Source of the DNA: Chiloscyllium plagiosum | Lineage: Eukaryota | DNA: 64,000 nucleotides | Direction: 5' to 3' | NCBI RefSeq assembly: GCF_004010195.1 | Contig: NC_057726.1 | Span: 61,731,835 to 61,795,834 of the forward strand | In this document: positions 1-64,000 of the stretch, in pieces | How the letters are laid out: each line of letters opens with the position of its first letter | How positions within the stretch are numbered: position 1 is the first letter of the stretch | Program-made: the position numbers and the translations under genes | The notes under the pieces: generated by a model | Told to the model about the DNA's origin: nothing | Database searches by the model: none | Seen by the model: only the letters and a program-made list of their open reading frames with translations

Positions 1-965
1 TGTGGCCAGAATTCTTCACAATATATATCAATGATTTGGATGAGGAAAGTGAATCCTCGATATCCAAGATTACAGTTGGCACAATGAACAGTAGGGACGT
101 CCAGTGGTGAGAATGGCACAGAATTTGAAGAGTAGTATAAACACGTTATAAGAGTGGGCAACAGCTTGACAAATGTGAAGCAATGCACTTTGCCAGAAAG
201 AATAGAGGAGCTGGATCTTCTTTAAGTGGACAAAAACTGTAAAAAGCTATGAAATGGAGAGATTCATGTGTTCTTGTCGATGAACACAAAATGCTAGAAT
301 CTGAGTTGAACAGTTAATTTGGAAGGCAAGTAGAATGTTACCCTTTGTTTCAAAGGAAATGGAGTATAGAAGTAGGGCGATCCTGCTAAAAGACTACAAG
401 GCTCTATTCATACCATAGCTGGACATCTGTGAACAGTTTTATTCCTGTTATCTAAGGATACATATATTGGCATTGGAGGCAATCCAAAGAAGGTTCACTA
501 GGCTGATATCAAGTATGGAGTGACTGTCTTATGAATACAGGTTGAGTAGCTTGAACTTTTAATCATTATATTCAGAGTGGGAAAGCAATCTTATGGAAAG
601 ATAGAAGATTTGTTTGGGACATGATAGGTTTGATGCTGAAAAGCTGTTTCTCCCTTGTGAGAAAGTCTACCATAGAGGGCATAATATCAACATCAAGCAT
701 TACACATTTAGGATAGAGATGCAAAGGAATTTCATCTCTTGGAGTGTAGTGAGTCTATGGAATTCCTCTCACAGAAAGTTGTAAAGGATGAATCTTTCAT
801 GATATTCAAGGCTGAGACAGATATGTTTTTATATAGATAATGGAATCAATGAATATGGCGAAAAGGCAGGAAAGTGGAGATGAGGACTATTAGATAGACC
901 ATAACATCATTGTAGGTGAAGCAGACTTATGGACTGAATGGCCTACGTCTGCTCCAGCGTATGTA
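1..965 (+). mobile_element. Degenerate CR1-type LINE 3' fragment
   Basis: Decayed RT C-terminal and 3'-UTR motifs (ggaatggagtatagaagtaggga, gtgagtctatggaattc, gaatggcctac..tctgctcc). Closely resembles the copy at 30250-31140. Confidence 0.75.
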
Positions 966-1008
966 AAGGGCATATCTTTTATGTCTTTCAGTCTGAGCAC
1001 CCTCTTCC

Positions 1009-1060
1009 CCTTTCTCTCTTTGTCTCTCTGTCTCTCTCTCTCTCTCACACACACACACAA
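1009..1060 (+). repeat. Compound (TC)n(AC)n microsatellite
   Basis: Visible directly in the sequence. Confidence 0.9.
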
Positions 1061-2806
1061 ACACGTCATTGTCATAAAAAAATCAAAGAAGAGTCATACA
1101 GGACTCATAACATTAATACCGTTTCTCCTTCCACACAATCTGCCAGGTATGCTGTGTTTCTTCTATGATTTGTCAACTGTTAATCAAGTTATCTACCAGC
1201 CGTCACTGTTCTTGCTTCTTTTTCAGTTGACGTACAATCAGCAACTTCTTGTGTTCCGTGGCTGACCATCATGCTAGTCACACTGCAAAAATATAACCTA
1301 TGTTCTGTCTAGTCAGACTTAACTCTGAAATCTGCTTTGTTCTGTATTGTAATCAGCTTGGATAAAAATGAAGTGTCGGTCACCTGGGGTAGAGTTCTGT
1401 TGAATTAAAAAGGGATCTGTGAATCATTAAAGAAACAAGCACGCAGAATTACTGCACATAGAAAGACCAGTTTTGAAATTTATTGCACAGACTGGAATGT
1501 CAAAATAGCTTTGACTGTTGTTCTGGGAGTAGAAAAACGTAATTGAAGATTGCTTGAAATCTTTGACTGGTACTGTACTGAGATTAAGCAAAAAGGCTGG
1601 AAGTAGAACATAAAATTGGAATCTATCATAAAAGTTGAAATGTTTAAAGATTTTACACAACAATTAGAACTAAATGAATGGAAAACTGCAATTGATATGT
1701 TATCATTGATTTAAAATTCAACTAGAAATTAAAAAAGAAAAAGAAATGAAAGCAGGAATTGAAAAGATGAGAATGCAGGAAAAAATGGAAAGGGAGAAAG
1801 GCAACAAAAAAGAAAATTAAATTGGATGGAGTAAAGGAAAAAATACAATGAGAAATGGACTTTAAAAATATTATCAATAAATAGACATCAGAATTTTAAA
1901 AATAGTATAGGACTTGGCTACAGAAAAGTTTAGTATAATTCAGGAAATAATATATAGGTGCTCAAAAGAGGATTATTTTCAATTAAGGGATTTGATTTAA
2001 CTAAAAATCTGCATTAGTTCCTAAATTTATACAGCATGGAGTGGAAAGATATTTCATCGCATTTCAAAAGGTAGCCTGAAAGATGAAATTACAGAAAGAT
2101 ACTTGGGCCTGAATGTTACAGAATATTTGGATAAGTACAACTAAAAAAAAGTTGCGTCAGTTTGTCAGAACAACCATCTTCAGAGCATAAAACTTTTAAA
2201 AAGCCTGCAAGTATTAATTAATATGTCAGGTGATTAGAAACAAACCTACTCAGCAATTTGCAGAAGTTGTAGGAAAAGAAATGCATTCGGATTGGTGCTA
2301 TATCCCACTGACGTTTGAGAAAAAAAATTGACAACTTAAAGTAAACCATAACTATGGAATTCAAAATTGTGTTTCAACAATTAAGCCTTACCTAGATGAG
2401 CTTCAAGTATCAAAGTTCTGCGAACGGCAATTTTGGCAGGTCCCCATGAGATTGTACACAGGCAATTACTTGTGGGGTATTAACCATATGGAAATCAGCG
2501 AGGAAATTGAAAGAAAATATTTATTTGGGTTGGAAAATATGTTAGTTTATTGAAATAAACAGAAGAATTCCAAACAAGGTAGGAGAAAGGCTGGAGTACA
2601 ACTGTGATAGAAAGAAAATTATATGCATCCATTATAATAAGACAGAACATCCTAACGCTGAAATGGGACACTAACTGCAGAAATATGAGCTTAAGAGATC
2701 CTTAAATAAGACAACATCAGGAAAGGAAATGAGCATTAAAACTGTAGCAGTGGTATAAGTGGAGAATATTGCATTGTAATCCAGTAGGAAGAGTAAAATA
2801 ACTCAT

Positions 2807-2930
2807 TTCATAGAACATAGAACATAGAAGAATACAGCGCAGTACAGGCCCTTCGGCCCTCGATGTTGCGCCTATCCAAGCCCACCTAAACTACACTAGC
2901 CCACTATCCTCCATATGTCTATCCAATCCT
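2807..2930 (-). mobile_element. Short CR1 3' end inserted in the Gypsy remnant
   Basis: (catagaa)n tail followed by acaggcccttcggccc, a typical CR1 3' terminus on the minus strand. Confidence 0.75.
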
Positions 2931-3490
2931 ATCATTAATGGATGTTTTTATTTGATACTCTAATACAAAGTCAGATGATTAGATGTTCCAGATAGTTTAT
3001 TTCAAAGAGAGATGTATTTCATTGGTTTTCTAATAAAGGAGGCAAACCAGGAACGATATTGAAAGACAACAGAGGGCAGAAATAATTGTTGCTATACACA
3101 AAGTGCACAATGTCATTCTATTATCTTGAATTTATTTAGAATATAAAAAAATGTAATCAGTGTAGTTTGATTAATCCAAATTGAAACAACTGATTTCATC
3201 TGAGGCAATAATATGACTATTGTAAGAGATCATATAGTTTCCGTATTTCAATGTCTAAATTGAAATGAATATGGACTGCAATATAACTGAAATACCAGGA
3301 GAGGTTTTCCATTTGCATATTAAGAGCAATGGAAGTAAAATCCCCCATGTAATTCCCCATTCTTAAAACAAACCGAAACTCTTGAAATTTTTGTGAATCT
3401 ATGATTTACAATGAAAATTTGTGCCTAACATAAGCACAATAGCTGCACCTTTAGTAGAATTGTTACAAAAACAGGGAAAAACTGATAAAG

Positions 3491-4138
3491 TGTTATGGAC
3501 CAGGCCAGAGCCCCTCAAAACATTTCAAGAAAGTAGACCAGACCCTAACTTTGCTAATTGTTTTAAACAGGTGTAACGTGGATATTCCAGGAGGGATGCA
3601 GCTGGTCAAACCTTTTAGTTTTGAACATATCGGAATTTATTTACATGATTACTGAATGAAACACAAACAAAAGTGAACAGAATGCCGAATAACAACCTAT
3701 CTAAAACCAACAGATCAGCTCAAATTAATCATGCTGTCCCAAATATTTGCAACAGCCCCTATAAACGTCCCTTGGCACAAAAGCTAAAATCAAATGCAGG
3801 GTTTTACAGGGGAGATGTCAGAGAGCGCGGAGGAGCAGTCTGAACCTGCTTCTTTGGGTCCAGCAGTTTTTACAATTGCCTGACTGCTTTCAGTGAATAG
3901 CCAGACCAAACCAAACCCAGAGTATTGCTGAGCTGGAGAACCGGTCACTCCTCTTCCATTATGCAAGTGTGTTTTGTTAACTTGAAAGCCTTTTTTCTGA
4001 GGCAGTATCTGTTAGGTATAATCAAATTAGCACTGAAACCCTTCAAAAGTAGACTTTTTTGAGTCTGCATCTTTTAGGACCTCTCTGAAAAAAGAAACCA
4101 AGGACACCATAACATTGTTAAAGGAGCAGCACCATCAC
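3491..4138. mobile_element. Probable solo LTR interrupting the Gypsy pol remnant
   Basis: About 650 bp of non-coding sequence splits the RT-RNase H remnant. It starts TGTTATGG, with the reverse complement CCATAACA at 4107-4114. The exact 3' end and a TSD were not resolved. Confidence 0.45.
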
Positions 4139-6928
4139 GTCAGCAGAATGTGAATCATTATTTTAGAAGTTGATGATGATGTTAACAAACGAATTCACGT
4201 TCTCCCCGATTCAATGAAGTGTTCCAAAATGAAAATTAATGCTATTGACTTTGCAATAGGTGCAGACGTTTGACGAGGTGGTGAATTTGTCAAGAGAGAA
4301 GATCGTGGGACACTTTTTTAAAAAGCTATCCGAAAAAGTACTCAACATTGAAAAAGGAAACGTTGTGATTATTGTTGACTTTTTAAAAATTTAACGTCAA
4401 TGTCCATCATGGTTGCGAAAAATCACTAACATATACTGACTGCATTCTGTTAGCTTTTGTAAGGGAATTTTTGTCTTGAAATCCAAATCATGCCGATGGA
4501 GTGTATTGAATCAACTACAACAATATTGCTGGAAACAAAAATGTAACAGCGAACGCATTATCAAGAATGTGATTGAGATGAAATAGTTTAAGAGTTTGGA
4601 AAGTAGATGAAAATACGTTGCTTAAGTTATGTGTAAGGAATGGGTGAGCGTGAATGAATGTAATTTTATTGTGTTGTTTTGTGTCTGTGCTACATTTATC
4701 TGACTTCGTTCCATCAAGAGGATGAAAAATGAATTGCGTTCAATTTTGCCAAGGGGCCTTTGATGATTTAAAAAAGTTGGAATCATCACAGACTGTATCA
4801 ATTCAAGGAAGATAACCATTGTGATTTTCTTGATGACAAAGATAATTTACACATTCATTTTGCATCACAAAATGGAATTAAACAAAAAAAACTCCATTGA
4901 TTTTACTTAGAGAATGAGAAATCTGTGACAGCCTGAGTTGCACATCAATGTAGTTTTGAACCCATTTGGGCCAATGGGGTCCGGTAGAACATTAAATATG
5001 GCAGAGGCTGGGTGTCGCTTAGAAATTGAGAATCCGGGTAGTCTTCATCAGAACAAATGAGCGGATCATTACTGAACAACAAATGTTAACTTCGCGTTCT
5101 TCTCACAGATGCTGCCAGACCTGCTGAGGTTTGACAGCAATTTCCGTTTTTGTTACAGATCTCCAGCATCTATGGTTCTTTGTTTGATTTATTTAACCAG
5201 GACTGCTCTGGACAGGTGTTTCTTTTTTTTAACCAACTTGCGTTAAAAATGATGCATGCAACTATAACTTACGATATATTGTCTGTTCCAGGTTTTTGTT
5301 ATCTCGAGAGCTCTTTGTATAGATAACGACTAGAAAAGATTGAAGGATTCTGTAAATATTTGGAATGATGGCAAGCATGGCTTAAGTTTAGATCTTGTGC
5401 CCTGCAGCAAGACATTACAGGTCGCTGGCTGTAGCTTTGAGAAGCCACAAGATGTGATAGATGGCGGCTTACACCCTTTAATTCCTGTTGCCCACCCCTC
5501 ACTCCTGCAAACCACTCACCCTGCTAGGTAAACAGGCCTTCTCGCTTTGACGTAAAGAATTGATGCATGCAGACTTATGGAATTTCAAAAACAGTGGACC
5601 TATCACCACCACCTACCAAAATGCCCCATAATGTTGTCTCTGAACACATATCGCATACCCCCACCCCCATTTTATTGGTACCAATATACTACCAGAAAGC
5701 AGGTCAGAATTTATATCTTGTTTATAGAGGAACGTCAACGGTATTTTGACCAATCAAATGTTTGAACACAATTAAAAAATTGTTGACTCGCTGTCTCTAA
5801 ATTCCTGTAAAGTTTGTGGAGGATGAACCTGGGCACGTGCCTTGTTCCTGAAGTCTCTGAACCATTTTCTGTTCTCAAACGTTTATTAGACGTTAAAGAA
5901 ATTGAACTGCAAAGCTGAAACCATTGGTGTATCTTTGTAGCTCTGCTCCATTCTGCAAAAGTGCTTCTTAACAGAAGCCTTGTCGAACTCAGCACACTGA
6001 CCCATGCTACACCGTTAAATGAAAACTGCTCAAATCTGGACGACAGCCAGACGGATATCGGCCAGAATTCATATTGACACTATTGGATCTCTGGGATTGG
6101 GCTCAAACTGGAAATCTTCTTGAGCAACAAAAACTAAATTGTTTCTGTTTTTCAGTAGGTTATTTCTCCAACTCACTCCACCTTTTGTAGTAGAGGTTTG
6201 ATTTAAAATAATGCTTGGGGACCATATTTCATTTTCTATTTCGCTTTTGATACAATTTGATTTACTTTTTTTTTTGACAGTGGAATAGTCGTTTGGCTTC
6301 TATTGCATTTTAGGAATGTTTTCGCCTTAAGGGGAGAACTTGTTTATATCCCCGTGCCTCTTAGTTTTGGATGCTTTTCTATTGAAAACGTTGGACATTC
6401 AACTCGAATAACTAAAGAAACGGTTTTGACACAAGTTGTGCAGTTTTGGATGCAGTAGCCTTTCTCTTGCCTACCTATCCTGTGACGTGGAAGACCAAAT
6501 AGTAAATCATGTTCAGTAAACGATTGCTTTTGGTCAAGCAGAACCAGTCTCCGAACGGAGTTTAAACCGTGTTTGTGAAACTGAACAAACTACCTTCAAA
6601 CTAAATGTCAATGTTGAAACACACAAACAAGTGCACATTTGAATACCAGAACACTTGGCCTGAACATAGTTTTCAACTTGCGACAAGACGAAAATGATTT
6701 CGGAAACTTTGCTATCTGCGTGGAAAGCCTCCCGACATTGAATTGTTTTTGTAATGGATTAGCCAACAATTCTTCCATGTAGCATTTCCCAATAAAACAG
6801 ATATTCCAGATAGTTGGTTCTTACCCTGACTGGAATGAATTATAATAGCGATTGGAGCACGTTTTATGATTCACAGCTAACTATTCCGGACCTACATCCA
6901 TTAATATTCCCTCAGCTTCCCAACATAT

Positions 6929-7078
6929 TTAAATTCTCAGCTTCTTGGCATTCTCTGTCACCTTTATTTCTGCATATAATGCGGAATTTTCTTGCTGTTT
7001 AGGTCTTGATGCTCTCTTGGAATCAGCTATTTGCAGAGTCGCATAAGTAAGCTTGTTATCTTCACTTCCTTGCTTGGT
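6929..7078 (-). CDS. Terminal cytoplasmic exon with ITIM LTYATL and ITIM-like ALYAEI
   Basis: Acceptor ttcctttcacag|, phase 0. Translates TKQGSEDNKLTYATLQIADSKRASRPKQQENSALYAEIKVTENAKKLRI*, stop TAA at 6931-6929. Confidence 0.9.
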   Translation of the reverse strand, partial: TKQGSEDNKLTYATLQIADSKRASRPKQQENSALYAEIKVTENAKKLRI

Positions 7079-10000
7079 CTGTGAAAGGAACATTTTTTCA
7101 CTCGTTAGACCATCGTCAATTCATTACGAGGTTTTATTCAAAAGACTTTAGTGGAATTTCCTCTCATCAGTTACAATTTGGGCTTAGTATTATTTTCTGT
7201 GTCTGATTTCTGTCCACACTAGAGCCCTGACCTCAAAATTCTTGTTATTCTGGTTTGAACTTCTCGCAAACTGCGTAAGTATATCAACATTGCCCATTTA
7301 GGCGAACTGGATATTGCTTCAATTGAAAAAGCAGCGGAATCAAATTCCAGTGTGTTAAATGTGATTGGAACGTTGATATTGCAAACATCCTTTCAAGGCC
7401 CAGTTTCCGAGCCGTAACAGCTAATGTGATCTGTTTATCCCATGGAGAGGCCTCACGTCATACGTTTCAACTACCTTTATCCCTTGACTGCTGATCTTCC
7501 GAACCCTGGGAACCACGGCAAATATAGTAGGTATTGGCTGAGATGGTCGGACCCAGCACAGTTGGAAAGTTAAACCTGGGGCCTTTCAATTCCCTAAAGT
7601 TTAATATACATTGAAGGTGTTACAATAAGTGATAAAATTGCTCGTGATCATAGTCAGTACTCTCTTTGCCTGTCTGTTCCTATTTTTCCTGAGTGGACAA
7701 GGCAGGCAGAATGGTGCTTGTTCTCAATGCTAATGTTGCCCGTATACCTGTAAACTCGATACTTGCCACTCGTATCAGCTAAGTTTAATTTGTTATAGCT
7801 CAGGACCATCATTATTATTGCTAATTCACGAAAGGAAACATAGATAACCGAGATTGTATTCTAGCCTAAAACTAATCTTAATAGCCCACTGCCGGTTGAT
7901 GGCTCCCCTGATTTGTATGGACGACCAAATCAGCAGGAGAAAAGTTGTCAAATCCCGAACAATTGCTTTATTTTGTCCTTTTTTTGCTATGGTATAAGAA
8001 TGTCAGTGACAATGTCAGTATTTGTTTCCCATCGCTATTTGCCTTGAACTGAGTGTCTTGGTAAGCCATTTCGAATAGTCGTTAAATATCAATCACGTGG
8101 CTGAGTGACTAGAGTCATATGTCAGCCAGGCCAGGTAAATAAAGGAGCAGCAGGTTTCCTTCCTGAAAGGAAATTACTAACATGCAAGCAAGGAACAAGA
8201 GCAAGCCACTCGGCCCTTCAAGCATGTGCCATCATTCAATGACGTCGTGTTTGACGTGACTGCATTCTCAACTCTACATTCCTGCATCCGCTACTCATCT
8301 TCCTGAAAGGAAATTACCAACATGCAAATAAGGAATATGAGCAAGCCACTCGGCCCTTCAAGCCTATGCCATCAGTTACTGAGGTCGTGTTTGACCTCAC
8401 TGTATTCTCAACTCTACATTCCTGCACCCGCAACTCACCTTGACTCCCCCAACGCCCCCGTCCCACCTCCCATAAACTTTCGACTGCTTAATAAACGAAA
8501 ATCTGTCTACCTGGCCTTAAAAATATTTAAAGTTTCTTCATCCACTGCCTTTTGAATAAGGCAATTCCAAAGTCTCATAACTCTATGAGAGAAACCAAAA
8601 AGAAATCTTCATCACTATTTTAAATAGACGGTCCTTTATTTTTAAACTATGACCTCTTCTCCCAAGAAAGGAAAGATCCTTTCAACGTCCAGCTGGTCAA
8701 CTCTGTCAGGATCTTAGATGTTTCAATTAAATAATCTCTGACACTTCCAAACTCCTGAGGATAGCTATTGTATAGCCTATAGTCTACAAAATGAAGCAAA
8801 AACTCAAAAATGAGGTGGGAGTAAAGAATCATGGGAAGCCAGGAAATTGTACAATATTTGAGTGAACGCTTCGCATCAGTTTTCACAGTAGACAGTAACA
8901 GCATTCCAAATTACTAAACAATCAAAGGAAAAAGGAAGAGTGGGATAAATTTAACAACTATCACTGGAGAGAAAGAAATGTCAGGGAAACTAGTAGTTCA
9001 TATAAATTAATAAGTCCCCTCGACCTGATGGGATATATCCTAGGATATCAAAACAATATCTATAGTACTGGATGAATCAGTAATAATTTTCCATAAAACC
9101 TTAGGTTCTGAAGAAAACTCCGAGAGGGCTTTAAATTTGCCAAAATAACATTTTTATTTAAAAGGGAAGGAGACAATAATAGGTAAATATAGGCCAGGCA
9201 GCTGAACATCCGTTATTGGGGAAATGTTTCAGTGTATTATAAAGGAGGCATGGTATTTCGACGTGCATGATTCTTAAGCAGAGTCAGCATGGATTCATTT
9301 AGGGGTAACCATACATTAAGTTATTTAACCAAATAAAAGCCATGGTCTTGGGGATAGTAGATTAATATGGATTGAACATTGACTTATTACTAGAAGCCTG
9401 AGATTTAGGATGGGGGCAGTGCATTTTCATAATGGAAATCTGGAACTCGTGGAGTGCCACAGGGATTAGTACTAGGGTCACAATTTTTCCAAACATGTAT
9501 ATTAAATACTTAGATACAGAAAGTGCATGCACAGTGGCTAATTTTATGTATAACATTAAAGTAGGTTGGATTGCGAGTTGTGAGAGTGACGCAGGTTTTT
9601 ACAGGGAGTTGGCAGATGGAGTATAATGTAAGAAATGTGAGGTTATGTAGTGTAGCAGGAGGAAAAGAGGTGCGTACTATTCCTTAAATGCAAGACAGCA
9701 GAAAGCTACGGAAGAGACTGATTTGGGATTCTCACGCATAAATCGCAAAAAAACTAGCACCGGGTTTTTGCAGATTTTAAAGAAGGCAAATTAAATGTTG
9801 CCCTTCATTTTAAAGGGGATGGAGTATAAAAGTAGGAATATTTGCCAAAACTAAACAAAGCACGAGTTCGAACATGGCTGGAATATTCTGAATAGTTTTG
9901 TTTCCCTTCTCTCAGAAAAAATATATTGACGTTGGAGGCACTCCAGACAAGGTTCACTGGCTGATACCGGGAATTGAGGAAATGTGTTCTGAAGTGAGGT

Positions 10001-13000
10001 TGAGTAGTCTGGGCCTGTACTCATTGAAATTTAGAAGAATTAGAGATGACCTGATTGAAACAGACAGGATTCTGAGGGGAATTGATGGGATAAATGTGGA
10101 GTTTTTTTTTTCCCATGTGAGAGAGTCTAGGACCAGACGGCATAATTTCAAAATAAGTGGTTGCATATTTAAAACAGAGATGAGGAGAAACTTCTTCTTT
10201 GCAAGGATAATGAACCTTTCCAATTATTTCCTACAAATGTTGTCTCAGTTGGGTCATTGAGAATATTTAAGCCTAAGGTAGATTTTTAGTTAGTAAAGAA
10301 AAGCATTGATGCAGAGAAGGGGCAGAAAAGTGGTTTGGAAGCTTGTCAGGTCAGTCCTGATCTCATTGGAATATGGAATGGACTCGATGGTCTAAATAAA
10401 TTGCTTATTTTTTGTTAATTTGTTCACAATATGTGAACATCACTGGCTAGGCCAGCATTCATTGTTGATCCCTAATGGCCAAGAGGGCAGTTGAGAATCA
10501 ACTACATTACTGTGGCTCTAGACTCGCATGTAGAGCAGACCAGGTTAGGATAGCAGATTTCCTTCCATTAATTCCGTTAGCAGAAACTTGTCTTATCATC
10601 ATAAGGTCACATACTGGAATCTACTCATCTCGTCATAGTCAACCTTCTCTGAGCTGCTTTAAATGTATAAATATCCTTCTATCAAAAGTATGACCAGTAA
10701 TGTACACAGTACTCCAGATGTTTTCGCACCAAAGGCTTGTACAAATATAGAAGGGAACATTTTCTTTTCGATAACAATTGATGGCAGTTAGCATGTTCAA
10801 TATTACTGAGACTAGCTTTACATTCCAAAATAATGGATTGAAATTACGTTCCATTAGTTGCTTCAGTGGGATTTGAGCCTGTGTCCTCATATTATTAACC
10901 TTTGCAATTGGATTACCATCACGCGTTCTGCTCCATGAAGTCAAAATTACAGCATACACTTCCGTTTGTACTACACTGTTTTTTGAAACTTGACTCCATT
11001 ATCACAATATTAACCTCGCATGGCTGTGACTTGACAATTCTTCCACCTTACCTCGGAATAGAGAGTGTGTTCTTCCTTCTGACTGTGTTTGGAGGGAGCT
11101 TTGTTGGCTTTCATGTTTACAATAGCAGAGGCGACGCTTTCTTCAGTTGGTCCTTGTCTAAGCTAAGAAAATAAGACATTGGTAAGCTGCAGAAGGTTCA
11201 GAAGAGATTTACCAGGATGTTGTCGCATATGTAAGTTTTGAGGTATCAAGAAAACTTGGATAGTTTTGGATTTTTTCCACTGGAACATAGGAGGTTGAGA
11301 GGTAACCTTTTACAACCTCATAAAATAGTGAAGGGTATAGATAGAAATAATAGTAGTTGCCGTTTCTCTAGGATGCGGGATTTCAGTACGAGAGGGCACA
11401 TTTTCAACGTGAGATGAGAAAGATTTTACAAAAGACAGGTGCATTTTTTTTTATTCACGTGAGGAATGAACTTCCTGAGGAAGTAGTAGATGTGCGTACA
11501 ATTACAACGTTTAAAAGATATTTTTATAAGAACATGAATAAGAAATATTTGGAGGGATATGAGCATGCAGATGGGACTAGTTTGGTTGGGATTACAATCG
11601 GCATGGACGGGTTTATATGTTCCGTGTCCCACTCCAGCCACTGTTTTTGGAAGGTGTCAAGGTCTTTGAGACGGTAAAATAGAGATTTACTGGAAGGGTC
11701 CCTAATAATCTGGGGAGAGTTTTTTATTTCTGCAGACCGTTGCAGTAGGCTGCCCACAAAGAGAGTTTGATAGAAAAAGGAATTGGATTGAAACGAGAGG
11801 ATGAAATAAATAGCGTGACAGTGGAACAAATTGACTCATTTCAAAAGGCGACAGAGACACGGGATTTTCACCCCGTGCTATGGAGTTCTATTTTCTAGGT
11901 TCTAGGACACGTAAGTGTTTTCGACTGAATATAAAATTCATTGCTATTCTTGCTATGTGTCCGGCTCCGCAACCATTTTTGTTAGGACTTTCAAGAATAA
12001 TGTTGCCCTACCCGCTCGTCATTCTGACCCTCTTCCATCGAACTCCTCCCTTTGCCTAATAGAAAGCAAAGGAATGCACCGTTAATAACACACTCCTTGT
12101 ATCATCAAATGTAATATAATCTCTTCGCTGCCAGAAACATTTACTTTATGTGGAGTACGGAAACCTACAGTTCAAAGGTGTTCAGCAACATTAATTGCAG
12201 TTTGATGTGTTTTAACAGCGCATTGCTCACATCGCGCTGCACCTAATGTTTTCGAATATGTCTCCGTATGATAGTGCAAAATGTGAGTCGATGGCCCATT
12301 TACAACATAGCATTACATTGGAAATAAAATCTAAGAATTTGCATATCTGGTTGTCAGTTCTAAAACACCCACTTTAATGCTGAAAGTTAAAATCCACTTA
12401 ATAAAATTTCCTGTTTAAGAACTAGGCCTGCACTGAACAATAATTGAGAACAATCGTAATTTCGATTGGAGCAATATGGGCATGAATAAACCGGGTGAAT
12501 AGTTCGAATAACAAGGTTAAATATTTGGATTTCAAATCCTCGTTAGATTCTCATCGCCACCATTTAAAGACATAGCCCTTGATGTCTCAACTACTCTTCA
12601 TGCTTTCCCACTGGATCTAAGTAAATACATATTCTGCGAAATAAGAAAGATTCTTACCAGCCGATGCCTTTAATTTGAGTTTCACGAAATATATTATGAA
12701 TAGCAACATTGCCAATGCCCCTCCTGCACATCCAAATATCGTCGGAAGATGGATACCTTCATATACAGGATGAAAACATGATGGAAGTCAACACGTGTGG
12801 AACACAGATAGTTACATGCGGAGAACATCATGCGCACGATGATAAATTGCAAAGACGTATCCCAGGAAAACCCGCTGTCAGTAAAGGCGGAACGTTTTAA
12901 TTTCGGTGGGAATAGCTCTGCAAGGGCTTTACTGTGTATCTGAGGACGTCACCTGCAGTTCAGCATTTTATGGAGAATGCATACATTTCATGACTTAAAG

Positions 13001-16000
13001 GCACGGGAAACTTCTCGCTGTATCGGAGGATTGCTTGCTTTGAGTAAAGGAGTTTGCATTTATTTGCTCATGGTCTTAAACCAGACTGACGCACAACAGC
13101 TGCAAGATCTGGCAACGTTTTCAATTCCTAATCGCGGCATAAAGGAAGATAAACAACAGGAACAGGGTGTGGACATTACGACCTTCAAGCATGCTCGACC
13201 ATTCAACTATAAAATGGCTGAACGTCCTCAGCAGTATTTTCTCGCACTGGCTTGATATCATCAAACATCTGGGACATTGTTGATCTCAATATTTCATAAT
13301 CTTAATGACAGAGTTTTCCCAACATTCTCAGGATGCGGGGGTGAGGGGGGTGGGTGGGAAATGTAGTGCAATTCCCAAGACTCTGGTTGAAGACATTCCT
13401 CTTCACTTCAGTCCGAAATGACCAGCGCCTCCCGCTCACCACCCCCCCCCCCCCCCCCCACAAACCTCCAACAATCCACCACCATTGTGGAATCCGCCAG
13501 GGAAAATAACCTTTCTTCATTTAACCTATCGAGACTTGTAAGGATTTTGCATGTTTTGTGACACCCTTCACCAGCCTTCCACAGATAACACCGACGACAA
13601 TTTTTGTTATATATAATAAGAACAACTTGCAATTTGCTGAGTCTTTAACAGGACTAAAATACTTGTAAGTCACTTCGCAGAGCATTACCAGTCAAACATA
13701 AGTGATCTTAGGACAGAGAGAAATAAGGATAAAGAACCGCCTTAAAGAAGGATCGGCGCAGTGGGAGACTGAGAGGCCGGACTTTTCCAAGTTTATGGTA
13801 CAGGCAACTGAAGACGTTGTTGGTGAAGATTAGCTGAATAGGATAAAGGATATGCATGAACAAGTTGTATCTGCACATTCATTTCATTTAACAAAAAATA
13901 ATTGTGGAGTTTTCAACGTTTGCGTAGTTTTCGCAACAATTCCCATTTCAGTTTATTTTGGGGATCTATTCGCCTTCCTGCACCTGCAAGCTATCTTCCA
14001 ATATTTTACTTTGTTTCCATTTTTGTGGCATTGAGAATGAATACCGGTCACATTTACGCGATATGTTCGAGTAATCTTAGTCCAATGCCTTAAAAATACA
14101 GATATAAGGTCAGCCCCACCCATCACACCCCCAACTCCCTGTTGGGAATATTTTCAATCTTACCTCGATTAACAGTGTAGCTGACGCTGGCGAGCTCTTC
14201 AAGACAGTTATGAGATGCCTGGCAGGTATAAACTGCACCGCTCTGCACAGGCTGCGCTTCTTCCAACGAGCTAGTAACCTCATAGAGCCCATCCAAAGTC
14301 TTGTTTTTCACAGTTTGTATTCGGGCCTGAATTTCGACGCCATTTCTTAGCCAGGAGATTCTTAAATCCTCCGGGTAAAAGGCTGTAGTTTTACATTCGA
14401 ATTTCCAATAATTCCCTGAAATCCCTTCCACGGCAACGATTTTCTGGAGTGTTGGGGAGACTACAACAGAAATTAAAACATTTTTTAAAAAATCAGCTTA
14501 CATTCTTTTTTTCCCCATCCTCCAGAATGCACCTTTCCTCGCCCCATGTTATGCTGCTCCATTCCGAGTGCGTCAATTGTGTTCATTGTTATCCTATTTT
14601 AAACTTGCTTTTTGCATTTATTTTTAAAAGTGCAGGGCAAAACGTTGGTATGTTTTTCAATTTGTTTACAGCGCGGTTGAACATGGGGAAGAAAATCTTT
14701 TATAAAATGCAAGTCTTACATAATCCTAGAGGTTTACCCTTCTGTAAGTGAATTCGATTTGTTCAACATGTTTTTTCCCCTTGGATGAGATTGTGGCTGG
14801 AGTGAGTTAAGAATTAGGAGCTGAAGCAGACCGTTCCAATGGGAAGGTCTTTGGACCCTTTGAGCCTGATCCAACAGTTGATAAGATCATGTCTGTGTCG
14901 TTTGTGTTTCTGATTCATATGCCCGTCTTCGCCTGAATCCCCCCGAAAATATCAATTCTACATTAACAGTTTACTAAAGCGAACGTGTGCTCTCTCGATC
15001 TGCAATCAGTGCTTAGCTGGAAGTAAAGTTACTAGATTTGTATTGTCCTGCTGTTTATTACAATCAATATCGGTAACATCTGACCTCTGTCTCCTGATGG
15101 TTCTCGAATTTCAATATGAGGGAATTTTTAAATGAGATTTCTTATTCACTTCCAAATTCATGCTAGCTTTTACTGCGAGCAAAGGCTGAGAATTCTGACA
15201 TTTTCCCCAGGGATAGGCTTCAAACAGCACATAATTCCCGTGGAGAAAATTAATAGTATTATTTTGATCTCCTGTCCTTAGGTCTTGTTGCAACGAAATA
15301 ATACATTATAAGCACGAGCGCAAAGTTTAAAAAAAATCTGTTTGGTTCAGTCCTTGCTGCACTTCGTGCCTGCATCAGAGAAAGTTCAGTTGGCGAGCTA
15401 CAGAGGTCCAAACAGAGGCAATGGGTAACTTCACTGTCCTGTAAACTTAAGAACTGGGGATCAACCAGGCTGAACAGTTGTTATCTCACTGTATCACGTG
15501 ATTCGCTTGTTTAAACAAATTGACATTTCAAGCATGTTAGCATTGGAAAAATGTGCAGCTAAACGCGAGGCAATTCTGACCTTGAATTTCTCTCATTAAT
15601 AGAATCATAGAATCCCTGCAGTATGGAAGCAGGCCATTCTGCCCATCGGGTCCACACCACCACAACTTACTCTGCTGCTCACTTAAGTTATGGTTGAATT
15701 GTATCTCAGTTCCGTTTGTCCAGTTTTATTCTAATACGTTGATTCCCAGCACTAATTTCCCTCGACATCCATCTCAGAGTTTGAACAATTCAGTACAATT
15801 CGAAAAGTTATACGATTTGAATTAACACTGAATGTATATTATGGGTGCTGATTACATGGTCTTCATAAATTTGTATAAAGAAATGATGTAGGAGTTGTCA
15901 ACATTATTCTGATGAAAGATTATGACCTTAAACATTAATTATGCTTTGATTATCAGTAAGTCCAAGGGTATCAGGTGGAGAGGAAAGTGCAGTTGAAACC

Positions 16001-19000
16001 ATAGTCAGACAGCCAAAATTTTATTGAGTGACTGAGTGAACTGGAGGGACGAATGGCCTACTCTAGCTTCTAATTCTCATGCTTGTATTACCTCTGCAGA
16101 AGCTCTGACACGTTTCAAGTAACCTTTATTAATATTTCACGTTTCCAATACCCGCACTAGTCTGTTTTTGTAATAACATCATGTCCATTGTTGTATTTTA
16201 GTACTTTAGTAAGAGGTAGACCGAACATCTTAACTCGTGACACAAGAACAGAACCGTCCTGAAGAAGGATCATTGGACTCTGAACGTTAGCTCACACAGA
16301 TGCTGCCAGACCTGCGGCGTTTTTCCGGCAATTTCTATCTTTGTTTCAGATTTCCAGCATCCGCAGTTCTTCGTTCTATCTTATTCCATGAAGTAATTTC
16401 GTCCCAAGATTTAATTAGTCATCCTGTTTCACTATTTTGGCGCAATGTCAACTATTTTTGCAACAGAAAGTCACTCGTTGGATTAACAGCACTGTGCTGT
16501 GTCATGATCAATACGGGCGATGGAATTGATCGTGAGAAATGCCGTTTAACGGGCGAAAGCGAATCAACAACCGTTGTACAGCGAGGTCAACAGAAAAATA
16601 GATGCCCCGGACAGTGCGAAGCGAATACGCTGTTGCTGGATTTTCCTCTTATTGTAAAGCCTCAGATCACATAAATTGCACAAAACAACTGAAGATTGCC
16701 TGCCCCTGGTAAAGTGTCACTTACCACACACAGTCAGCAACGAGCCACTTCCAGCTCCAATGATGGTTTGCTGACGCCTGAGTTTGCAAAAATACATTCC
16801 GGAGTCTGCAATAGTGACATTGAGAACATGAAGTGAGCTCCGTCCTTTCTCGACATGTATTGGCTTTCTGCTGTCCGGTTCTAGAAGCGATTCCTCATTA
16901 CGTCGCCACCAAAATATTTCAGGAACGTCTTGAAATATGGGAAAAGTGCAGAACATGGAAACATTGTCACCTCTGGCCGCTTTCAATTGTTTGGGAAACT
17001 GATCCACTTTGCTCGAGGTTACTTTAGTGACTATTAAAAAAGAACAGAAACCGTGACACTAGTTGTAGAAGCAGAGAAGGTAAAACAACAGAGTAAAATA
17101 CAAGAACAGTGAAGAATGATCACGCACATCGAATTGGGGAACCAGAATATCGAACTTTGCAGGGCATAGTAACTGTAAACATCAAATGCAATCAAAGTTA
17201 TTCTAAAAGGACAGCTCATAATATTTAAGGGTCACAAAAGTGCCAAGGCATACCCAGAAGAGCCATGAACAGAACCGCTACTCTCGCCGACATATTGCTG
17301 ATATGGAAACAGAGTTGGCTCCTTGCTGTAAATGAGGGTAGTACTTTGAATGGTTGGGGGTGGGAGGAAGGGGAAGTGGGTGTCAAAGATAAGAATAGTA
17401 AACGTGAGAGCATGTCATGAGATATCACTTGACTACTGCAGCGTACTGGATGTAATTGTACTTCTCTGTGGGAATTTGTTAGGTTGGAGGTCCATTCCAA
17501 ACCCCCTGCGAGAGAATTAACCAAAGGGGGAAAAAAGTAGTTGATCTCATCCTTATCAATCTGCCGGCTGCAGATGAATCTGTCCATGACAATATTGCTA
17601 CGAGTGAGCACTGCACTGTCCTTGTGGAGACATTGTCCCACTTACAAATTGAGAATACCCTCCATCGTGTTGTGTGGTACAATTCACTGTGCTACATTGG
17701 ACAGATTTAAAACCGATCTAACAGCTTAAGAATGGATACCCGTGAGGCGCTGTGGATAATCACCAATAGCAGAATTGTATTGCAGCATAATCTACAACCT
17801 AATGGCCCGGCATTTCCCTCGCTCAGCAATTAAGATTAAGCCAGGGGGCTGACACTAGTTCAAAGGAGAATGCAGGAGCACATGCTAGGAGCAATACCCA
17901 GAAAATCCCAGATGGCCCCCTTCTTCAATAATTGCAATTTCCCCTCCTATGTGGTCGCCAATGCCCTCCAGCACAACTCTTCCATTTCACTAACCTCTGC
18001 CCTTTAACAGCAGCCCTCTCAACCCCCCGGTCCTTACCTTCCACCCAACCAACCTGGTCAGATACAACCCCCCCCCCCCGCCCTCCACCAGCCCACACCC
18101 TACTCCCAGCACCTTCCCCTGCCACTGCACGATGTGCAAAACCTGAGCCCACAACTTCCCACTCACCTCCACCCAAGGACTCTGAGGATCCTTCGTCATT
18201 CGAAAGCCATTTACCTGCTCCACTCACACCACACTCCCCACCCACACCACACTCACCACCCACTCCACTCACACCACACTCCCCACCCACACCACACTCC
18301 CCACCCACACCACACGCCCCACTCACTCCACACTCCCCACTCACTTCACACTCCCTAACCACACCACACTCCTCACCCACCCCACCCACACCACACTCCC
18401 CACCCACCCCACTCCCAGCACCTTCCCCTGCCACTGCACGATGTGCAAAACCTGAGCCCACAACTTCCCACTCACCTCCACCCAAGGACTCTGAGGATCC
18501 TTCGTCATTCGAAAGCCATTTACCTGCTCCTTCCCCAATGATATTTACTGCATCCATTGCACCTGATGTCATATCTTCTACGTCTGGGAGACAGGATGCT
18601 AACTTGCAGATAATTTTAGAGAACAACCCCACCTCCCCATAGCTGAATACTTCAACTCTCCCTCCCACCCCACCAAGGACGTGCAGGTCCTGGACCTCCA
18701 CCATTACCAAACCCTTACTACCCGATGCCTGGAGGAAGAATGCCTCAAATTTCGCCTTGGGATCCTGCAACCACATGGGATCAATATGGATTTCACCAGT
18801 TTCGTCATTGCCCCTCCCTCCACATTATCCCAGTCCCGAGCCTCCAACTTAGCAAAGCCCTCTTGACATGTGCATCCCCTTTCTGATATGTCTGCTCTAT
18901 CCTCCTCTCCTACCTATCACATTCTCAGCTACCTTCCCCCAACCCCTCTCCCATTTACATCTTGCAACCACTCCCCAGCCAGCAAGTCTCATTCCTGATG

Positions 19001-22000
19001 AAGTGTTTATGCCCAAAATGTCGACTCTCCTGCTCCTCGGCTGCTGCCTGACCTGCTGTATTTTTCCAGAACCACACTCTCGACTCTGAGCTCCAGCATC
19101 TGCAATCCCCACTTTCTCCTAGCAACACCAGCCATACCTGAAACTGAAGCATTAACCTGGTGAACCTACCAAGCAAGACTACCTGCATGCGTAATAACAA
19201 AAGCACTGAGTAATAGATAGAGTGAAGCTATCCCATAATGAACAGATCAGATTTGAGCTCTGTCATCCTGCCACATCCAGGCATGAATGGTGGTAGACAG
19301 TTACACAATTCACTGATGGATGAGGATGTTCCGTACATATCCCTATCCTTAATAATGGAAGAGCCCAACACAACAGCGCAAAAAATAAGACTGAAGTACT
19401 CACAGCAATCTTCAGCCACAACTTCTGAGTGGATGATCCATCTCAGACTCCTGCTATTGTCCCCAAAATCACAGACAGCTGTCTTCAGCCAATTTGATTC
19501 ACTCCACGCAATATCAAGATAATTTTGAGAGCCACTAGATTCTGCAAAGTCTATGAGCACTGACAACATTCCAGCCATGTTATTGAAGATTTGTGTTCAT
19601 GAACTTGGTGCTCCCCTAGCCAAGCACTTCAAATACAACTGCAACACTGGCAACAACATGAAAATATGGAACAGTGTCGAGATATGCATAAACCCAAAAT
19701 CTTGACAAATTTACCCAGCCAATTACTGCCCCAACAGTTGACTCTCAATCATTATTAAAAATCACACAACACCAGGTTATAGTCCAACAGGTTTATTTGG
19801 AAGCACTACCTTTCGGATTGCTGCTCCTTCACCAGGTGGTTGTGGCAACTGCCTGATGAAGGACCAGCATTCCAAAAGCAAGTGCTTCCAAATAAACCTA
19901 TAAGACCATAAGACCATAAGGCATAGGAGTGGAAGTAAGGCCATTCGGCCTCTCTGCCATTTAATCATACTTGGTGGGCATTTCAACTCCCCTTACCCAC
20001 GCTCTCCCCGTAGCCCTTAATTCCTTGTGAGATCAAGAATTTATCAATCTCTGCCTTGAAGACATTTAACATTCCGACCCCCACTGCGCTCCGTAGCAAT
20101 GAATTCCACAGGCCCACCACTCTCTGGCTGAAGAAATGTCTCCACATTTACATTCGAATTTGACTCCCTCTAATTCTAAGGCCATGCAAACAGGTCCTAA
20201 ACTCCCCGCCTAACAGAAACAAATTCTCAGTATCCGTCCTTTTTAAGCCATGCATGATCTTGTAAGTTAGTATTAGGTCCCCCCTCAATCTTCTAAACTC
20301 TAAAGAATACAACCCCAGGATCCTCAGCCAGCCATCCCTACCACTCCAGGGATCATCTGTGTGAATCTCCACTAGACATGCTCCAGTGCAAGTATGTCCT
20401 TCTTGAGTTGTGGGGACCAAAATTGGACACAGTATTCTAAATGGTGCCTAACAAGAGCTTTATAAAGTCTCAGCAGCACATTGCTGCTTTTATATTTCAT
20501 CCCTCTTGCGATGAATGACAACATTACATTTGCTTTCTTAACCACGGACGCGACCCACAAATCAATTTTAGAGAATCCTGGACTAGCATGACTAGATCTC
20601 TTTGTAATTTGGCTTTATGAATTTTCTTACCGTTTAGAAATAGCCCATGCCTTTTTTTTCCAAAGTGCAAGACCTCACATTAGCTCACATTGAATTTCAT
20701 CAGCCATTTCCTGGACTCCTCTCCTAAACTGTCCAAATCTTTCTGCAGCCTCCCCACCTCATTCGTACTATCTGCCTGTCTGCCTAACTTCGTATCAGCA
20801 GCAAAACCTTGCCAGAATGCACCCAGTTCCTTCATCCAGATCATTAAAATATAACGTGAACAGCTGCAGCCCCAACACTGAACACTATGGGACACCACTG
20901 CAATTCTGAAAAATAACCTTTTTCCCCAACTTTCCGCCTCTGTCAGACTGCCAGTCGTCAATCCATGCCAGTAGCTCACTTCGAACACCATGGGCCCTTG
21001 CCTTACTCAGCAGCTTCCCGTGTGGCACCTTATCAAAGGCCTTTTGGAAGTCTAGATAGACAACATCCATTGGGTTTCCCTGGTCTAATCTACTTGTTAC
21101 CTCTTCAAGGAATTCTAACAGGTTTTTCTGATATAACCTCCCCTTAAAAAAATCCATGCTGACTTGTTCTAATCCGACCCTGCACTCCCAAGAATTTAGA
21201 AATCTTATCCAGAACGATGGATTCTAGAATTTTGCCTACAACTGAGGTTAGGCAAATCAGCCTATAACTTTCCATCTTTTGTCTTGATCCTTTTTGAACA
21301 AGAGGGTTACAAGAGATTTTTCAATCATCTGGGATTTTCCCTGACTCCAGTGATTTTTGAAAGATCACAACCAATGCCTCTGCTATTTCCTCAGCCATCT
21401 CCCACAGACCTCGACGATGCAGCCCATCCTGGCCAGGAGATTTATCAATTTTTAGACTTTTAAGCTTTTCGAGCACTTTCTCTTTTTTAATGGCTACCAT
21501 ACTCAACTCTGGCCCCGACACTCTTTAGTTGTTGGGATATTACTCATGTTTTCCACTGTGAAGACTGACACAAAGTACTTATTAAGTTCTTCAGCTATGT
21601 CTTTATCTCCCAGCATTAACCTTCTGGTATCAATTTGGAGCTGGCCAATTTCTACTTTTGCCTCTCGTTTGTTCCTTCTGTTTTGAAATAATCTTTTACT
21701 ATCATTTCTAATATTACTGGCTTGCTTACCTGCATATTCGATCTTCGCCTTCCTTGTTTTTCTCTTTGTTATCCTCTGTTTGTTTTTGTAGTCTTCTCAA
21801 TCTTCTGATTTCCAAGTGCTCTCGGCCAATTTATAGGCTCTCTCTTTCTCTTTGATACATTTCCTGACTTTCTTTGTCAGCCATGACTGTCTAATTCCAC
21901 TCCATCTGCCCCCAACCCTCGCCGGAAATTCTTTCTTTTCTTTGGGATGAACCTCTGTATTGTGTCCTCAATTACACCCAGAAACTCCTGACATTGTTGC

Positions 22001-25000
22001 TCTACTGTCTTCCTCATTAGGCTCTGCTTCCAGCCAATTTTTGTCAGTTCCTCTCATGCCCCAGTAATTACCTTTATTTAACTATTACACCATTACATCC
22101 GATTTTGCCTTCTCTCTTTCAAACTGCGGACTGAACTCTACCATATTATGGTCACTGCCTCCTAAGTGTTCCCTTCCTTTACGATCTTTTATAAAGTCTG
22201 GCTCATTACATAGCACTAAGTCCAGAATAGCCTGTTCCTTGTGAGTTCCATCACATGCCGTTCCAAAAGGTCATCGTGTAAACATTCCATGAATTCCCCT
22301 CCTTTGGATCCACCGTCACTGCCTCCTAAGTGTTCCCTTCCTTTACGATCTTTTATAAAGTCTGGCTCATTACATAGCACTAAGTCCAGAATAGCCTGCT
22401 CCCTTGTGAGTTCCATCACATGCCGTTCCAAAAGGTCATCGTGTAAACTTTCCATGAATTCCCCTCCTTTGGATCCACCGGCAATATAATTTACCCAGCC
22501 CATCTGCGTAATAAAGCCCCCCATGATCACCGTGACATTGCCTTTCTGACATGCCCTATCTATTTCCTCGTACATCTTGCGCCCCTGGTCCTGACCAGTG
22601 CTGGGAGGTCTGTACATAACTCCCATTATGTTTTTTTTTGTCTTTGTGGTTTCTCAACTGCACCTACACAGACTCCACATCATCTGACCCTCTGGCATTC
22701 AGTGCCATAGATTTCATTTCATTCTTAACTAACAGGGCAACCCTGCCCGGTCTGCCCAACTCCTTGTATTTTAGATAAGTTGTAAATCCTTGGATGCTTA
22801 ACTGCCAGCCCTGAACTGCCTGCAAATACATCTCTCTCATGCCTCCCACATTATAATGATTCACGAGGATTGATAAAGCACCTGAATGCTAACTTTCTTA
22901 TTCTCATGATTTCCAACAGTAATAGGTCCGAAGTTATCCTTCCTTTTTGTTTCATTCCTAGTCTGCCTTGAACTTCAACCCTGCACACATGCTAACATAC
23001 TGCTTATCTTTCTACTTGACTCCGTACTCCGTGTTGCTTTCCCTTTCCTTAACCCCCCCCCCCCCCCCCCCCCCGACTCGCAGTTTAAAGTCCGAGTGAC
23101 AACCCTATTTATCTTTTTTGCGAGAACACTGGTTCCAGATCGGGTCGGGTGGAGACCATCTCATCAGTACAGATCGCCCCGGTTCGAAAACTGATGCCAA
23201 TGTGCCGTGAAATGGAATCCCTCTTTCTCACACCAATCTCTTAACCACTTGTTTACTTCCCGAATGTTCTTATCCCTATGCTCAGGCAGTAATCCAGATT
23301 ATAACACTTGAACACTTGTTCTTCAATTTCCTTCCTGATGCTTGATACTCCCCAAACAGGTCCTCCTTCCTAGCCTTGCCTATGTTGTTAGTGCCAACAT
23401 GGAACACAACAACTAAATCTTCTCCATCCCGCTCCAATATCCTTTCAAGCCAGTCAGAAATGTCCTGCACCCTGGGACCGCGCAGGCAACACACCATGTG
23501 TGACTCCCAATCCGACTCGCAAAGGATACTATCTGTCCCCCTAATTATGGAATCCCCTATAACAACTACTTGTCGTTTTGCTCCCCCCTCTTGAATGGCC
23601 TTCTGCACCAGGGTGCCGTGGTCAGCTGGCTCATTCTGGCCTCAGTCTTTTTCATCCATACAGAGAGAAAATTAGATTAGATTAGATTCGATTACTTACA
23701 GTGTGGAAACAGGCCCTTCGGCCCAACATGTCCACACCAACCCGCCGAAGCGCAACCCACCCATACCCCTACATTTACCCCTGCACCTAACACTACGGGC
23801 AATTTAGCATGGCCAATTCACCTGACCTGCACATCTTTGGACTGTGGGAGGAAACCGGAGCACCCGGAGGAAACCCACGCAGACACGGGGAGAACGTGCA
23901 AACTCCACACAGTCAGGCGCCTGAGTCGGGAATTGAACCCGGGTCTCTGGCGCTGTGAGGCAGCAGTGCTAACCACTGTGCCACCGTGCCCCCCCACAAA
24001 ATATCTCATACCTGTTTGACAAGGCCAAGGGCTTGAGGATCCTCCACTCCTGAGCTCAGAATCCCCTTACCTGTCTCACTTACAGTTGTTCCTGATCACT
24101 AACTGAACTTGAATTACTTAATCTACCGGTTGGACCTGTTGGACTATAACCTGGCGTTGTGTGAATTTCAACTTTGCACATCCCAGTCAAACACTGGCAC
24201 CAACAAATCATGACTCAATCATTATAATAATGATGAACAGCCACCCTCAGACAACAACTCACCAGAACGAAGGACCCGATACCCAGCATGAGCAAAAGTA
24301 ATGTAGTGTACAAAATCCCGTGCAAGGACTGCACAAGACACTATGTAGGACAAACAGGAAGACAGCTAACGATCCGCATCCATGAACATCAACTAGCCAC
24401 GAAACGACACGACCAGAAATCCTTAGTAGCCACACACGCAGATGATAAGCAACATGAATTCGACTGGGACAATACTACCATTGTAGGGCAAGCCAAACAA
24501 AGAACCGACAGGGAATTCCTAGAAGCATGGCACTCATCCACAAACTCCATCAACAAACACATCGACCTGGACCCAATATACCGGCCACTACAGCGGACAG
24601 CTGAAACTGACAACCGGAAGCGGCAGGGACAGGCCACTATAAATGCCGGAGGAAACACCACAGAAGCGCTTCACAGGAGGCTCCCAAGCACTGAGGATGT
24701 CACCTAGACAGGGGACGAAACGTTTGCAACAAAAATTTCCAGCTCGGCGAACAGAACCACAACAATGATGGAAGATGCCATCAGCAGTGCTAACCAGTAT
24801 CATCTGCTCATTATAACCTGCTCATTGCCGCTCAGTTTGGGTTCTGCCAGGGCCACTTAACTCTTGACCTCACTACAGCCTTGGTCTGAACGTGAACAAA
24901 AGAGCTGTAGTCGAAACGTGAGGTGAGAGTGACAACCCTTGACATCAAGGCCATATTCGACCAAGTGTGGCATCAAGAGTCCGTGCAAAACTGGAATCAA

Positions 25001-28000
25001 TGGATATCAGGGGGCAAACTCTCCGTTGGTTTGAGTCATACCTGGCACATATGAAGATGTTTGCATTTGTTGGAGGTTAGTTATCTCTGCGCCAGAACAT
25101 CTCTGCAGGAATTGTTCAATTTAGTGTCAAAATCCAAACATCTTCAGCTGCTTCATCAATGACCTTCATTCCATCATAAGGCCTGAACTGGGAATATTCA
25201 CCAATGTTTTCATAAGGTTCCACAACTTTTATGACTCTTCAGACCATGAAGCAACCAGATCTGGACAATATTAAGGCTCGGGCTGATAAATGTAGGTAAC
25301 ATTCACACCACAGAAAGACAAAGCAATGACCACATCGAATAATAGACAACCACTGCCCTTGACATTTGATGGTGTTACCATCACTGAATCGCTGTAATCA
25401 ATACCCTGGGGTTATCATTGACTAGACATTCAACTGGACTCACCACGAAAATACAATGACTGCAAGAGCTGCATAGACATGAGGAATGCAGCAGCGAATA
25501 ACTCAGCACCAGACTCAACAAAACCTGTCCACCATCTGTAAGGTACATGTCATGAATGTGATGGGATATTCCTTAATTTACCTGGATGTCTGTGGCTCAA
25601 ACAGCTCTGAATAAGCTTGATATCATCCATGACAATATCATCCAAATCGTTGGCACCACATCCACAGACACCTGTTCACGAATCTGCACCAACAATCAGT
25701 AGCAACAGCGTCCACCATCTAGAGGATGCACTGCAGAACTGCATCAAAGATCTTTCGCACGTCCCAAAACCTCGATCATGCCATCTAGAACGACAAATGC
25801 GGCAGATATGAGGGAACACGTATAAGTTCTAAGCAACCGCCTGAGGGCATTGTGGATCACTGTACAGCACGTGGACAGTACATCACCAACTTCTCAAGGG
25901 CAGTTATAAATGATGGCCAGCCAGTGACACCCATATTGTATGTCCCACGAGTTATTTAAAAAAGGCCTCATGTTCACAAACATCTTTTCTCTGTACTATG
26001 CTTTTCAGGTTCTCATATAATAGGCATGATTCACATGACATGAAGCGCTCTTCTAGTGTTCTCACCAACATAGTTCAGAAATGGCATTTCCAGATTATCT
26101 AACTGTTGTGCATGTCATTCAACGGATTATTGTTTGCCCTTCATTTCAACAGCGTGGATGTGTATGCAAGTCATTTCGTTCATCTACTGCTGGTAGTAAT
26201 ATTTTGCAATGAACAAATTTGTTTCCTTCCAGCTTTGTCTCTGGCACAAACAGAGATATTTCAAAAGTGACCTTATGAAATGCAATGTAAGAGTAAAGTT
26301 TGCTTATTTCACCAAGGTGACATACCTGACGTGTGTGAAATTGATTGGAATTTAGCATTTCCCAATGACACTTGTAAGTTACAGAACTCAATGCACATGA
26401 AGCACATTATTATGAAGGGATGGTCATAGCATTAAGCTGTAATTTTTTCTCACCATTGTCTGCATTTCCCAATATAAATCCAGAGCTAGAATTTTGGTGG
26501 AATTCAGAACAACGATTGAGAGTTCTACAACTGATTCTCGATACCCCGGAGGTCTAACATCACAACACTTGACACAGCAGCCCCAGGTCTTTGGCAACCA
26601 CCAGAATGCTTGGGTACATTAATAACTATTGGTTGTGTGTTTCCCTTTGCACAAAATAACTGTGTAAGTGAAGATGACAGACATGAACCAAACAACAGGA
26701 TACAGCGTCATTTTGCTTTTGTGTTATTCAGTAGTCAGCGCAGAGATCTACTTATAGATGTGATACTATACTAATATCTTATGACAGTAGACAATAGACA
26801 ATAGGTGCAGGAGTAGGCCATTCTGCCCTTTGAGCCTGCACCACCTTTCATTATGATCATGGTTGATCATCCTCAATCAGTATCCTGTTCCCGCCTTATC
26901 TCCATAACCCTTGATTCCACTATCCTTGAGAGCTCTATCCAACTCTTTCTTAAACGGATCCAGAGACTGGGCCTCCACAGCCCTCTGGGGCAGAGCATTC
27001 CACACACCCACCAGTCTCTGGGTGAAGAAGTTTCTCATTCCAGGAATTGACCTCGTGAACCTATGCTCCCCTCCCTCAATAGCCAGAATGTCTTTCCTCA
27101 CATTTGGAGACCAGAACTTCACACAACATTCCAGGTGCGGTCTCATCAGGGCCCTGTACAGCTGCAGAAGAACCTCTTTGCTTCTATACTCAATTCCTCT
27201 TGTTATGTAGGCCATCATGCTATTAGTTTTCTTCACTACTTGCTGTACCTGCATGCTTGCCTTCATTGACTGGTGTACAAGAACACTCAGATCTCTTTGT
27301 ACTGCCCCTTTACCTGACTTGACTCCATTTAGGTAGTAATCTGCCTTCCTGTTCTTGCCACCAAAGTGTATAACCATACATTTATCCACATGAAACTGCA
27401 TCTGCCATGCATCCGTCTACTCACCTAACCTGTCCAGGTCACCCTGTAATCTCCTAACATCCTCCTCACGTTTCACCCTGCCCACCCAGCTTTGTATCAT
27501 CAGAAAATTTTCTAATGTTACTATTAATACCATCTTCAATATCATTAATATATATTGTAAAAAGCTGTGGTCCCAGCACTGATCCTTGCGGTACCCCACT
27601 GGTCACTGCCTGCCATTGTGAAAGGGAGCCGTTTATCACTACTCTTTGTTTACTGTCAGCCAACCAATTTTTAATCCAAGTCAGTACTTTGCCCCCAATA
27701 CAATGCGCCCTAATCTTGCTCACTAACCTCCTAGGTGGGACTTTATCAAAGGCGTTCTGAAAGTCCAGGCACACCACATTCACTGGATCTCCCTTGTCTA
27801 TCTTCAGAGTTACACCCTCAAAAAATTCCAGAAGATTAGTCAAGCATGGTTTCCCCTTCATAAATTCATGCTGACTCTGACCTATCCTGTTACTGCTATC
27901 CAGATGCGTCGTAATTTCATCCTTTATAATTGACTCCAGCATCTTTCCCACCACTGAGGTCAGACTAACTGGCCTATAATTTCCTGCTTTCTCTCTCGCT

Positions 28001-28251
28001 CCTTTCTTAAAAGGTGGTGCAACATTAGCCACCCTCAAATCCGCAGGAACTGATCCTGAATCTATCGAAACTCTGGAAGATAATCATGTGTTGATTGTGT
28101 CTTGGCTCGTGTTCAGCCCTCAATCAACCTCACTGAAGTATGTTATGTGTTCATATAATGTTTCCGTCTGCGGGACATTTTGATGTACAGCGTGAGTACC
28201 ATATTTCCAAAATGACAGTAACAGCATGACAAATGTAGACATTTCGAACAT
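6929..28251 (-). CDS. Spliced gene (7 coding exons, 352 aa): SIRP-like, non-rearranging VJ-C1-TM inhibitory Ig-superfamily receptor
   Basis: Manually assembled exons 28251-28200, 17030-16725, 14460-14164, 12756-12658, 12055-12012, 11162-11052 and 7078-6929. All junctions are GT-AG, with intron phases 1,1,1,1,0,0. Total 1059 nt = 352 aa + stop with no internal stop. Domain order: leader, V, C1, TM, tyrosine-motif tail. Exact orthology (SIRP, NCR3LG1/B7-H6-like or a VJ-C1 family) cannot be fixed without a search. Confidence 0.85.
8159..8440 (+). repeat. Local tandem duplication with a 140-bp period
   Basis: cttcctgaaaggaaattac..acatgcaa..gagcaagccactcggcccttcaagc..ctcaactctacattcctgca starts at both 8159 and 8299. 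The copies are diverged. Confidence 0.85.
8790..10410 (+). mobile_element. Degenerate CR1 LINE (ORF2 remnant and 3' end) in the last intron
   Basis: ORF 9898-10260 contains RLSSLGLYSLKFRRIRDDLIETDRILRG..RTRRHNFKI..MRRNFF, the CR1 ORF2 C-terminus. Confidence 0.8.
11052..11162 (-). CDS. Cytoplasmic exon 2 LRQGPTEESVASAIVNMKANKAPSKHSQKEEHTLYSE
   Basis: Acceptor tttcttag| and donor GAG|gtaagg, 111 nt, phase 0/0. Aligns without gaps to the terminal exon. Confidence 0.85.
11175..11630 (+). mobile_element. CR1 3' fragment
   Basis: gaaggttcagaagagatttaccaggatgttg..aggaggttgagaggtaacc..ggaatgaacttcctgaggaagt, CR1 ORF2 end. Confidence 0.75.
12012..12055 (-). CDS. Cytoplasmic exon 1 (G)KGRSSMEEGQNDER
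   Basis: Acceptor ctttgctttctattag| and donor |gtaggg. Its 44 nt convert phase 1 to phase 0, as required to join the next exon. Confidence 0.8.
12658..12756 (-). CDS. Transmembrane exon (G)IHLPTIFGCAGGALAMLLFIIYFVKLKLKASA
   Basis: Acceptor ...atatgaag| and donor G|gtaaga, 99 nt, phase 1/1. Hydrophobic stretch of about 21 aa with no charged residue, followed by basic stop-transfer KLKLK. Confidence 0.9.
14164..14460 (-). CDS. Ig C1-set domain exon
   Basis: Acceptor tctgttgtag| and donor G|gtaaga, phase 1/1. Motifs FECKTTAFYPEDLRISWLRNG, DGLYEVTSSL and YTCQASH are typical of C1 (CxxxxFYP, W, YxCxxxH). Confidence 0.95.
16725..17030 (-). CDS. Ig V-set (VJ-type) domain exon
   Basis: Acceptor ttttttaatag| and donor G|gtaagt, phase 1/1. 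Translation TKVTSSKVDQFPKQLKAARGDNVSMFCTFP..IFWWR..SSLHVLNVTIADSGMYFCKLRRQQTIIGAGSGSLLTVC has the B-strand Cys, C-strand Trp, DSGxYxC and a J-like GxGSxLTV motif. Confidence 0.95.
17920..19120 (+). mobile_element. Penelope-like element 3' fragment (GIY-YIG remnant and pLTR) with internal duplication and C/A-rich simple repeat
   Basis: GIY-YIG-like remnant around 18500-18640. The pLTR ends ..ctgctgcctgacctgctg..tccagcatctgca..actttctcc. About 120 bp is duplicated (18103-18221 and 18412-18530) around a (CCACACCACACTCC)-like array. Confidence 0.75.
19899..24130 (-). mobile_element. Long CR1 LINE (ORF1 esterase, ORF2 endonuclease and RT), decayed
   Basis: ORF1 SGNH-esterase motifs VVVIGDSIIRGTD..VVFHVGTNN (23282-23608), endonuclease GVMYRPP..ILDLVL, RT DVVYLDFQKAFDKVPH, and a (cataagac)n tail at about 19899-19921. 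Internal 164-bp tandem duplication at 22151-22478. Confidence 0.92.
23672..23990 (-). mobile_element. HE1-type tRNA-derived SINE, full length
   Basis: On the minus strand the head reads ggcacggtggcacagtggttagcactgctgcctcacagcgccagagacccgggttcaattccc (A/B boxes), with a CR1-like tail and (tctaa)n end. Confidence 0.9.
24235..24765 (+). mobile_element. Penelope/Poseidon-type element 3' fragment (GIY-YIG endonuclease and pLTR)
   Basis: ORF 24288-24707 contains NVVYKIPCKDCTRHYVGQTGRQLTIRIHEH..REFLEAWH. A hammerhead motif lies at 24688-24727. Confidence 0.92.
24688..24727 (+). ncRNA. Minimal type I hammerhead-ribozyme motif in a Penelope pLTR
   Basis: GCA-CUGAGGA-U-GUC.ACCU.AGAC.AGGG.GAC-GAAACGUU-UGC: core boxes CUGANGA and GAAA, stem II GUC/GAC plus CCU/AGG, stem I GCA/UGC, palindromic ACGU stem III. 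Equivalent copies at 37953-37992 (-) and 38456-38495 (+). Confidence 0.65.
26786..28085 (-). mobile_element. Relatively young CR1 LINE 3' fragment with an internal deletion
   Basis: RT ORFs GNYRPVSLTSVVGKMLE..LDFQNAFDKVP..GVPQGSVLGP..FSDDTKLGG, and a (caataga)n tail at about 26790. Deletion junction near 27040. Confidence 0.92.
28200..28251 (-). CDS. Candidate leader exon MFEMSTFVMLLLSFWKY (phase 1)
   Basis: ATG at 28251 and hydrophobic core FVMLLLSFW. The phase-1 donor G|gtactc is a weak consensus but joins in frame to VTKVTS|SKVDQ, giving a plausible signal-peptidase site. An upstream acceptor ctctgcag| at 28262 suggests a further 5'-UTR exon. Confidence 0.6.
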
Positions 28252-30249
28252 GTCAAATTGGCTGCAGAGCATTTTGATAGCTCAAGTGGACGCAAAATGC
28301 ATTGCACAAAATCAATGGGAGAATGTACAATGCTATTTCCTAGCACAACAGGAGCATTCCTTTGGAAGGTGCAATCTAAAATATTCGACACATTAAGCTC
28401 ACTGAGAAATGCTTGAGACATAATGTTAATTCTCCATTAAGACTAGACATAACTGCCCTTATTTTCTAAATGTTTCCTGGCTCAGTGTAACTTAATATTG
28501 AGAGTGATTTAGTTCTCTACATGCAGCCAATTGCGCAGTAATTACTTCGAAAGAAAAATATAGATGATTCTCTATTGGATGTTCTCACAGAAAGTAGAAG
28601 ATTTTTTTCTCTAAAGTGAGTTATATTTAACATTGATATTAGGTATTTCATCTGTTTAGCTTAATTGGAAAGTTGGTTAATTCGTACTTGAACTAATTAC
28701 CAATTATTTGGGTTTGATTTCCATTCAGCCTTTACTAGACTTGGAACCTGCCTTCTGTTTCTAAAACTGGAAGTGTAAGGCAATGTGAAACGTCTCTGAC
28801 AAGCTCTGCCAGGAAACGGCGCAAAATGAAGCAACAGCGGGTATTGAAGTAAGGACAAACTCAGAATGACAACGATGATTGAACTGATGTCAGAGTAATA
28901 ACTTCGGATATTGTATTTCAGAATCAACAGGTTGACAAATCGCTAAATATAGAGATTGCAAAACTATTGTAGAAAACTATTGTGTGGTTGGTGGATGCGA
29001 AATTACAAATACATTTCTTAAATTATACTTCTTCCGAAAGTCAAAAAAGGTAACGTGAGCGCGGTGTTCACTAGCACATCCTGAGATGCACGCAGCGTCT
29101 GACCACAAGTTTTTCTGTTATGCTATTAATCGCGAAGTTCTGTTCTCCACCCGATTGCAATGATTACCTAAATGAGAAAAAGCAAGCTAGTCGTTGTGAT
29201 CTATTTTTGTCTTTAAGTTGCAAGTGTTCATCCTTGAACGCCAACAATCCTGTAATGAAAGAAAAATACTTAAAATGAATTCTTCTGCAGCCAAAACGTT
29301 TAACCAGGATGGGGGAATGGCAAATGTGAAGAATTTATAAAAAGATAAAGACGAATTAAGCCGAGAAAAAAACAAAGCTAAAAAAAAGACAGATCTCCTC
29401 ACGCGCACTCACGTATGTAACAGTAAAGCATTTATGCAATGCATCTGTAAAGTATTATCAGGCACTTCACAGGGAATATTATCATTTTGTTTTACCACTG
29501 AGCAAGACTAGAGACTGAAGCTTGATTAAATAGCAAGCTTTAATGGAAGAGACAAACAGCGATTGTCTCTCATTGAAATCAAGAGCTTTGGATATATGTA
29601 GCTCAGAACATATCAATTAATGATAAAAATTAGAGGTGGCCAAGAGATCAGAACTACAGCAAGGACAAGATGCTAGAGGGATATGAAATCAGGTCCGAGA
29701 AATTTAAAATAAAGACATTGCTAGATCAGGAATCAAGATAGATAAACGAACAAAGAGATGATGTTTGAATAGGAATTCGCAGGATTTACTGGCACACCCA
29801 CACAGACATACATAAATGTATAAGCATACATAGACAGTCATGCACACATTCACATAGGGTATAAGTATTCAAATATTTTAATGTATGTAGTTATAAATAC
29901 CTACAATGCAGAGCAGATGAAATGCAATAAATCAGTAGTGAAACTGAAGTTGAAAATAATACTGACGCCGAGAGTATAAGAATCGGTTGGCTATTGAAAA
30001 AAAAACAGAGCTGAAAAGTCTTCTACTAGCCTTTAATTAAACAGATAGCAAAAAAAAAAGTTTTGGTAGTTATTGGTGAAAAACAACAAATTATACTCAG
30101 AGGCACAATGCAAAACTAAGAATGTAATGAATGTTTTGACTGATGTTGACCAAAGCACATGATGACCAGCAACAATATATAGAAGTAGAGAGGGGAGAAT
30201 GAATAAATTGTGTAAAAATGTCTGGCCAGGATGTTCTACAGCCAGGATT

Positions 30250-31140
30250 GCATATGGTGCAAAACCAGCTGGAAGGTCAAGTGGTGAGTATGACATAGAG
30301 TTTGCTAAAAATATAAACAAGTTACATGAGCGGATAATAATTTGAAAAATGTGAGATTATACACTTTGCCAGGAAGAATAGAAGAGCTGAATATTATTTA
30401 AATGAACAAAGACAAAAGAAAGCTATGGAACAGAGATTTTTGAGACTTTGTCCATGAAGCACAAAAGAGCTACGATCCGAGATCAGCAATTAATATGGAA
30501 GGCAACTAGAATGTTACCCTTTAATTCAAAGGGAATGGAGTCTACAAGTGGGGAGGTCTTGCTGAAATTAGACAAGGCAATAATCATGCCATAACTAAAA
30601 AACTGTGAAAAGCTTTAATCCTGTTATATAAGGAAAGGTATAATGGCATTGGAGAAAGTCCAGAAAATGTTGACTGTGTTCATACCAGGTCTGGAAGGAG
30701 TATCTCATGAAGACAGGTTGAGTCAATTCAGTCTTTAATCATTGGAATTTGGAGAGAGAGGTAGTCTTATTTGAAGATAGAAGATTCTTTTGGACCCATA
30801 GGTTAGATGCTTCACGATTGCATCCCCTCATGGCAACGTTTAGGAAAGAGAGCATAATCTCAGAATCAGGGATTGTACATTCAAAACAGAGATGCAAAGG
30901 AGTTTCTTCTCTCAGAGATAAGTTAATCTGTGAACTCCTTCCCACGGAGAGGTGTGCAAGTTGTGCCTTTAATGATATCAATCCTGGGATAGATATATTT
31001 TGAAATAAGTAATGGAATCAAGGGTTATGGTGAAAAAAGCACGAAAGTGGAGAAGAGGATTATTAGACCAGCCATAACATCATTGAAGGTGGAGCAGACT
31101 TGATGGACAACTTCTGCTCCAATGTGTTATTGTCTTATAG
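30250..31140 (+). mobile_element. Degenerate CR1 3' fragment
   Basis: Same family motifs as the element at 1-965. Confidence 0.7.
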
Positions 31141-34100
31141 GTTACGGTTTTTCATCTCTGGGCGCCCTCACAATATGAACATTTTTCTGTCGATCCGTGC
31201 CTCTGCCCCTCCCCCGACTTACACCCCAAAGTCATCAGCATAAAAAACAATTTTGCAGCCCCCTTCAATTCCGAAGAAGAGTTCCACTGGACTCCTAACA
31301 TTAACACTTTTTCTCTCTCCACACATGCAGCTGGACGTGCTGAGTTCCTTTCATGACTACACATATATTGATCAGGTCAGCCCTCGGCTCTTAAATTTCT
31401 CGAAAACATTGCCCCAGCGTGCTCGGATAAGTTGCATTGATGTGCTGTCCTCTCGTGGATTTTGTGCACAGGAACTAAGTGTGTTCTAGCCCAGTCTGAT
31501 ATAACTTTGACATTACTTTTTTACTGATGAATTTTATTCCTTGGATTGTTAATGATCATTCATAATTAACTCGCTACAATGCGTACAATACTACATCCTT
31601 CTTCCATTCTATCCTATTTAGGTTTTACTATTTAAGCATACATGTTCCCCGTTGGAACAGAGCTCTGTTGTTGAACTTACACTGGTTAAAATCCAAAACA
31701 GGATAACATCTTCAAATCTTATACTGAAAATTCCTAAGTCGCAAGAGGAAACATTTTTCTTCACACAAAGATTCTTAGGAACCTGGAACTTGCTCTCCAA
31801 ATGGCTGAAGATATGAACTTTTAAATTGTGAAAGTAGATTTGTGGTAATTAATAATATTCAGGGATCACGTCAATGGTATTAAGGTGCTGGTCAGCCATG
31901 ATCTCAAAAAATGATGACTCAGAAAGAGGCTGAATGGTGTACCGTGTTCCTGAATGTATAACTCAGCTGAAGAAACAGCTGTAGATACATACTATTACAT
32001 TAACACGAATGTTACAAATGTTAAAAGAAAAGATCTGTAAAATTACATGTGGTAAATCTGTAGAACCACGGAGAAATGCTTTCAGTCGCCAATTGCCCCG
32101 ATAGTTCAGTATATTCACCAATTATTTGCCAAAGTAATTTCAGGAAATTGGATGAATGTTGCACTGAAATACAATACAATTCATTTAACTTGATCAATCC
32201 TCAATGGCAACATTGATTATATTACATAAACCACAATGCAAACTCCTGCAACACTGTTACTCAGCAGGCTTGTAAACATATGTATTGTCGATGACATATC
32301 AGACTTTATGTCCAGTTGAGACAGTGTATTTCTAATGTCAAATAGCTCTGATTAATTGAAGTGTGAAGTGCTTTCGGCAACTTTGTCAGACAGTTGATGC
32401 AATCTGGGACGATCATTTTGGTAAGAGTGCTGCATTGAGCAGAGGTCATTTCCAAAGTGATTTCGTCAATGTCCACGGTGTGGAGGTTACAATCTGGAAG
32501 GGGTTATTGGAAGTTGAGTTACTGTTCCACATTCAGATATTTCATACAAATATCTTTGGAAACTGGGAAAGCTGTTAAAATGAGGAAGGCCAGCAGAGTA
32601 AGTTCATTGGACACCTGCATTCAGTGGTATACCACAGGGCTTGATGCAGTGGTCCTTGCTGTTTGATGTGTACATTAATGATGTAGACATGAATGTAAGA
32701 GGTATGATCAGTAAATTTGCAGATGATATGAAAATTTGTTGGTGTGCTAAATATCCAGGACGTTAGCCTTAGTCTGCATGGCAATACTTAGAGATGGCTT
32801 ATATAACATCAATGTGACTGATCACCTTCTACTACTGCACTCAATCCTCATTAAGATGGCAGCAGAACAGGACTCCTATGCCAGGGATCACCCACTCCAG
32901 TCGCATTTCTTCCCTTTTCTCAGCTTTTCATTTACCTCTTGTCCAGAACTTGGATGGTATTGGTGGCAGCAAGGAACGCCACTCCAAACTTGAGTGAAGC
33001 CAATAAACACTCAAGTGGGCTCAGTGTGGATCTGGTGGTGGCAGGGACCCAGCACAGATTTCATGGTAGCGAGTGGACCGTGCACGGCCCATGTAGTGGT
33101 GGCAGGTTAGACCCTAATTACTTTTCCAGGGCCTGGCAATAGAATCAGTAGCTGTACCATCAGCAGGAGCAACGTCAGTGAGGTAGGCCAAGCAGCGAAA
33201 GATGGCATTTGAGGATAAACGACTTTGTCGTTGTTTGGGTGGTGGAAAGGCATCGCACTGACATTGACAAGATAGGCCCAGTGGCGAGAGATGTGACACT
33301 GACATTGGTGGGTATTGGTGGGCCCATTGCAGCTTGTGATGAAGCAGTGGTAGAGGAGAATCGGCCCGTGGCAAAACATGGTCCCTAAAGAATGAAGACT
33401 TCAATGTTGGTTGTACCTATATAGATGATGGCGAGGTGATGGGGGAGGCATGGTGACATAGACATCGATGATGAGCTGGTTCATAACTGATGGACTCTCT
33501 TTAAATTATGTTATTCCATTTTTCTTCCTCTCTTTAAAATTGTAGAAAATGGTACCAGATCACGGGGACAGTGGAAGAGCTTTTCACTAACTTTTACTAA
33601 TTTTTTTGCTGTAAAATACACGTGACTATATATCATTAATTAAAACAGATGGGCTGGTCAAATGGGGCCAAAGAACGCAAAATCTAAATTGAATCCTGAA
33701 AAGTGCAATGTGTTCTATTTTTGGAGGACGAGAAAGGCAAGACACTGGGAAATGCAACAAATCAGAAGGATCTTCGCATGCATGTCCATAGATCCTGGAA
33801 GGCAGCACTCAGATAGATATGGTGGGTTAGAAGGCATTATGGGATGCTTGCCTTTTTTTAGTCAAGTCATTGAATGCAACATCGAAGAGAGTATGATTGA
33901 ACTGTATATAACATTAGTTAGACCACAGTTGGAGTACTGTGTGTCGTTCTGGTCACTTCACTGTAGAATGTGATTGCACTCGAGAAGGTGCATCCATCCG
34001 GATTTTAGTTGGTTATGAAATTGGTTTACTTCATTTCTTGTCCATTCAAAGTATTTTGTAACAAATAATTGTTCTGTTAAGCAGTGGCTAGTATTACCTT

Positions 34101-35852
34101 AGTAACTGAGAAAACATTCCTGTTTTGTAAAAGTTGGTGAAATCTTAAAAAATGTCTTCCAAAGCACTGATAAGGTTATAGATCATAAGATCTTAAGAAA
34201 TAGGAGCAAGAATAGGCTATTCAGCTATCGTGTCTGCTCCACTATTCAGTATAATCTTGGTTGATTTGATTGTGGCTTGAACTCCACTTTTCTACTTTCT
34301 CCAAATAACCTTTTACTCCTTTATCTGTCAATACTTTGTATAGTTCACCCTTCGATTTATTCAATGACCCAGCCTCCATTAGTCTCTGTGGTGAAAAAGA
34401 AATCCAAACTGTATTGCTCTCTGAGAAGAAATATTTGCTCATCCCCCTCCTAAATTATTAAATCAACTTATTCTTATATTTAGTCCCAAAGTTCTCTTTT
34501 GAATAAAGAGTCTTTCAAATAGCTTCATATCATTTAACTCCCAATGACCAGAGAAGATTGTTGTCCTTTGTGAGGTATGTTTGTTGTGAAGATAGAATGG
34601 AGGTAATGCTGCAGCAGCTATTGTTCTCGGATGATTTGCTTTTCACGTCCAGTCTGAAAACTATGGTCTAAATGTACATCTGCAAAGAACATTCACTTCC
34701 CCATCTTATAATTAATATGGAATTATTTATTGAGTTTCAACACCGTTGCATTCATAAAGATGTGGCACGCCTTTGACAGTATCTCAGTACAAATAATTCC
34801 CAACAATGATCATCAACATCTATTTTTTAATCAATATTCCCAAGAAATGTCATGATGCTATAAAGTGATAGCGGAGATAGCAGCATCTGCAGAATAGTAA
34901 TGGAAATATAAGACCGGCAAGTGTTAGTATTAATTCAAAAAGCAAGAACATCCAAAGATATACCAGTCAGTGTAATCAACAGAACGTGTGCATTTTTTTT
35001 TGTTTTAAAATGTCAAAACAAAATGCCAACAAATGAAACAGTTTGTGCTGTCACATGTTAAGAACCATGCCCATGTCTTCTATAAAATGATAAACAAGGG
35101 AAAGATTCTAAAAGAAACCTTGAAAGTTGGAACTGATTCTGGCAGGAATGTGAAGTGAATTGTGAGACATTTGGCAGCTGAATGTAATTCAACTGCAAGA
35201 TGGCGCTGTTTCTTAAGAAGTGCACAAAATGTTATAAGTCCCCACTGTGGTTTTTTTGTTCAGCTCTCCGGTCCACGAACCGCTCCTCACCATGTCACCA
35301 CCGATAAGCCAGTTGCTCTGACTCGCCTTGAAAGAGTGGGAATGTGCAACACAGCATGATTTGTTCCTTTAACCTCAATTTTGAAGGGCAGCAAAAACTG
35401 TAAAAACTAATGTAAAAATACAGATAGAGTCATACCCGTAGAGATGCACAGCACACAAACAGACCCTTTGATCCAACTGGTCCCTGCTGACTAGATAACC
35501 TAAATGTATCCAGTCCCATTTTCCCCACTTGCCTCATATTCCTCTCCACTCCTCCTATTCATATACCCATCCAGATGTCTTTTAAATGTTGTAATTGCAC
35601 CAGCCTCCACTACCAGTTCATTCTATATACACACCACCCTCTGCGTGAAAATGTTGAATCTTGCCCCTCTTGCACTCAACCAATGCTCTCTCGCTCTAGA
35701 CACGTCCAACCCAGGGAAAAGACCTTGTCTATTATACTCTATCCATGTCCCCCATGATTTTAAAAACTTAGGTCATCCCTCAGCCTCTGACGCTTCAGGA
35801 AAAACAACCCCAGCCTCTTCAGCCTCTCCCGATAGCTCATGTCGTCCACAGT

Positions 35853-36080
35853 GGGTAGCATGGTGGCTCAGTGGTTAGTGCTGTTGCCTCACAGTGCCAG
35901 GGACCAAGGTTTGATTCGAATCTCGGGCGACTGTCTCTGTGGAGTTTGTATATTCTCCCTGTGCATAGTGTTCAGGGATGTGTAGGTTAGGTGCATTAGT
36001 CAGGGAAAATGTAAACCACTTGGGTCTGGGTGGGTTACTTGTTGGGTCAAATGGCCTGTTTCCACACAGTGGGGATTCTT
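35853..36080 (+). mobile_element. HE1-like SINE (internally deleted), within a CR1 remnant at about 35420-36860 (-)
   Basis: tRNA-like head gcatggtggctcagtggttagtgctgttgcctcacagtgccaggga, and tail ggcctgtttccacacagt. Confidence 0.75.
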
Positions 36081-36236
36081 CTATGAAACACATAGCCATG
36101 GGTGACTTGGGGAAAGATGGAGAAAATAAAGGGAGAAAAACAATAAAATGTGTTTAACTGTCAATGGATTAAACAATACCATTAACACAAATGGGGGCAA
36201 AAGGGCAAGGAGATGTCATGAAATATCTTTAAATGG

Positions 36237-36512
36237 ATGGCGTGCTGGCTTAATGGTTAGCACTGCTGCGTCACAGCACGAGGGTCCCAGGTTTGATTCC
36301 AGCCTCGGTTGATTATCTTTGTGGCGTTTGCACATTCTCCTCGAGTGTGCGTGGGTTTCCTCCAGGTGCTACAGTTTCCTCCCACAATCTGAAGCTATGC
36401 AGGTCAGGTGAATTGGCCATGCTAAATTGCCCATAGTGTTAGGTGCATTAGTCAGAGGGACATGGGTCTGGTTGGGCTGAAGGGCCTGTTTACACACTGT
36501 AGGGAATCTGAT
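36237..36512 (+). mobile_element. HE1-like SINE
   Basis: Head ggttagcactgctgcgtcacagc..ggtttgattcc, core gcaggtcaggtgaattggccatgctaaattgccc, tail gaagggcctgttt. Confidence 0.8.
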
Positions 36513-37878
36513 TAAACATACTTTTAAATCTTTTCTGAACCCTTGCAAGTTTCATAACATCTTTCCGACAGTAGAGAGACCAAAATTGCACATAATATTC
36601 GAATCATGGCCTAACCAGATGCAACATGACCTCCCAACTCCTATACTTAGTGCTCTGACCAACAAAGGAAAGCACACCAAATGCCTTCTTCACTATTCTA
36701 TCTACCTGCGATTCCACTTTCAAGGAACTGTGAGCTTGCACTCTAATGTCTCTTTGTTCAACAAAACTCCTGAGGACCATACCATTAAGTGCACAAAGCC
36801 TTGCCCTGAGTTATCTTTCCAAAATGCAGCACCTCATATTTATCTAAATTAGATTTTATCTTCCTAAAATTTCAAAAATGAACTAAATGTAGAAACGAAG
36901 TGCACGATTAATTATATTTGGAATATTAAGGCCCAATGTTGTGAGCTACAGGACAAAAACATTTTGGACCATGGAAGACAAATGGATGCGATTAAAGAAC
37001 GGACATCCAACAATTCGGATTGAATGGGTTTACAAAAGATGAGATGAGAAAGGTGTCAGAGGTTAGTAATTTCACGAGTAGAGCTGTGGTTTGAAGAAAT
37101 CTGTGTATTTCTTCTGATCACATTAATACAGATGTTCCAGTGACAATAGCTGTATTAATCGCTGTTTCTACTCCATGGTTTCCAATTCCAGAAAACTTTA
37201 ACCCTCCCTAACATGGCACATTGTCTGCAGATTGGTCTCCAGCTCCTCCACTCTGATCCAACTTTGAGCTGCACACACTTGCTACAAACGAGTTCACTTG
37301 GCATCACATGATGTTCAGCAGCTTCCACATGCTGTAGCAGTAACACATTATCTGACCTGTCTCATCTATCATTTATAGTTTAGGTTAGTTTATTAATTCA
37401 ATGCTCTAATATAACTGCTCTTTAAACATTATTGCAAATGCTTAAATACCAGAATCAATCTTATGCTGAAACTTATTTTAAGAAAAAGAGAGAAAAAAGG
37501 CAAGAGACCCAAATACCTTACTTTCACTTTGAAGATTATAAACATTGACCAATACTATTCACTGCTTGGCTCCTTTTTATGGCGAACGAAACAACCATAC
37601 ATCTGTCTCATTCCTTCACTCAACTCCTTGAAACAATTAACACGAATACTCTCAACTGATACATTGCACTAAGTTGGCTATTTATACATGCTCCCATCAC
37701 GAAGCCACGTAATAAGGATCCAGATTCAGCTGTTTTTTGATTCAGCTGCATTTTCACTGCAACGTTTGATAAAAAAAAAAGTGGTTTAAGACTTGCAACT
37801 GCAGAATTTAAACTGCAGATTTCAGTTCAATACAAACTGCAAACAAATTTCAAAACAAGGCTAAATAGCTGAACGATT

Positions 37879-38533
37879 CAAAGTTTGTGAGAAGATTTGT
37901 AGCTCGGGTGCTCGTTGCTGTGGTTCTGTTCGCCGAGCTGGAAGTTTTTGTTGCAAACGTTTCGTCCCCTGTCTAGGTGACATCCTCAGTGCTTGGGAGC
38001 CTCCTGTGAAGCGCTTCTGTGGTGTTTCCTCCGGCATTTATAGTGGCCTGTCCCTGCCACTTCCGGTTGTCAGTTTCAGCTGTCCGCTGTAGTGGCCGGT
38101 ATATTGGGTCCAGGTCGATGTGTTTGTTGATGGAGTTTGTGGATGAGTGCCATGCTTCTAGGAATTCCCTGGCTGTTCTTTGTTTCGCTTGCCCTATAAT
38201 GGTAGTGTTGTCCCAGCCAAATTCATGTTGCTTGTCGTCTGCGTATGTGGCTNNNNNNNNNNNNNNNNNNNNNNNNNNNNNNNNNNNNNNNNNNNNNNNN
38301 NNNNNNNNNNNNNNNNNNNNNNNNNNNNNNNNNNNNNNNNNNNNNNNNNNNNNNNNNNNNNNNNNCAGCTGAAACTGACAACCGGAAGCGGCAGGGACAG
38401 GCCACTATAAATGCCGGAGGAAACACCACAGAAGCGCTTCACAGGAGGCTCCCAAGCACTGAGGATGTCACCTAGACACGGGACGAAACGTTTGCAACAA
38501 AAACTTCCAGCTCGGCGAACAGAACCACAACAG
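37879..38533. mobile_element. Inverted (tails-out) Penelope insertion spanning an assembly gap
   Basis: The left arm (-) and right arm (+) both match the 24235-24765 family. 13-bp TSD tagctgaacgatt at 37866-37878 and 38534-38546. Confidence 0.88.
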
Positions 38534-41500
38534 TAGCTGAACGATTTCATAATTCTTCCCCAACAAATGCACTGATTCAGAACTAATGATGGATTTGTAG
38601 TTGACTTTCAGCACTTTTCCATGCAGTTCTTTAGTGGTTTGATATCACTTTAACATTTTTATGTTTGGTGCATTATTAATGCTCTGAATACTCTGAATAA
38701 TAACATATTTTTGCAAGGTACACTTGGTCAATATAAAAGCAGCAGTTAGAGGAATATGAGGAGGCTTTGGAGACCACCCAAATTTGCTCTGCTTTTTAAT
38801 TAGGTGAGGGCTGACCTTTTACATTAGTATCAATTACTTTTCTGATTCCTATTATTCTTTGATTCCCCCAGGGCTCAAAAATCTCTATCTTTGTCTTAAG
38901 TGTACTTAATGACAATGACATCCATATCCCTCTGGGATGGAGAATTCTAGAAATTCCTAATACTCTGGGTCAAAAGAATTCTCATCGCAGTTCATATTCC
39001 TTTATCCTGAGGTAATATTCCAATTTTCAATTCTCATGCAAACAAAACACACTCAGCATCAATCCAGTTGAAACAAATAATGTTTAATCGTTTCACCTGT
39101 GATTTTAAGTGTCCTGTTACCATATCCCTTATAACTGTTTGAAAGTTGGCTAACCTCCCTCTAATTCCCCTATATTCCTTCTTTCTCAGTTTTACAAGTG
39201 AAATTATATTTAGCAGTATGTGATCCCAAGCTGTATGGGATTTTCAAAGATTAAAACCAATACATCTATGATATCTGCATGTAACTTACAATCCAAAGCT
39301 AACACCATAAGCTCCACAGTTCCACTCAGCCTTTATTCCCATTGCATTCTCCAGTACTTTCTCTTTACTAATAATAAATTTGAAGTTCCTCACTCTTATT
39401 ATTTCCCTATTTCTAATTTTAAAATCCCATATTACTATTGGTAATGGAACCATGTTTATGCTTTAGACCTTTTGTTTCACTTATAGAATCATAGAGTCAC
39501 AGAGACTACATCACAGAAACAGACCTCTCAGTCCAACTCGTCCATACCGACCAGTTTTCCCAGTTCCATTTAGTCCGACCTGCCAGCACCCAGCCGATAT
39601 CCCTCCAAACCTTTCCTATACATATATCCATCCAGATGCCTTTTAAATGTTGCAATTTTTATGAGTCTCCACTACTTCCTCTGGCAACTCATTCCACACC
39701 AACTTGCCCACCACCGATGTCTATAGTTCCCTGGCGTGTCCTTACCACCCTTACTTTATATTAAATGCACAACTGTTTACTCATGTCTATGTTTCTCCAC
39801 CTTTATGACTTGCTTGTCATCTTCCGATTTGCGAATTTCAATGCACTTGTTAGTAACAGTGTAAGACTTCTATTTCATCTTTGATTTACCCATACTTTGC
39901 CCATGTATCCAGTGGATAGTTTATTTTTCAAGTGAATTCATCTTTGTTGAAAATAATGGATCACTTTAAATGTTTAACATTGCTCATCAAGTTTCATATC
40001 TTTGTAAGATTATGTCCTAATCTGTCTTGACCAATTTATAATTCTATGATTGCCTTTCCTTATATTTAAATCCACGCTTTGAACTTATTCCCATGAATGT
40101 CAATCTTAAAATAGAATCATATTCTATTATGGTTACAAGATTAAAATATTTGGTGAATTATCTTGCTTGTTCTGATATGTGAGTTTGCACTGCAGAATTT
40201 GTCATTTACAGGTAAACAACCTTAACAAACCTCTGAACCTTATCACTCCATCGGTTGGAGTCATACGTGGTGCAATTAAAGATAGTGGTGGTTTTTGGAG
40301 GCCCGTATTTCCAGCTCTGGGACATTTGAGCAACATTCAAGGTTTAGGCAGATGTGAGAAAGGTTTGTACCATACAAGTGCCAAAAGTGACCATCTCTAT
40401 CAGTAGAGAATCTAACCATCTCCCATTAATATTCAAAGGCTTTGTCATCACGAGTTCCTGCATTATTTTAGGACTAGCAGGGAATTGTTCTTCCTTGATT
40501 AGATTAGTTAACACCATCTATTGATGGAATCCAGAAGAATATCTCAGTATCCCACCTTTCATACATTATTGATTATAAACTAAGACTCAAACACATTTTG
40601 CAATATTTACTAACCAGCTACCTTGTAATTTGTATTGTATCTTGTGATCTTCTGCATTGGTGCAATATAATTTTATGTTTATACTATATCGTCCGTTGTG
40701 AAAGTTAGAGACTCATTCCAGGCATCCACAAACATATATAGAAAAAATCAGTATCGAACAAATGGCCTCAGAGCGCAAATAGTCTGTGATAGGTGCTTGA
40801 TTATTGAAGGACTCTTTATCGATTAAGCAAAAATTATGAAAGTGAGGTCAGGATTTTAATCATGTGGACATGGCGGACATACAATTCACTTTCCAGAACA
40901 AATAAGCGAAGAGGATGTCATAAAATATTCTCTTTGAAAAGAGTCTTTTCAAGTAAGAAAATCAAACCAGAATGAACAGGATTGACCCCTCAATAAGTGA
41001 CAGCTGAATAAACCAGTTAGAAGATAGGAAAGATACAATCAGTCAATGACCATTCCCCTCAAGGGTCAATCACAGATTGACCCCCACATTTCTTGGGAAA
41101 ATTAACATTGAGTCTGACTGATAATGTAGTGAGTTGCGGCAAGGAAAGTGTGAATAAACAGCAGTACTGAAGGATGATTAAAAATGCAAAGCAAAATTGA
41201 AACTGAGGTTAGTACAGCCTTAAATAGAAGTAGCAGGAAAAGACTCAGTAGGTCTGGCAGCATCGGTGGAGAGAAATCAGAGTTACCATTTCGGGTGCAC
41301 TGACTATTCTTCAGAATTTAGTAGGGCCTGCTGTTCTATCAGAAAGTAAGACTGCATAAATTCTATGTTAAACAGTAAATCTTTGCAGGTTATAATTACA
41401 TCCTATTTATATTCCCAAGAATTAATTTGTTCTCAGCAAAGGTACGAGCAAAAATGAAACTTTGACAGCATTTTGCTTGGTAATTTGCTGCAGATGTGAA

Positions 41501-42875
41501 TACTACAGTCTGATAGACATTCTCAATGATACCACTGCTGGATTTTGGATTTGGCACCAGATTCAGAGTAATATTGAGAAAGAGGATAGCCATGCGACAT
41601 AAATTACTATATATTTGTGATGTGAAGGTGCTGATGTTGGGCTGGAGTGGACTAAGTTAAAAATCAGACAACACCAGGCTGTAGTCTACCTACCCATGTA
41701 ACACCAGCTAGTTACCTGACAAGGGAGCAGCACTCCGAAAGCTCGTACTTCCAACTAAACCTGTTGGATTATAATCTGATGTTATGTGATTTTTAGCTAT
41801 ACCTTTATGGGCAGCTTCTTATGAGGTCAGTAGTGAGTGCTGTTGCTTCACTAGATTATTTGGAGGTAGTGGAGGGCAGACGTTTGCATTTCATGACTCT
41901 AATGTGAGATGGACAAGAAATTACAGCACATTTTATCAATAGGAACTAAGTAGCCTGCATTTATGACTCAGAATTTCAGCCTTACAATCGTGCAACTGAA
42001 TTCATTGTCTTTTACAGATCACTATCAGTCTCAGCAGATTGTCAATCTCGAACTCCTTCATAGAACACATTAGTTTGCTTTGAGGTTTCCCCTGTGTCTC
42101 ACCATCAGGTACAGATCTAACAATATTTAGGATAATCTAAGTAATGACCATTTGTGATCATACTGTGCATAATAATATGAAGATTATTTAGTTCTTGTTT
42201 TCTGTTACATTGACAGGATGGTTCTGCAAAGTGTTTTGGTTTTGTTATGCTTCTTGAGTGCCTGTAACGTTATGAAAGTGGTTTCCCAATGTGAATCCCT
42301 TTTTGAGAAGAATAGGGAAAGAAGAATGCTAGGGAATTCATGAAGCAGTCAGTGCATAGGAAGAGGCACATTCTTTGCATGTAGTGAGTGTGTAGAACGG
42401 ACGACATAAATTCTGTGTCCATAGACATCCAGAATATAGTTGCATCAGTTGTTGCACCAGTTAAATGTGACGGACTGCCTGTGGTTAACTATCCCCTTGG
42501 ATGCTTTTATTCGTTCAAGACATGTTGCAATTCTCACCTGGAGAAGTGTGCCCTTCTCACTATTAGCCCCTTTTTGTCCGACTTGTACCTCACTGCCCAT
42601 TAAGTACGGGTTAGTGTCCAAAACCTGGCTCAGTGGAACCTTCATTTCCAGAGTGAAGAAGTTCAAGAATTTGTTTGAACTCTGCTCTTATGAATAGAGC
42701 TAGATAAACATTGCAGCACTGAAAGGCCTATTCAACTCATAGTGTCTGTACCAGCTGAATAAACTGACCATCCATTCTAATTGCTTCCTCCAGCGCACGG
42801 TCCATAGCCTTTCAGCTTAGAACGCTTCATGTATAGATTGAATTTCCTTGTGAATGAGCTAAGATTTTTCATCTC

Positions 42876-43025
42876 TTCGATGCATTTGAGCTCTTCGATT
42901 TCCTGAAGAAGGGCTTATGCCCGAAACGTCGGATTTCCTGAAGAAGGGCTTATGACCGAAACGTCGATTCTCCTTCTCCTTTGATGTTGCCTGACCTTCT
43001 GCGCTTTTCCAGCAACACATTTTTA
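42876..43025 (+). mobile_element. Penelope-derived pLTR fragment with two tandem hammerhead motifs
   Basis: 35-bp unit gatttcctgaagaagggcttatg(c/a)ccgaaacgtcg repeated at 42897 and 42932. Approximately 19-bp TSD agctaagatttt(t/c)ca(t/c)ctc at 42857-42875 and 43026-43044. Confidence 0.8.
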
Positions 43026-43049
43026 AGCTAAGATTTTCCACCTCAATTA

Positions 43050-44330
43050 CTGGAAACGAACAGCAAATCCCGACACTTGTTGTCAAAATATTTTTCCTAA
43101 TGTGCACTCTCATTCTACTAACAATTACTTTAGATCTGTGCTCTCTGCTTGGGGAAACAGATCTTTTTTTTGTCAATGTTATCCAAACGCCTCACGATTT
43201 TGTACAGCTCATTTCAATTAGCTCTCAGCTTCCTCTGTTTTAAGGGAAGTAACGTTTGCTAATCTAATCTTATAAATGCAAATCCTGGCAACATTTTTGT
43301 CAATTTCCACTGTGCTGTAAACAGAACAATTATGCTCTTCCTGCAAAATCTGTCCAAAATTTCCAGCTGTGGCTTGACCAGTGTCTTAAATAGTTCCAGC
43401 ATTATATCCCTGCTTTTGTATTCAGTACCTGCTGCAATAAAGGAAAGCATTCCTTGTATTTTCTTTACCACCTTATCTACCTGTCCTGCCACTTCTGGGA
43501 ATCTGTTGACATACACTCTAAGATCTTTCATTTCCTCTGCCCTTTCGATGCCATCCCATTTATTTGCTTGCTTTGTCCTCACCAAATACATTAACTCATA
43601 GTTCTTCAGATTGAATTCTATTTGCCATGTTTCCAACCACTCGACCAAACTGTTGATATCACCCTGTAGAGGACAGTAATCCTCTTCACTGCCTGACTAT
43701 TTTGTTATGTTGAGCGCAATTTTCTCATTTGTGCTTCCCATCTTTAAATCCACCATTAACATATGCCACAAACAACAACACGGATCTCTATGGAACACAC
43801 TTGGAAATCCCTTGCCATTCCTAATACATATGTTGATCGTTGGTTTCTACCACTAAGTCAATTTTGGATCTAATTCAACACATTCCCGATATCCCATGGA
43901 ATTGGAATTTTCTGAACAGTCTGCCATTTAGGACCTTGTCAAATACCATACTAAGTTTCATATTGACGACATTCGCTGCACTACCCTCATCCTTCCTCCT
44001 TATGTCTTCAAAACATTCAATTAAATTGATAAGGTTTAACATTTCCTAACATAACCATGCTGACTACTTCTGAAGAATATGTGCATTTCCAAGTAATAGT
44101 TGGTTCTATCACACATGTGCACTCTAGTAATTTGCTCGTCTTCAGGTCAGACTAACTGATCTATAATTATTTGGTTTTCCCTGAATAATAATAGAATTAT
44201 ATTCACAGACTTCTAAACATCTGGTATCTTCTCTGTATCTAGTGAGGTTTAGTAGATGAATTTCCAAATATCTGGTATTTCTTCCCTGTTTCTTTTAACA
44301 GCCAAGATTACTTTTCATCCTGGTAATTTG
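43050..44330 (-). mobile_element. Degenerate CR1 ORF2 remnant
   Basis: ORF 43259-43648 contains WLETWQIEFN..QVDKVVKK..EYKSRDIMLELFKTLVKPQLE. Confidence 0.75.
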
Positions 44331-45314
44331 ATGACTGTAGGGTTTCTGGTTTGCAATCAATAACTTCCTGATTTTATGTGGTTCGAATCACCCTCAGAGC
44401 CCTGTTTCTGACATTCGACTTATTTAGGGAATGTGAAATAAAGAGGGCAGGTGTTTCATGGCAAAAGAATCTTTGTTTATTTAGCTCCAAAGAGGTAAGT
44501 ATAGTACATGAAATAAGAAATCAAATACGATAAAACAGTGAACTTGACTCAATTATACGGAGGACAGTAATTAGATACACTATCAAATTAAACAGAGGTC
44601 AAAATGCTCTTCAGTTTTAATCACATACACTTTCTCCAGGTTTCCTACCCTTCGGATCCCTTCACTGTCACCACCTGCCTTCCCCTCCCTGCTGGCTAGG
44701 TTAGAAACTTTGTGGTCTTGGGAGTTTCATCTCACTAATAGGGAAAACACAGTTTTAAATTACGTCCAGTTGCTAAGGTTCTTGCCATTGCTTCTCTTGG
44801 CTTGGAACAGGCCTGTATCTGGCAATGCCATTTAAACAATCGAAAGGAGAAATGAAATTTCTGTGAAAATAAAACCAGGTTTTGTCGACTTTCAGCTTGT
44901 TACAGGTGCTGGCTTGCTGAATGACATTATTTGACCTGAATTAGTAGATGAAACGCATTCTGGAATCCATCATCAGCGGATTTGCATGAACGTTTGGTCC
45001 TCAGCTGGAAAGGCTGGGCTGGAACTTATTGCCATTGTGAAATTCACAAGTCTCTTAGTGTTTTAACAATCTGTCCAGTGACTATCTATTCTGACAGAAA
45101 ATAGTTTGTCATAAGTAGTTTATACCATGCAAATTTTTCATCTTCTTGAACACCGCTAACCTACTCCATGAAGGGGACTAATACCACTTGCTCCACACCA
45201 CTGAAGTTCCTCAGCCTTAATAATATGACAGTAAGTGTCTTGGCAAACCGCAGGGTTGGACATAACACTCCAGGCTGAAGGTAGTTCATGCTTAGTATAA
45301 CTTACTCGCCTTAT

Positions 45315-46891
45315 AGATGTAGGTTTGCTCGCTGAGCTGCAAGGTTCAGTTTTAGACGTTTCATCACCATACTGGGTAACATCTTCAGTGAAGCTCTGGA
45401 CGAAATAATGCTGTTTTTTTTCTGCTTTCTCTTAAATGTTTGGGTTTCTTGGAGCTGTTAATGTAATTTCCTGTGGTGATGTCATTTCCTATGGTGATGT
45501 CATTTCCTGTTCTTTTTGTCAGGGGATGGTAAATGGAATCCAAGTCAATGTGTTTGTTCGTCGAGTTCTAGTTGGAATGTCATGCTTCTAGGAATTCTCG
45601 TGCATGTCTCTGTTTGACTTGTCCGAGGATGGATGTGTTTTCCCAACCGAAGTGGTGTCCTTCCTTATCTCTATATGAGGATACTCGTGAGAGAGGGTCA
45701 GGTCGTTTTGTGGCTAATTGATGTTCATGTATTCTGATAGCAAGTTTTCTGTCTTTTTGTCCAACGTAGTGCTTGTTACAGGTCTTGCACGGTATTTTGT
45801 AAATGACATCAGTTTTGCATGTTGTCTGTATAGGGTATTTCAAGTTCATTAGTTGCTTTTTTAGTGTGTTGGTGGATTTGTGGGCTACCATGATGCCAAG
45901 GGGTCTGAGTAGTCTGGCTGTCATTTCTGAGATGTCTTTGATGTAGGGGAGAGTGGCTAGGGTTTCTGGACGGGTTTTTTCTGCTTGTTTTGGTTTGTTG
46001 CTGAGAAACAGGTTGACTAATGTCATTGATTACCCATTCTTTTTGAATATACTCTTTCGAGGATTTTTCTCTCCTTTGTGTAGTTCCTCTGTGCTGCAGT
46101 GTGTGGTGGCTCGTTAAAATAATGTTCTGATGCAGCTTCATTGTGGATGTTGGGATGATTACTTCTGTAGTTCAATATTTGGTCCATGTGTGTTGTCTTC
46201 CTGTAGACACTGGTTTGAAGTTCCCCATTGGCTGTTAACTCTACTGTGACATCTAGCAAGGGCAGTTTGTTTTTGTTTTCCTCCTCTTTCATGAATTTTG
46301 TGCCAGTAAGGGTATTACTGATGGTTTGAAGGTTTCCTCTAATCTGTTTTATTTAGTGATGACAAAGGTGTCATCCACGTAGCGGACGCATAGATTAGAT
46401 TGGATGGTTAGCAGAGCTGTTTGTTTGAGTCTCTGTTTTACTGTGTCTGTTAAGAATCCTTATATCAGCGATTCCATGTGTATTGCATTGGTTTGTACAA
46501 AGGTTTTGTTGTTGAAGGTGAAGTGGGTGGCACCACTTCGACTGGGACAACAGATACATCCTAGGACAAGCCAAAGAGCCACACACATGAGATTTCTAGA
46601 AGCATGGCATTCCAACTGGAACCTATCAACAAACACATTGACTTGGACGCCATTTACCACTGCCAGAGAAAAATCACCATAGGATATGATGTCACAACGG
46701 GAAATGGCATCACCAACCCAAGGAAACCCAAAAATACAGGAAAGCAGGAAACACCAGCAGTGCTTCGTCCGAGTCTCTCTGAGGATGTTACCCAGTACGG
46801 TGATGAAACGTCCAAAAATGAACCTTCCAGCTCAGTGAGGAAACCTACATCCCGAACGTCAACGTGAGCTACAAATATTCTCAAAACTTGT
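45315..46891 (-). mobile_element. Penelope/Poseidon element (RT and GIY-YIG on -, inverted second 3' end on +)
   Basis: RT motif RYVDDTF (about 46365-46385), LPLLDV..VYRKTTHMDQIL, and GIY-YIG DVIYKIPCKTCNKHYVGQ. Inverted arm at about 46530-46891. 13-bp TSD ttact(c/t)gccttat at 45302-45314 and 46892-46904. Confidence 0.9.
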
Positions 46892-47476
46892 TTACTTGCC
46901 TTATGTTTTATGGCCCACTTGTTCTCCCACCTTGAAGATATTGTGAACACACCACAGACTTTCAATTAAATAACTCTTCTCTTTGCAATCACTAAACTTT
47001 AAATCATTTCTTCTGCTTGCTCTGTAAAAACAACATTTTGGACATTAGAGGCAAGGCAGGATTGTTGTCCGTCCCTAATTATGCTTTACAGAATGCTCAT
47101 TGTTCATATTTATATGGTGTAGGAAAGCCAGCAGCTCTTGCGATTTTCTAGTCAATGTGTTTAGAGATGTTATGATACACTGCTGGAGCCTGTGTTTCGA
47201 CTACGTCTGTTGGCTCAGACACAAACAATGCACCCCAAGAACCCATGAAGTGGCAGGTGTTGGTCGAAAATGCATGATGACTTTACATTTTAACGAACTC
47301 GGTACAGAGTTCTGGAAATCGTACTGATAATTAGTCCATTATAAACACCAATCATAGCTGTGAGATGTTTAATATTGCAATAGATAAAATTCCTCTGACT
47401 TTTGACTTGATCTTATGCTGTGATATTCAGTTGACAATTTGATTGTTGAAGAATGATTGGCCAGCTCAATTGCTTC

Positions 47477-47714
47477 AGGAGAAAGTGAGGATTGCAGATA
47501 CTGGAGATCAGAGCTGAAAATGTGTTGCTGGAAAAGCGCAGCAGATTAGGCAGCATCCAAGGAGAATCGACGTTTCGGGCATGAGCCATTCTTCAGGAAT
47601 CTCATACCCGAAACGTCGATTCTCCACTCCTGAAGAAGGACTTATGCCCGAAACGTCGTTCTCCTGCATCCTTGGATGCTGCCTGCCTGCTGTGCTTTTC
47701 CAGCAACACATTTT
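47477..47714. mobile_element. Palindromic Penelope-derived pLTR pair
   Basis: Inverted arms each carry a cctgaagaa..gcccgaaacgtcg motif. 15-bp TSD cagctcaattg(c/t)ttc at 47462-47476 and 47715-47729. Confidence 0.8.
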
Positions 47715-50700
47715 CAGCTCAATTGTTTCCCCTCATTTAATCTAATTAATTGACGAGTTTTTCACATCTAAGCATGGCACTGTTATCCCTGTGTAGACTT
47801 ACAATAAACATCTTCTGAAAAAGTTAAAGAGAGATACCACTGGAGCAGAGATAAATGTTCACACACAGGCGCAATTCAGTGTGGCAATTTTTTGTTGTGC
47901 TTCCTGCGTCTGCATTACAATGTACTATACATTATTGCTTTCCAGTGGCTTCTGATTCTGCAGGGTTTTTTTCCCCGAAGCTATACAATGTTTTCTAATG
48001 GAAGAACCGTCGACTGAAGCATTTTAAATACCATCATCGTTTTATCGTTATCACCGTGTGAATGATCAGATCAACGATGAGCTCATTGAATCGTGGATTG
48101 GACTTGATCGTCTGAATGGCGTGGTCTTATACTCTCAATAGGATGGATATGCCATAACAAAAGCGGATAGCCTGCTCATTTCACGGTGTGGGCTCTCCAT
48201 CTACACAACTAGCTGCTCACAGCTTCTGTTTTTATCTCTACCCTGAGATAATTATAAAATTTCCACTGGAATGCCGCATATGCATCTTCCTCCAACACAC
48301 TCTCAGGCAGTGTACTCCAAATCCTAACCAAGAATATAATTTCACGTTTTGGATATATCACTCTAATGTTTCTGTCTCGAAAATTAATTTGTAATGCCCA
48401 TGATCTTTTATGCCTATCAACCAATGACATCTTTAATGATTTTGCGTCTGTTTGCACCCCATTTAGACTTCTGTACTTCCTTTAATATTTTAATTTCTTC
48501 CTTTTGAAATCAAAACATATTGCTTGCCATTCATCTACATAAGAGGAGACAGTGGCGATTGATATTATCACTGAATTCTTTACCTTGAGAACTGGATCAA
48601 TACTTTCGGACAGTAGCAGTCATGAGTGATGGCGTATTCAATTTAAATTCAATCTGGAATTAAAAGCTAGTCAAATGGAGCGATTTCCAGTTGTTGTGAA
48701 TACGCACGTGCTTCACTATTCCATTTTGGAAAGGAATATCTCCCACCCTGGCCTGGCTTCCAATAATATGGTTGATTCTTAAATACCTTTGCTTGGTTTT
48801 TGAACTGGTCTTGCTAGTCACTTTTTTATCTCGCCACTGTAAACTCCGACAAAAGGAAAGAAATAGATGAACCAACGCACATCAACCTAGTTACCAAAAC
48901 AACAAGACAATGACAACCTCAGCACTGTACATCCACTACAAAGCCCTCCTTACATAGTTTCTTGAACAAAAATTGGGAGATGTTACCCACTGATTAGTCA
49001 AGCAACACACTGAAATACGGATTCACTTAGAATCCTATTTTATGGGTTCCAGACAGCACATTACTCCATTTCTGTACCTGGCTTACCTGAGCAGAGATGG
49101 TGCTACAGTGATATACATTTGGGAGGGAATCCTCAACATTGATACTGCACACCATGAAGATTCAAATTTTCAGGTCACACGTATGCAAGGAAACTTTGTG
49201 ATGGTTTTGAACTTCCACCTGCCACTCCTGTCGTCAGAAAAATCAGTTGTTCTCTGTGTTACGTGCTTTTAAGTGCGTGCACTGGGACATAGCCTACACT
49301 CTGGGTAAGGGATTTCGATTTCTATCATCAAGAGTGGTCTTACCAGGCCACATGGCTGCCTTGTCATTACAGATGGATGACTGGTGGTCGTTTAATCTGA
49401 CAATCCACGCACCTCAGGCGAAGAGGTATTTTGTGAAGGCCAATCTTCCATGGTAACCTCAGTTGATGTAGGAATTGAACGCCCATGTTGTTACCATGAC
49501 TGTATCGCAAACTAAGCAACGTTCGTTGGTTTGATATTGTAAATGAGAAAGGTGTCCTGATCGCTTGGTTGGAAGAATCTATCAAACGTATGGCCATGAC
49601 CTGAGAAATTAGATAAAGAATATAGCATCCCAAACGTCTGGCAAATGGGAGATTCCTTGCTCACTACTAATTGAGCAGTTTCCATCTCAAAACAATCTCA
49701 AAGCACTGATTTCTAATAAATTGTCAACAACAACTTTCGAGTCTCGTCTCGGTCTGAAAATAATGATTTAGGTCAGAAGCGTGGACATTTATCTCCGACC
49801 TCACCTAATGTATTCAACTGTATGCAGGACATTGAGAGTGTGAACATATTTAGGATTGGGAGCTCCAATTCCACCACGATCTCAAGCAGAAATCACTGGA
49901 ACAGCAATTAGGATTAATAATCCTGCTCATTTCCCTTTTCCCGATCCAGGGCTGTCCTTGATATACTATTTTTAATCATATATGTTGTGAAGTACCGGAC
50001 CCCTACTCACAGTTACAGCTGTTAATTCAGCAGCCTAAAAAACAGCAAATATTACTCACCACGCTGTTTGTTGACATTTCCAGATGGAAGCGCGAAGAGA
50101 AGGGGAATAAAGGAATCGATATTTTGCTAATATAAATTAAAAGAAAAAAGTAGTAATAGCCGAGGAAACAAAGACAATACTAGCTAGAGAAACCCAAGGT
50201 CTGGCAACACCTGTGGGAAATAAGTAGATCTAATGTTTTGATTCCAGGGACTCTTCATCAGAACTCCAACAAATAGAATTGGGAGTTTTGTTATTTACAA
50301 AATTCAGCTTCGTGTGCTTTCCAAATCCTCTCTGAGTTCTGCTGGTTTTGTTCCAAACCTGAAAGTGCGTGTCATTCAGGGTTTGGTTCGTTATCGCCGT
50401 CCATTTGAACTAATCACATTTTGAACAATGGTAACAAAAGGGCAGGGCTGGTTTGTACCCTCGTTCTTTTCAGTAGCCTCTAGGTCTTTTGCCAATCGGC
50501 TTCCGAATTTTTTATTTGTTTTCCTACCCTTCTGTAGCTGGGAATAGTTTTCTTAAACTTGCCTTTTAAATCTGTTGTGAACTCTGAACTCCAGCATCGA
50601 TTTGCCTCATCATCAATTGTAACGAGAAAAGTTTTATCTTCTTCAGTCTCTCAACATAGCTGAATCCTGCAACCTCGTTTTCATTCCAGTAAACATCTTC

Positions 50701-51239
50701 TACGATATTTCCATGTTCGTGAAACTCTCCCGAAACAGTGGTGGCAGATTTCACCATAACACTCCAGCTGAGACCTAAGTAGTCGAAACAAAGGTTTAGT
50801 GCAATTTCCTTGCTTTATCCACCATTTCTCCATTAATAATCTGGAGAATATGCGATGTCTTTAGCCTTTTCCTTTATCCCTCCACCCTAAAAAAGTGTAT
50901 ATATTTCATTGAAATCTTCTATCTTTTTGCAGTAGCAAAATTCGAGTAATTCCATTATTTCAAATTTTCTTCATAGTTTCATCTTTCGGAGGGTTAGTTC
51001 AGATTGCAGTTCTTTCAGAAGCATAATTGCAGAAACCCCGATATCTGAACTAATTAACGACACTGCTGCAAGTGCAATAATTAAACTGTGCCTAGGGCCA
51101 TTCTTGGATAACAACATGAATATGTGTTCTTGCTTTTGCGAGGTGTATGATGATGCAATGAAATTGAGACTATTCTATTCTGAAGAAACGACTTTGCAGT
51201 GACAATTTGATCATGAAGAATGATTGTGTATCTCAAATA

Positions 51240-51540
51240 GCCCCGCCCCATTCCTCAAAGTACCCCAGCTAATAGCCAGCAATGCGTCCTATACACCAAT
51301 TAGTTATCGTCACTCGGGCTTTTTATCAAATAAAATCGAAAGAGCCGCATGATATTTATTCCTGGAGCAGAGCCAAAATGGCGGGCTGTGATGCTGTTTG
51401 ACGGTATCTGCTACAGCTGCTGCAAAACGTATGGTGCTCGGGCTTAACACGGAAGATATCTGCTTCAGAAAGTGGAAGGGCGCTCGCCAAGCTGTTTCAG
51501 CGCACACACAACAGTGGCGTTCATTCAACAATTTGTAAGG
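51240..51540 (+). promoter_or_regulatory. Promoter-like motif cluster (GC box, CCAAT, YY1)
   Basis: CCCCGCCC at 51242, CCAAT at 51296, CAAAATGGCGG at 51374-51384, locally CpG-enriched, possible donor |gtaagg at 51535. No downstream coding exons were recognised. Confidence 0.35.
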
Positions 51541-51624
51541 TGGCCTGCTTAAATGCCTGTTTACAAAAAAAAAGACGAGTGAAATTAAATCTCGGCAATT
51601 AACATTCCATCAGCTTTCTTTTTA

Positions 51625-52495
51625 TTAGATTAGATTACTTAGATTAAATTACTTACAGTGTGGAAACAGGCCCTTCGGCCCAACAAGTCCACACCGACCC
51701 GCCGAAGCGTATAGCACCCAGACCCATACTCCTACATTTACCTCTTCACCTAACACTACGGACAATTTAGCATGGTCAATTCACCTAACCTGCACATTTT
51801 TGGATTGTGGGAGGAAACCGGAGCACCCGGAGGAAACCCACGCAGACACGGGGAGAATGTGCAAACTCCNNNNNNNNNNNNNNNNNNNNNNNNNNNNNNN
51901 NNNNNNNNNNNNNNNNNNNNNNNNNNNNNNNNNNNNNNNNNNNNNNNNNNNNNNNNNNNNNNNNNNNNNNNNNNNNNNNNNNNNNNNNNNNNNNNNNNNN
52001 NNNNNNNNNNNNNNNNNNNNNNNNNNNNNNNNNNNNNNNNNNNNNNNNNNNNNNNNNNNNNNNNNNNNNNNNNNNNNNNNNNNNNNNNNNNNNNNNNNNN
52101 NNNNNNNNNNNNNNNNNNNNNNNNNNNNNNNNNNNNNNNNNNNNNNNNNNNNNNNNNNNNNNNNNNNNNNNNNNNNNNNNNNNNNNNNNNNNNNNNNNNN
52201 NNNNNNNNNNNNNNNNNNNNNNNNNNNNNNNNNNNNNNNNNNNNNNNNNNNNNNNNNNNNNNNNNNNNNNNNNNNNNNNNNNNNNNNNNNNNNNNNNNNN
52301 NNNNNNNNNGTTTCCTCCCACAGTCCAAAGATGTGCAGGTCAGGTGAATTGGCCATGCTAAATTGCCCATAGTGTTAGGTAAGGAGTAAATGTAGGGGTA
52401 TGGGTGGGTTGCGCTTCGGCGGGTCGGTGTGGACTTGTTTGGCCGAAGGGCCTGTTTCCACACTGTAATGTAATGTAATCTAATCTAATCTAATC
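51625..52495. mobile_element. Two HE1 SINE halves in inverted orientation around an N gap
   Basis: 51625-51869 (-) and 52310-52495 (+), each ending in (tctaa)n-type tails pointing outward. Confidence 0.85.
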
Positions 52496-55400
52496 TTATC
52501 TTCATCAGAGCTGAAAGTTATCATCAACATTGCTATCAGGCGAAACTTGTATAACAATAATCTACTCAAAAAGGTTTTATTTGAGTTTCATCAAATTTAC
52601 TCGACCTCTGAGCACATGACAATCTTTGTCCAAACATCGTCCAAGAGCCAGAGGTGAGATAAGAGTTACTTCCCTTGACGCAAAGACAGCTATGGACCAG
52701 ATATGGTCCCAAATGAAGCCTCAAAAACATAATCAATGGGAATCAAATATTATGGAGTGGGGATAGAGGTAGAAATAACTCTCCAATAGCTCTAGAGTTA
52801 TATCTGGCACAGGGAAGATAATGTTTTTTTTTTGGCTGTCAATCATTTCAGAGCCGAGGACATTACTGCAGGATAACAGGAGGGCGGTGTTCTGTCCCAA
52901 CCATCTCACCTCCTTCATAATGATCTTCCCTGCAGCATAAGTAAAAGGTGCATGCGTTTACCGACGATTATACAATCTTCATTCCTGGTTCCTCAGAAGC
53001 TGAATTAGGACATGTTCAGGCACAGAAAACTAAAACGCCACACCGTACTGGGCTGATAAGTGGAAGCAACATGCACACCACGGAATTGCGGTCTGATTCA
53101 CTAATGTCCATCAAGAAAGAAATCTGTTTTCGTTATGTGCTCTGGTCTACCCGTAACTGCACACCCACAGAAATGTGGTTTACTCTTAATTGTCCTTCGG
53201 AATAGGCAATAATTGCTTGTTTGTTTTGACAACAGTCAAGAATGTTTGCATGGTTGACGTTGGGATACTTCTAATTCCAGATTTGTATCAGCCTCTAACA
53301 TCCAATTGAGGGACAACGGTCACAAATAAAAAAAAAACTTGTAGCACGTTTTCTGTGAAAAAAAATTATAGACAGATCTATTGGTGCAAAGAGTTCATTT
53401 ATTGCTTCGCTCGTTCCACCTCACATCTTTGTTCATTTAATTCTGTCATTTTAACTTACGTCCAGCCTCTAGTTAAATGGATCTAAACTACTTAGTGCAG
53501 CCATTTCGCCTGAGTTCCATTCTTCCAACAACTGAAAAGAGGATGTGGTGAAAGAGCAATACAAATCGGAGGGAAGAAGGTTTGGTAGCGGTCCAGGCAT
53601 ATGCAAGGAGTTTTCATTTTCGAGGAAACAACTTTAGCGCTACCTGTTGACGACTGGGCGACAGAGTATGAGACTGCGTGAATTAATTAGCTTTTATTCT
53701 ATTCAACGTTTTCTGTATGTTGTACAAAATCGTGAATTTACACAATAATATGGAATAATCTAAATCCGACAGTGAGACAGTAAGCCATTCGTCCCGTTGG
53801 AGTTCATTTTTCAGAGTGAACGCACTGGGCGTTTGTTAAACATAGAGCTGGCAGAACGCATTTCGAGAAGGTTGTTTGGCAGGTATAGGGCTTGAAATAC
53901 ATTTTTTAAAAATTCGGTCATTTTAATTCGATCGAGAAAATGGAAGGTTGAGCACGCCGTTACACGGGCTCAACCTCTAACCACAAGTTTTTCCATTCTC
54001 TTCAATCATAAGGAACGTTTATTTTTAAAAACAATTTGCAAACTTTCAAATTTGAGCAGCGATAATCGCGCATCAGAAACATAAATCGAAAATAGATGCT
54101 TGGATGGTCAGGACTCTCCATCAACGTGGAATGCGTTACAAATAATCGTAGCATTTAGATTAGGAGCAAGTCAAAGCCGGGGCACTCACACATATTAGCA
54201 AAACCACAGAGACACACGCACACGGCACGTCACTTTTATATAGCGCCTGCAACCGAATAAATTATCAAGGCAATTGACAGGGAACATTACAGACTGGGCA
54301 AAGTGATTTATTGGTGAAAATAGCATGGGCAAAGAGGAAGGTTTTAAAATGAGAGACAAAAACAGACTTAGTTCAGGATCAGTTACTAGAGATGAGCGAC
54401 CGTGTAGTTCAAACATGGCCGCCAAAGGTGGAATGCAGAAAACTCGACTTGAACAAGAGAACAGAATTGTAACAGAGACAATGTCCTCGATTGGAGGAAT
54501 TTAAACCATTAAGGATATTTCAAAAGAAAGATGTTACAGATTGCAAAGGCAAAGTGGCTCAATGAATAGGAAACAATGAATGAATCAGACGGGGACGGTG
54601 ATACACTATAACATAAACTAAAAATCAAACACATAAAAATGAGGGTGCAGTCATAAAACTGGTTCGCCACAAGTTCAGAAACGCCTACAAATAAAAAAGA
54701 GTTATATTTATAATCACTGGAGTCAAGATGTTCCAAAGCACTTTTAAGCAAATCAGGTAAATTTTTCACATATCAAGATCATGTGAGCTTTTGCCCTTCT
54801 GCACCACGGGGTGTTTCTGTTCTCCTGAGCTCACCGTTGTATGCCAGCCGTTGATCAGATGGTAACACACTACTTCTGGTTGAAGAAACGTTTGGCAAGA
54901 CCTACAAGACTAGAGCAGCAGATATTTCGGTTGATATTCCAGTGCTGGACTGAACAAATTCAGCAAGTACTGTTGTCTGAGGAGCTGTTTTTCGGATGCA
55001 ATGTCAAACCAAGTTCTCAACCACCTCTTGGGTGAATTTCTGGGAGAATGTGAAAGCTCTGATGACACTACTTTGAAGTACAGTTCAGAAGTTAACCCGA
55101 GTATCTTCAACTCTTATCATTTACTCAGCATCACATGAGCAAAGGTTTACCTGGTTATTACTTGCTTGCTAATTTGGGAAGGTTGCAGCGCTCGAATTCG
55201 CTGTGGTGCTTCCTACCTCACAACTGGGACTGCACTAACTTACCTATATAAAAAAAGTTAGCTGTAACACGGGGTGTCTACCAACACCCTCGAGGTTTTC
55301 ACGGAAAGGTAGACACCACGGGGCGTGGAGTGTTTATTCCTCCCACCAATTCTATTTTGATTTTGTTCCTACCTTCCCCTTTCACGTTTTGATCACGCAA

Positions 55401-57419
55401 CGTTGCCCTTTGATGAGAAGTGCACTGCTTGTAACTGGCCACTCTGGTGTTTCCTTTCTTCCGGTTGGTGGAAAATGAATAAAGATTTATGCACCTGTTG
55501 TCTTTCACTGTGTCTCACACCTGCACACATACAACATGGGTGTTGCGGGGGAGGAGGAAAAAAAGAGAGAAAAAAAACCAGGAAGGTCAGACACCCTGTC
55601 ACTCTGAGAGCTGTCTAAAGAAAAGTTACCTGTAGTCACTTTGGGAATCCCAGTGAGTCTGAAAAGAGCGATATGAATATTTTTTCTGTAACCAAGCATT
55701 AGCCCAATGTCAAAGAGGTTGGCATTTCACTGTCAGGTAGTAAACTCGAAAGTTTCCTTTGGCTGTTATGTCTCCTGGAATACCGTGTTCTCTGGTAATT
55801 TCCGAAAAACTTGAAAATCATTTTAATGTCTTCACTGAATGATAAAGCGCTATTTCCTTGTGAGATCGTATTGGTCTGTGGATGTCCCCGGTGTACATGC
55901 ATGCGATATCTTGCCTCATTCTTTACTTCACAATGAATGGCATTATTTTCAATTTGTGAATTATGGTTTGTCTACTAAAGGAAATTCACTGATTTATTGC
56001 AAAACAATGATGTATTGTGGTCATAATCGTGTGTCGAACCTTTAATAAATAAACATGTTCAAAAATATATTAAAAACCAGTAAATGAAGTTGACTGTGAA
56101 TCTGAAGAGAAACATGTGACAATTGGCAGATGTATGCCTCTCCGCTACGTAATGATAAGCACTGGAAAACAATTTTAACTTTTAAGTTGGCTCCTAGGCG
56201 CGTTGTTTAGTAGAATTCCACTTCCAGTTTCCGCGTTATCCTTCCGCTTGCCAGGCATTTCGTGATCTTTGGGGTAAAGCTGTGTTGTTCTGCACAGGAT
56301 ATTTGTCGAAGTGGGTGGACGGGACATTCATTCAATCAAGTCAATCTCCAGATGAATAGGTCAAAATATGAAAGAAACAGGAACAGAAATTTTTGAAAAA
56401 ACACAGCAGGTCTGGCGGTATTTGTGGAGAATAAAATGAATTAACGATTCGTGTTCAGTGAATCTTCTTTAGAACTGAAATTATTTTATGTTTGATATGT
56501 TTGTTATTCTAGAAGTAAGATATTTCACCTTACTTGTGAATATATCCTGGCAAATAATGTAGCTGATTAATGTTTGAGCTTGAATTTTATCGGATCTTTT
56601 GATATGTACAACAGTAAATATGCATGCCATTTGCAGAAAGAACAATCTGCAGACCATGAAACTTCAAAATGAAAAGCAATACTAAATGCGTACTACTTGG
56701 CCTTCAAGGTATAAATGAAGATTTTATTGTGAGAATAAAGACAACTAATCAGGCATATTTAGAATTTGCAAGGGTAAAGTGGTCTTGATCTTTGAAGTTA
56801 AAGAAAAATTTTGAGAACATGAGGGAAATCATAATTATGCAAAAATTCCAAAGCTGATATCTGCACTTAAGACTGATTTGGAAGAGCATCAAGTATCCAA
56901 TATCAGTGCGCAGATGCACATTTACTAGGCAAAAGTGATGGATGGAATTGGACCATGATTAAATGAATGGAATCACATGTATTGTAGCTGATCAGTAAAT
57001 TGAAATGATACAGTGCCGATGTGAAACGAGTATGAAAATCAAAGTTTGTAGCATTCGTTTGAGATGTGCCTTTCGCGTGGGAGAAGTGTGTTTCCTTGCG
57101 TATGCATGAAGCTTTTAAGTGCCTCTGTCGGGTTTTGTCCATTGCAGTGAATAAAACAAACCACACATTGCAGCAGGCGAACTCAGTCCCATATGGTTCA
57201 CAACATGCAGTGTGTGGGAAATCTTGGGTGCTCCTGCCAATCTCGATGACGACATCTGATCAGCTTGAGCACTAGACTTTGGAGCTTAAGCATCAGCTGG
57301 AGACATAACACCCATTCACAAATTTGAGAGTTATACGGATAGAAATGGTTACACCGAAGCCTAAAAACATGCAGTCAGGGAGGAAATGGATGATCATCAT
57401 GCAGAAGTAGGCTGGTAGA

Positions 57420-58900
57420 TCAGGAAATCCCCAGAACATATCTCACTCAAGATTACATTTTCTGTGTTAAAAACGGTGAGAGTGCAATGAAAGCCCAGCT
57501 GCATAAGGAAAGAATGAGCGAGAGAGAGTACAATAGTAGTAGGAGATTGAATCATTAGAGCTACAGACAGGCAATTCTTCACTCATGGAGTGATTCCATG
57601 TTGATGTGTTGCCTTTCTGTAGGCAGGGCTAAGACTGTCACTTGAACTACAACAGTACCAACATAAGTAGGGAGTGGTTTGCTAGTATGTTTGATGGGTA
57701 TTTACACTAATGTGCTCGGGAGATGGGATATAGAGAGGAGGTACATAGGGGGATGACCAGACAGGTATAGAACAATAATTAAATCCGTCCAGAAAGCAAA
57801 TATAATCAAGTATATGTACATGGAACCGTGGGAGGCCTGAATGTCATTTATTTTGATGCAATGGCTGTTGTGAGTAAGGCAGTCAAGTTCATTGTGTAGG
57901 TTAAAGCATGAGGACATGGCTATAATGGAGACATTGCTGAGTTAAGGGTGGGATAGCTATTCAATATTCTTTAAAGAATCTTTAAACAAGATAGCGGAAG
58001 GGGCTGGAAGAAAGGAGGTGGAATTGCAACATTGGTCAAAGGTTCCATTTTTGTAATAAGGAGGAATGATGCCTGAGAATGGTAGTTAAATGTGTCCATA
58101 TAGATGGTACGTAAAAAACAAATGTGTTCAAATAGGAGGTACTTAGATAAAAGGGGTAAATCTCTTTGTCTGGGTGTACTATAAATCCTAATCAATCACG
58201 GAGAAATAGAAAGTCAAATATGCAGGCAAATCTCACATATTTGCCAAAATGTTTTTGGAAATAGTAGGAGGGCATTTCAACTTCGACAATTAACTGGGGT
58301 AGAGGAAAGGCTTAGAGCATGTGGATTTCTTAAAATGTGTTCATGAGAGCTTTTCAAGCCAACACATAGAGGGTTGGGATGGGACTAGCTGCTGCTGGCT
58401 TGTTTCACTTAACATTCGGGGACAAAGCTAGACAGTGGGGCAGCATTTTAGTGATCGTGACCAACATTCAGTAAGAATTAAATAAATTATTGATAAGGAG
58501 GGGATGGCTTGGAAGAAACGTCTTTGTCACACCAAGTGTCTCAGTGGACTGGAGGATGGTTTTATTCAAGAAGGGATAAACCAGGAAATTTCAGGTCAGG
58601 CTAACATGTGTTCAGGAAAGTATTGGGAAAAATGCTGAATAACAAAATTAAATTCCACTTGTGGAGGCAAGGATCAAATACGGATAGCTAACGTGGCTTT
58701 GTTTGGAGGAGACTATTTCTGGCAAATTTGAATCAGATTTTCGAGGATGTGACCAGGTGTGTAAATGGGGGCAGTGCAGGTCTGTGGTCTACTTGCAATT
58801 CAGAAAGGTGCTTGACAAGATCTTGTATGGGAGACTAGTTGAAAAGCTAAGAGTCCTTGATTTTACAGGGCAGTTAACATGTGATAAGGATAATTACGTA
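57420..58900 (+). mobile_element. Highly decayed CR1 5' portion (ORF1 esterase, endonuclease and partial RT)
   Basis: gtagtaggagattgaatcattagagctacagacagg (VVGD*IIRATDR), tgtgttgccttt, and ttcagaaaggtgcttgacaag RT-like remnant. Confidence 0.6.
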
Positions 58901-59572
58901 AGCTAGGAATGATAATTAGAACAGATGTCTACTGAGTGTGATAAAAGAAATAGGTAGAAAAATATCAGAATAATTGGAGAATGAATTAATGGATTTTTTG
59001 AGGGGAATCTTCTGAATTTAAGGACTTACTGGCTATTTTGACCATCTCTTGGAGGAAAAGGAATAACCTTACATGCACATCAATGTCTGAGCACATTTGA
59101 TAACGTAATACCTGTATTGATAACAGCATGAGTTTTAATTGCTCCTAGTTATGTTAAGACTATCAAGCTGGTTGTTCATGCCAGTGAAATCACTTTGGAT
59201 TCCACTTTATTTTCCACTCATTTTAAGTACGTGTCAATTGAAATGCTGGATGGTGGGAAATAGACTGAACTTAGTTTTTGCTCGAAAACATTTGGAAATC
59301 TATATATCCAACTACACTGATAATTATTGGCATGAATCATAAGTATTTGGCTTTTTATAGTTGAATTTTATAATACAGAAACCGATGGTCTATTAGCACT
59401 TTGAGTATTTCTCCGAACAGAAAAGCAGTAATTTGGTTTAGTTTTTGTCAGTACAAGCTGTCAGACCTGCCAATAGTCTATAAATGTTTTGGATTTTAAC
59501 TAAACACGAGACTGGAAGAACACAGCAAACCCAGCAACATCAGAAGGTGCAGAAGTTGCGCTTCGGGTGTAA

Positions 59573-59768
59573 GCTTAAAAATGTGTTGCTGGAAAAGCGC
59601 AGAAAGTCAGGCAGCATCAAAGAAACAGGAGAATCTTCAGGAAGAAGGGCTTATGCCAGAAACGTCGATCCTCCTTCTCCTTTGATGCTGCCTGACGTGC
59701 TGCGCTTGTCCAGCAACACATTTTTAAGCTCTGACCTCCAGCATCTGCAGTCCTCACTTTCTCCTAGT
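59573..59768. mobile_element. Palindromic Penelope-derived pLTR pair inserted into an older pLTR
   Basis: Inverted arms. 11-bp TSD ttcgggtgtaa at 59562-59572 and 59769-59779. Confidence 0.75.
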
Positions 59769-60384
59769 TTCGGGTGTAACCCTTCTTTGGGACTGGGGAT
59801 GGGTTTGGGGGAAGCTGCAGACAAAGGCAGAGGGGGGATCAGAGTGGTGAAATGGGGATAGGTGAAGACAGGTAGAGTGTACGACCAAGTTGGTCAATGG
59901 ACGGAATGAACCTATGACCTGATTGGTCAATGGGTTTTTCTTAAAGTTCAGTTAGAAAACATCAATGAAGCTTGCATTATCTGTACCTCTCATGCAGTGA
60001 TTAATGAGAAGAATGACACCTGGTGAATGTTATGAAGAAGACGTGCATTGGATTTAATCAGTTCAGTAAGAAATTTAGATATTAAGATTAGAGTGTAGTT
60101 TGTTGGCATTGAGTATCTGTAAAGGATATTGCTGGGAAAAGGGTTGAAACTTTCTTTTTGCTATTTCCGTGAAGATCATTCTAAGTGGCTACACATATAC
60201 TTTTGCTTTTCTTTCTTTATTATGTGTATGTTTTTTTTTGTTAAAAGGTTCATGAGACATCTCATATGTTTAGTGACAAATATGATTATGAAACTTGAAA
60301 TATAAAACTGAGGATCTATCAAGCCAGGTTTTACTCTGAGATCCGTATTATGCAGTCTTATGCAGTGACGACTCCAGGTCCTGA

Positions 60385-62880
60385 AGATCAGAGTCGAGAG
60401 TGTGGTACTGGAAAAAAGCCAGCTGGTCAGGTAGCATCTGAGGAGCAGGAGAATTGATGCTTTGAGTATAGGTTCTATATCAGTAATGAGGTTTGTCAGC
60501 TAAGGAGGCTGAGAGATGAATGGGAAGGTGTGGGCTGAGGGAAAAGTATCTGAGAAAGCCTTAGGTAGATGGATGTGGGGGTGAAAGTGGTAATTTGTAG
60601 AGGAGGGCGGACTGGATAAGTGGGAAGGACGATGGACAGGTAGGAGAGGTCAAGAGGGCAGTGCCGAGTTGGAAAGTTGGATCTGGGATTGGGTGAGTGG
60701 AGAGTAAATGAGACATTGGTGAAACCCACGTTGATCTCATGTGGTTGAAGGGTCACAAGACGGAAGATGAGGCATTCTTCCTCCAGGAATCAGGTGGCAA
60801 GGGTTTGGTGATGAAGGAGGCCCAGGACCTGCATGTTCTTAGGGGTGTGGGCAGAGGTGTCAATGTGGTTGGCTATGAGGCGGTGGATTTTTTTCATGCG
60901 GGTGTCCCAGAGATGTCCTCTGAAGCATTCTGCAAATGCTCATCTTGTCTCCCCAATATTTAGGAAACAACATTGGGAGCAACGGATACAGTTGATGACT
61001 TGTGTGGAATTACAGGTAAAGCTCTATCGTGTGGAAGGGTCCTTTGGGACCTTGGACAGAAGTAAGGGGGGGGGGGCGAGTATGGGCGCAGGTTTTGCAA
61101 TTCTTGCAGTGACAGAGGAAGGTGCTGGAATGGGAGGGTGGGTTGGTTGGGGAGGCGTCAACCTCTCAAGAGAGGCACTGAGGGAATGATGTCTTCACAA
61201 TGCAGATGGGGCTAGGGAAAGAAATATGTCCTTGGTGGTGGCGTCTGGTTGTATCTGGCGGAGATATTGGAGGATGGTATGGTGTATCTGGAGGTTGGTG
61301 GGGTGGAAGGTGAGGGTCAGGAGTTTCTGTCTTTGTTGCGGTTGGAGGGGTGGGCTTTGAGGGCGGAGGTGTGGGGAGTGGAAGAGATGCACTGGAGGGC
61401 ATCATCGACCATATGGGAGAGGAAATTATGGTCATTAACGAAAGAGACTATTTGGCATGTTCTGTGGTGGAATTTGTCCTCCTGGTAGTAGATGTGGCAG
61501 AGACCGAGGAATTGGCTATAAGGGGTAGTGTTTTTACAGGAGGCAGGATGGGAGGAGGTGTAGTTCAGGTAGCTGTGGGAGTTGGCGGGTTTGTAGTAGG
61601 TGCCAGTGTTGAGTCAGTCACCGTTAGTGGAGATGGAGAGGTCCAGGAAGGGGAGGGAGGTGTCTAAGATAATCCAGGTGAACTTAAGGTCGGGGAGGAA
61701 TGTGTTACTGATATTGATGAACTATTCAACTTCCTCGTGAGAACACGAGGTGGTGCCAATACAACCATTGTTGTAGCAGAGGGAAAGGGAGGAAATGGTG
61801 CCAGTGTAGCTGTACAAGATGGACTATTCCACGTACCTGACAAAGAGAAAGGCATAGCTGGGGCCCAAGTGGGTGCCTGTGGCCACCCCATTGGTCTGAA
61901 GGAAGTAGCATGATTAAAAGGAGAAATTATTGAGGGTGAGGACCAGTTCCTCCAGACGAATGAGAGGGTTGTGGTGGGATGACGGGAGAGGAAGGATTGG
62001 AGGGCTTGGAGGCCTTCGTCATGGCAGATAGATGTGAACAGGGATTGGATGTCCATTTTGAGGATGAAGTGTTGCGGGCTGTGGAAACGAATGTCATGGA
62101 GGAGGTGAAGTACATGGATGGTGTCCCGAACATAGGCGGGAAGTTCCTGTACCAAGGGGGCAGGACAGTATCAAGATATGTGGTGGGGCAGGAACAGGTT
62201 GAGATGACAGGTCAACTGGGGCAGTTAGCTTAATCGATTTTGGGTAGGAGATAGAACCAGGCAGTGCAGAGTTTCTGGACAATTAAATTGGAGGCTGTGG
62301 GTGGGAGAACCCCTGAGGTGATATGGTTGTGTATGGTCTGGGAGATGATGGTTTAGTGATAGGAGGTGAAGTTATGGTCAAGGGGGCAGTAGGAGGTGAT
62401 GTCTGTCAGTTGGCACCTGGCTTCAGTGGTGTAGAGGCCAGTGCGCCAAACTACCACTGCCCCACCCTGCCTGCTGGTTTGATGCTGAGCTTGGGGTTGG
62501 AAGGGAGGGAGTGGGCAGCTGTGCATTGTGAGGGTGAACAGGTTGAAGTGGTCAATGTCCTACCAGCATTGGAAATAAAGAGATCAAAGGCGGGTAACAG
62601 GCCAGCACAGGGTGTCCAGGTGGATGAGATGTGTTGGAGGTGGAAGAAGGGGTCTCTGCTGGTTAGCTCTGTTCTTCCTTCCCACCTGTCCACTCCACCC
62701 TCCTCTCCAACGTATCACCTTCACCCCTACCTCCATCCAATTATTGCATTCACAGCTGTCTTCCCACCTGTTCCACTCCCCTCCCATTTATCTCTTAGCC
62801 CCCTTGGCCCACAAGCCTCATTCCTGATGAGTAGCTGATGTTCGAAACATCAATTCTCCTGCTCGTCAGATGCTGTCTGT
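60385..62880 (-). mobile_element. Penelope-like (Neptune-type) element: RT and GIY-YIG remnant on -, inverted pLTR on + at the right end
   Basis: ORF 61664-62155 contains ELPAYVRDTIHVLHLL..ILKMDIQSLFTSICHDEGLQAL (PLE RT). pLTR-like ends at 60385-60600 (-) and 62670-62880 (+). Confidence 0.85.
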
Positions 62881-63360
62881 ACAGTCTTACTGTCAGTAGT
62901 TTTCATAACAATAGCCCATCCAAACCCCAAAGCTAATACTAGGTATGAACCTTAATGTGCTGTTATTAATTCTATTAATTTAATCCTTAATCCCAAAACA
63001 TCGTGTTAACCCTATCCTTAAAACTAAGGAGTCATTGATAGCATACGTAACAGGGTAAGTGTCCGGGGTCTTGATGTCCCCATTACATAAATTGGCCGGG
63101 GTCAATAGTCATTCACAGAAGGTCAACTTCCTCTTGGCAACTATTTTTCACTACGATATTGATAAATGTTTGTGCAACCATAGCGTTATAGGATGCGGCA
63201 TATGATTACTTTCAGACATAACATTTGGCAAATGCATTGTCACTGAAAGAAATAGATGATCATGCATTTGTACTTAGTAAAGCTTCCTACCATTGTGATC
63301 TCTCCCCTGCCACATGTGGGTCTGTTGTAGACTAATTGCTTGAGATTAACTTTCATGTTG

Positions 63361-63588
63361 GAGAAAGTGAGGACTGCAGATGCTGGAGATCAGAGCTTAA
63401 AAATGTGTTGCAAGAAAAGCGCAGCAGGTCAGGCAGCATCAAAGGAACAGGAGAATCGACGTTTCGGGCATAAGCCCCTCTTCAGGAAAGCCCTTTGAAA
63501 TTGAAATTTCATTCCTGAAGAAGGGCTTATGCCTGAAACGTCGATTCTCCTGTTCCTTTGATGCTGCCTGACCAGCTGCGCTTTTCCA
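63361..63588. mobile_element. Palindromic Penelope-derived pLTR pair with a perfect 16-bp TSD
   Basis: Arms carry hammerhead motifs at 63458-63486 (-) and 63515-63542 (+). TSD attaactttcatgttg at 63345-63360 and 63589-63604. Confidence 0.88.
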
Positions 63589-64000
63589 ATTAACTTTCAT
63601 GTTGACTCGATAACACCATTATGATGCAATGATAAGGGCATTGCAAGGGAGATCAGATGTACTTTAATCTTTTTGCCGAGAAACCACCCAAACTGCAAAC
63701 AGAATAGAGGAATGTCACATAGTAGTCAGTCTATGATTGGTTTCCCCAAATGTAGAAAAGGCCACATTATGTGCAGTAATTCAGAATACCAGTTGATAGA
63801 AATACAGGCAAGTTGTTATTTGACGAGCAGTCAGTCATAAGTTTGCTTCTTATATTAATGAAAGAACACCAAAATGTCTTTTGAATGATTACAGATAGAA
63901 ATAAAAAAAGCACACACACAATTTGATCTGGACTTGCGCTATTGAGTTGAACTGACTTGTGAAAATCATGGCTCCCCAAAGATTATAATCACAAAGACAT

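What the first reader, a model, noticed from the sequence alone, without database searches (positions are those of the whole stretch)
6929..11162. Signalling tail built by exon duplication; the first copy has lost its ITIM
Seen: exon 11162-11052 (LRQGPTEESVASAIVNMKANKAPSKHSQKEEHTLYSE) aligns without gaps to the first 37 aa of the last exon (TKQGSEDNKLTYATLQIADSKRASRPKQQENSALYAE), with 10/37 identical and both starting in phase 0. The ITIM LTYATL aligns to VASAIV, where the Ser codon TCT is one base from Tyr TAT. The second motif becomes TLYSE|T across the splice, lacking the hydrophobic Y+3 residue. Inference: an ancestral four-tyrosine, SIRPalpha-like tail has been tuned down to two canonical motifs. 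The symmetric 0/0 exon could also be skipped.
Basis: partly seen in the sequence, partly recalled or inferred. Interest (0 to 1): 0.7.

Follow-up and report, generated by a model that had tools for sequence, protein, structure and literature searches.

The report
Shark receptor with eroded repeat tail
This shark immune-receptor gene has a signalling tail built from repeated 37-amino-acid exons, and where three related shark receptors keep three repeats with six tyrosines, this one has lost one tyrosine and one whole repeat, which likely leaves a weaker inhibitory receptor, an ordinary fate in such gene families.

Summary
Observation confirmed. Exon 11162-11052 and last exon 7078-6929 are homologous (10/37 aa, 51/111 nt; 1 of 100,000 shuffles). 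They end a 348-aa leader-VJ-C1-TM receptor, one of at least 49 related V exons in this genome. The first ITIM tyrosine was lost: 8 of 11 closest gene models in other sharks and rays have Tyr there; 4 of 4 copies here have TCT. Three corrections. (1) The ancestor had three units, not two: horn shark and two catsharks keep three units with six tyrosines, and this window holds the dead middle exon (7747-7644, frameshifted, donor GT to GA). (2) Thr at Y+3 across the splice is the family norm (9 of 16), not decay, and fits the published SAP preference. (3) The duplication is ancient (both unit types in chimaera) and SIRP membership is not shown. The eroded exon evolves near neutrally (dN/dS about 1.3 on few changes). 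No RNA read covered an exon, so splicing and skipping are untested. Ordinary motif turnover in a paired-receptor family; the family itself is the more interesting part.

The parts
17254..17293 (-). Leader exon (ATG at 17293, phase 1 donor)
   Evidence: conserved in paralogues and in P0152, P0198
16725..17030 (-). Ig V exon with a J-like end (GAGSGSLLTV) in the same exon
   Evidence: Pfam V-set E 2e-9; 49 matches in G000
14164..14460 (-). Ig C1 exon
   Evidence: Pfam C1-set E 5.9e-11; PDB hits UrIg2, IgH, SIRP
12658..12756 (-). Transmembrane exon, uncharged helix, 99 nt, phase 1/1, weak acceptor
   Evidence: tblastn to paralogues
12012..12055 (-). Short juxtamembrane exon, phase 1/0
   Evidence: 75% nucleotide match in the paralogue
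11052..11162 (-). Tail unit 1 (37 aa, phase 0/0): first Tyr replaced by Ser, second Tyr kept (TLYSE|T)
11127..11129 (-). TCT (Ser) codon at the position of the ancestral ITIM tyrosine
   Evidence: TCT in 4 of 4 copies in G000; Tyr in 8 of 11 closest models of other species
11010..11051 (-). Intron start; read through, it gives TLYSEV (ITSM consensus) and a stop 13 codons later. Use not shown
   Evidence: first AATAAA downstream only at 9158
7644..7747 (-). Decayed middle tail unit (unit 2): 104 nt, out of frame, donor GT changed to GA
   Evidence: open 108-nt AG..GT copy in the paralogue matches horn shark unit 2 (0 of 10,000 shuffles) and catshark unit 2 (E 9e-7)
6929..7078 (-). Last exon, tail unit 3: ITIM LTYATL (7051-7034) and ITIM-like ALYAEI (6982-6965), stop at 6929
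   Evidence: dN/dS about 0.33

Best explanation
The gene encodes a predicted VJ-C1 transmembrane receptor whose tail is a chain of homologous 37-aa exons, and it likely descends from a three-unit, six-tyrosine ancestor by losing the unit-1 ITIM tyrosine and the whole of unit 2, leaving a likely inhibitory receptor that signals through its last exon. Shown: homology of the units, the Ser codon, Tyr in relatives, the dead middle exon, family size. Inferred: on ligand binding a Src-family kinase phosphorylates LTYATL and ALYAEI (23 residues apart), which recruit the tandem SH2 domains of SHP-1, SHP-2 or SHP-2L. Unit 1 now acts mostly as a spacer under relaxed selection. Its remaining TLYSE|T may bind SAP-type adaptors rather than phosphatases, as in intact relatives. 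The Ser change predates the split between this gene and its paralogue at C17:61.60-61.62 Mb and follows the split from horn shark and catsharks.
For: Shuffle tests. Unit-to-unit scores are one-to-one with horn shark P0152: unit 1 79, unit 3 115, paralogue middle unit 56, against 49 between this gene's own two units. Unit tree separates units 1, 2 and 3 across species (unit 3 at 98/98). Ectodomain tree places the gene in a 15-row clade (96/99) with horn shark, catshark, sevengill and ray receptors. Tyr at the position in 8 of 11 closest models and in 17 of 20 hand-picked multi-unit representatives out of 72 under 520 aa. Independent losses in relatives: P0171 (AADATR), P0061, P0183, P0030; the paralogue at C17:69.93 Mb keeps both unit-1 tyrosines and has lost both terminal ones. 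Unit 1 dN 0.27 and dS 0.20, unit 3 0.13 and 0.39, V 0.11 and 0.58, C1 0.14 and 0.45; unit 1 against V+C1 Fisher p 0.005-0.02. [quoted passage not shown]
Against: No expression, splicing or binding evidence was obtained. dN/dS for unit 1 rests on about 24 changes in one pairwise comparison, and unit 1 against unit 3 is not clearly significant (p 0.05-0.19). Orthology is many-to-many and the sister group of the window's clade is weakly supported and differs between trees (85/54, 80/90). Unit 1 as a single group has weak support (36/0). No other carpet-shark tail was found, so the date of loss is broad. Ray members of the clade have two units, so three units may be a galeomorph-shark addition. 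All relatives are annotation models. The 20 tails were picked by eye.
Confidence: 0.75

Rival explanations
1. Splice-controlled switch: unit 1 is kept as a cassette whose output depends on the junction. Spliced to the last exon it gives TLYSE|T (SAP-type site plus two downstream inhibitory motifs), skipped it gives a plain two-motif tail, and read through it gives a short tail ending in a single ITSM, TLYSEV.
For: All three products are in frame. The second Tyr, Thr at -2 and a hydrophobic -1 are conserved in relatives (Thr at -2 in 12 of 16, Thr at +3 in 9 of 16). SAP prefers TIYxxV/I/L/T (PMC12084948, passage); an sh2d1a-like gene is expressed in bamboo shark T cells (PMC11372145, passage). 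Horn shark isoform P0167 lacks exactly this 37-aa unit relative to P0166.
Against: Any phase-0 GT donor reads as Val, so the read-through ITSM is no evidence by itself. No AATAAA or ATTAAA until about 1.85 kb past the read-through stop. Two of the four copies here have also lost the second Tyr (TVNSQ, TVHSQ), one of them in a tail with a stop in its last exon. The exon as a whole looks neutral.
Confidence: 0.15
2. The gene, or its tail, is decaying and is not a working inhibitory receptor; the lost tyrosine and exon are early steps of pseudogenisation seen in neighbours.
For: Several neighbouring paralogues have stops or frameshifts in tail exons (C17:61.611, 61.533, 61.678, 61.703, 61.799 Mb). 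Unit 1 looks neutral and unit 2 is dead.
Against: All seven coding exons join into an uninterrupted 348-aa frame with GT-AG ends. V+C1 show purifying selection against the paralogue (p 7e-9) and unit 3 leans the same way (p 0.06).
Confidence: 0.08
3. The two exons are unrelated or only convergent on tyrosine motifs, or the last exon belongs to another gene.
For: Identity is only 27%.
Against: Significant also without the motif columns (275 of 100,000); same length, phase and Tyr spacing of 23 in most relatives; NCBI model P0001 of the paralogue joins the same exons in the same order.
Confidence: 0.02

Closest known systems
[quoted passage not shown]
   Same: Leader, V, C1, TM and 37-aa tail units; 54% identity to P0152. 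XP_043563363.1 (P0001) is encoded by the paralogue at C17:61.60-61.62 Mb and has the same Ser.
   Different: Automatic names only (the same family is also called B7-H6-like, tapasin-related or Ig-lambda-like). This gene has three tyrosines against six in P0152, P0198 and P0196.
SIRPalpha / SIRP paired receptors
   Same: V plus C1-set ectodomain; multi-tyrosine inhibitory tail (four tyrosines in SIRPalpha, PMC11374851 passage); inhibitory and charged-TM short-tail members with near-identical ectodomains (P0198 and P0188).
   Different: One C1 domain instead of two (SIRP V-C1-C1 recalled); the V exon alone found no SIRP chain at E 0.001; SIRPalpha is not the best hit of the family profile; CD47 binding untested; a recalled flanking marker is not on this contig.
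UrIg / UrIg2 and other non-rearranging VJ-C1 genes (NCR3/NKp30) of sharks
   Same: Single-exon V with a J-like end plus C1; UrIg2 is the best PDB hit of the C1 exon (E 2.8e-16).
   Different: UrIg2 has nine C1 domains, and the text has no occurrence of ITIM or SIRP (PMC12227049, abstract and passages). This family has one C1, ITIM tails and dozens of copies.
CEACAM1 paralogues in horse (loss of ITIMs by splice-site mutation and alternative splicing after gene duplication)
   Same: Duplicated inhibitory receptors lose tail motifs by dead splice donors and skipped cytoplasmic exons (PMC5856374, passages). This is the process seen here.
   Different: Unrelated family; there shown with cloned cDNAs, here only inferred from DNA.

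Membership tests
SIRP family | Ectodomain V-C1-C1 (recalled) | tested here: not met
   One V and one C1 exon before the TM exon; full-length relatives are V-C1 too. The second C1 in P0001 comes from a model spanning a tandem partial duplication.
SIRP family | SIRP as best sequence match | tested here: inconclusive
   C1: UrIg2 2.8e-16, SIRPgamma 8.4e-10, SIRPalpha 3.2e-8. Family profile: IgA1 heavy chain 2e-36, UrIg2 7e-35, SIRPalpha 1.4e-29. P0198: B7-H3, B7-H6 and SIRPalpha all 3e-10 to 5e-10.
SIRP family | Four cytoplasmic tyrosines (SIRPalpha) | tested here: not met
   Three here; six in the nearest three-unit sharks; four in two-unit relatives.
SIRP family | Synteny with NSFL1C/PDYN (markers recalled, not from a call) | tested here: inconclusive
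   SEP-domain genes on C20 and C4, none on C17; opioid-precursor hit only on C4. Loose searches; which hit is NSFL1C was not determined.
SIRP family | Binds CD47 | not testable with these tools
   No binding assay; no complex prediction run.
ITIM-bearing inhibitory receptor | (S/I/V/L)xYxx(I/V/L) in the tail, uncharged TM | tested here: met
   LTYATL; ALYAEI is ITIM-like only; TM has no charged residue (consensus).
ITIM-bearing inhibitory receptor | Phosphorylation and SHP-1/SHP-2 recruitment | not testable with these tools
   Needs pull-down or a reporter assay.
Paired receptor family | Activating-type twin: similar ectodomain, charged TM, short tail | tested here: met
   In catshark: P0188 (Arg in TM, short tail) and P0198 (three-unit tail) are sisters with branches 0.008 and 0.045. 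In G000 the one Arg-TM exon found (62.108 Mb) has a stop; only part of the cluster was read.
Non-rearranging VJ-C1 antigen-receptor-like genes | V and J-like segment in one exon, followed by C1 | tested here: met
   C...GAGSGSLLTV within exon 17030-16725; GxGT/S in relatives. Descent from the UrIg lineage not tested.
SAP-binding switch motif (SLAM type) | T-(I/V/L)-Y-x-x-(V/I/L/T) | tested here: met
   TLYSE|T fits the quoted preference TIYxxV/I/L/T with Leu at -1; it does not fit the strict ITSM TxYxxV/I; binding untested.

The most novel reading that the evidence does not exclude
Cartilaginous fish have a large, apparently undescribed family of paired non-rearranging VJ-C1 receptors whose tails are built from a 37-aa phase-0 exon cassette placed so that the splice junction supplies the Y+3 residue: Thr (SAP-type site), Ile or Val (ITSM, phosphatase site) or Val by read-through. 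Exon number, skipping and the first codon of the next exon would then set activating against inhibitory output, and this gene would be a version stripped to one SAP-type switch plus a terminal inhibitory pair.
Probability: 0.2. Interest if true: 0.62.

Novelty: new member of a known kind. Interest (0 to 1): 0.3.

Why it matters
The single loss matters little: gain and loss of ITIMs after duplication is routine in leukocyte-receptor families. What the window records well is the sequence of steps: a Tyr-to-Ser change, a dead exon with a mutated donor, and a reverse pattern in a paralogue. The wider family may matter more to comparative immunologists: at least 49 VJ-type V exons in one shark genome, inhibitory and activating-type members, relatives in chimaera, rays and sharks. 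It is a candidate for the shark counterpart of SIRP, LILR or NITR-type paired receptors, and it offers a clean test of whether SAP reads TxYxxT sites formed across splice junctions.

Tried and rejected
RNA: no RNA holder listed. Laying X5, X6, X7, X1 on 5000-17500 gave RNA-run reads only on short repeat-like patches and no exon joint; X5, X6, X7, X14 on 6700-7900 gave 0 reads (only about 2% and 6% of X5 and X6 were read). This is no test of expression, skipping or read-through. A tail-region protein search found only P0001 itself among 43 candidates, so no other carpet-shark tail was obtained; the C. punctatum hit P0016 is a fragment without tail. No unit-1 exon was detected in the paralogues at 61.50-61.55, 61.65, 61.72 and 61.81 Mb (they may be too diverged). 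The terminal-unit HMM did not detect the window's unit 1 and the mixed HMM scored it only 6.8 bits, E 0.57; its assignment rests on pairwise scores and position. Pfam finds nothing in either tail exon. P0178 as a clean skipping isoform: rejected, its ectodomain differs from the neighbouring isoforms. The read-through ITSM as evidence: rejected, because GT always reads Val in phase 0. Earlier findings near this place: none. Literature: ten searches of the open library found no description of this family or its tail exons, judged from listings and from passages of the papers opened; subscription journals are missing and PMC3709836 (B7H6/NKp30 evolution) was not held, so this is weak evidence of novelty. 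One supplement of PMC11372145 (cut when stored) lists one gene with this automatic name as a kidney tubular cell marker; whether it belongs to this family was not determined. No structure or complex prediction was run.
Full report
Gene. On the minus strand seven exons with GT-AG ends (leader 17293-17254, V 17030-16725, C1 14460-14164, TM 12756-12658, 12055-12012, 11162-11052, 7078-6929) join into a 348-aa open frame. Pfam gives V-set and C1-set for the two Ig exons and nothing for the tail exons. The V exon carries a J-like end. The window lies at G000:C17:61.73-61.80 Mb. The V exon has 49 matches in G000 among 101 scored candidates, most on C17 around 61.5-62.3 and 68.9-70.7 Mb. [quoted passage not shown]

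Observation. The two exons align without gaps at 10 of 37 aa and 51 of 111 nt. The ungapped score is reached by 1 of 100,000 shuffles, the local score by 3 of 20,000, and the score without motif columns by 275 of 100,000. Codon 12 is TCT against TAT. The skipped form is in frame.

Was there a tyrosine? A search of 1.84 billion representatives with P0001 and a profile search returned relatives from chimaera, sevengill, horn shark, catsharks, smooth-hound, sawfish, skate and rays (names). An ectodomain tree of 26 rows, built without the tail, puts the gene in a 15-row clade with support 96/99 (a 64-row tree gave a matching clade at 100/98). Among the 11 closest gene models of other species that have unit 1, eight have Tyr at the position (P0152, P0174, P0198, P0196, P0007, P0156, P0182, P0180) and three do not (P0171, P0061, P0183) (P0196 and P0061 lack part of the ectodomain and were placed by tail similarity). 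More widely, 17 of 20 multi-unit tails, picked by eye from the 72 representatives under 520 aa, have it. All 4 unit-1 copies found in G000 near this gene's clade have TCT. So the loss is real, happened once before this gene and its paralogue separated, and has parallels: other residues replace the Tyr in P0171, P0061, P0030 and P0183, and the paralogue at 69.93 Mb shows the reverse, both tyrosines kept in the internal unit and both lost in the terminal one.

Three units, not two. Horn shark P0152 and catshark P0198 and P0196 have three units with six tyrosines. Their units match one-to-one: window unit 1 to unit 1 (79), window last exon to unit 3 (115). About 0.9 kb before its last exon the paralogue has an open 108-nt AG..GT segment that matches horn shark unit 2 (score 56, 0 of 10,000 shuffles) and catshark unit 2 (E 9e-7); model P0001 does not include it. 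The homologous stretch in the window is 7747-7644 (blastn E 5e-9 and 3e-31 including flanks): 104 nt, out of frame, followed by GA instead of GT. The tail therefore went from six tyrosines to three. A 25-row tree of the units groups them by position across species, chimaera included (unit 3 98/98, unit 2 93/95, unit 1 only 36/0), so the first duplication likely predates the chimaera-shark split. Rays of the same clade have two units, so the middle unit is either a galeomorph addition or was lost in rays.

The second motif. In relatives with intact first ITIMs the same junction usually gives Thr: of 16 tails with the second Tyr, +3 is Thr in 9, Ile in 4, Val, Ala and Asn in one each, and -2 is Thr in 12. 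The +3 residue is the first codon of the next exon. A review gives SAP's preference as TIYxxV/I/L/T (PMC12084948, passage), and an sh2d1a-like gene is expressed in bamboo shark T cells (PMC11372145, passage). A SAP-type role is a lead, untested. Read-through of the donor gives TLYSEV and a stop 13 codons on; terminal units have Val or Ile at that position in 6 of 6 copies, which fits a donor formed at the old Val codon (inference), but any phase-0 donor reads Val. Of the terminal motifs, LTYATL is a canonical ITIM and ALYAEI is ITIM-like only (consensus in PMC12151841, passages).

Selection. Against the paralogue, dN/dS is about 0.2 for V, 0.3 for C1, 0.33 for the last exon and 1.3 for unit 1. 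Unit 1 is indistinguishable from neutral (p 1.0), differs from V+C1 (p 0.005-0.02) and not clearly from unit 3 (p 0.05-0.19). Length, frame and splice sites are kept in 4 of 4 copies, but two have also lost the second Tyr. Relaxation explains this more simply than tuning; the counts are small.

Splicing. No RNA evidence was obtained. An annotated horn shark isoform lacks exactly the 37-aa unit 1 (P0167 321 aa against P0166 358 aa), which shows that skipping is at least modelled in the family.

Mechanism. Most likely an inhibitory receptor: ligand binding by the V domain, phosphorylation of the two terminal tyrosines 23 residues apart, recruitment of SHP-1, SHP-2 or SHP-2L (inferred from established ITIM biology). 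It would be weaker or less multivalent than the six-tyrosine relatives. The family is paired: catshark P0188 (Arg in the TM, short tail) and P0198 have almost the same ectodomain.

Comparison. It works like SIRPalpha and other ITIM paired receptors, but membership of the SIRP family is not shown: one C1, no clear best hit among SIRP, B7-H6, B7-H3, UrIg2 and Ig chains, and a recalled synteny marker is on other contigs. Loss of ITIMs through dead donors and skipped exons after duplication is documented for horse CEACAM1 paralogues (PMC5856374, passages). Ten searches of the open library found no account of this shark family; subscription journals are not covered. Papers seen: PMC12227049 abstract, outline and passages; PMC10751288, PMC12084948, PMC11374851, PMC5856374, PMC12151841 passages; PMC11372145 one passage and supplement searches; the rest as listings only.

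Verdict. Real, correctly seen, with a history more eroded and older than proposed, and of an ordinary kind. Interest 0.3. The junction-coded Y+3 cassette and the family itself are the parts worth following.

Noticed in passing
G000:C17:61.5-62.3 Mb and 68.9-70.7 Mb: At least 49 related VJ-type V exons, many with C1, TM and tail exons, several with stops: a large birth-and-death cluster for which I found no description in ten open-library searches.
   Followed up: partly
G000:C17:61,813,077-61,798,773 (L063, L064): Near-identical copy of the leader, V (95%) and C1 (94%) of the window gene, followed only by a different TM type and a decayed last exon; possible recent duplicate or soluble decoy.
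   Followed up: partly
window 12756-12658: The TM exon is 99 nt, phase 1/1, with a weak acceptor; NCBI models P0001, P0173 and P0002 lack the TM exon, so TM-less isoforms may exist in the family.
   Followed up: no
G000:C17:69,931,506-69,930,507 (L065): Paralogue with the reverse pattern: internal unit keeps LTYPAL and TMYAE, terminal unit has lost both tyrosines; its horn shark sister P0030 has instead lost the first tyrosine of the internal unit.
   Followed up: yes
G000:C17:62,107,809-62,107,922 (L085): Arg-containing, activating-type TM exon like those of catshark P0188 and sevengill P0189, with an in-frame stop; the V exon at 62.098 Mb also has a stop.
   Followed up: partly
window 35366-35132 and 56294-56102 (minus strand): Decayed V- and C1-like remnants with stops and frameshifts (tblastn E 0.001-0.2), probably relics of further family members.
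   Followed up: partly
G000:C17:61,596,000-61,622,300: The paralogue has a tandem partial duplication (C1-TM-tail twice, one copy with a stop in the last exon) and a doubled leader exon; NCBI model P0001 joins the two into a V-C1-C1 protein without TM, probably an annotation artefact.
   Followed up: partly
P0171/P0197 (horn shark): V domain unlike that of its neighbours attached to a C1 and tail of the window gene's clade, with both unit-1 and unit-2 first tyrosines lost: possible exon shuffling.
   Followed up: no
window 8441-8159: Tandem 140-bp direct repeat (88% identical) in the intron before the dead middle exon.
   Followed up: no

What the first reader, a model, noticed from the sequence alone, without database searches (positions are those of the whole stretch)
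6929..28251. Shark non-rearranging 'antigen-receptor-shaped' inhibitory receptor: germline VJ + C1 + TM + SIRP-like tyrosine tail
Seen: seven phase-compatible exons give an intact 352-aa ORF. Its V exon already contains a J-like G strand (GAGSGSLLTV), I found no RSS or separate J segment, and it is followed by a single C1 domain. Established: V(J)-C1 is the TCR/Ig light-chain module. Outside antigen receptors and MHC, C1 domains occur in few families (SIRP, tapasin, some B7 members), and mammalian SIRPalpha is V-C1-C1 with paired ITIM-type motifs. Inference: this is a compact one-C1, SIRP-like inhibitory receptor in a cartilaginous fish, relevant to pre-RAG antigen-receptor ancestry and to self-recognition checkpoints. 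The ORF track shows only two fragments of it.
Basis: partly seen in the sequence, partly recalled or inferred. Interest (0 to 1): 0.85.

Follow-up and report, generated by a model that had tools for sequence, protein, structure and literature searches.

The report
Shark V-C1 inhibitory receptor gene
This is an intact gene for a cell-surface immune receptor built like one un-rearranged antigen-receptor chain, and it is one copy of a large shark, ray and chimaera gene family that databases loosely label SIRP-like and that I could not find described in print.

Summary
The core of the finding is real. On the minus strand lie a V exon with a built-in J-like G strand (17030-16725), one C1-set exon (14460-14164), a TM exon (12756-12658) and three tail exons ending at 6929. 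All are open, phase-compatible and bounded by AG/GT. No RSS-like site occurs in the window.

- The leader at 28251 has no homology support. A leader at 17293-17236, 205 nt upstream of the V exon, matches the N-termini of relatives (11 of 19 residues identical to a Heterodontus protein). The gene then spans about 10.4 kb, not 21 kb.
- Exon 5 more likely starts at 12055 than at 12049.

The gene is not unique. It belongs to a multigene family seen here in 17 chondrichthyan species. NCBI auto-names its members SIRP-alpha-like, SIRP-beta-like, B7-H6-like, tapasin-related-like, Ig-lambda-like or TCR-beta-like. The family has ITIM-tailed members and short-tailed members with a charged TM. This copy is the inhibitory type.

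Affinity to SIRP is suggested by a C1 tree but is not robust (AU p=0.36). I obtained no RNA evidence, and my ten paper searches found no description of the family. Earlier notes of this scan report many more such genes elsewhere in this genome.

The parts
17236..17293 (-). Leader exon (my model): ATG at 17293, 19 codons plus 1 base, donor GTGACC, 205-nt intron to the V exon
   Evidence: Searches give the sequence and the phase-1 donor. In one search it aligns with family N-termini: 58% identity to P0151 and 53% to P0169.
16725..17030 (-). V exon: end of the signal peptide plus a short V domain, with a J-like G strand (AGSGSLLTV) inside the same exon
   Evidence: sequence. V-set 2e-9, I-set 5.5e-9; 62% identity to P0012; model pLDDT 92.1, with VNAR, CD79b, TCR V, SIRP V and NKp30 among the structural matches.
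14164..14460 (-). C1-set exon (FYP; 13 residues between Cys B and Trp C; C-Q-A-S-H after Cys F)
   Evidence: C1-set 5.9e-11; 96% identity to C. punctatum P0001; pLDDT 89.9, with MHC II beta2 and beta2-microglobulin folds as top matches.
12658..12756 (-). Stalk and transmembrane exon (IFGCAGGALAMLLFIIYFV, no charged residue in the core)
   Evidence: 71% identity to the P0012 TM segment.
12012..12055 (-). Small cytoplasmic exon (phase 1 to phase 0).
   Evidence: The length matches the corresponding 15-residue segment of P0151.
11046..11162 (-). Cytoplasmic exon, a duplicate of the last exon's module. Ser replaces the ITIM tyrosine (VASAIV); HTLYSE is kept.
   Evidence: (self-match, E 0.021), and (matches to P0012 and P0090 tails).
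6929..7078 (-). Last coding exon: LTYATL (canonical ITIM), ALYAEI 23 residues later, stop TAA at 6931-6929
   Evidence: 55% identity to the P0012 tail, with hits from 8 further relatives.
28200..28251 (-).
   Evidence: donor GTACTC; no alignment with family N-termini; RT ORF in the proposed intron.
35132..35384 (-). Decayed relic of a paralogue (V-like and C1-like pieces with in-frame stops)
   Evidence: (tblastn with family proteins, E 2.5e-4 to 0.07).
56048..56360 (-). Decayed C1-like exon relic with stops
   Evidence: weak hits, E about 0.01-0.6, all in the same place and order.

Best explanation
The region holds an intact-looking, germline-joined (non-rearranging) IgSF receptor gene. Its parts in order are a split leader, one short V domain with a J-like G strand, one C1-set domain, a stalk and uncharged TM, and a cytoplasmic tail built of duplicated tyrosine-motif modules.

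It is one copy of a chondrichthyan multigene family. That family has long-tailed ITIM members and short-tailed members with an Arg...Asp-His transmembrane segment, which makes it a paired inhibitory/activating family of the SIRP, KIR or NITR kind.

This copy is the inhibitory type. My inferred mechanism is as follows. The V domain binds an unknown ligand. Src-family kinases phosphorylate LTYATL and ALYAEI. These motifs lie 23 residues apart, a spacing that I recall as suited to tandem SH2 domains. SHP-1/SHP-2-type phosphatases are then recruited and damp activation of the cell that carries the receptor.

Shown here: exon structure, domain types, family membership and motif presence. Inferred: expression, ligand binding, phosphorylation and phosphatase recruitment.
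For: - Exons and phases.
- Domain types: Pfam; PDB; models with pLDDT 92.1 and 89.9; VNAR/TCR-V-like and MHC-II-beta2/beta2m-like folds.
- C1 hallmarks as listed by Hatherley 2009 (PMC2785349, passages read) are all present: FYP, 13 residues from Cys to Trp, and x-V-x-H, here Q-A-S-H.
- Family by HMMER: with the C1 exon, 598 proteins reach E<=1e-3. The top single-C1 hits are 40-66% identical and have the same V-C1-TM-tail layout.
- Taxonomic range: 31 of 31 hits and 34 of 34 hits are chondrichthyan.
- Window exons: tblastn of 13 relatives finds the V, C1, TM, exon-6 and tail exons at the predicted places.
- V-C1 join: C. punctatum P0001, a 124-aa fragment, carries the same V-to-C1 junction.
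- Census of the 98 family-type proteins in hand: 73 have a TM, and 44 of those have at least one canonical ITIM after it. At least 7 have an R...DH TM with a short tail.
- Birth-and-death evolution: two decayed relics lie in the window.
Against: - There is no transcript evidence. In the one read-laying run (window 5171-11170), the two single-cell RNA runs gave 2 and 0 reads. Both of those reads were partial and fell in a repeat. The guessed-RNA run touched only repeats. No read crossed the 11046-to-7078 junction. Only about 2% and 6% of the two runs were read, so this is no test of silence.
- The first ITIM module has lost its tyrosine, and the second motif has Ala at position -2, so the motif pair is only half canonical.
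- P0001 and the other relatives are gene predictions, not cDNAs.
- No full-length model of this exact gene turned up in the protein collections.
Confidence: 0.72

Rival explanations
1. It is the cartilaginous-fish orthologue of SIRP-alpha itself, a CD47-binding 'don't-eat-me' receptor that has one C1 domain fewer.
For: - NCBI names 6 of the 10 relatives looked up 'tyrosine-protein phosphatase non-receptor type substrate 1-like', and names many more so.
- The family profile aligns with SIRP-alpha V plus d2 as one stretch (2wng_A, 102 bits).
- The best single-domain PDB score of the C1 exon is to SIRP-gamma (42 bits).
- In the C1 tree the family is sister to pig SIRP d2 plus lungfish SIRP-alpha-like C1 domains (97/83).
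Against: - It has one C1 domain, not two.
- It is a many-copy family with diverse V domains, not a conserved single gene.
- Ig lambda chains score about the same against the profile (about 88 bits in a single stretch).
- Against the C1 profile, SIRP d2 and d3, IgL-C and MHC-I alpha3 all score about 42-45 bits.
- The AU test does not reject a tree without the SIRP grouping (p 0.363).
- Synteny could not be examined.
Confidence: 0.1
2. It is a B7-H6-type ligand (NCR3LG1-like) that is recognised by the expanded shark NKp30 family, rather than a receptor.
For: - NCBI names 7 of the 31 hits 'natural cytotoxicity triggering receptor 3 ligand 1-like'.
- The V-C-TM-tail layout with tyrosine motifs fits B7-H6. 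This is recalled, not tested.
- A published abstract that I recall but could not read (Flajnik 2012, PMC3709836, not held) says that B7H6 and NKp30 gene numbers co-vary from sharks to mammals.
Against: - The V domain has a J-like G strand. Its first 49 listed structural matches are VNAR, CD79b, NCAM, antibody and TCR V, SIRP V and NKp30 chains, with no B7-family chain.
- By sequence, B7-H3 and PD-L1 score only 29 and 23 bits.
- Relatives with an R...DH TM and short tails look like adaptor-coupled receptors.
Confidence: 0.08
3. It is a recently disabled or silent copy in a birth-and-death cluster. The frames are open but the gene is not used.
For: - There is no RNA support.
- The first ITIM tyrosine is lost.
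- Two decayed paralogue relics lie in the same window.
- No full-length model of this gene appeared among database hits.
Against: - All seven exons are open, with canonical AG/GT sites.
- All invariant family residues of the V and C1 domains are kept.
- The C. punctatum fragment is 96% identical over the C1 exon.
Confidence: 0.1

Closest known systems
SIRP family (SIRP-alpha, -beta, -gamma)
   Same: - An N-terminal V domain with a J-like G strand is followed by C1-set domains, a TM and a tail with ITIM-type tyrosines.
- The family has paired inhibitory members and charged-TM members.
- The family profile aligns with SIRP-alpha V plus d2 in one stretch.
- The C1 tree puts the family next to SIRP d2.
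   Different: - It has one C1 domain instead of two.
- It is a large, fast-diverging multigene family.
- The V domain is short (101-residue exon, VNAR-like in the model).
- The grouping with SIRP is not robust.
- CD47 binding is unknown.
UrIg and UrIg2 (non-rearranging shark VJ-C1 genes; Flajnik et al. 2025, PMC12227049, sections 4 and 7 read)
   Same: - A single-exon VJ domain with a split leader is followed by C1-type domains.
- It is not rearranged.
- Both are found in elasmobranchs.
- UrIg2 (9dmx_A) is the top PDB hit of the C1 exon by summed score (62.7 bits over three domains).
   Different: - UrIg has three C domains and is secreted. Nurse shark UrIg2 has nine C domains.
- This gene has one C1 domain and an ITIM tail.
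- Each single UrIg2 domain scores only 14-24 bits against the C1 exon.
- The UrIg2-like C domains sit apart in the tree.
- This family is also present in a chimaera (Callorhinchus), whereas the paper speaks of elasmobranchs.
Ig light chains and TCR chains
   Same: The V(J)-C1 order is the same, and TCR chains also have a TM after a single C1 domain. Ig lambda chains align with the family profile over V plus C1 in one stretch at about 88 bits.
   Different: There is no RSS and no separate J segment. The J-like strand lies inside the V exon. The tail carries ITIM motifs. V diversity comes from many germline genes, not from rearrangement.
Teleost NITRs and other paired Ig-type NK/myeloid receptors (KIR, LILR). 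Recalled, not tested here.
   Same: These are also multigene clusters of inhibitory ITIM forms and activating charged-TM forms, with V domains that have J-like motifs and with birth-and-death evolution.
   Different: As I recall, the second domain of NITRs is I-type, not C1-set, and NITRs are confined to bony fish. No sequence comparison was made here.

Membership tests
SIRP family | Ectodomain of one V-set domain followed by two C1-set domains (Hatherley 2009, PMC2785349, passages read) | tested here: not met
   Only one C1 exon lies between the V and TM exons. Relatives also have a single C1 domain. The exception is skate P0035, which has two near-identical copies.
SIRP family | C1-set hallmarks: (F/Y)(F/Y/H)P at the BC loop, 13 residues from Cys B to Trp C, and x-V-x-H after Cys F | tested here: met
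   The exon translation has FYP, 13 residues (KTTAFYPEDLRIS) and C-Q-A-S-H. Pfam gives C1-set at 5.9e-11. The fold model matches MHC II beta2 and beta2m.
SIRP family | The C1 domain is closest to SIRP C1 domains in a phylogeny | tested here: inconclusive
   The family is sister to pig SIRP d2 plus lungfish domains with 97/83 support (60 rows, 101 columns). The alternative is not rejected (p-AU 0.363). No TCR, IgH, MHC II, beta2m or tapasin domains were in the tree.
SIRP family | Cytoplasmic ITIMs that recruit SHP-1/SHP-2 (inhibitory member) | tested here: inconclusive
   There is one canonical ITIM (LTYATL) and one ITIM-like motif (ALYAEI) 23 residues apart. Binding is not testable with these tools.
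SIRP family | CD47 binding by the V domain; orthologous locus | not testable with these tools
   The window holds no other conserved gene, only repeats and relics.
UrIg / UrIg2 | Single-exon VJ domain with a split leader | tested here: met
   The leader is at 17293-17236, followed by a 205-nt intron, and the J-like strand lies inside the V exon.
UrIg / UrIg2 | Three or more C1-type domains (UrIg 3; UrIg2 9-11 in sharks; PMC12227049 section 7) | tested here: not met
   There is one C1 exon.
Rearranging antigen receptors (Ig, TCR) | V and J are separate segments flanked by RSS | tested here: not met
   There are 0 RSS-like sites in the 64 kb. The V exon runs through the J-like motif to a splice donor.
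B7-H6 (NCR3LG1) | B7-type V domain as the closest V relative | tested here: inconclusive
   No B7-family chain appears among the first 49 listed Foldseek matches of the V model. B7-H3 scores 29 bits and PD-L1 23 bits by sequence. B7-H6 itself was not compared directly.
Unnamed chondrichthyan V-C1 paired-receptor family (NCBI 'SIRP-alpha-like' and other names) | Leader of the form MS..MALLG..W; V domain with WW, DSGxYYC and G-x-G-(S/T)-x-L-x-V; C1 domain with CKTxAFYPE and YTCxxSH; TM; tail modules with LTYAxL and xxYAxx | tested here: met
   Shown by alignments A1-A4 and by tblastn. Identity to the nearest full-length relative (Heterodontus P0012/P0151) is 62% in V and 63% in C1.

The most novel reading that the evidence does not exclude
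The most novel reading not excluded is this. The family is the surviving membrane-bound form of the germline V(J)-C1 unit from which both SIRPs and the rearranging antigen-receptor chains descend. It would be a one-C1, TCR-chain-shaped receptor used as a paired NK- or myeloid-type receptor in all cartilaginous fish. That would give a living model of the 'primitive antigen receptor with V and C1 domains' proposed by Hatherley et al. 2009.
Probability: 0.12. Interest if true: 0.8.

Novelty: new variant of a known kind. Interest (0 to 1): 0.5.

Why it matters
C1-set domains are almost confined to antigen receptors, MHC molecules and a few associates. Germline-joined VJ-C1 genes in sharks (UrIg, UrIg2) have recently been put forward as relatives of the gene that the RAG transposon split.

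This family is different from those. It has many genes, it occurs across Chondrichthyes including a chimaera, and each member has one V(J) domain, one C1 domain and a TM, which is the shape of a TCR chain. It is wired as inhibitory/activating pairs. If its V and C1 domains prove to branch near SIRP and the antigen receptors, it would add a third kind of non-rearranging relative. It would also offer a testable example of innate, germline-diversified recognition using the antigen-receptor module.

As a practical point, public annotation names its members inconsistently, with six different names seen here. The gene in this window appears to lack a full-length model in the collections I searched.

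Tried and rejected
Rejected for three reasons: a weak donor, 11 kb of repeats containing an RT ORF, and no alignment to family N-termini.
- **Leader donor at 17254 (GTATGC).** Considered and set aside. It would drop the G-M-P-W residues that match the conserved G-x-x-W of relatives.
- **RNA evidence.** The run search found no RNA holder. The single read-laying run on 5171-11170 gave nothing on the exons. I chose the 3' part because the only raw RNA runs were poly-A single-cell libraries. The V-C1 and C1-TM junctions were therefore never laid.
- **The look-up of encoding contigs.** I could not tell whether that fragment comes from a spliced transcript.
- **Relatives outside Chondrichthyes.** Two word-indexed searches gave none. 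The second scored only the 8000 candidates sharing the most words and used E<=1e-10, so this does not show absence. The HMMER scan did list tetrapod and lungfish SIRP-type proteins at 63-87 bits summed over 2-3 domains.
- **Synteny.** The window holds no other recognisable gene.
- **Literature.** Ten searches found no description of a shark V-C1-ITIM or SIRP-like family. Three likely sources were not held: Ohta 2019 (PMC6761025), Flajnik 2012 (PMC3709836) and Flajnik 2023 (PMC10530332). Supplements of PMC12227049 were not asked for. They may list further VJ-C1 genes, so 'not in print' is not shown.
- **ESM Atlas with the V exon.** It returned only generic V-set/I-set clusters.
- **Joined spliced model.** It was not searched, folded or printed. 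Lengths were added up instead.

Full report
**What is in the sequence**

The gene lies on the minus strand. I read each exon and its borders directly.

| Exon | Coordinates | Length, phase | Borders and content |
|---|---|---|---|
| V | 17030-16725 | 306 nt, phase 1 at both ends | Starts after ...tttttaatAG. Runs through ...GAGSGSLLTVC to a G\|GTAAGT donor. |
| C1 | 14460-14164 | 297 nt, phase 1/1 | |
| Stalk/TM | 12756-12658 | 99 nt, phase 1/1 | The one strongly hydrophobic open stretch in this interval that relatives later matched. |
| Tail exon 6 | 11162-11046 | 117 nt, phase 0/0 | |
| Last exon | 7078-6929 | | LTYATL, ALYAEI and a TAA stop. |

Between the TM exon and 11162 a small exon must turn phase 1 into phase 0. 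The best candidate is 12055-12012 (44 nt), with a second AG six bases further in, at 12049.

All searches were exon by exon or used natural relatives.

**Domain types**

- Pfam scores the V exon as V-set (2e-9), Ig_3 (3.2e-9) and I-set (5.5e-9). It scores the C1 exon as C1-set (5.9e-11, 43 bits against a cut-off of 21). The TM exon and last exon match nothing.
- Hatherley et al. 2009 (PMC2785349, passages read) list three sequence hallmarks of C1-set domains. The C1 exon has all three:
  - FYP at the BC loop;
  - exactly 13 residues between the B-strand Cys and the C-strand Trp;
  - C-Q-A-S-H for the C-x-V-x-H motif.
- AlphaFold models built exon by exon on family alignments are confident (pLDDT 92.1 for V and 89.9 for C1).
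- The V model is closest to shark VNAR domains (8ft9_A, TM 0.82). Next come CD79b, NCAM Ig1 and TCR V domains, with SIRP-alpha V at rank 36 and NKp30 at rank 41. It is therefore a short V domain of the kind that lacks a full C'' strand.
- The C1 model is closest to MHC class II beta2 domains and beta2-microglobulin.
- The G strand reads A-G-S-G-S-L-L-T-V, which fits G-x-G-(S/T)-x-L-x-V. In relatives it is mostly N-G-(T/S)-G-S-x-L-x-V.
- A scan for RSS-like sites found none in the whole window.

**The leader**

A scan for ATG-started hydrophobic mini-exons with a phase-1 donor found MSARVAVLFMALLGMPWHF at 17293-17236. This is only 205 nt upstream of the V exon.

Aligned with the N-termini of relatives, it is 58% identical to Heterodontus P0151 (MSVRASVQYMALLGMVWP...) and 53% identical to Scyliorhinus P0169.

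I therefore place the start at 17293.

With the 44-nt small exon, whose 15 residues equal the corresponding stretch of P0151 in length, the exon lengths add up to 1068 nt, or 356 codons. The gene spans 6929-17293.

**Relatives**

A full HMMER scan of 1.84 billion representatives with the C1 exon gave 598 proteins at E<=1e-3 and 167 at E<=1e-10.

- The top hit, P0001, is a 124-aa predicted fragment from Chiloscyllium punctatum. It is 96% identical over the C1 exon and carries the same V-to-C1 junction. This suggests that the window comes from a closely related carpet shark. That is an inference.
- Many single-C1 hits of 250-420 aa are 40-66% identical. They show the same layout of leader, V, C1, TM and tail.
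- Searching with the nearest full-length relative (P0151) gave 31 hits. Searching with a 22-member profile gave 34 hits. All are from cartilaginous fish.
- With this makes 17 species of sharks, rays and the chimaera Callorhinchus.
- The second search scored only the 8000 candidates sharing the most words, so absence elsewhere is not shown.
- NCBI's names for family members are inconsistent: PTPNS1 (SIRP-alpha)-like, SIRP-beta-1-like, NCR3LG1 (B7-H6)-like, tapasin-related-like, Ig lambda-1-like and TCR beta-like.
- tblastn of 13 relatives against the window finds the V, C1, TM, exon-6 and last exons where I had placed them. It also finds two decayed relics of paralogues, at 35132-35384 and 56048-56360.

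**Paired forms**

I made a crude census of the 98 proteins in hand whose C1 domain scores at least 60 bits against the family profile.

- 73 of the 98 have a TM segment.
- 44 of those 73 have at least one canonical ITIM after the TM.
- At least seven distinct proteins (P0013, P0030, P0052, P0072, P0170, P0171, P0179) have an Arg near the outer end of the TM, an Asp-His near its inner end, and a short tail.

This is the pattern of adaptor-coupled activating partners.

The window's gene has an uncharged TM core and a long tail, so it is of the inhibitory type.

Its tail is modular. Exon 6 is a diverged copy of the last exon's module (E 0.021). In exon 6, Ser stands where relatives have the ITIM tyrosine: VASAIV against VAYASL in Mustelus P0197. 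The last exon keeps LTYATL and, 23 residues later, ALYAEI.

**Relation to known families**

By sequence, no single family stands out as the closest.

- With the C1 exon, the top PDB entry is UrIg2 (9dmx_A, 62.7 bits). That score is a sum over three domains of 14-24 bits each. The best single-domain scores are SIRP-gamma (42 bits) and IgM constant domains (about 41 bits).
- With the family profile, SIRP-alpha (102 bits, V plus d2 in one stretch), UrIg2 (116 bits over three domains) and Ig lambda chains (about 88 bits in one stretch) are all similar.
- Against a C1-only family profile, pig SIRP d2 and d3, a lungfish SIRP-alpha-like protein, trout IgL-C and sturgeon MHC-I alpha3 all score about 42-52 bits.

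I built a maximum-likelihood tree of 60 C1 domains over 101 columns.

- Included rows: the window's C1, 36 chosen family members, and up to four domains each from eight outside proteins. The outside proteins were named by NCBI or UniProt where a specific name existed. For three of them (a sturgeon 'hypothetical protein', a trout 'Ig-like domain-containing protein' and a white shark 'titin-like' protein) I read the type off the sequence, as MHC-I alpha3, IgL-C and UrIg2-like.
- Left out: about 60 further family proteins and more than 100 unnamed multi-C1 hits.
- Not available: TCR, IgH, MHC II, beta2m, tapasin and B7-H6 domains.
- Result: the family forms one group (91/90) that is sister to pig SIRP d2 plus the lungfish domains (97/83).
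- An AU test does not reject a tree in which the family is instead held with the IgL-C and UrIg2-like domains (p 0.363).

'SIRP-like' therefore stands as a description, not as a demonstrated relationship. The defining V-C1-C1 architecture of SIRP is not met.

**Expression**

No run on record as RNA held the stretch.

My one read-laying run covered the 3' part of the gene (5171-11170), because the only raw RNA runs were poly-A single-cell libraries.

- The two single-cell runs gave 2 and 0 reads. About 2% and 6% of those runs were read. The 2 reads were partial and fell in a repeat.
- The guessed-RNA run matched only repeats.
- The DNA run covered 27 of 30 bins.

This is not a test of expression. 

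**Literature**

UrIg and UrIg2 are the published non-rearranging shark VJ-C1 genes (PMC12227049, sections 4 and 7 read; PMC10751288, passages). In PMC12227049 the words SIRP and ITIM do not occur.

None of my ten searches found a description of this family. Three relevant papers were not held, and no supplements were seen, so an earlier mention cannot be excluded.

**Earlier notes of this scan**

These are unchecked AI notes.

- One note reports the exon-6 duplication. I confirmed that here.
- Others report paralogues just beyond both ends of the window, and further clusters up to 8 Mb away and on other pieces of this genome.

The scan has therefore met this family many times on other DNA of this genome.

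**Verdict**

It is an inhibitory member of a chondrichthyan V(J)-C1 paired-receptor family that is present in public annotation under misleading names and is apparently undescribed. It is a new variant of a known kind, namely SIRP- or NITR-style paired receptors built from the antigen-receptor module. Interest is moderate.

Noticed in passing
window 35132-35384 (-): This is a decayed relic of a paralogue. A V-like piece (CTFPLFQ...W*HGE) lies directly beside a C1-like piece (SCQMSHNSL), with in-frame stops. The two pieces are far closer together than the V and C1 exons of an intact gene, so it may be an internally deleted or processed copy.
   Followed up: partly
window 56048-56360 (-): This is a decayed C1-like exon (CRTTQLYPKD ... 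YICQLSHVSLQ) with stops and a frame change. It is a second relic of the family in the same orientation.
   Followed up: partly
window 17400-28300 (-) and elsewhere (38000-38550, 43259-43648, 45580-46292, 61664-62155): The stretch upstream of the gene is filled with retroelement ORFs on the same strand. One is a clear reverse-transcriptase piece at 27469-28038 (RVT_1, 3.2e-26). Similar repeat ORFs recur through the window, and the two N runs (38253-38365 and 51870-52309) sit inside such repeats.
   Followed up: partly
window 17925-18776 (both strands): This is a GC-rich, low-complexity block with long open frames on both strands (Gly/Val/Glu-rich on one, Pro/Thr/His/Ser-rich on the other). It lies about 650 nt upstream of the leader exon and looks like a minisatellite rather than coding sequence.
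   Followed up: no
window 16726 (V-C1 boundary) and relatives P0001, P0097, P0123: The V exon ends in a Cys (LLTVC). Most relatives have Tyr, His or Phe at this position. The C. punctatum fragment and two Callorhinchus proteins share the Cys. An unpaired Cys at the hinge could make a disulfide-linked dimer.
   Followed up: no
relatives P0013, P0152, P0170 (short-tailed forms): The short tails of the R...DH transmembrane forms still contain a V-x-Y-x-x-L match (VRYVQL) right after the membrane. My crude ITIM count therefore includes some putative activating forms.
   Followed up: no
relative P0035 (Amblyraja radiata, 493 aa): This family member has two near-identical C1 domains in tandem. It is either a very recent exon duplication or an assembly or annotation artefact. 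It shows how a V-C1-C1 layout could arise from V-C1.
   Followed up: no
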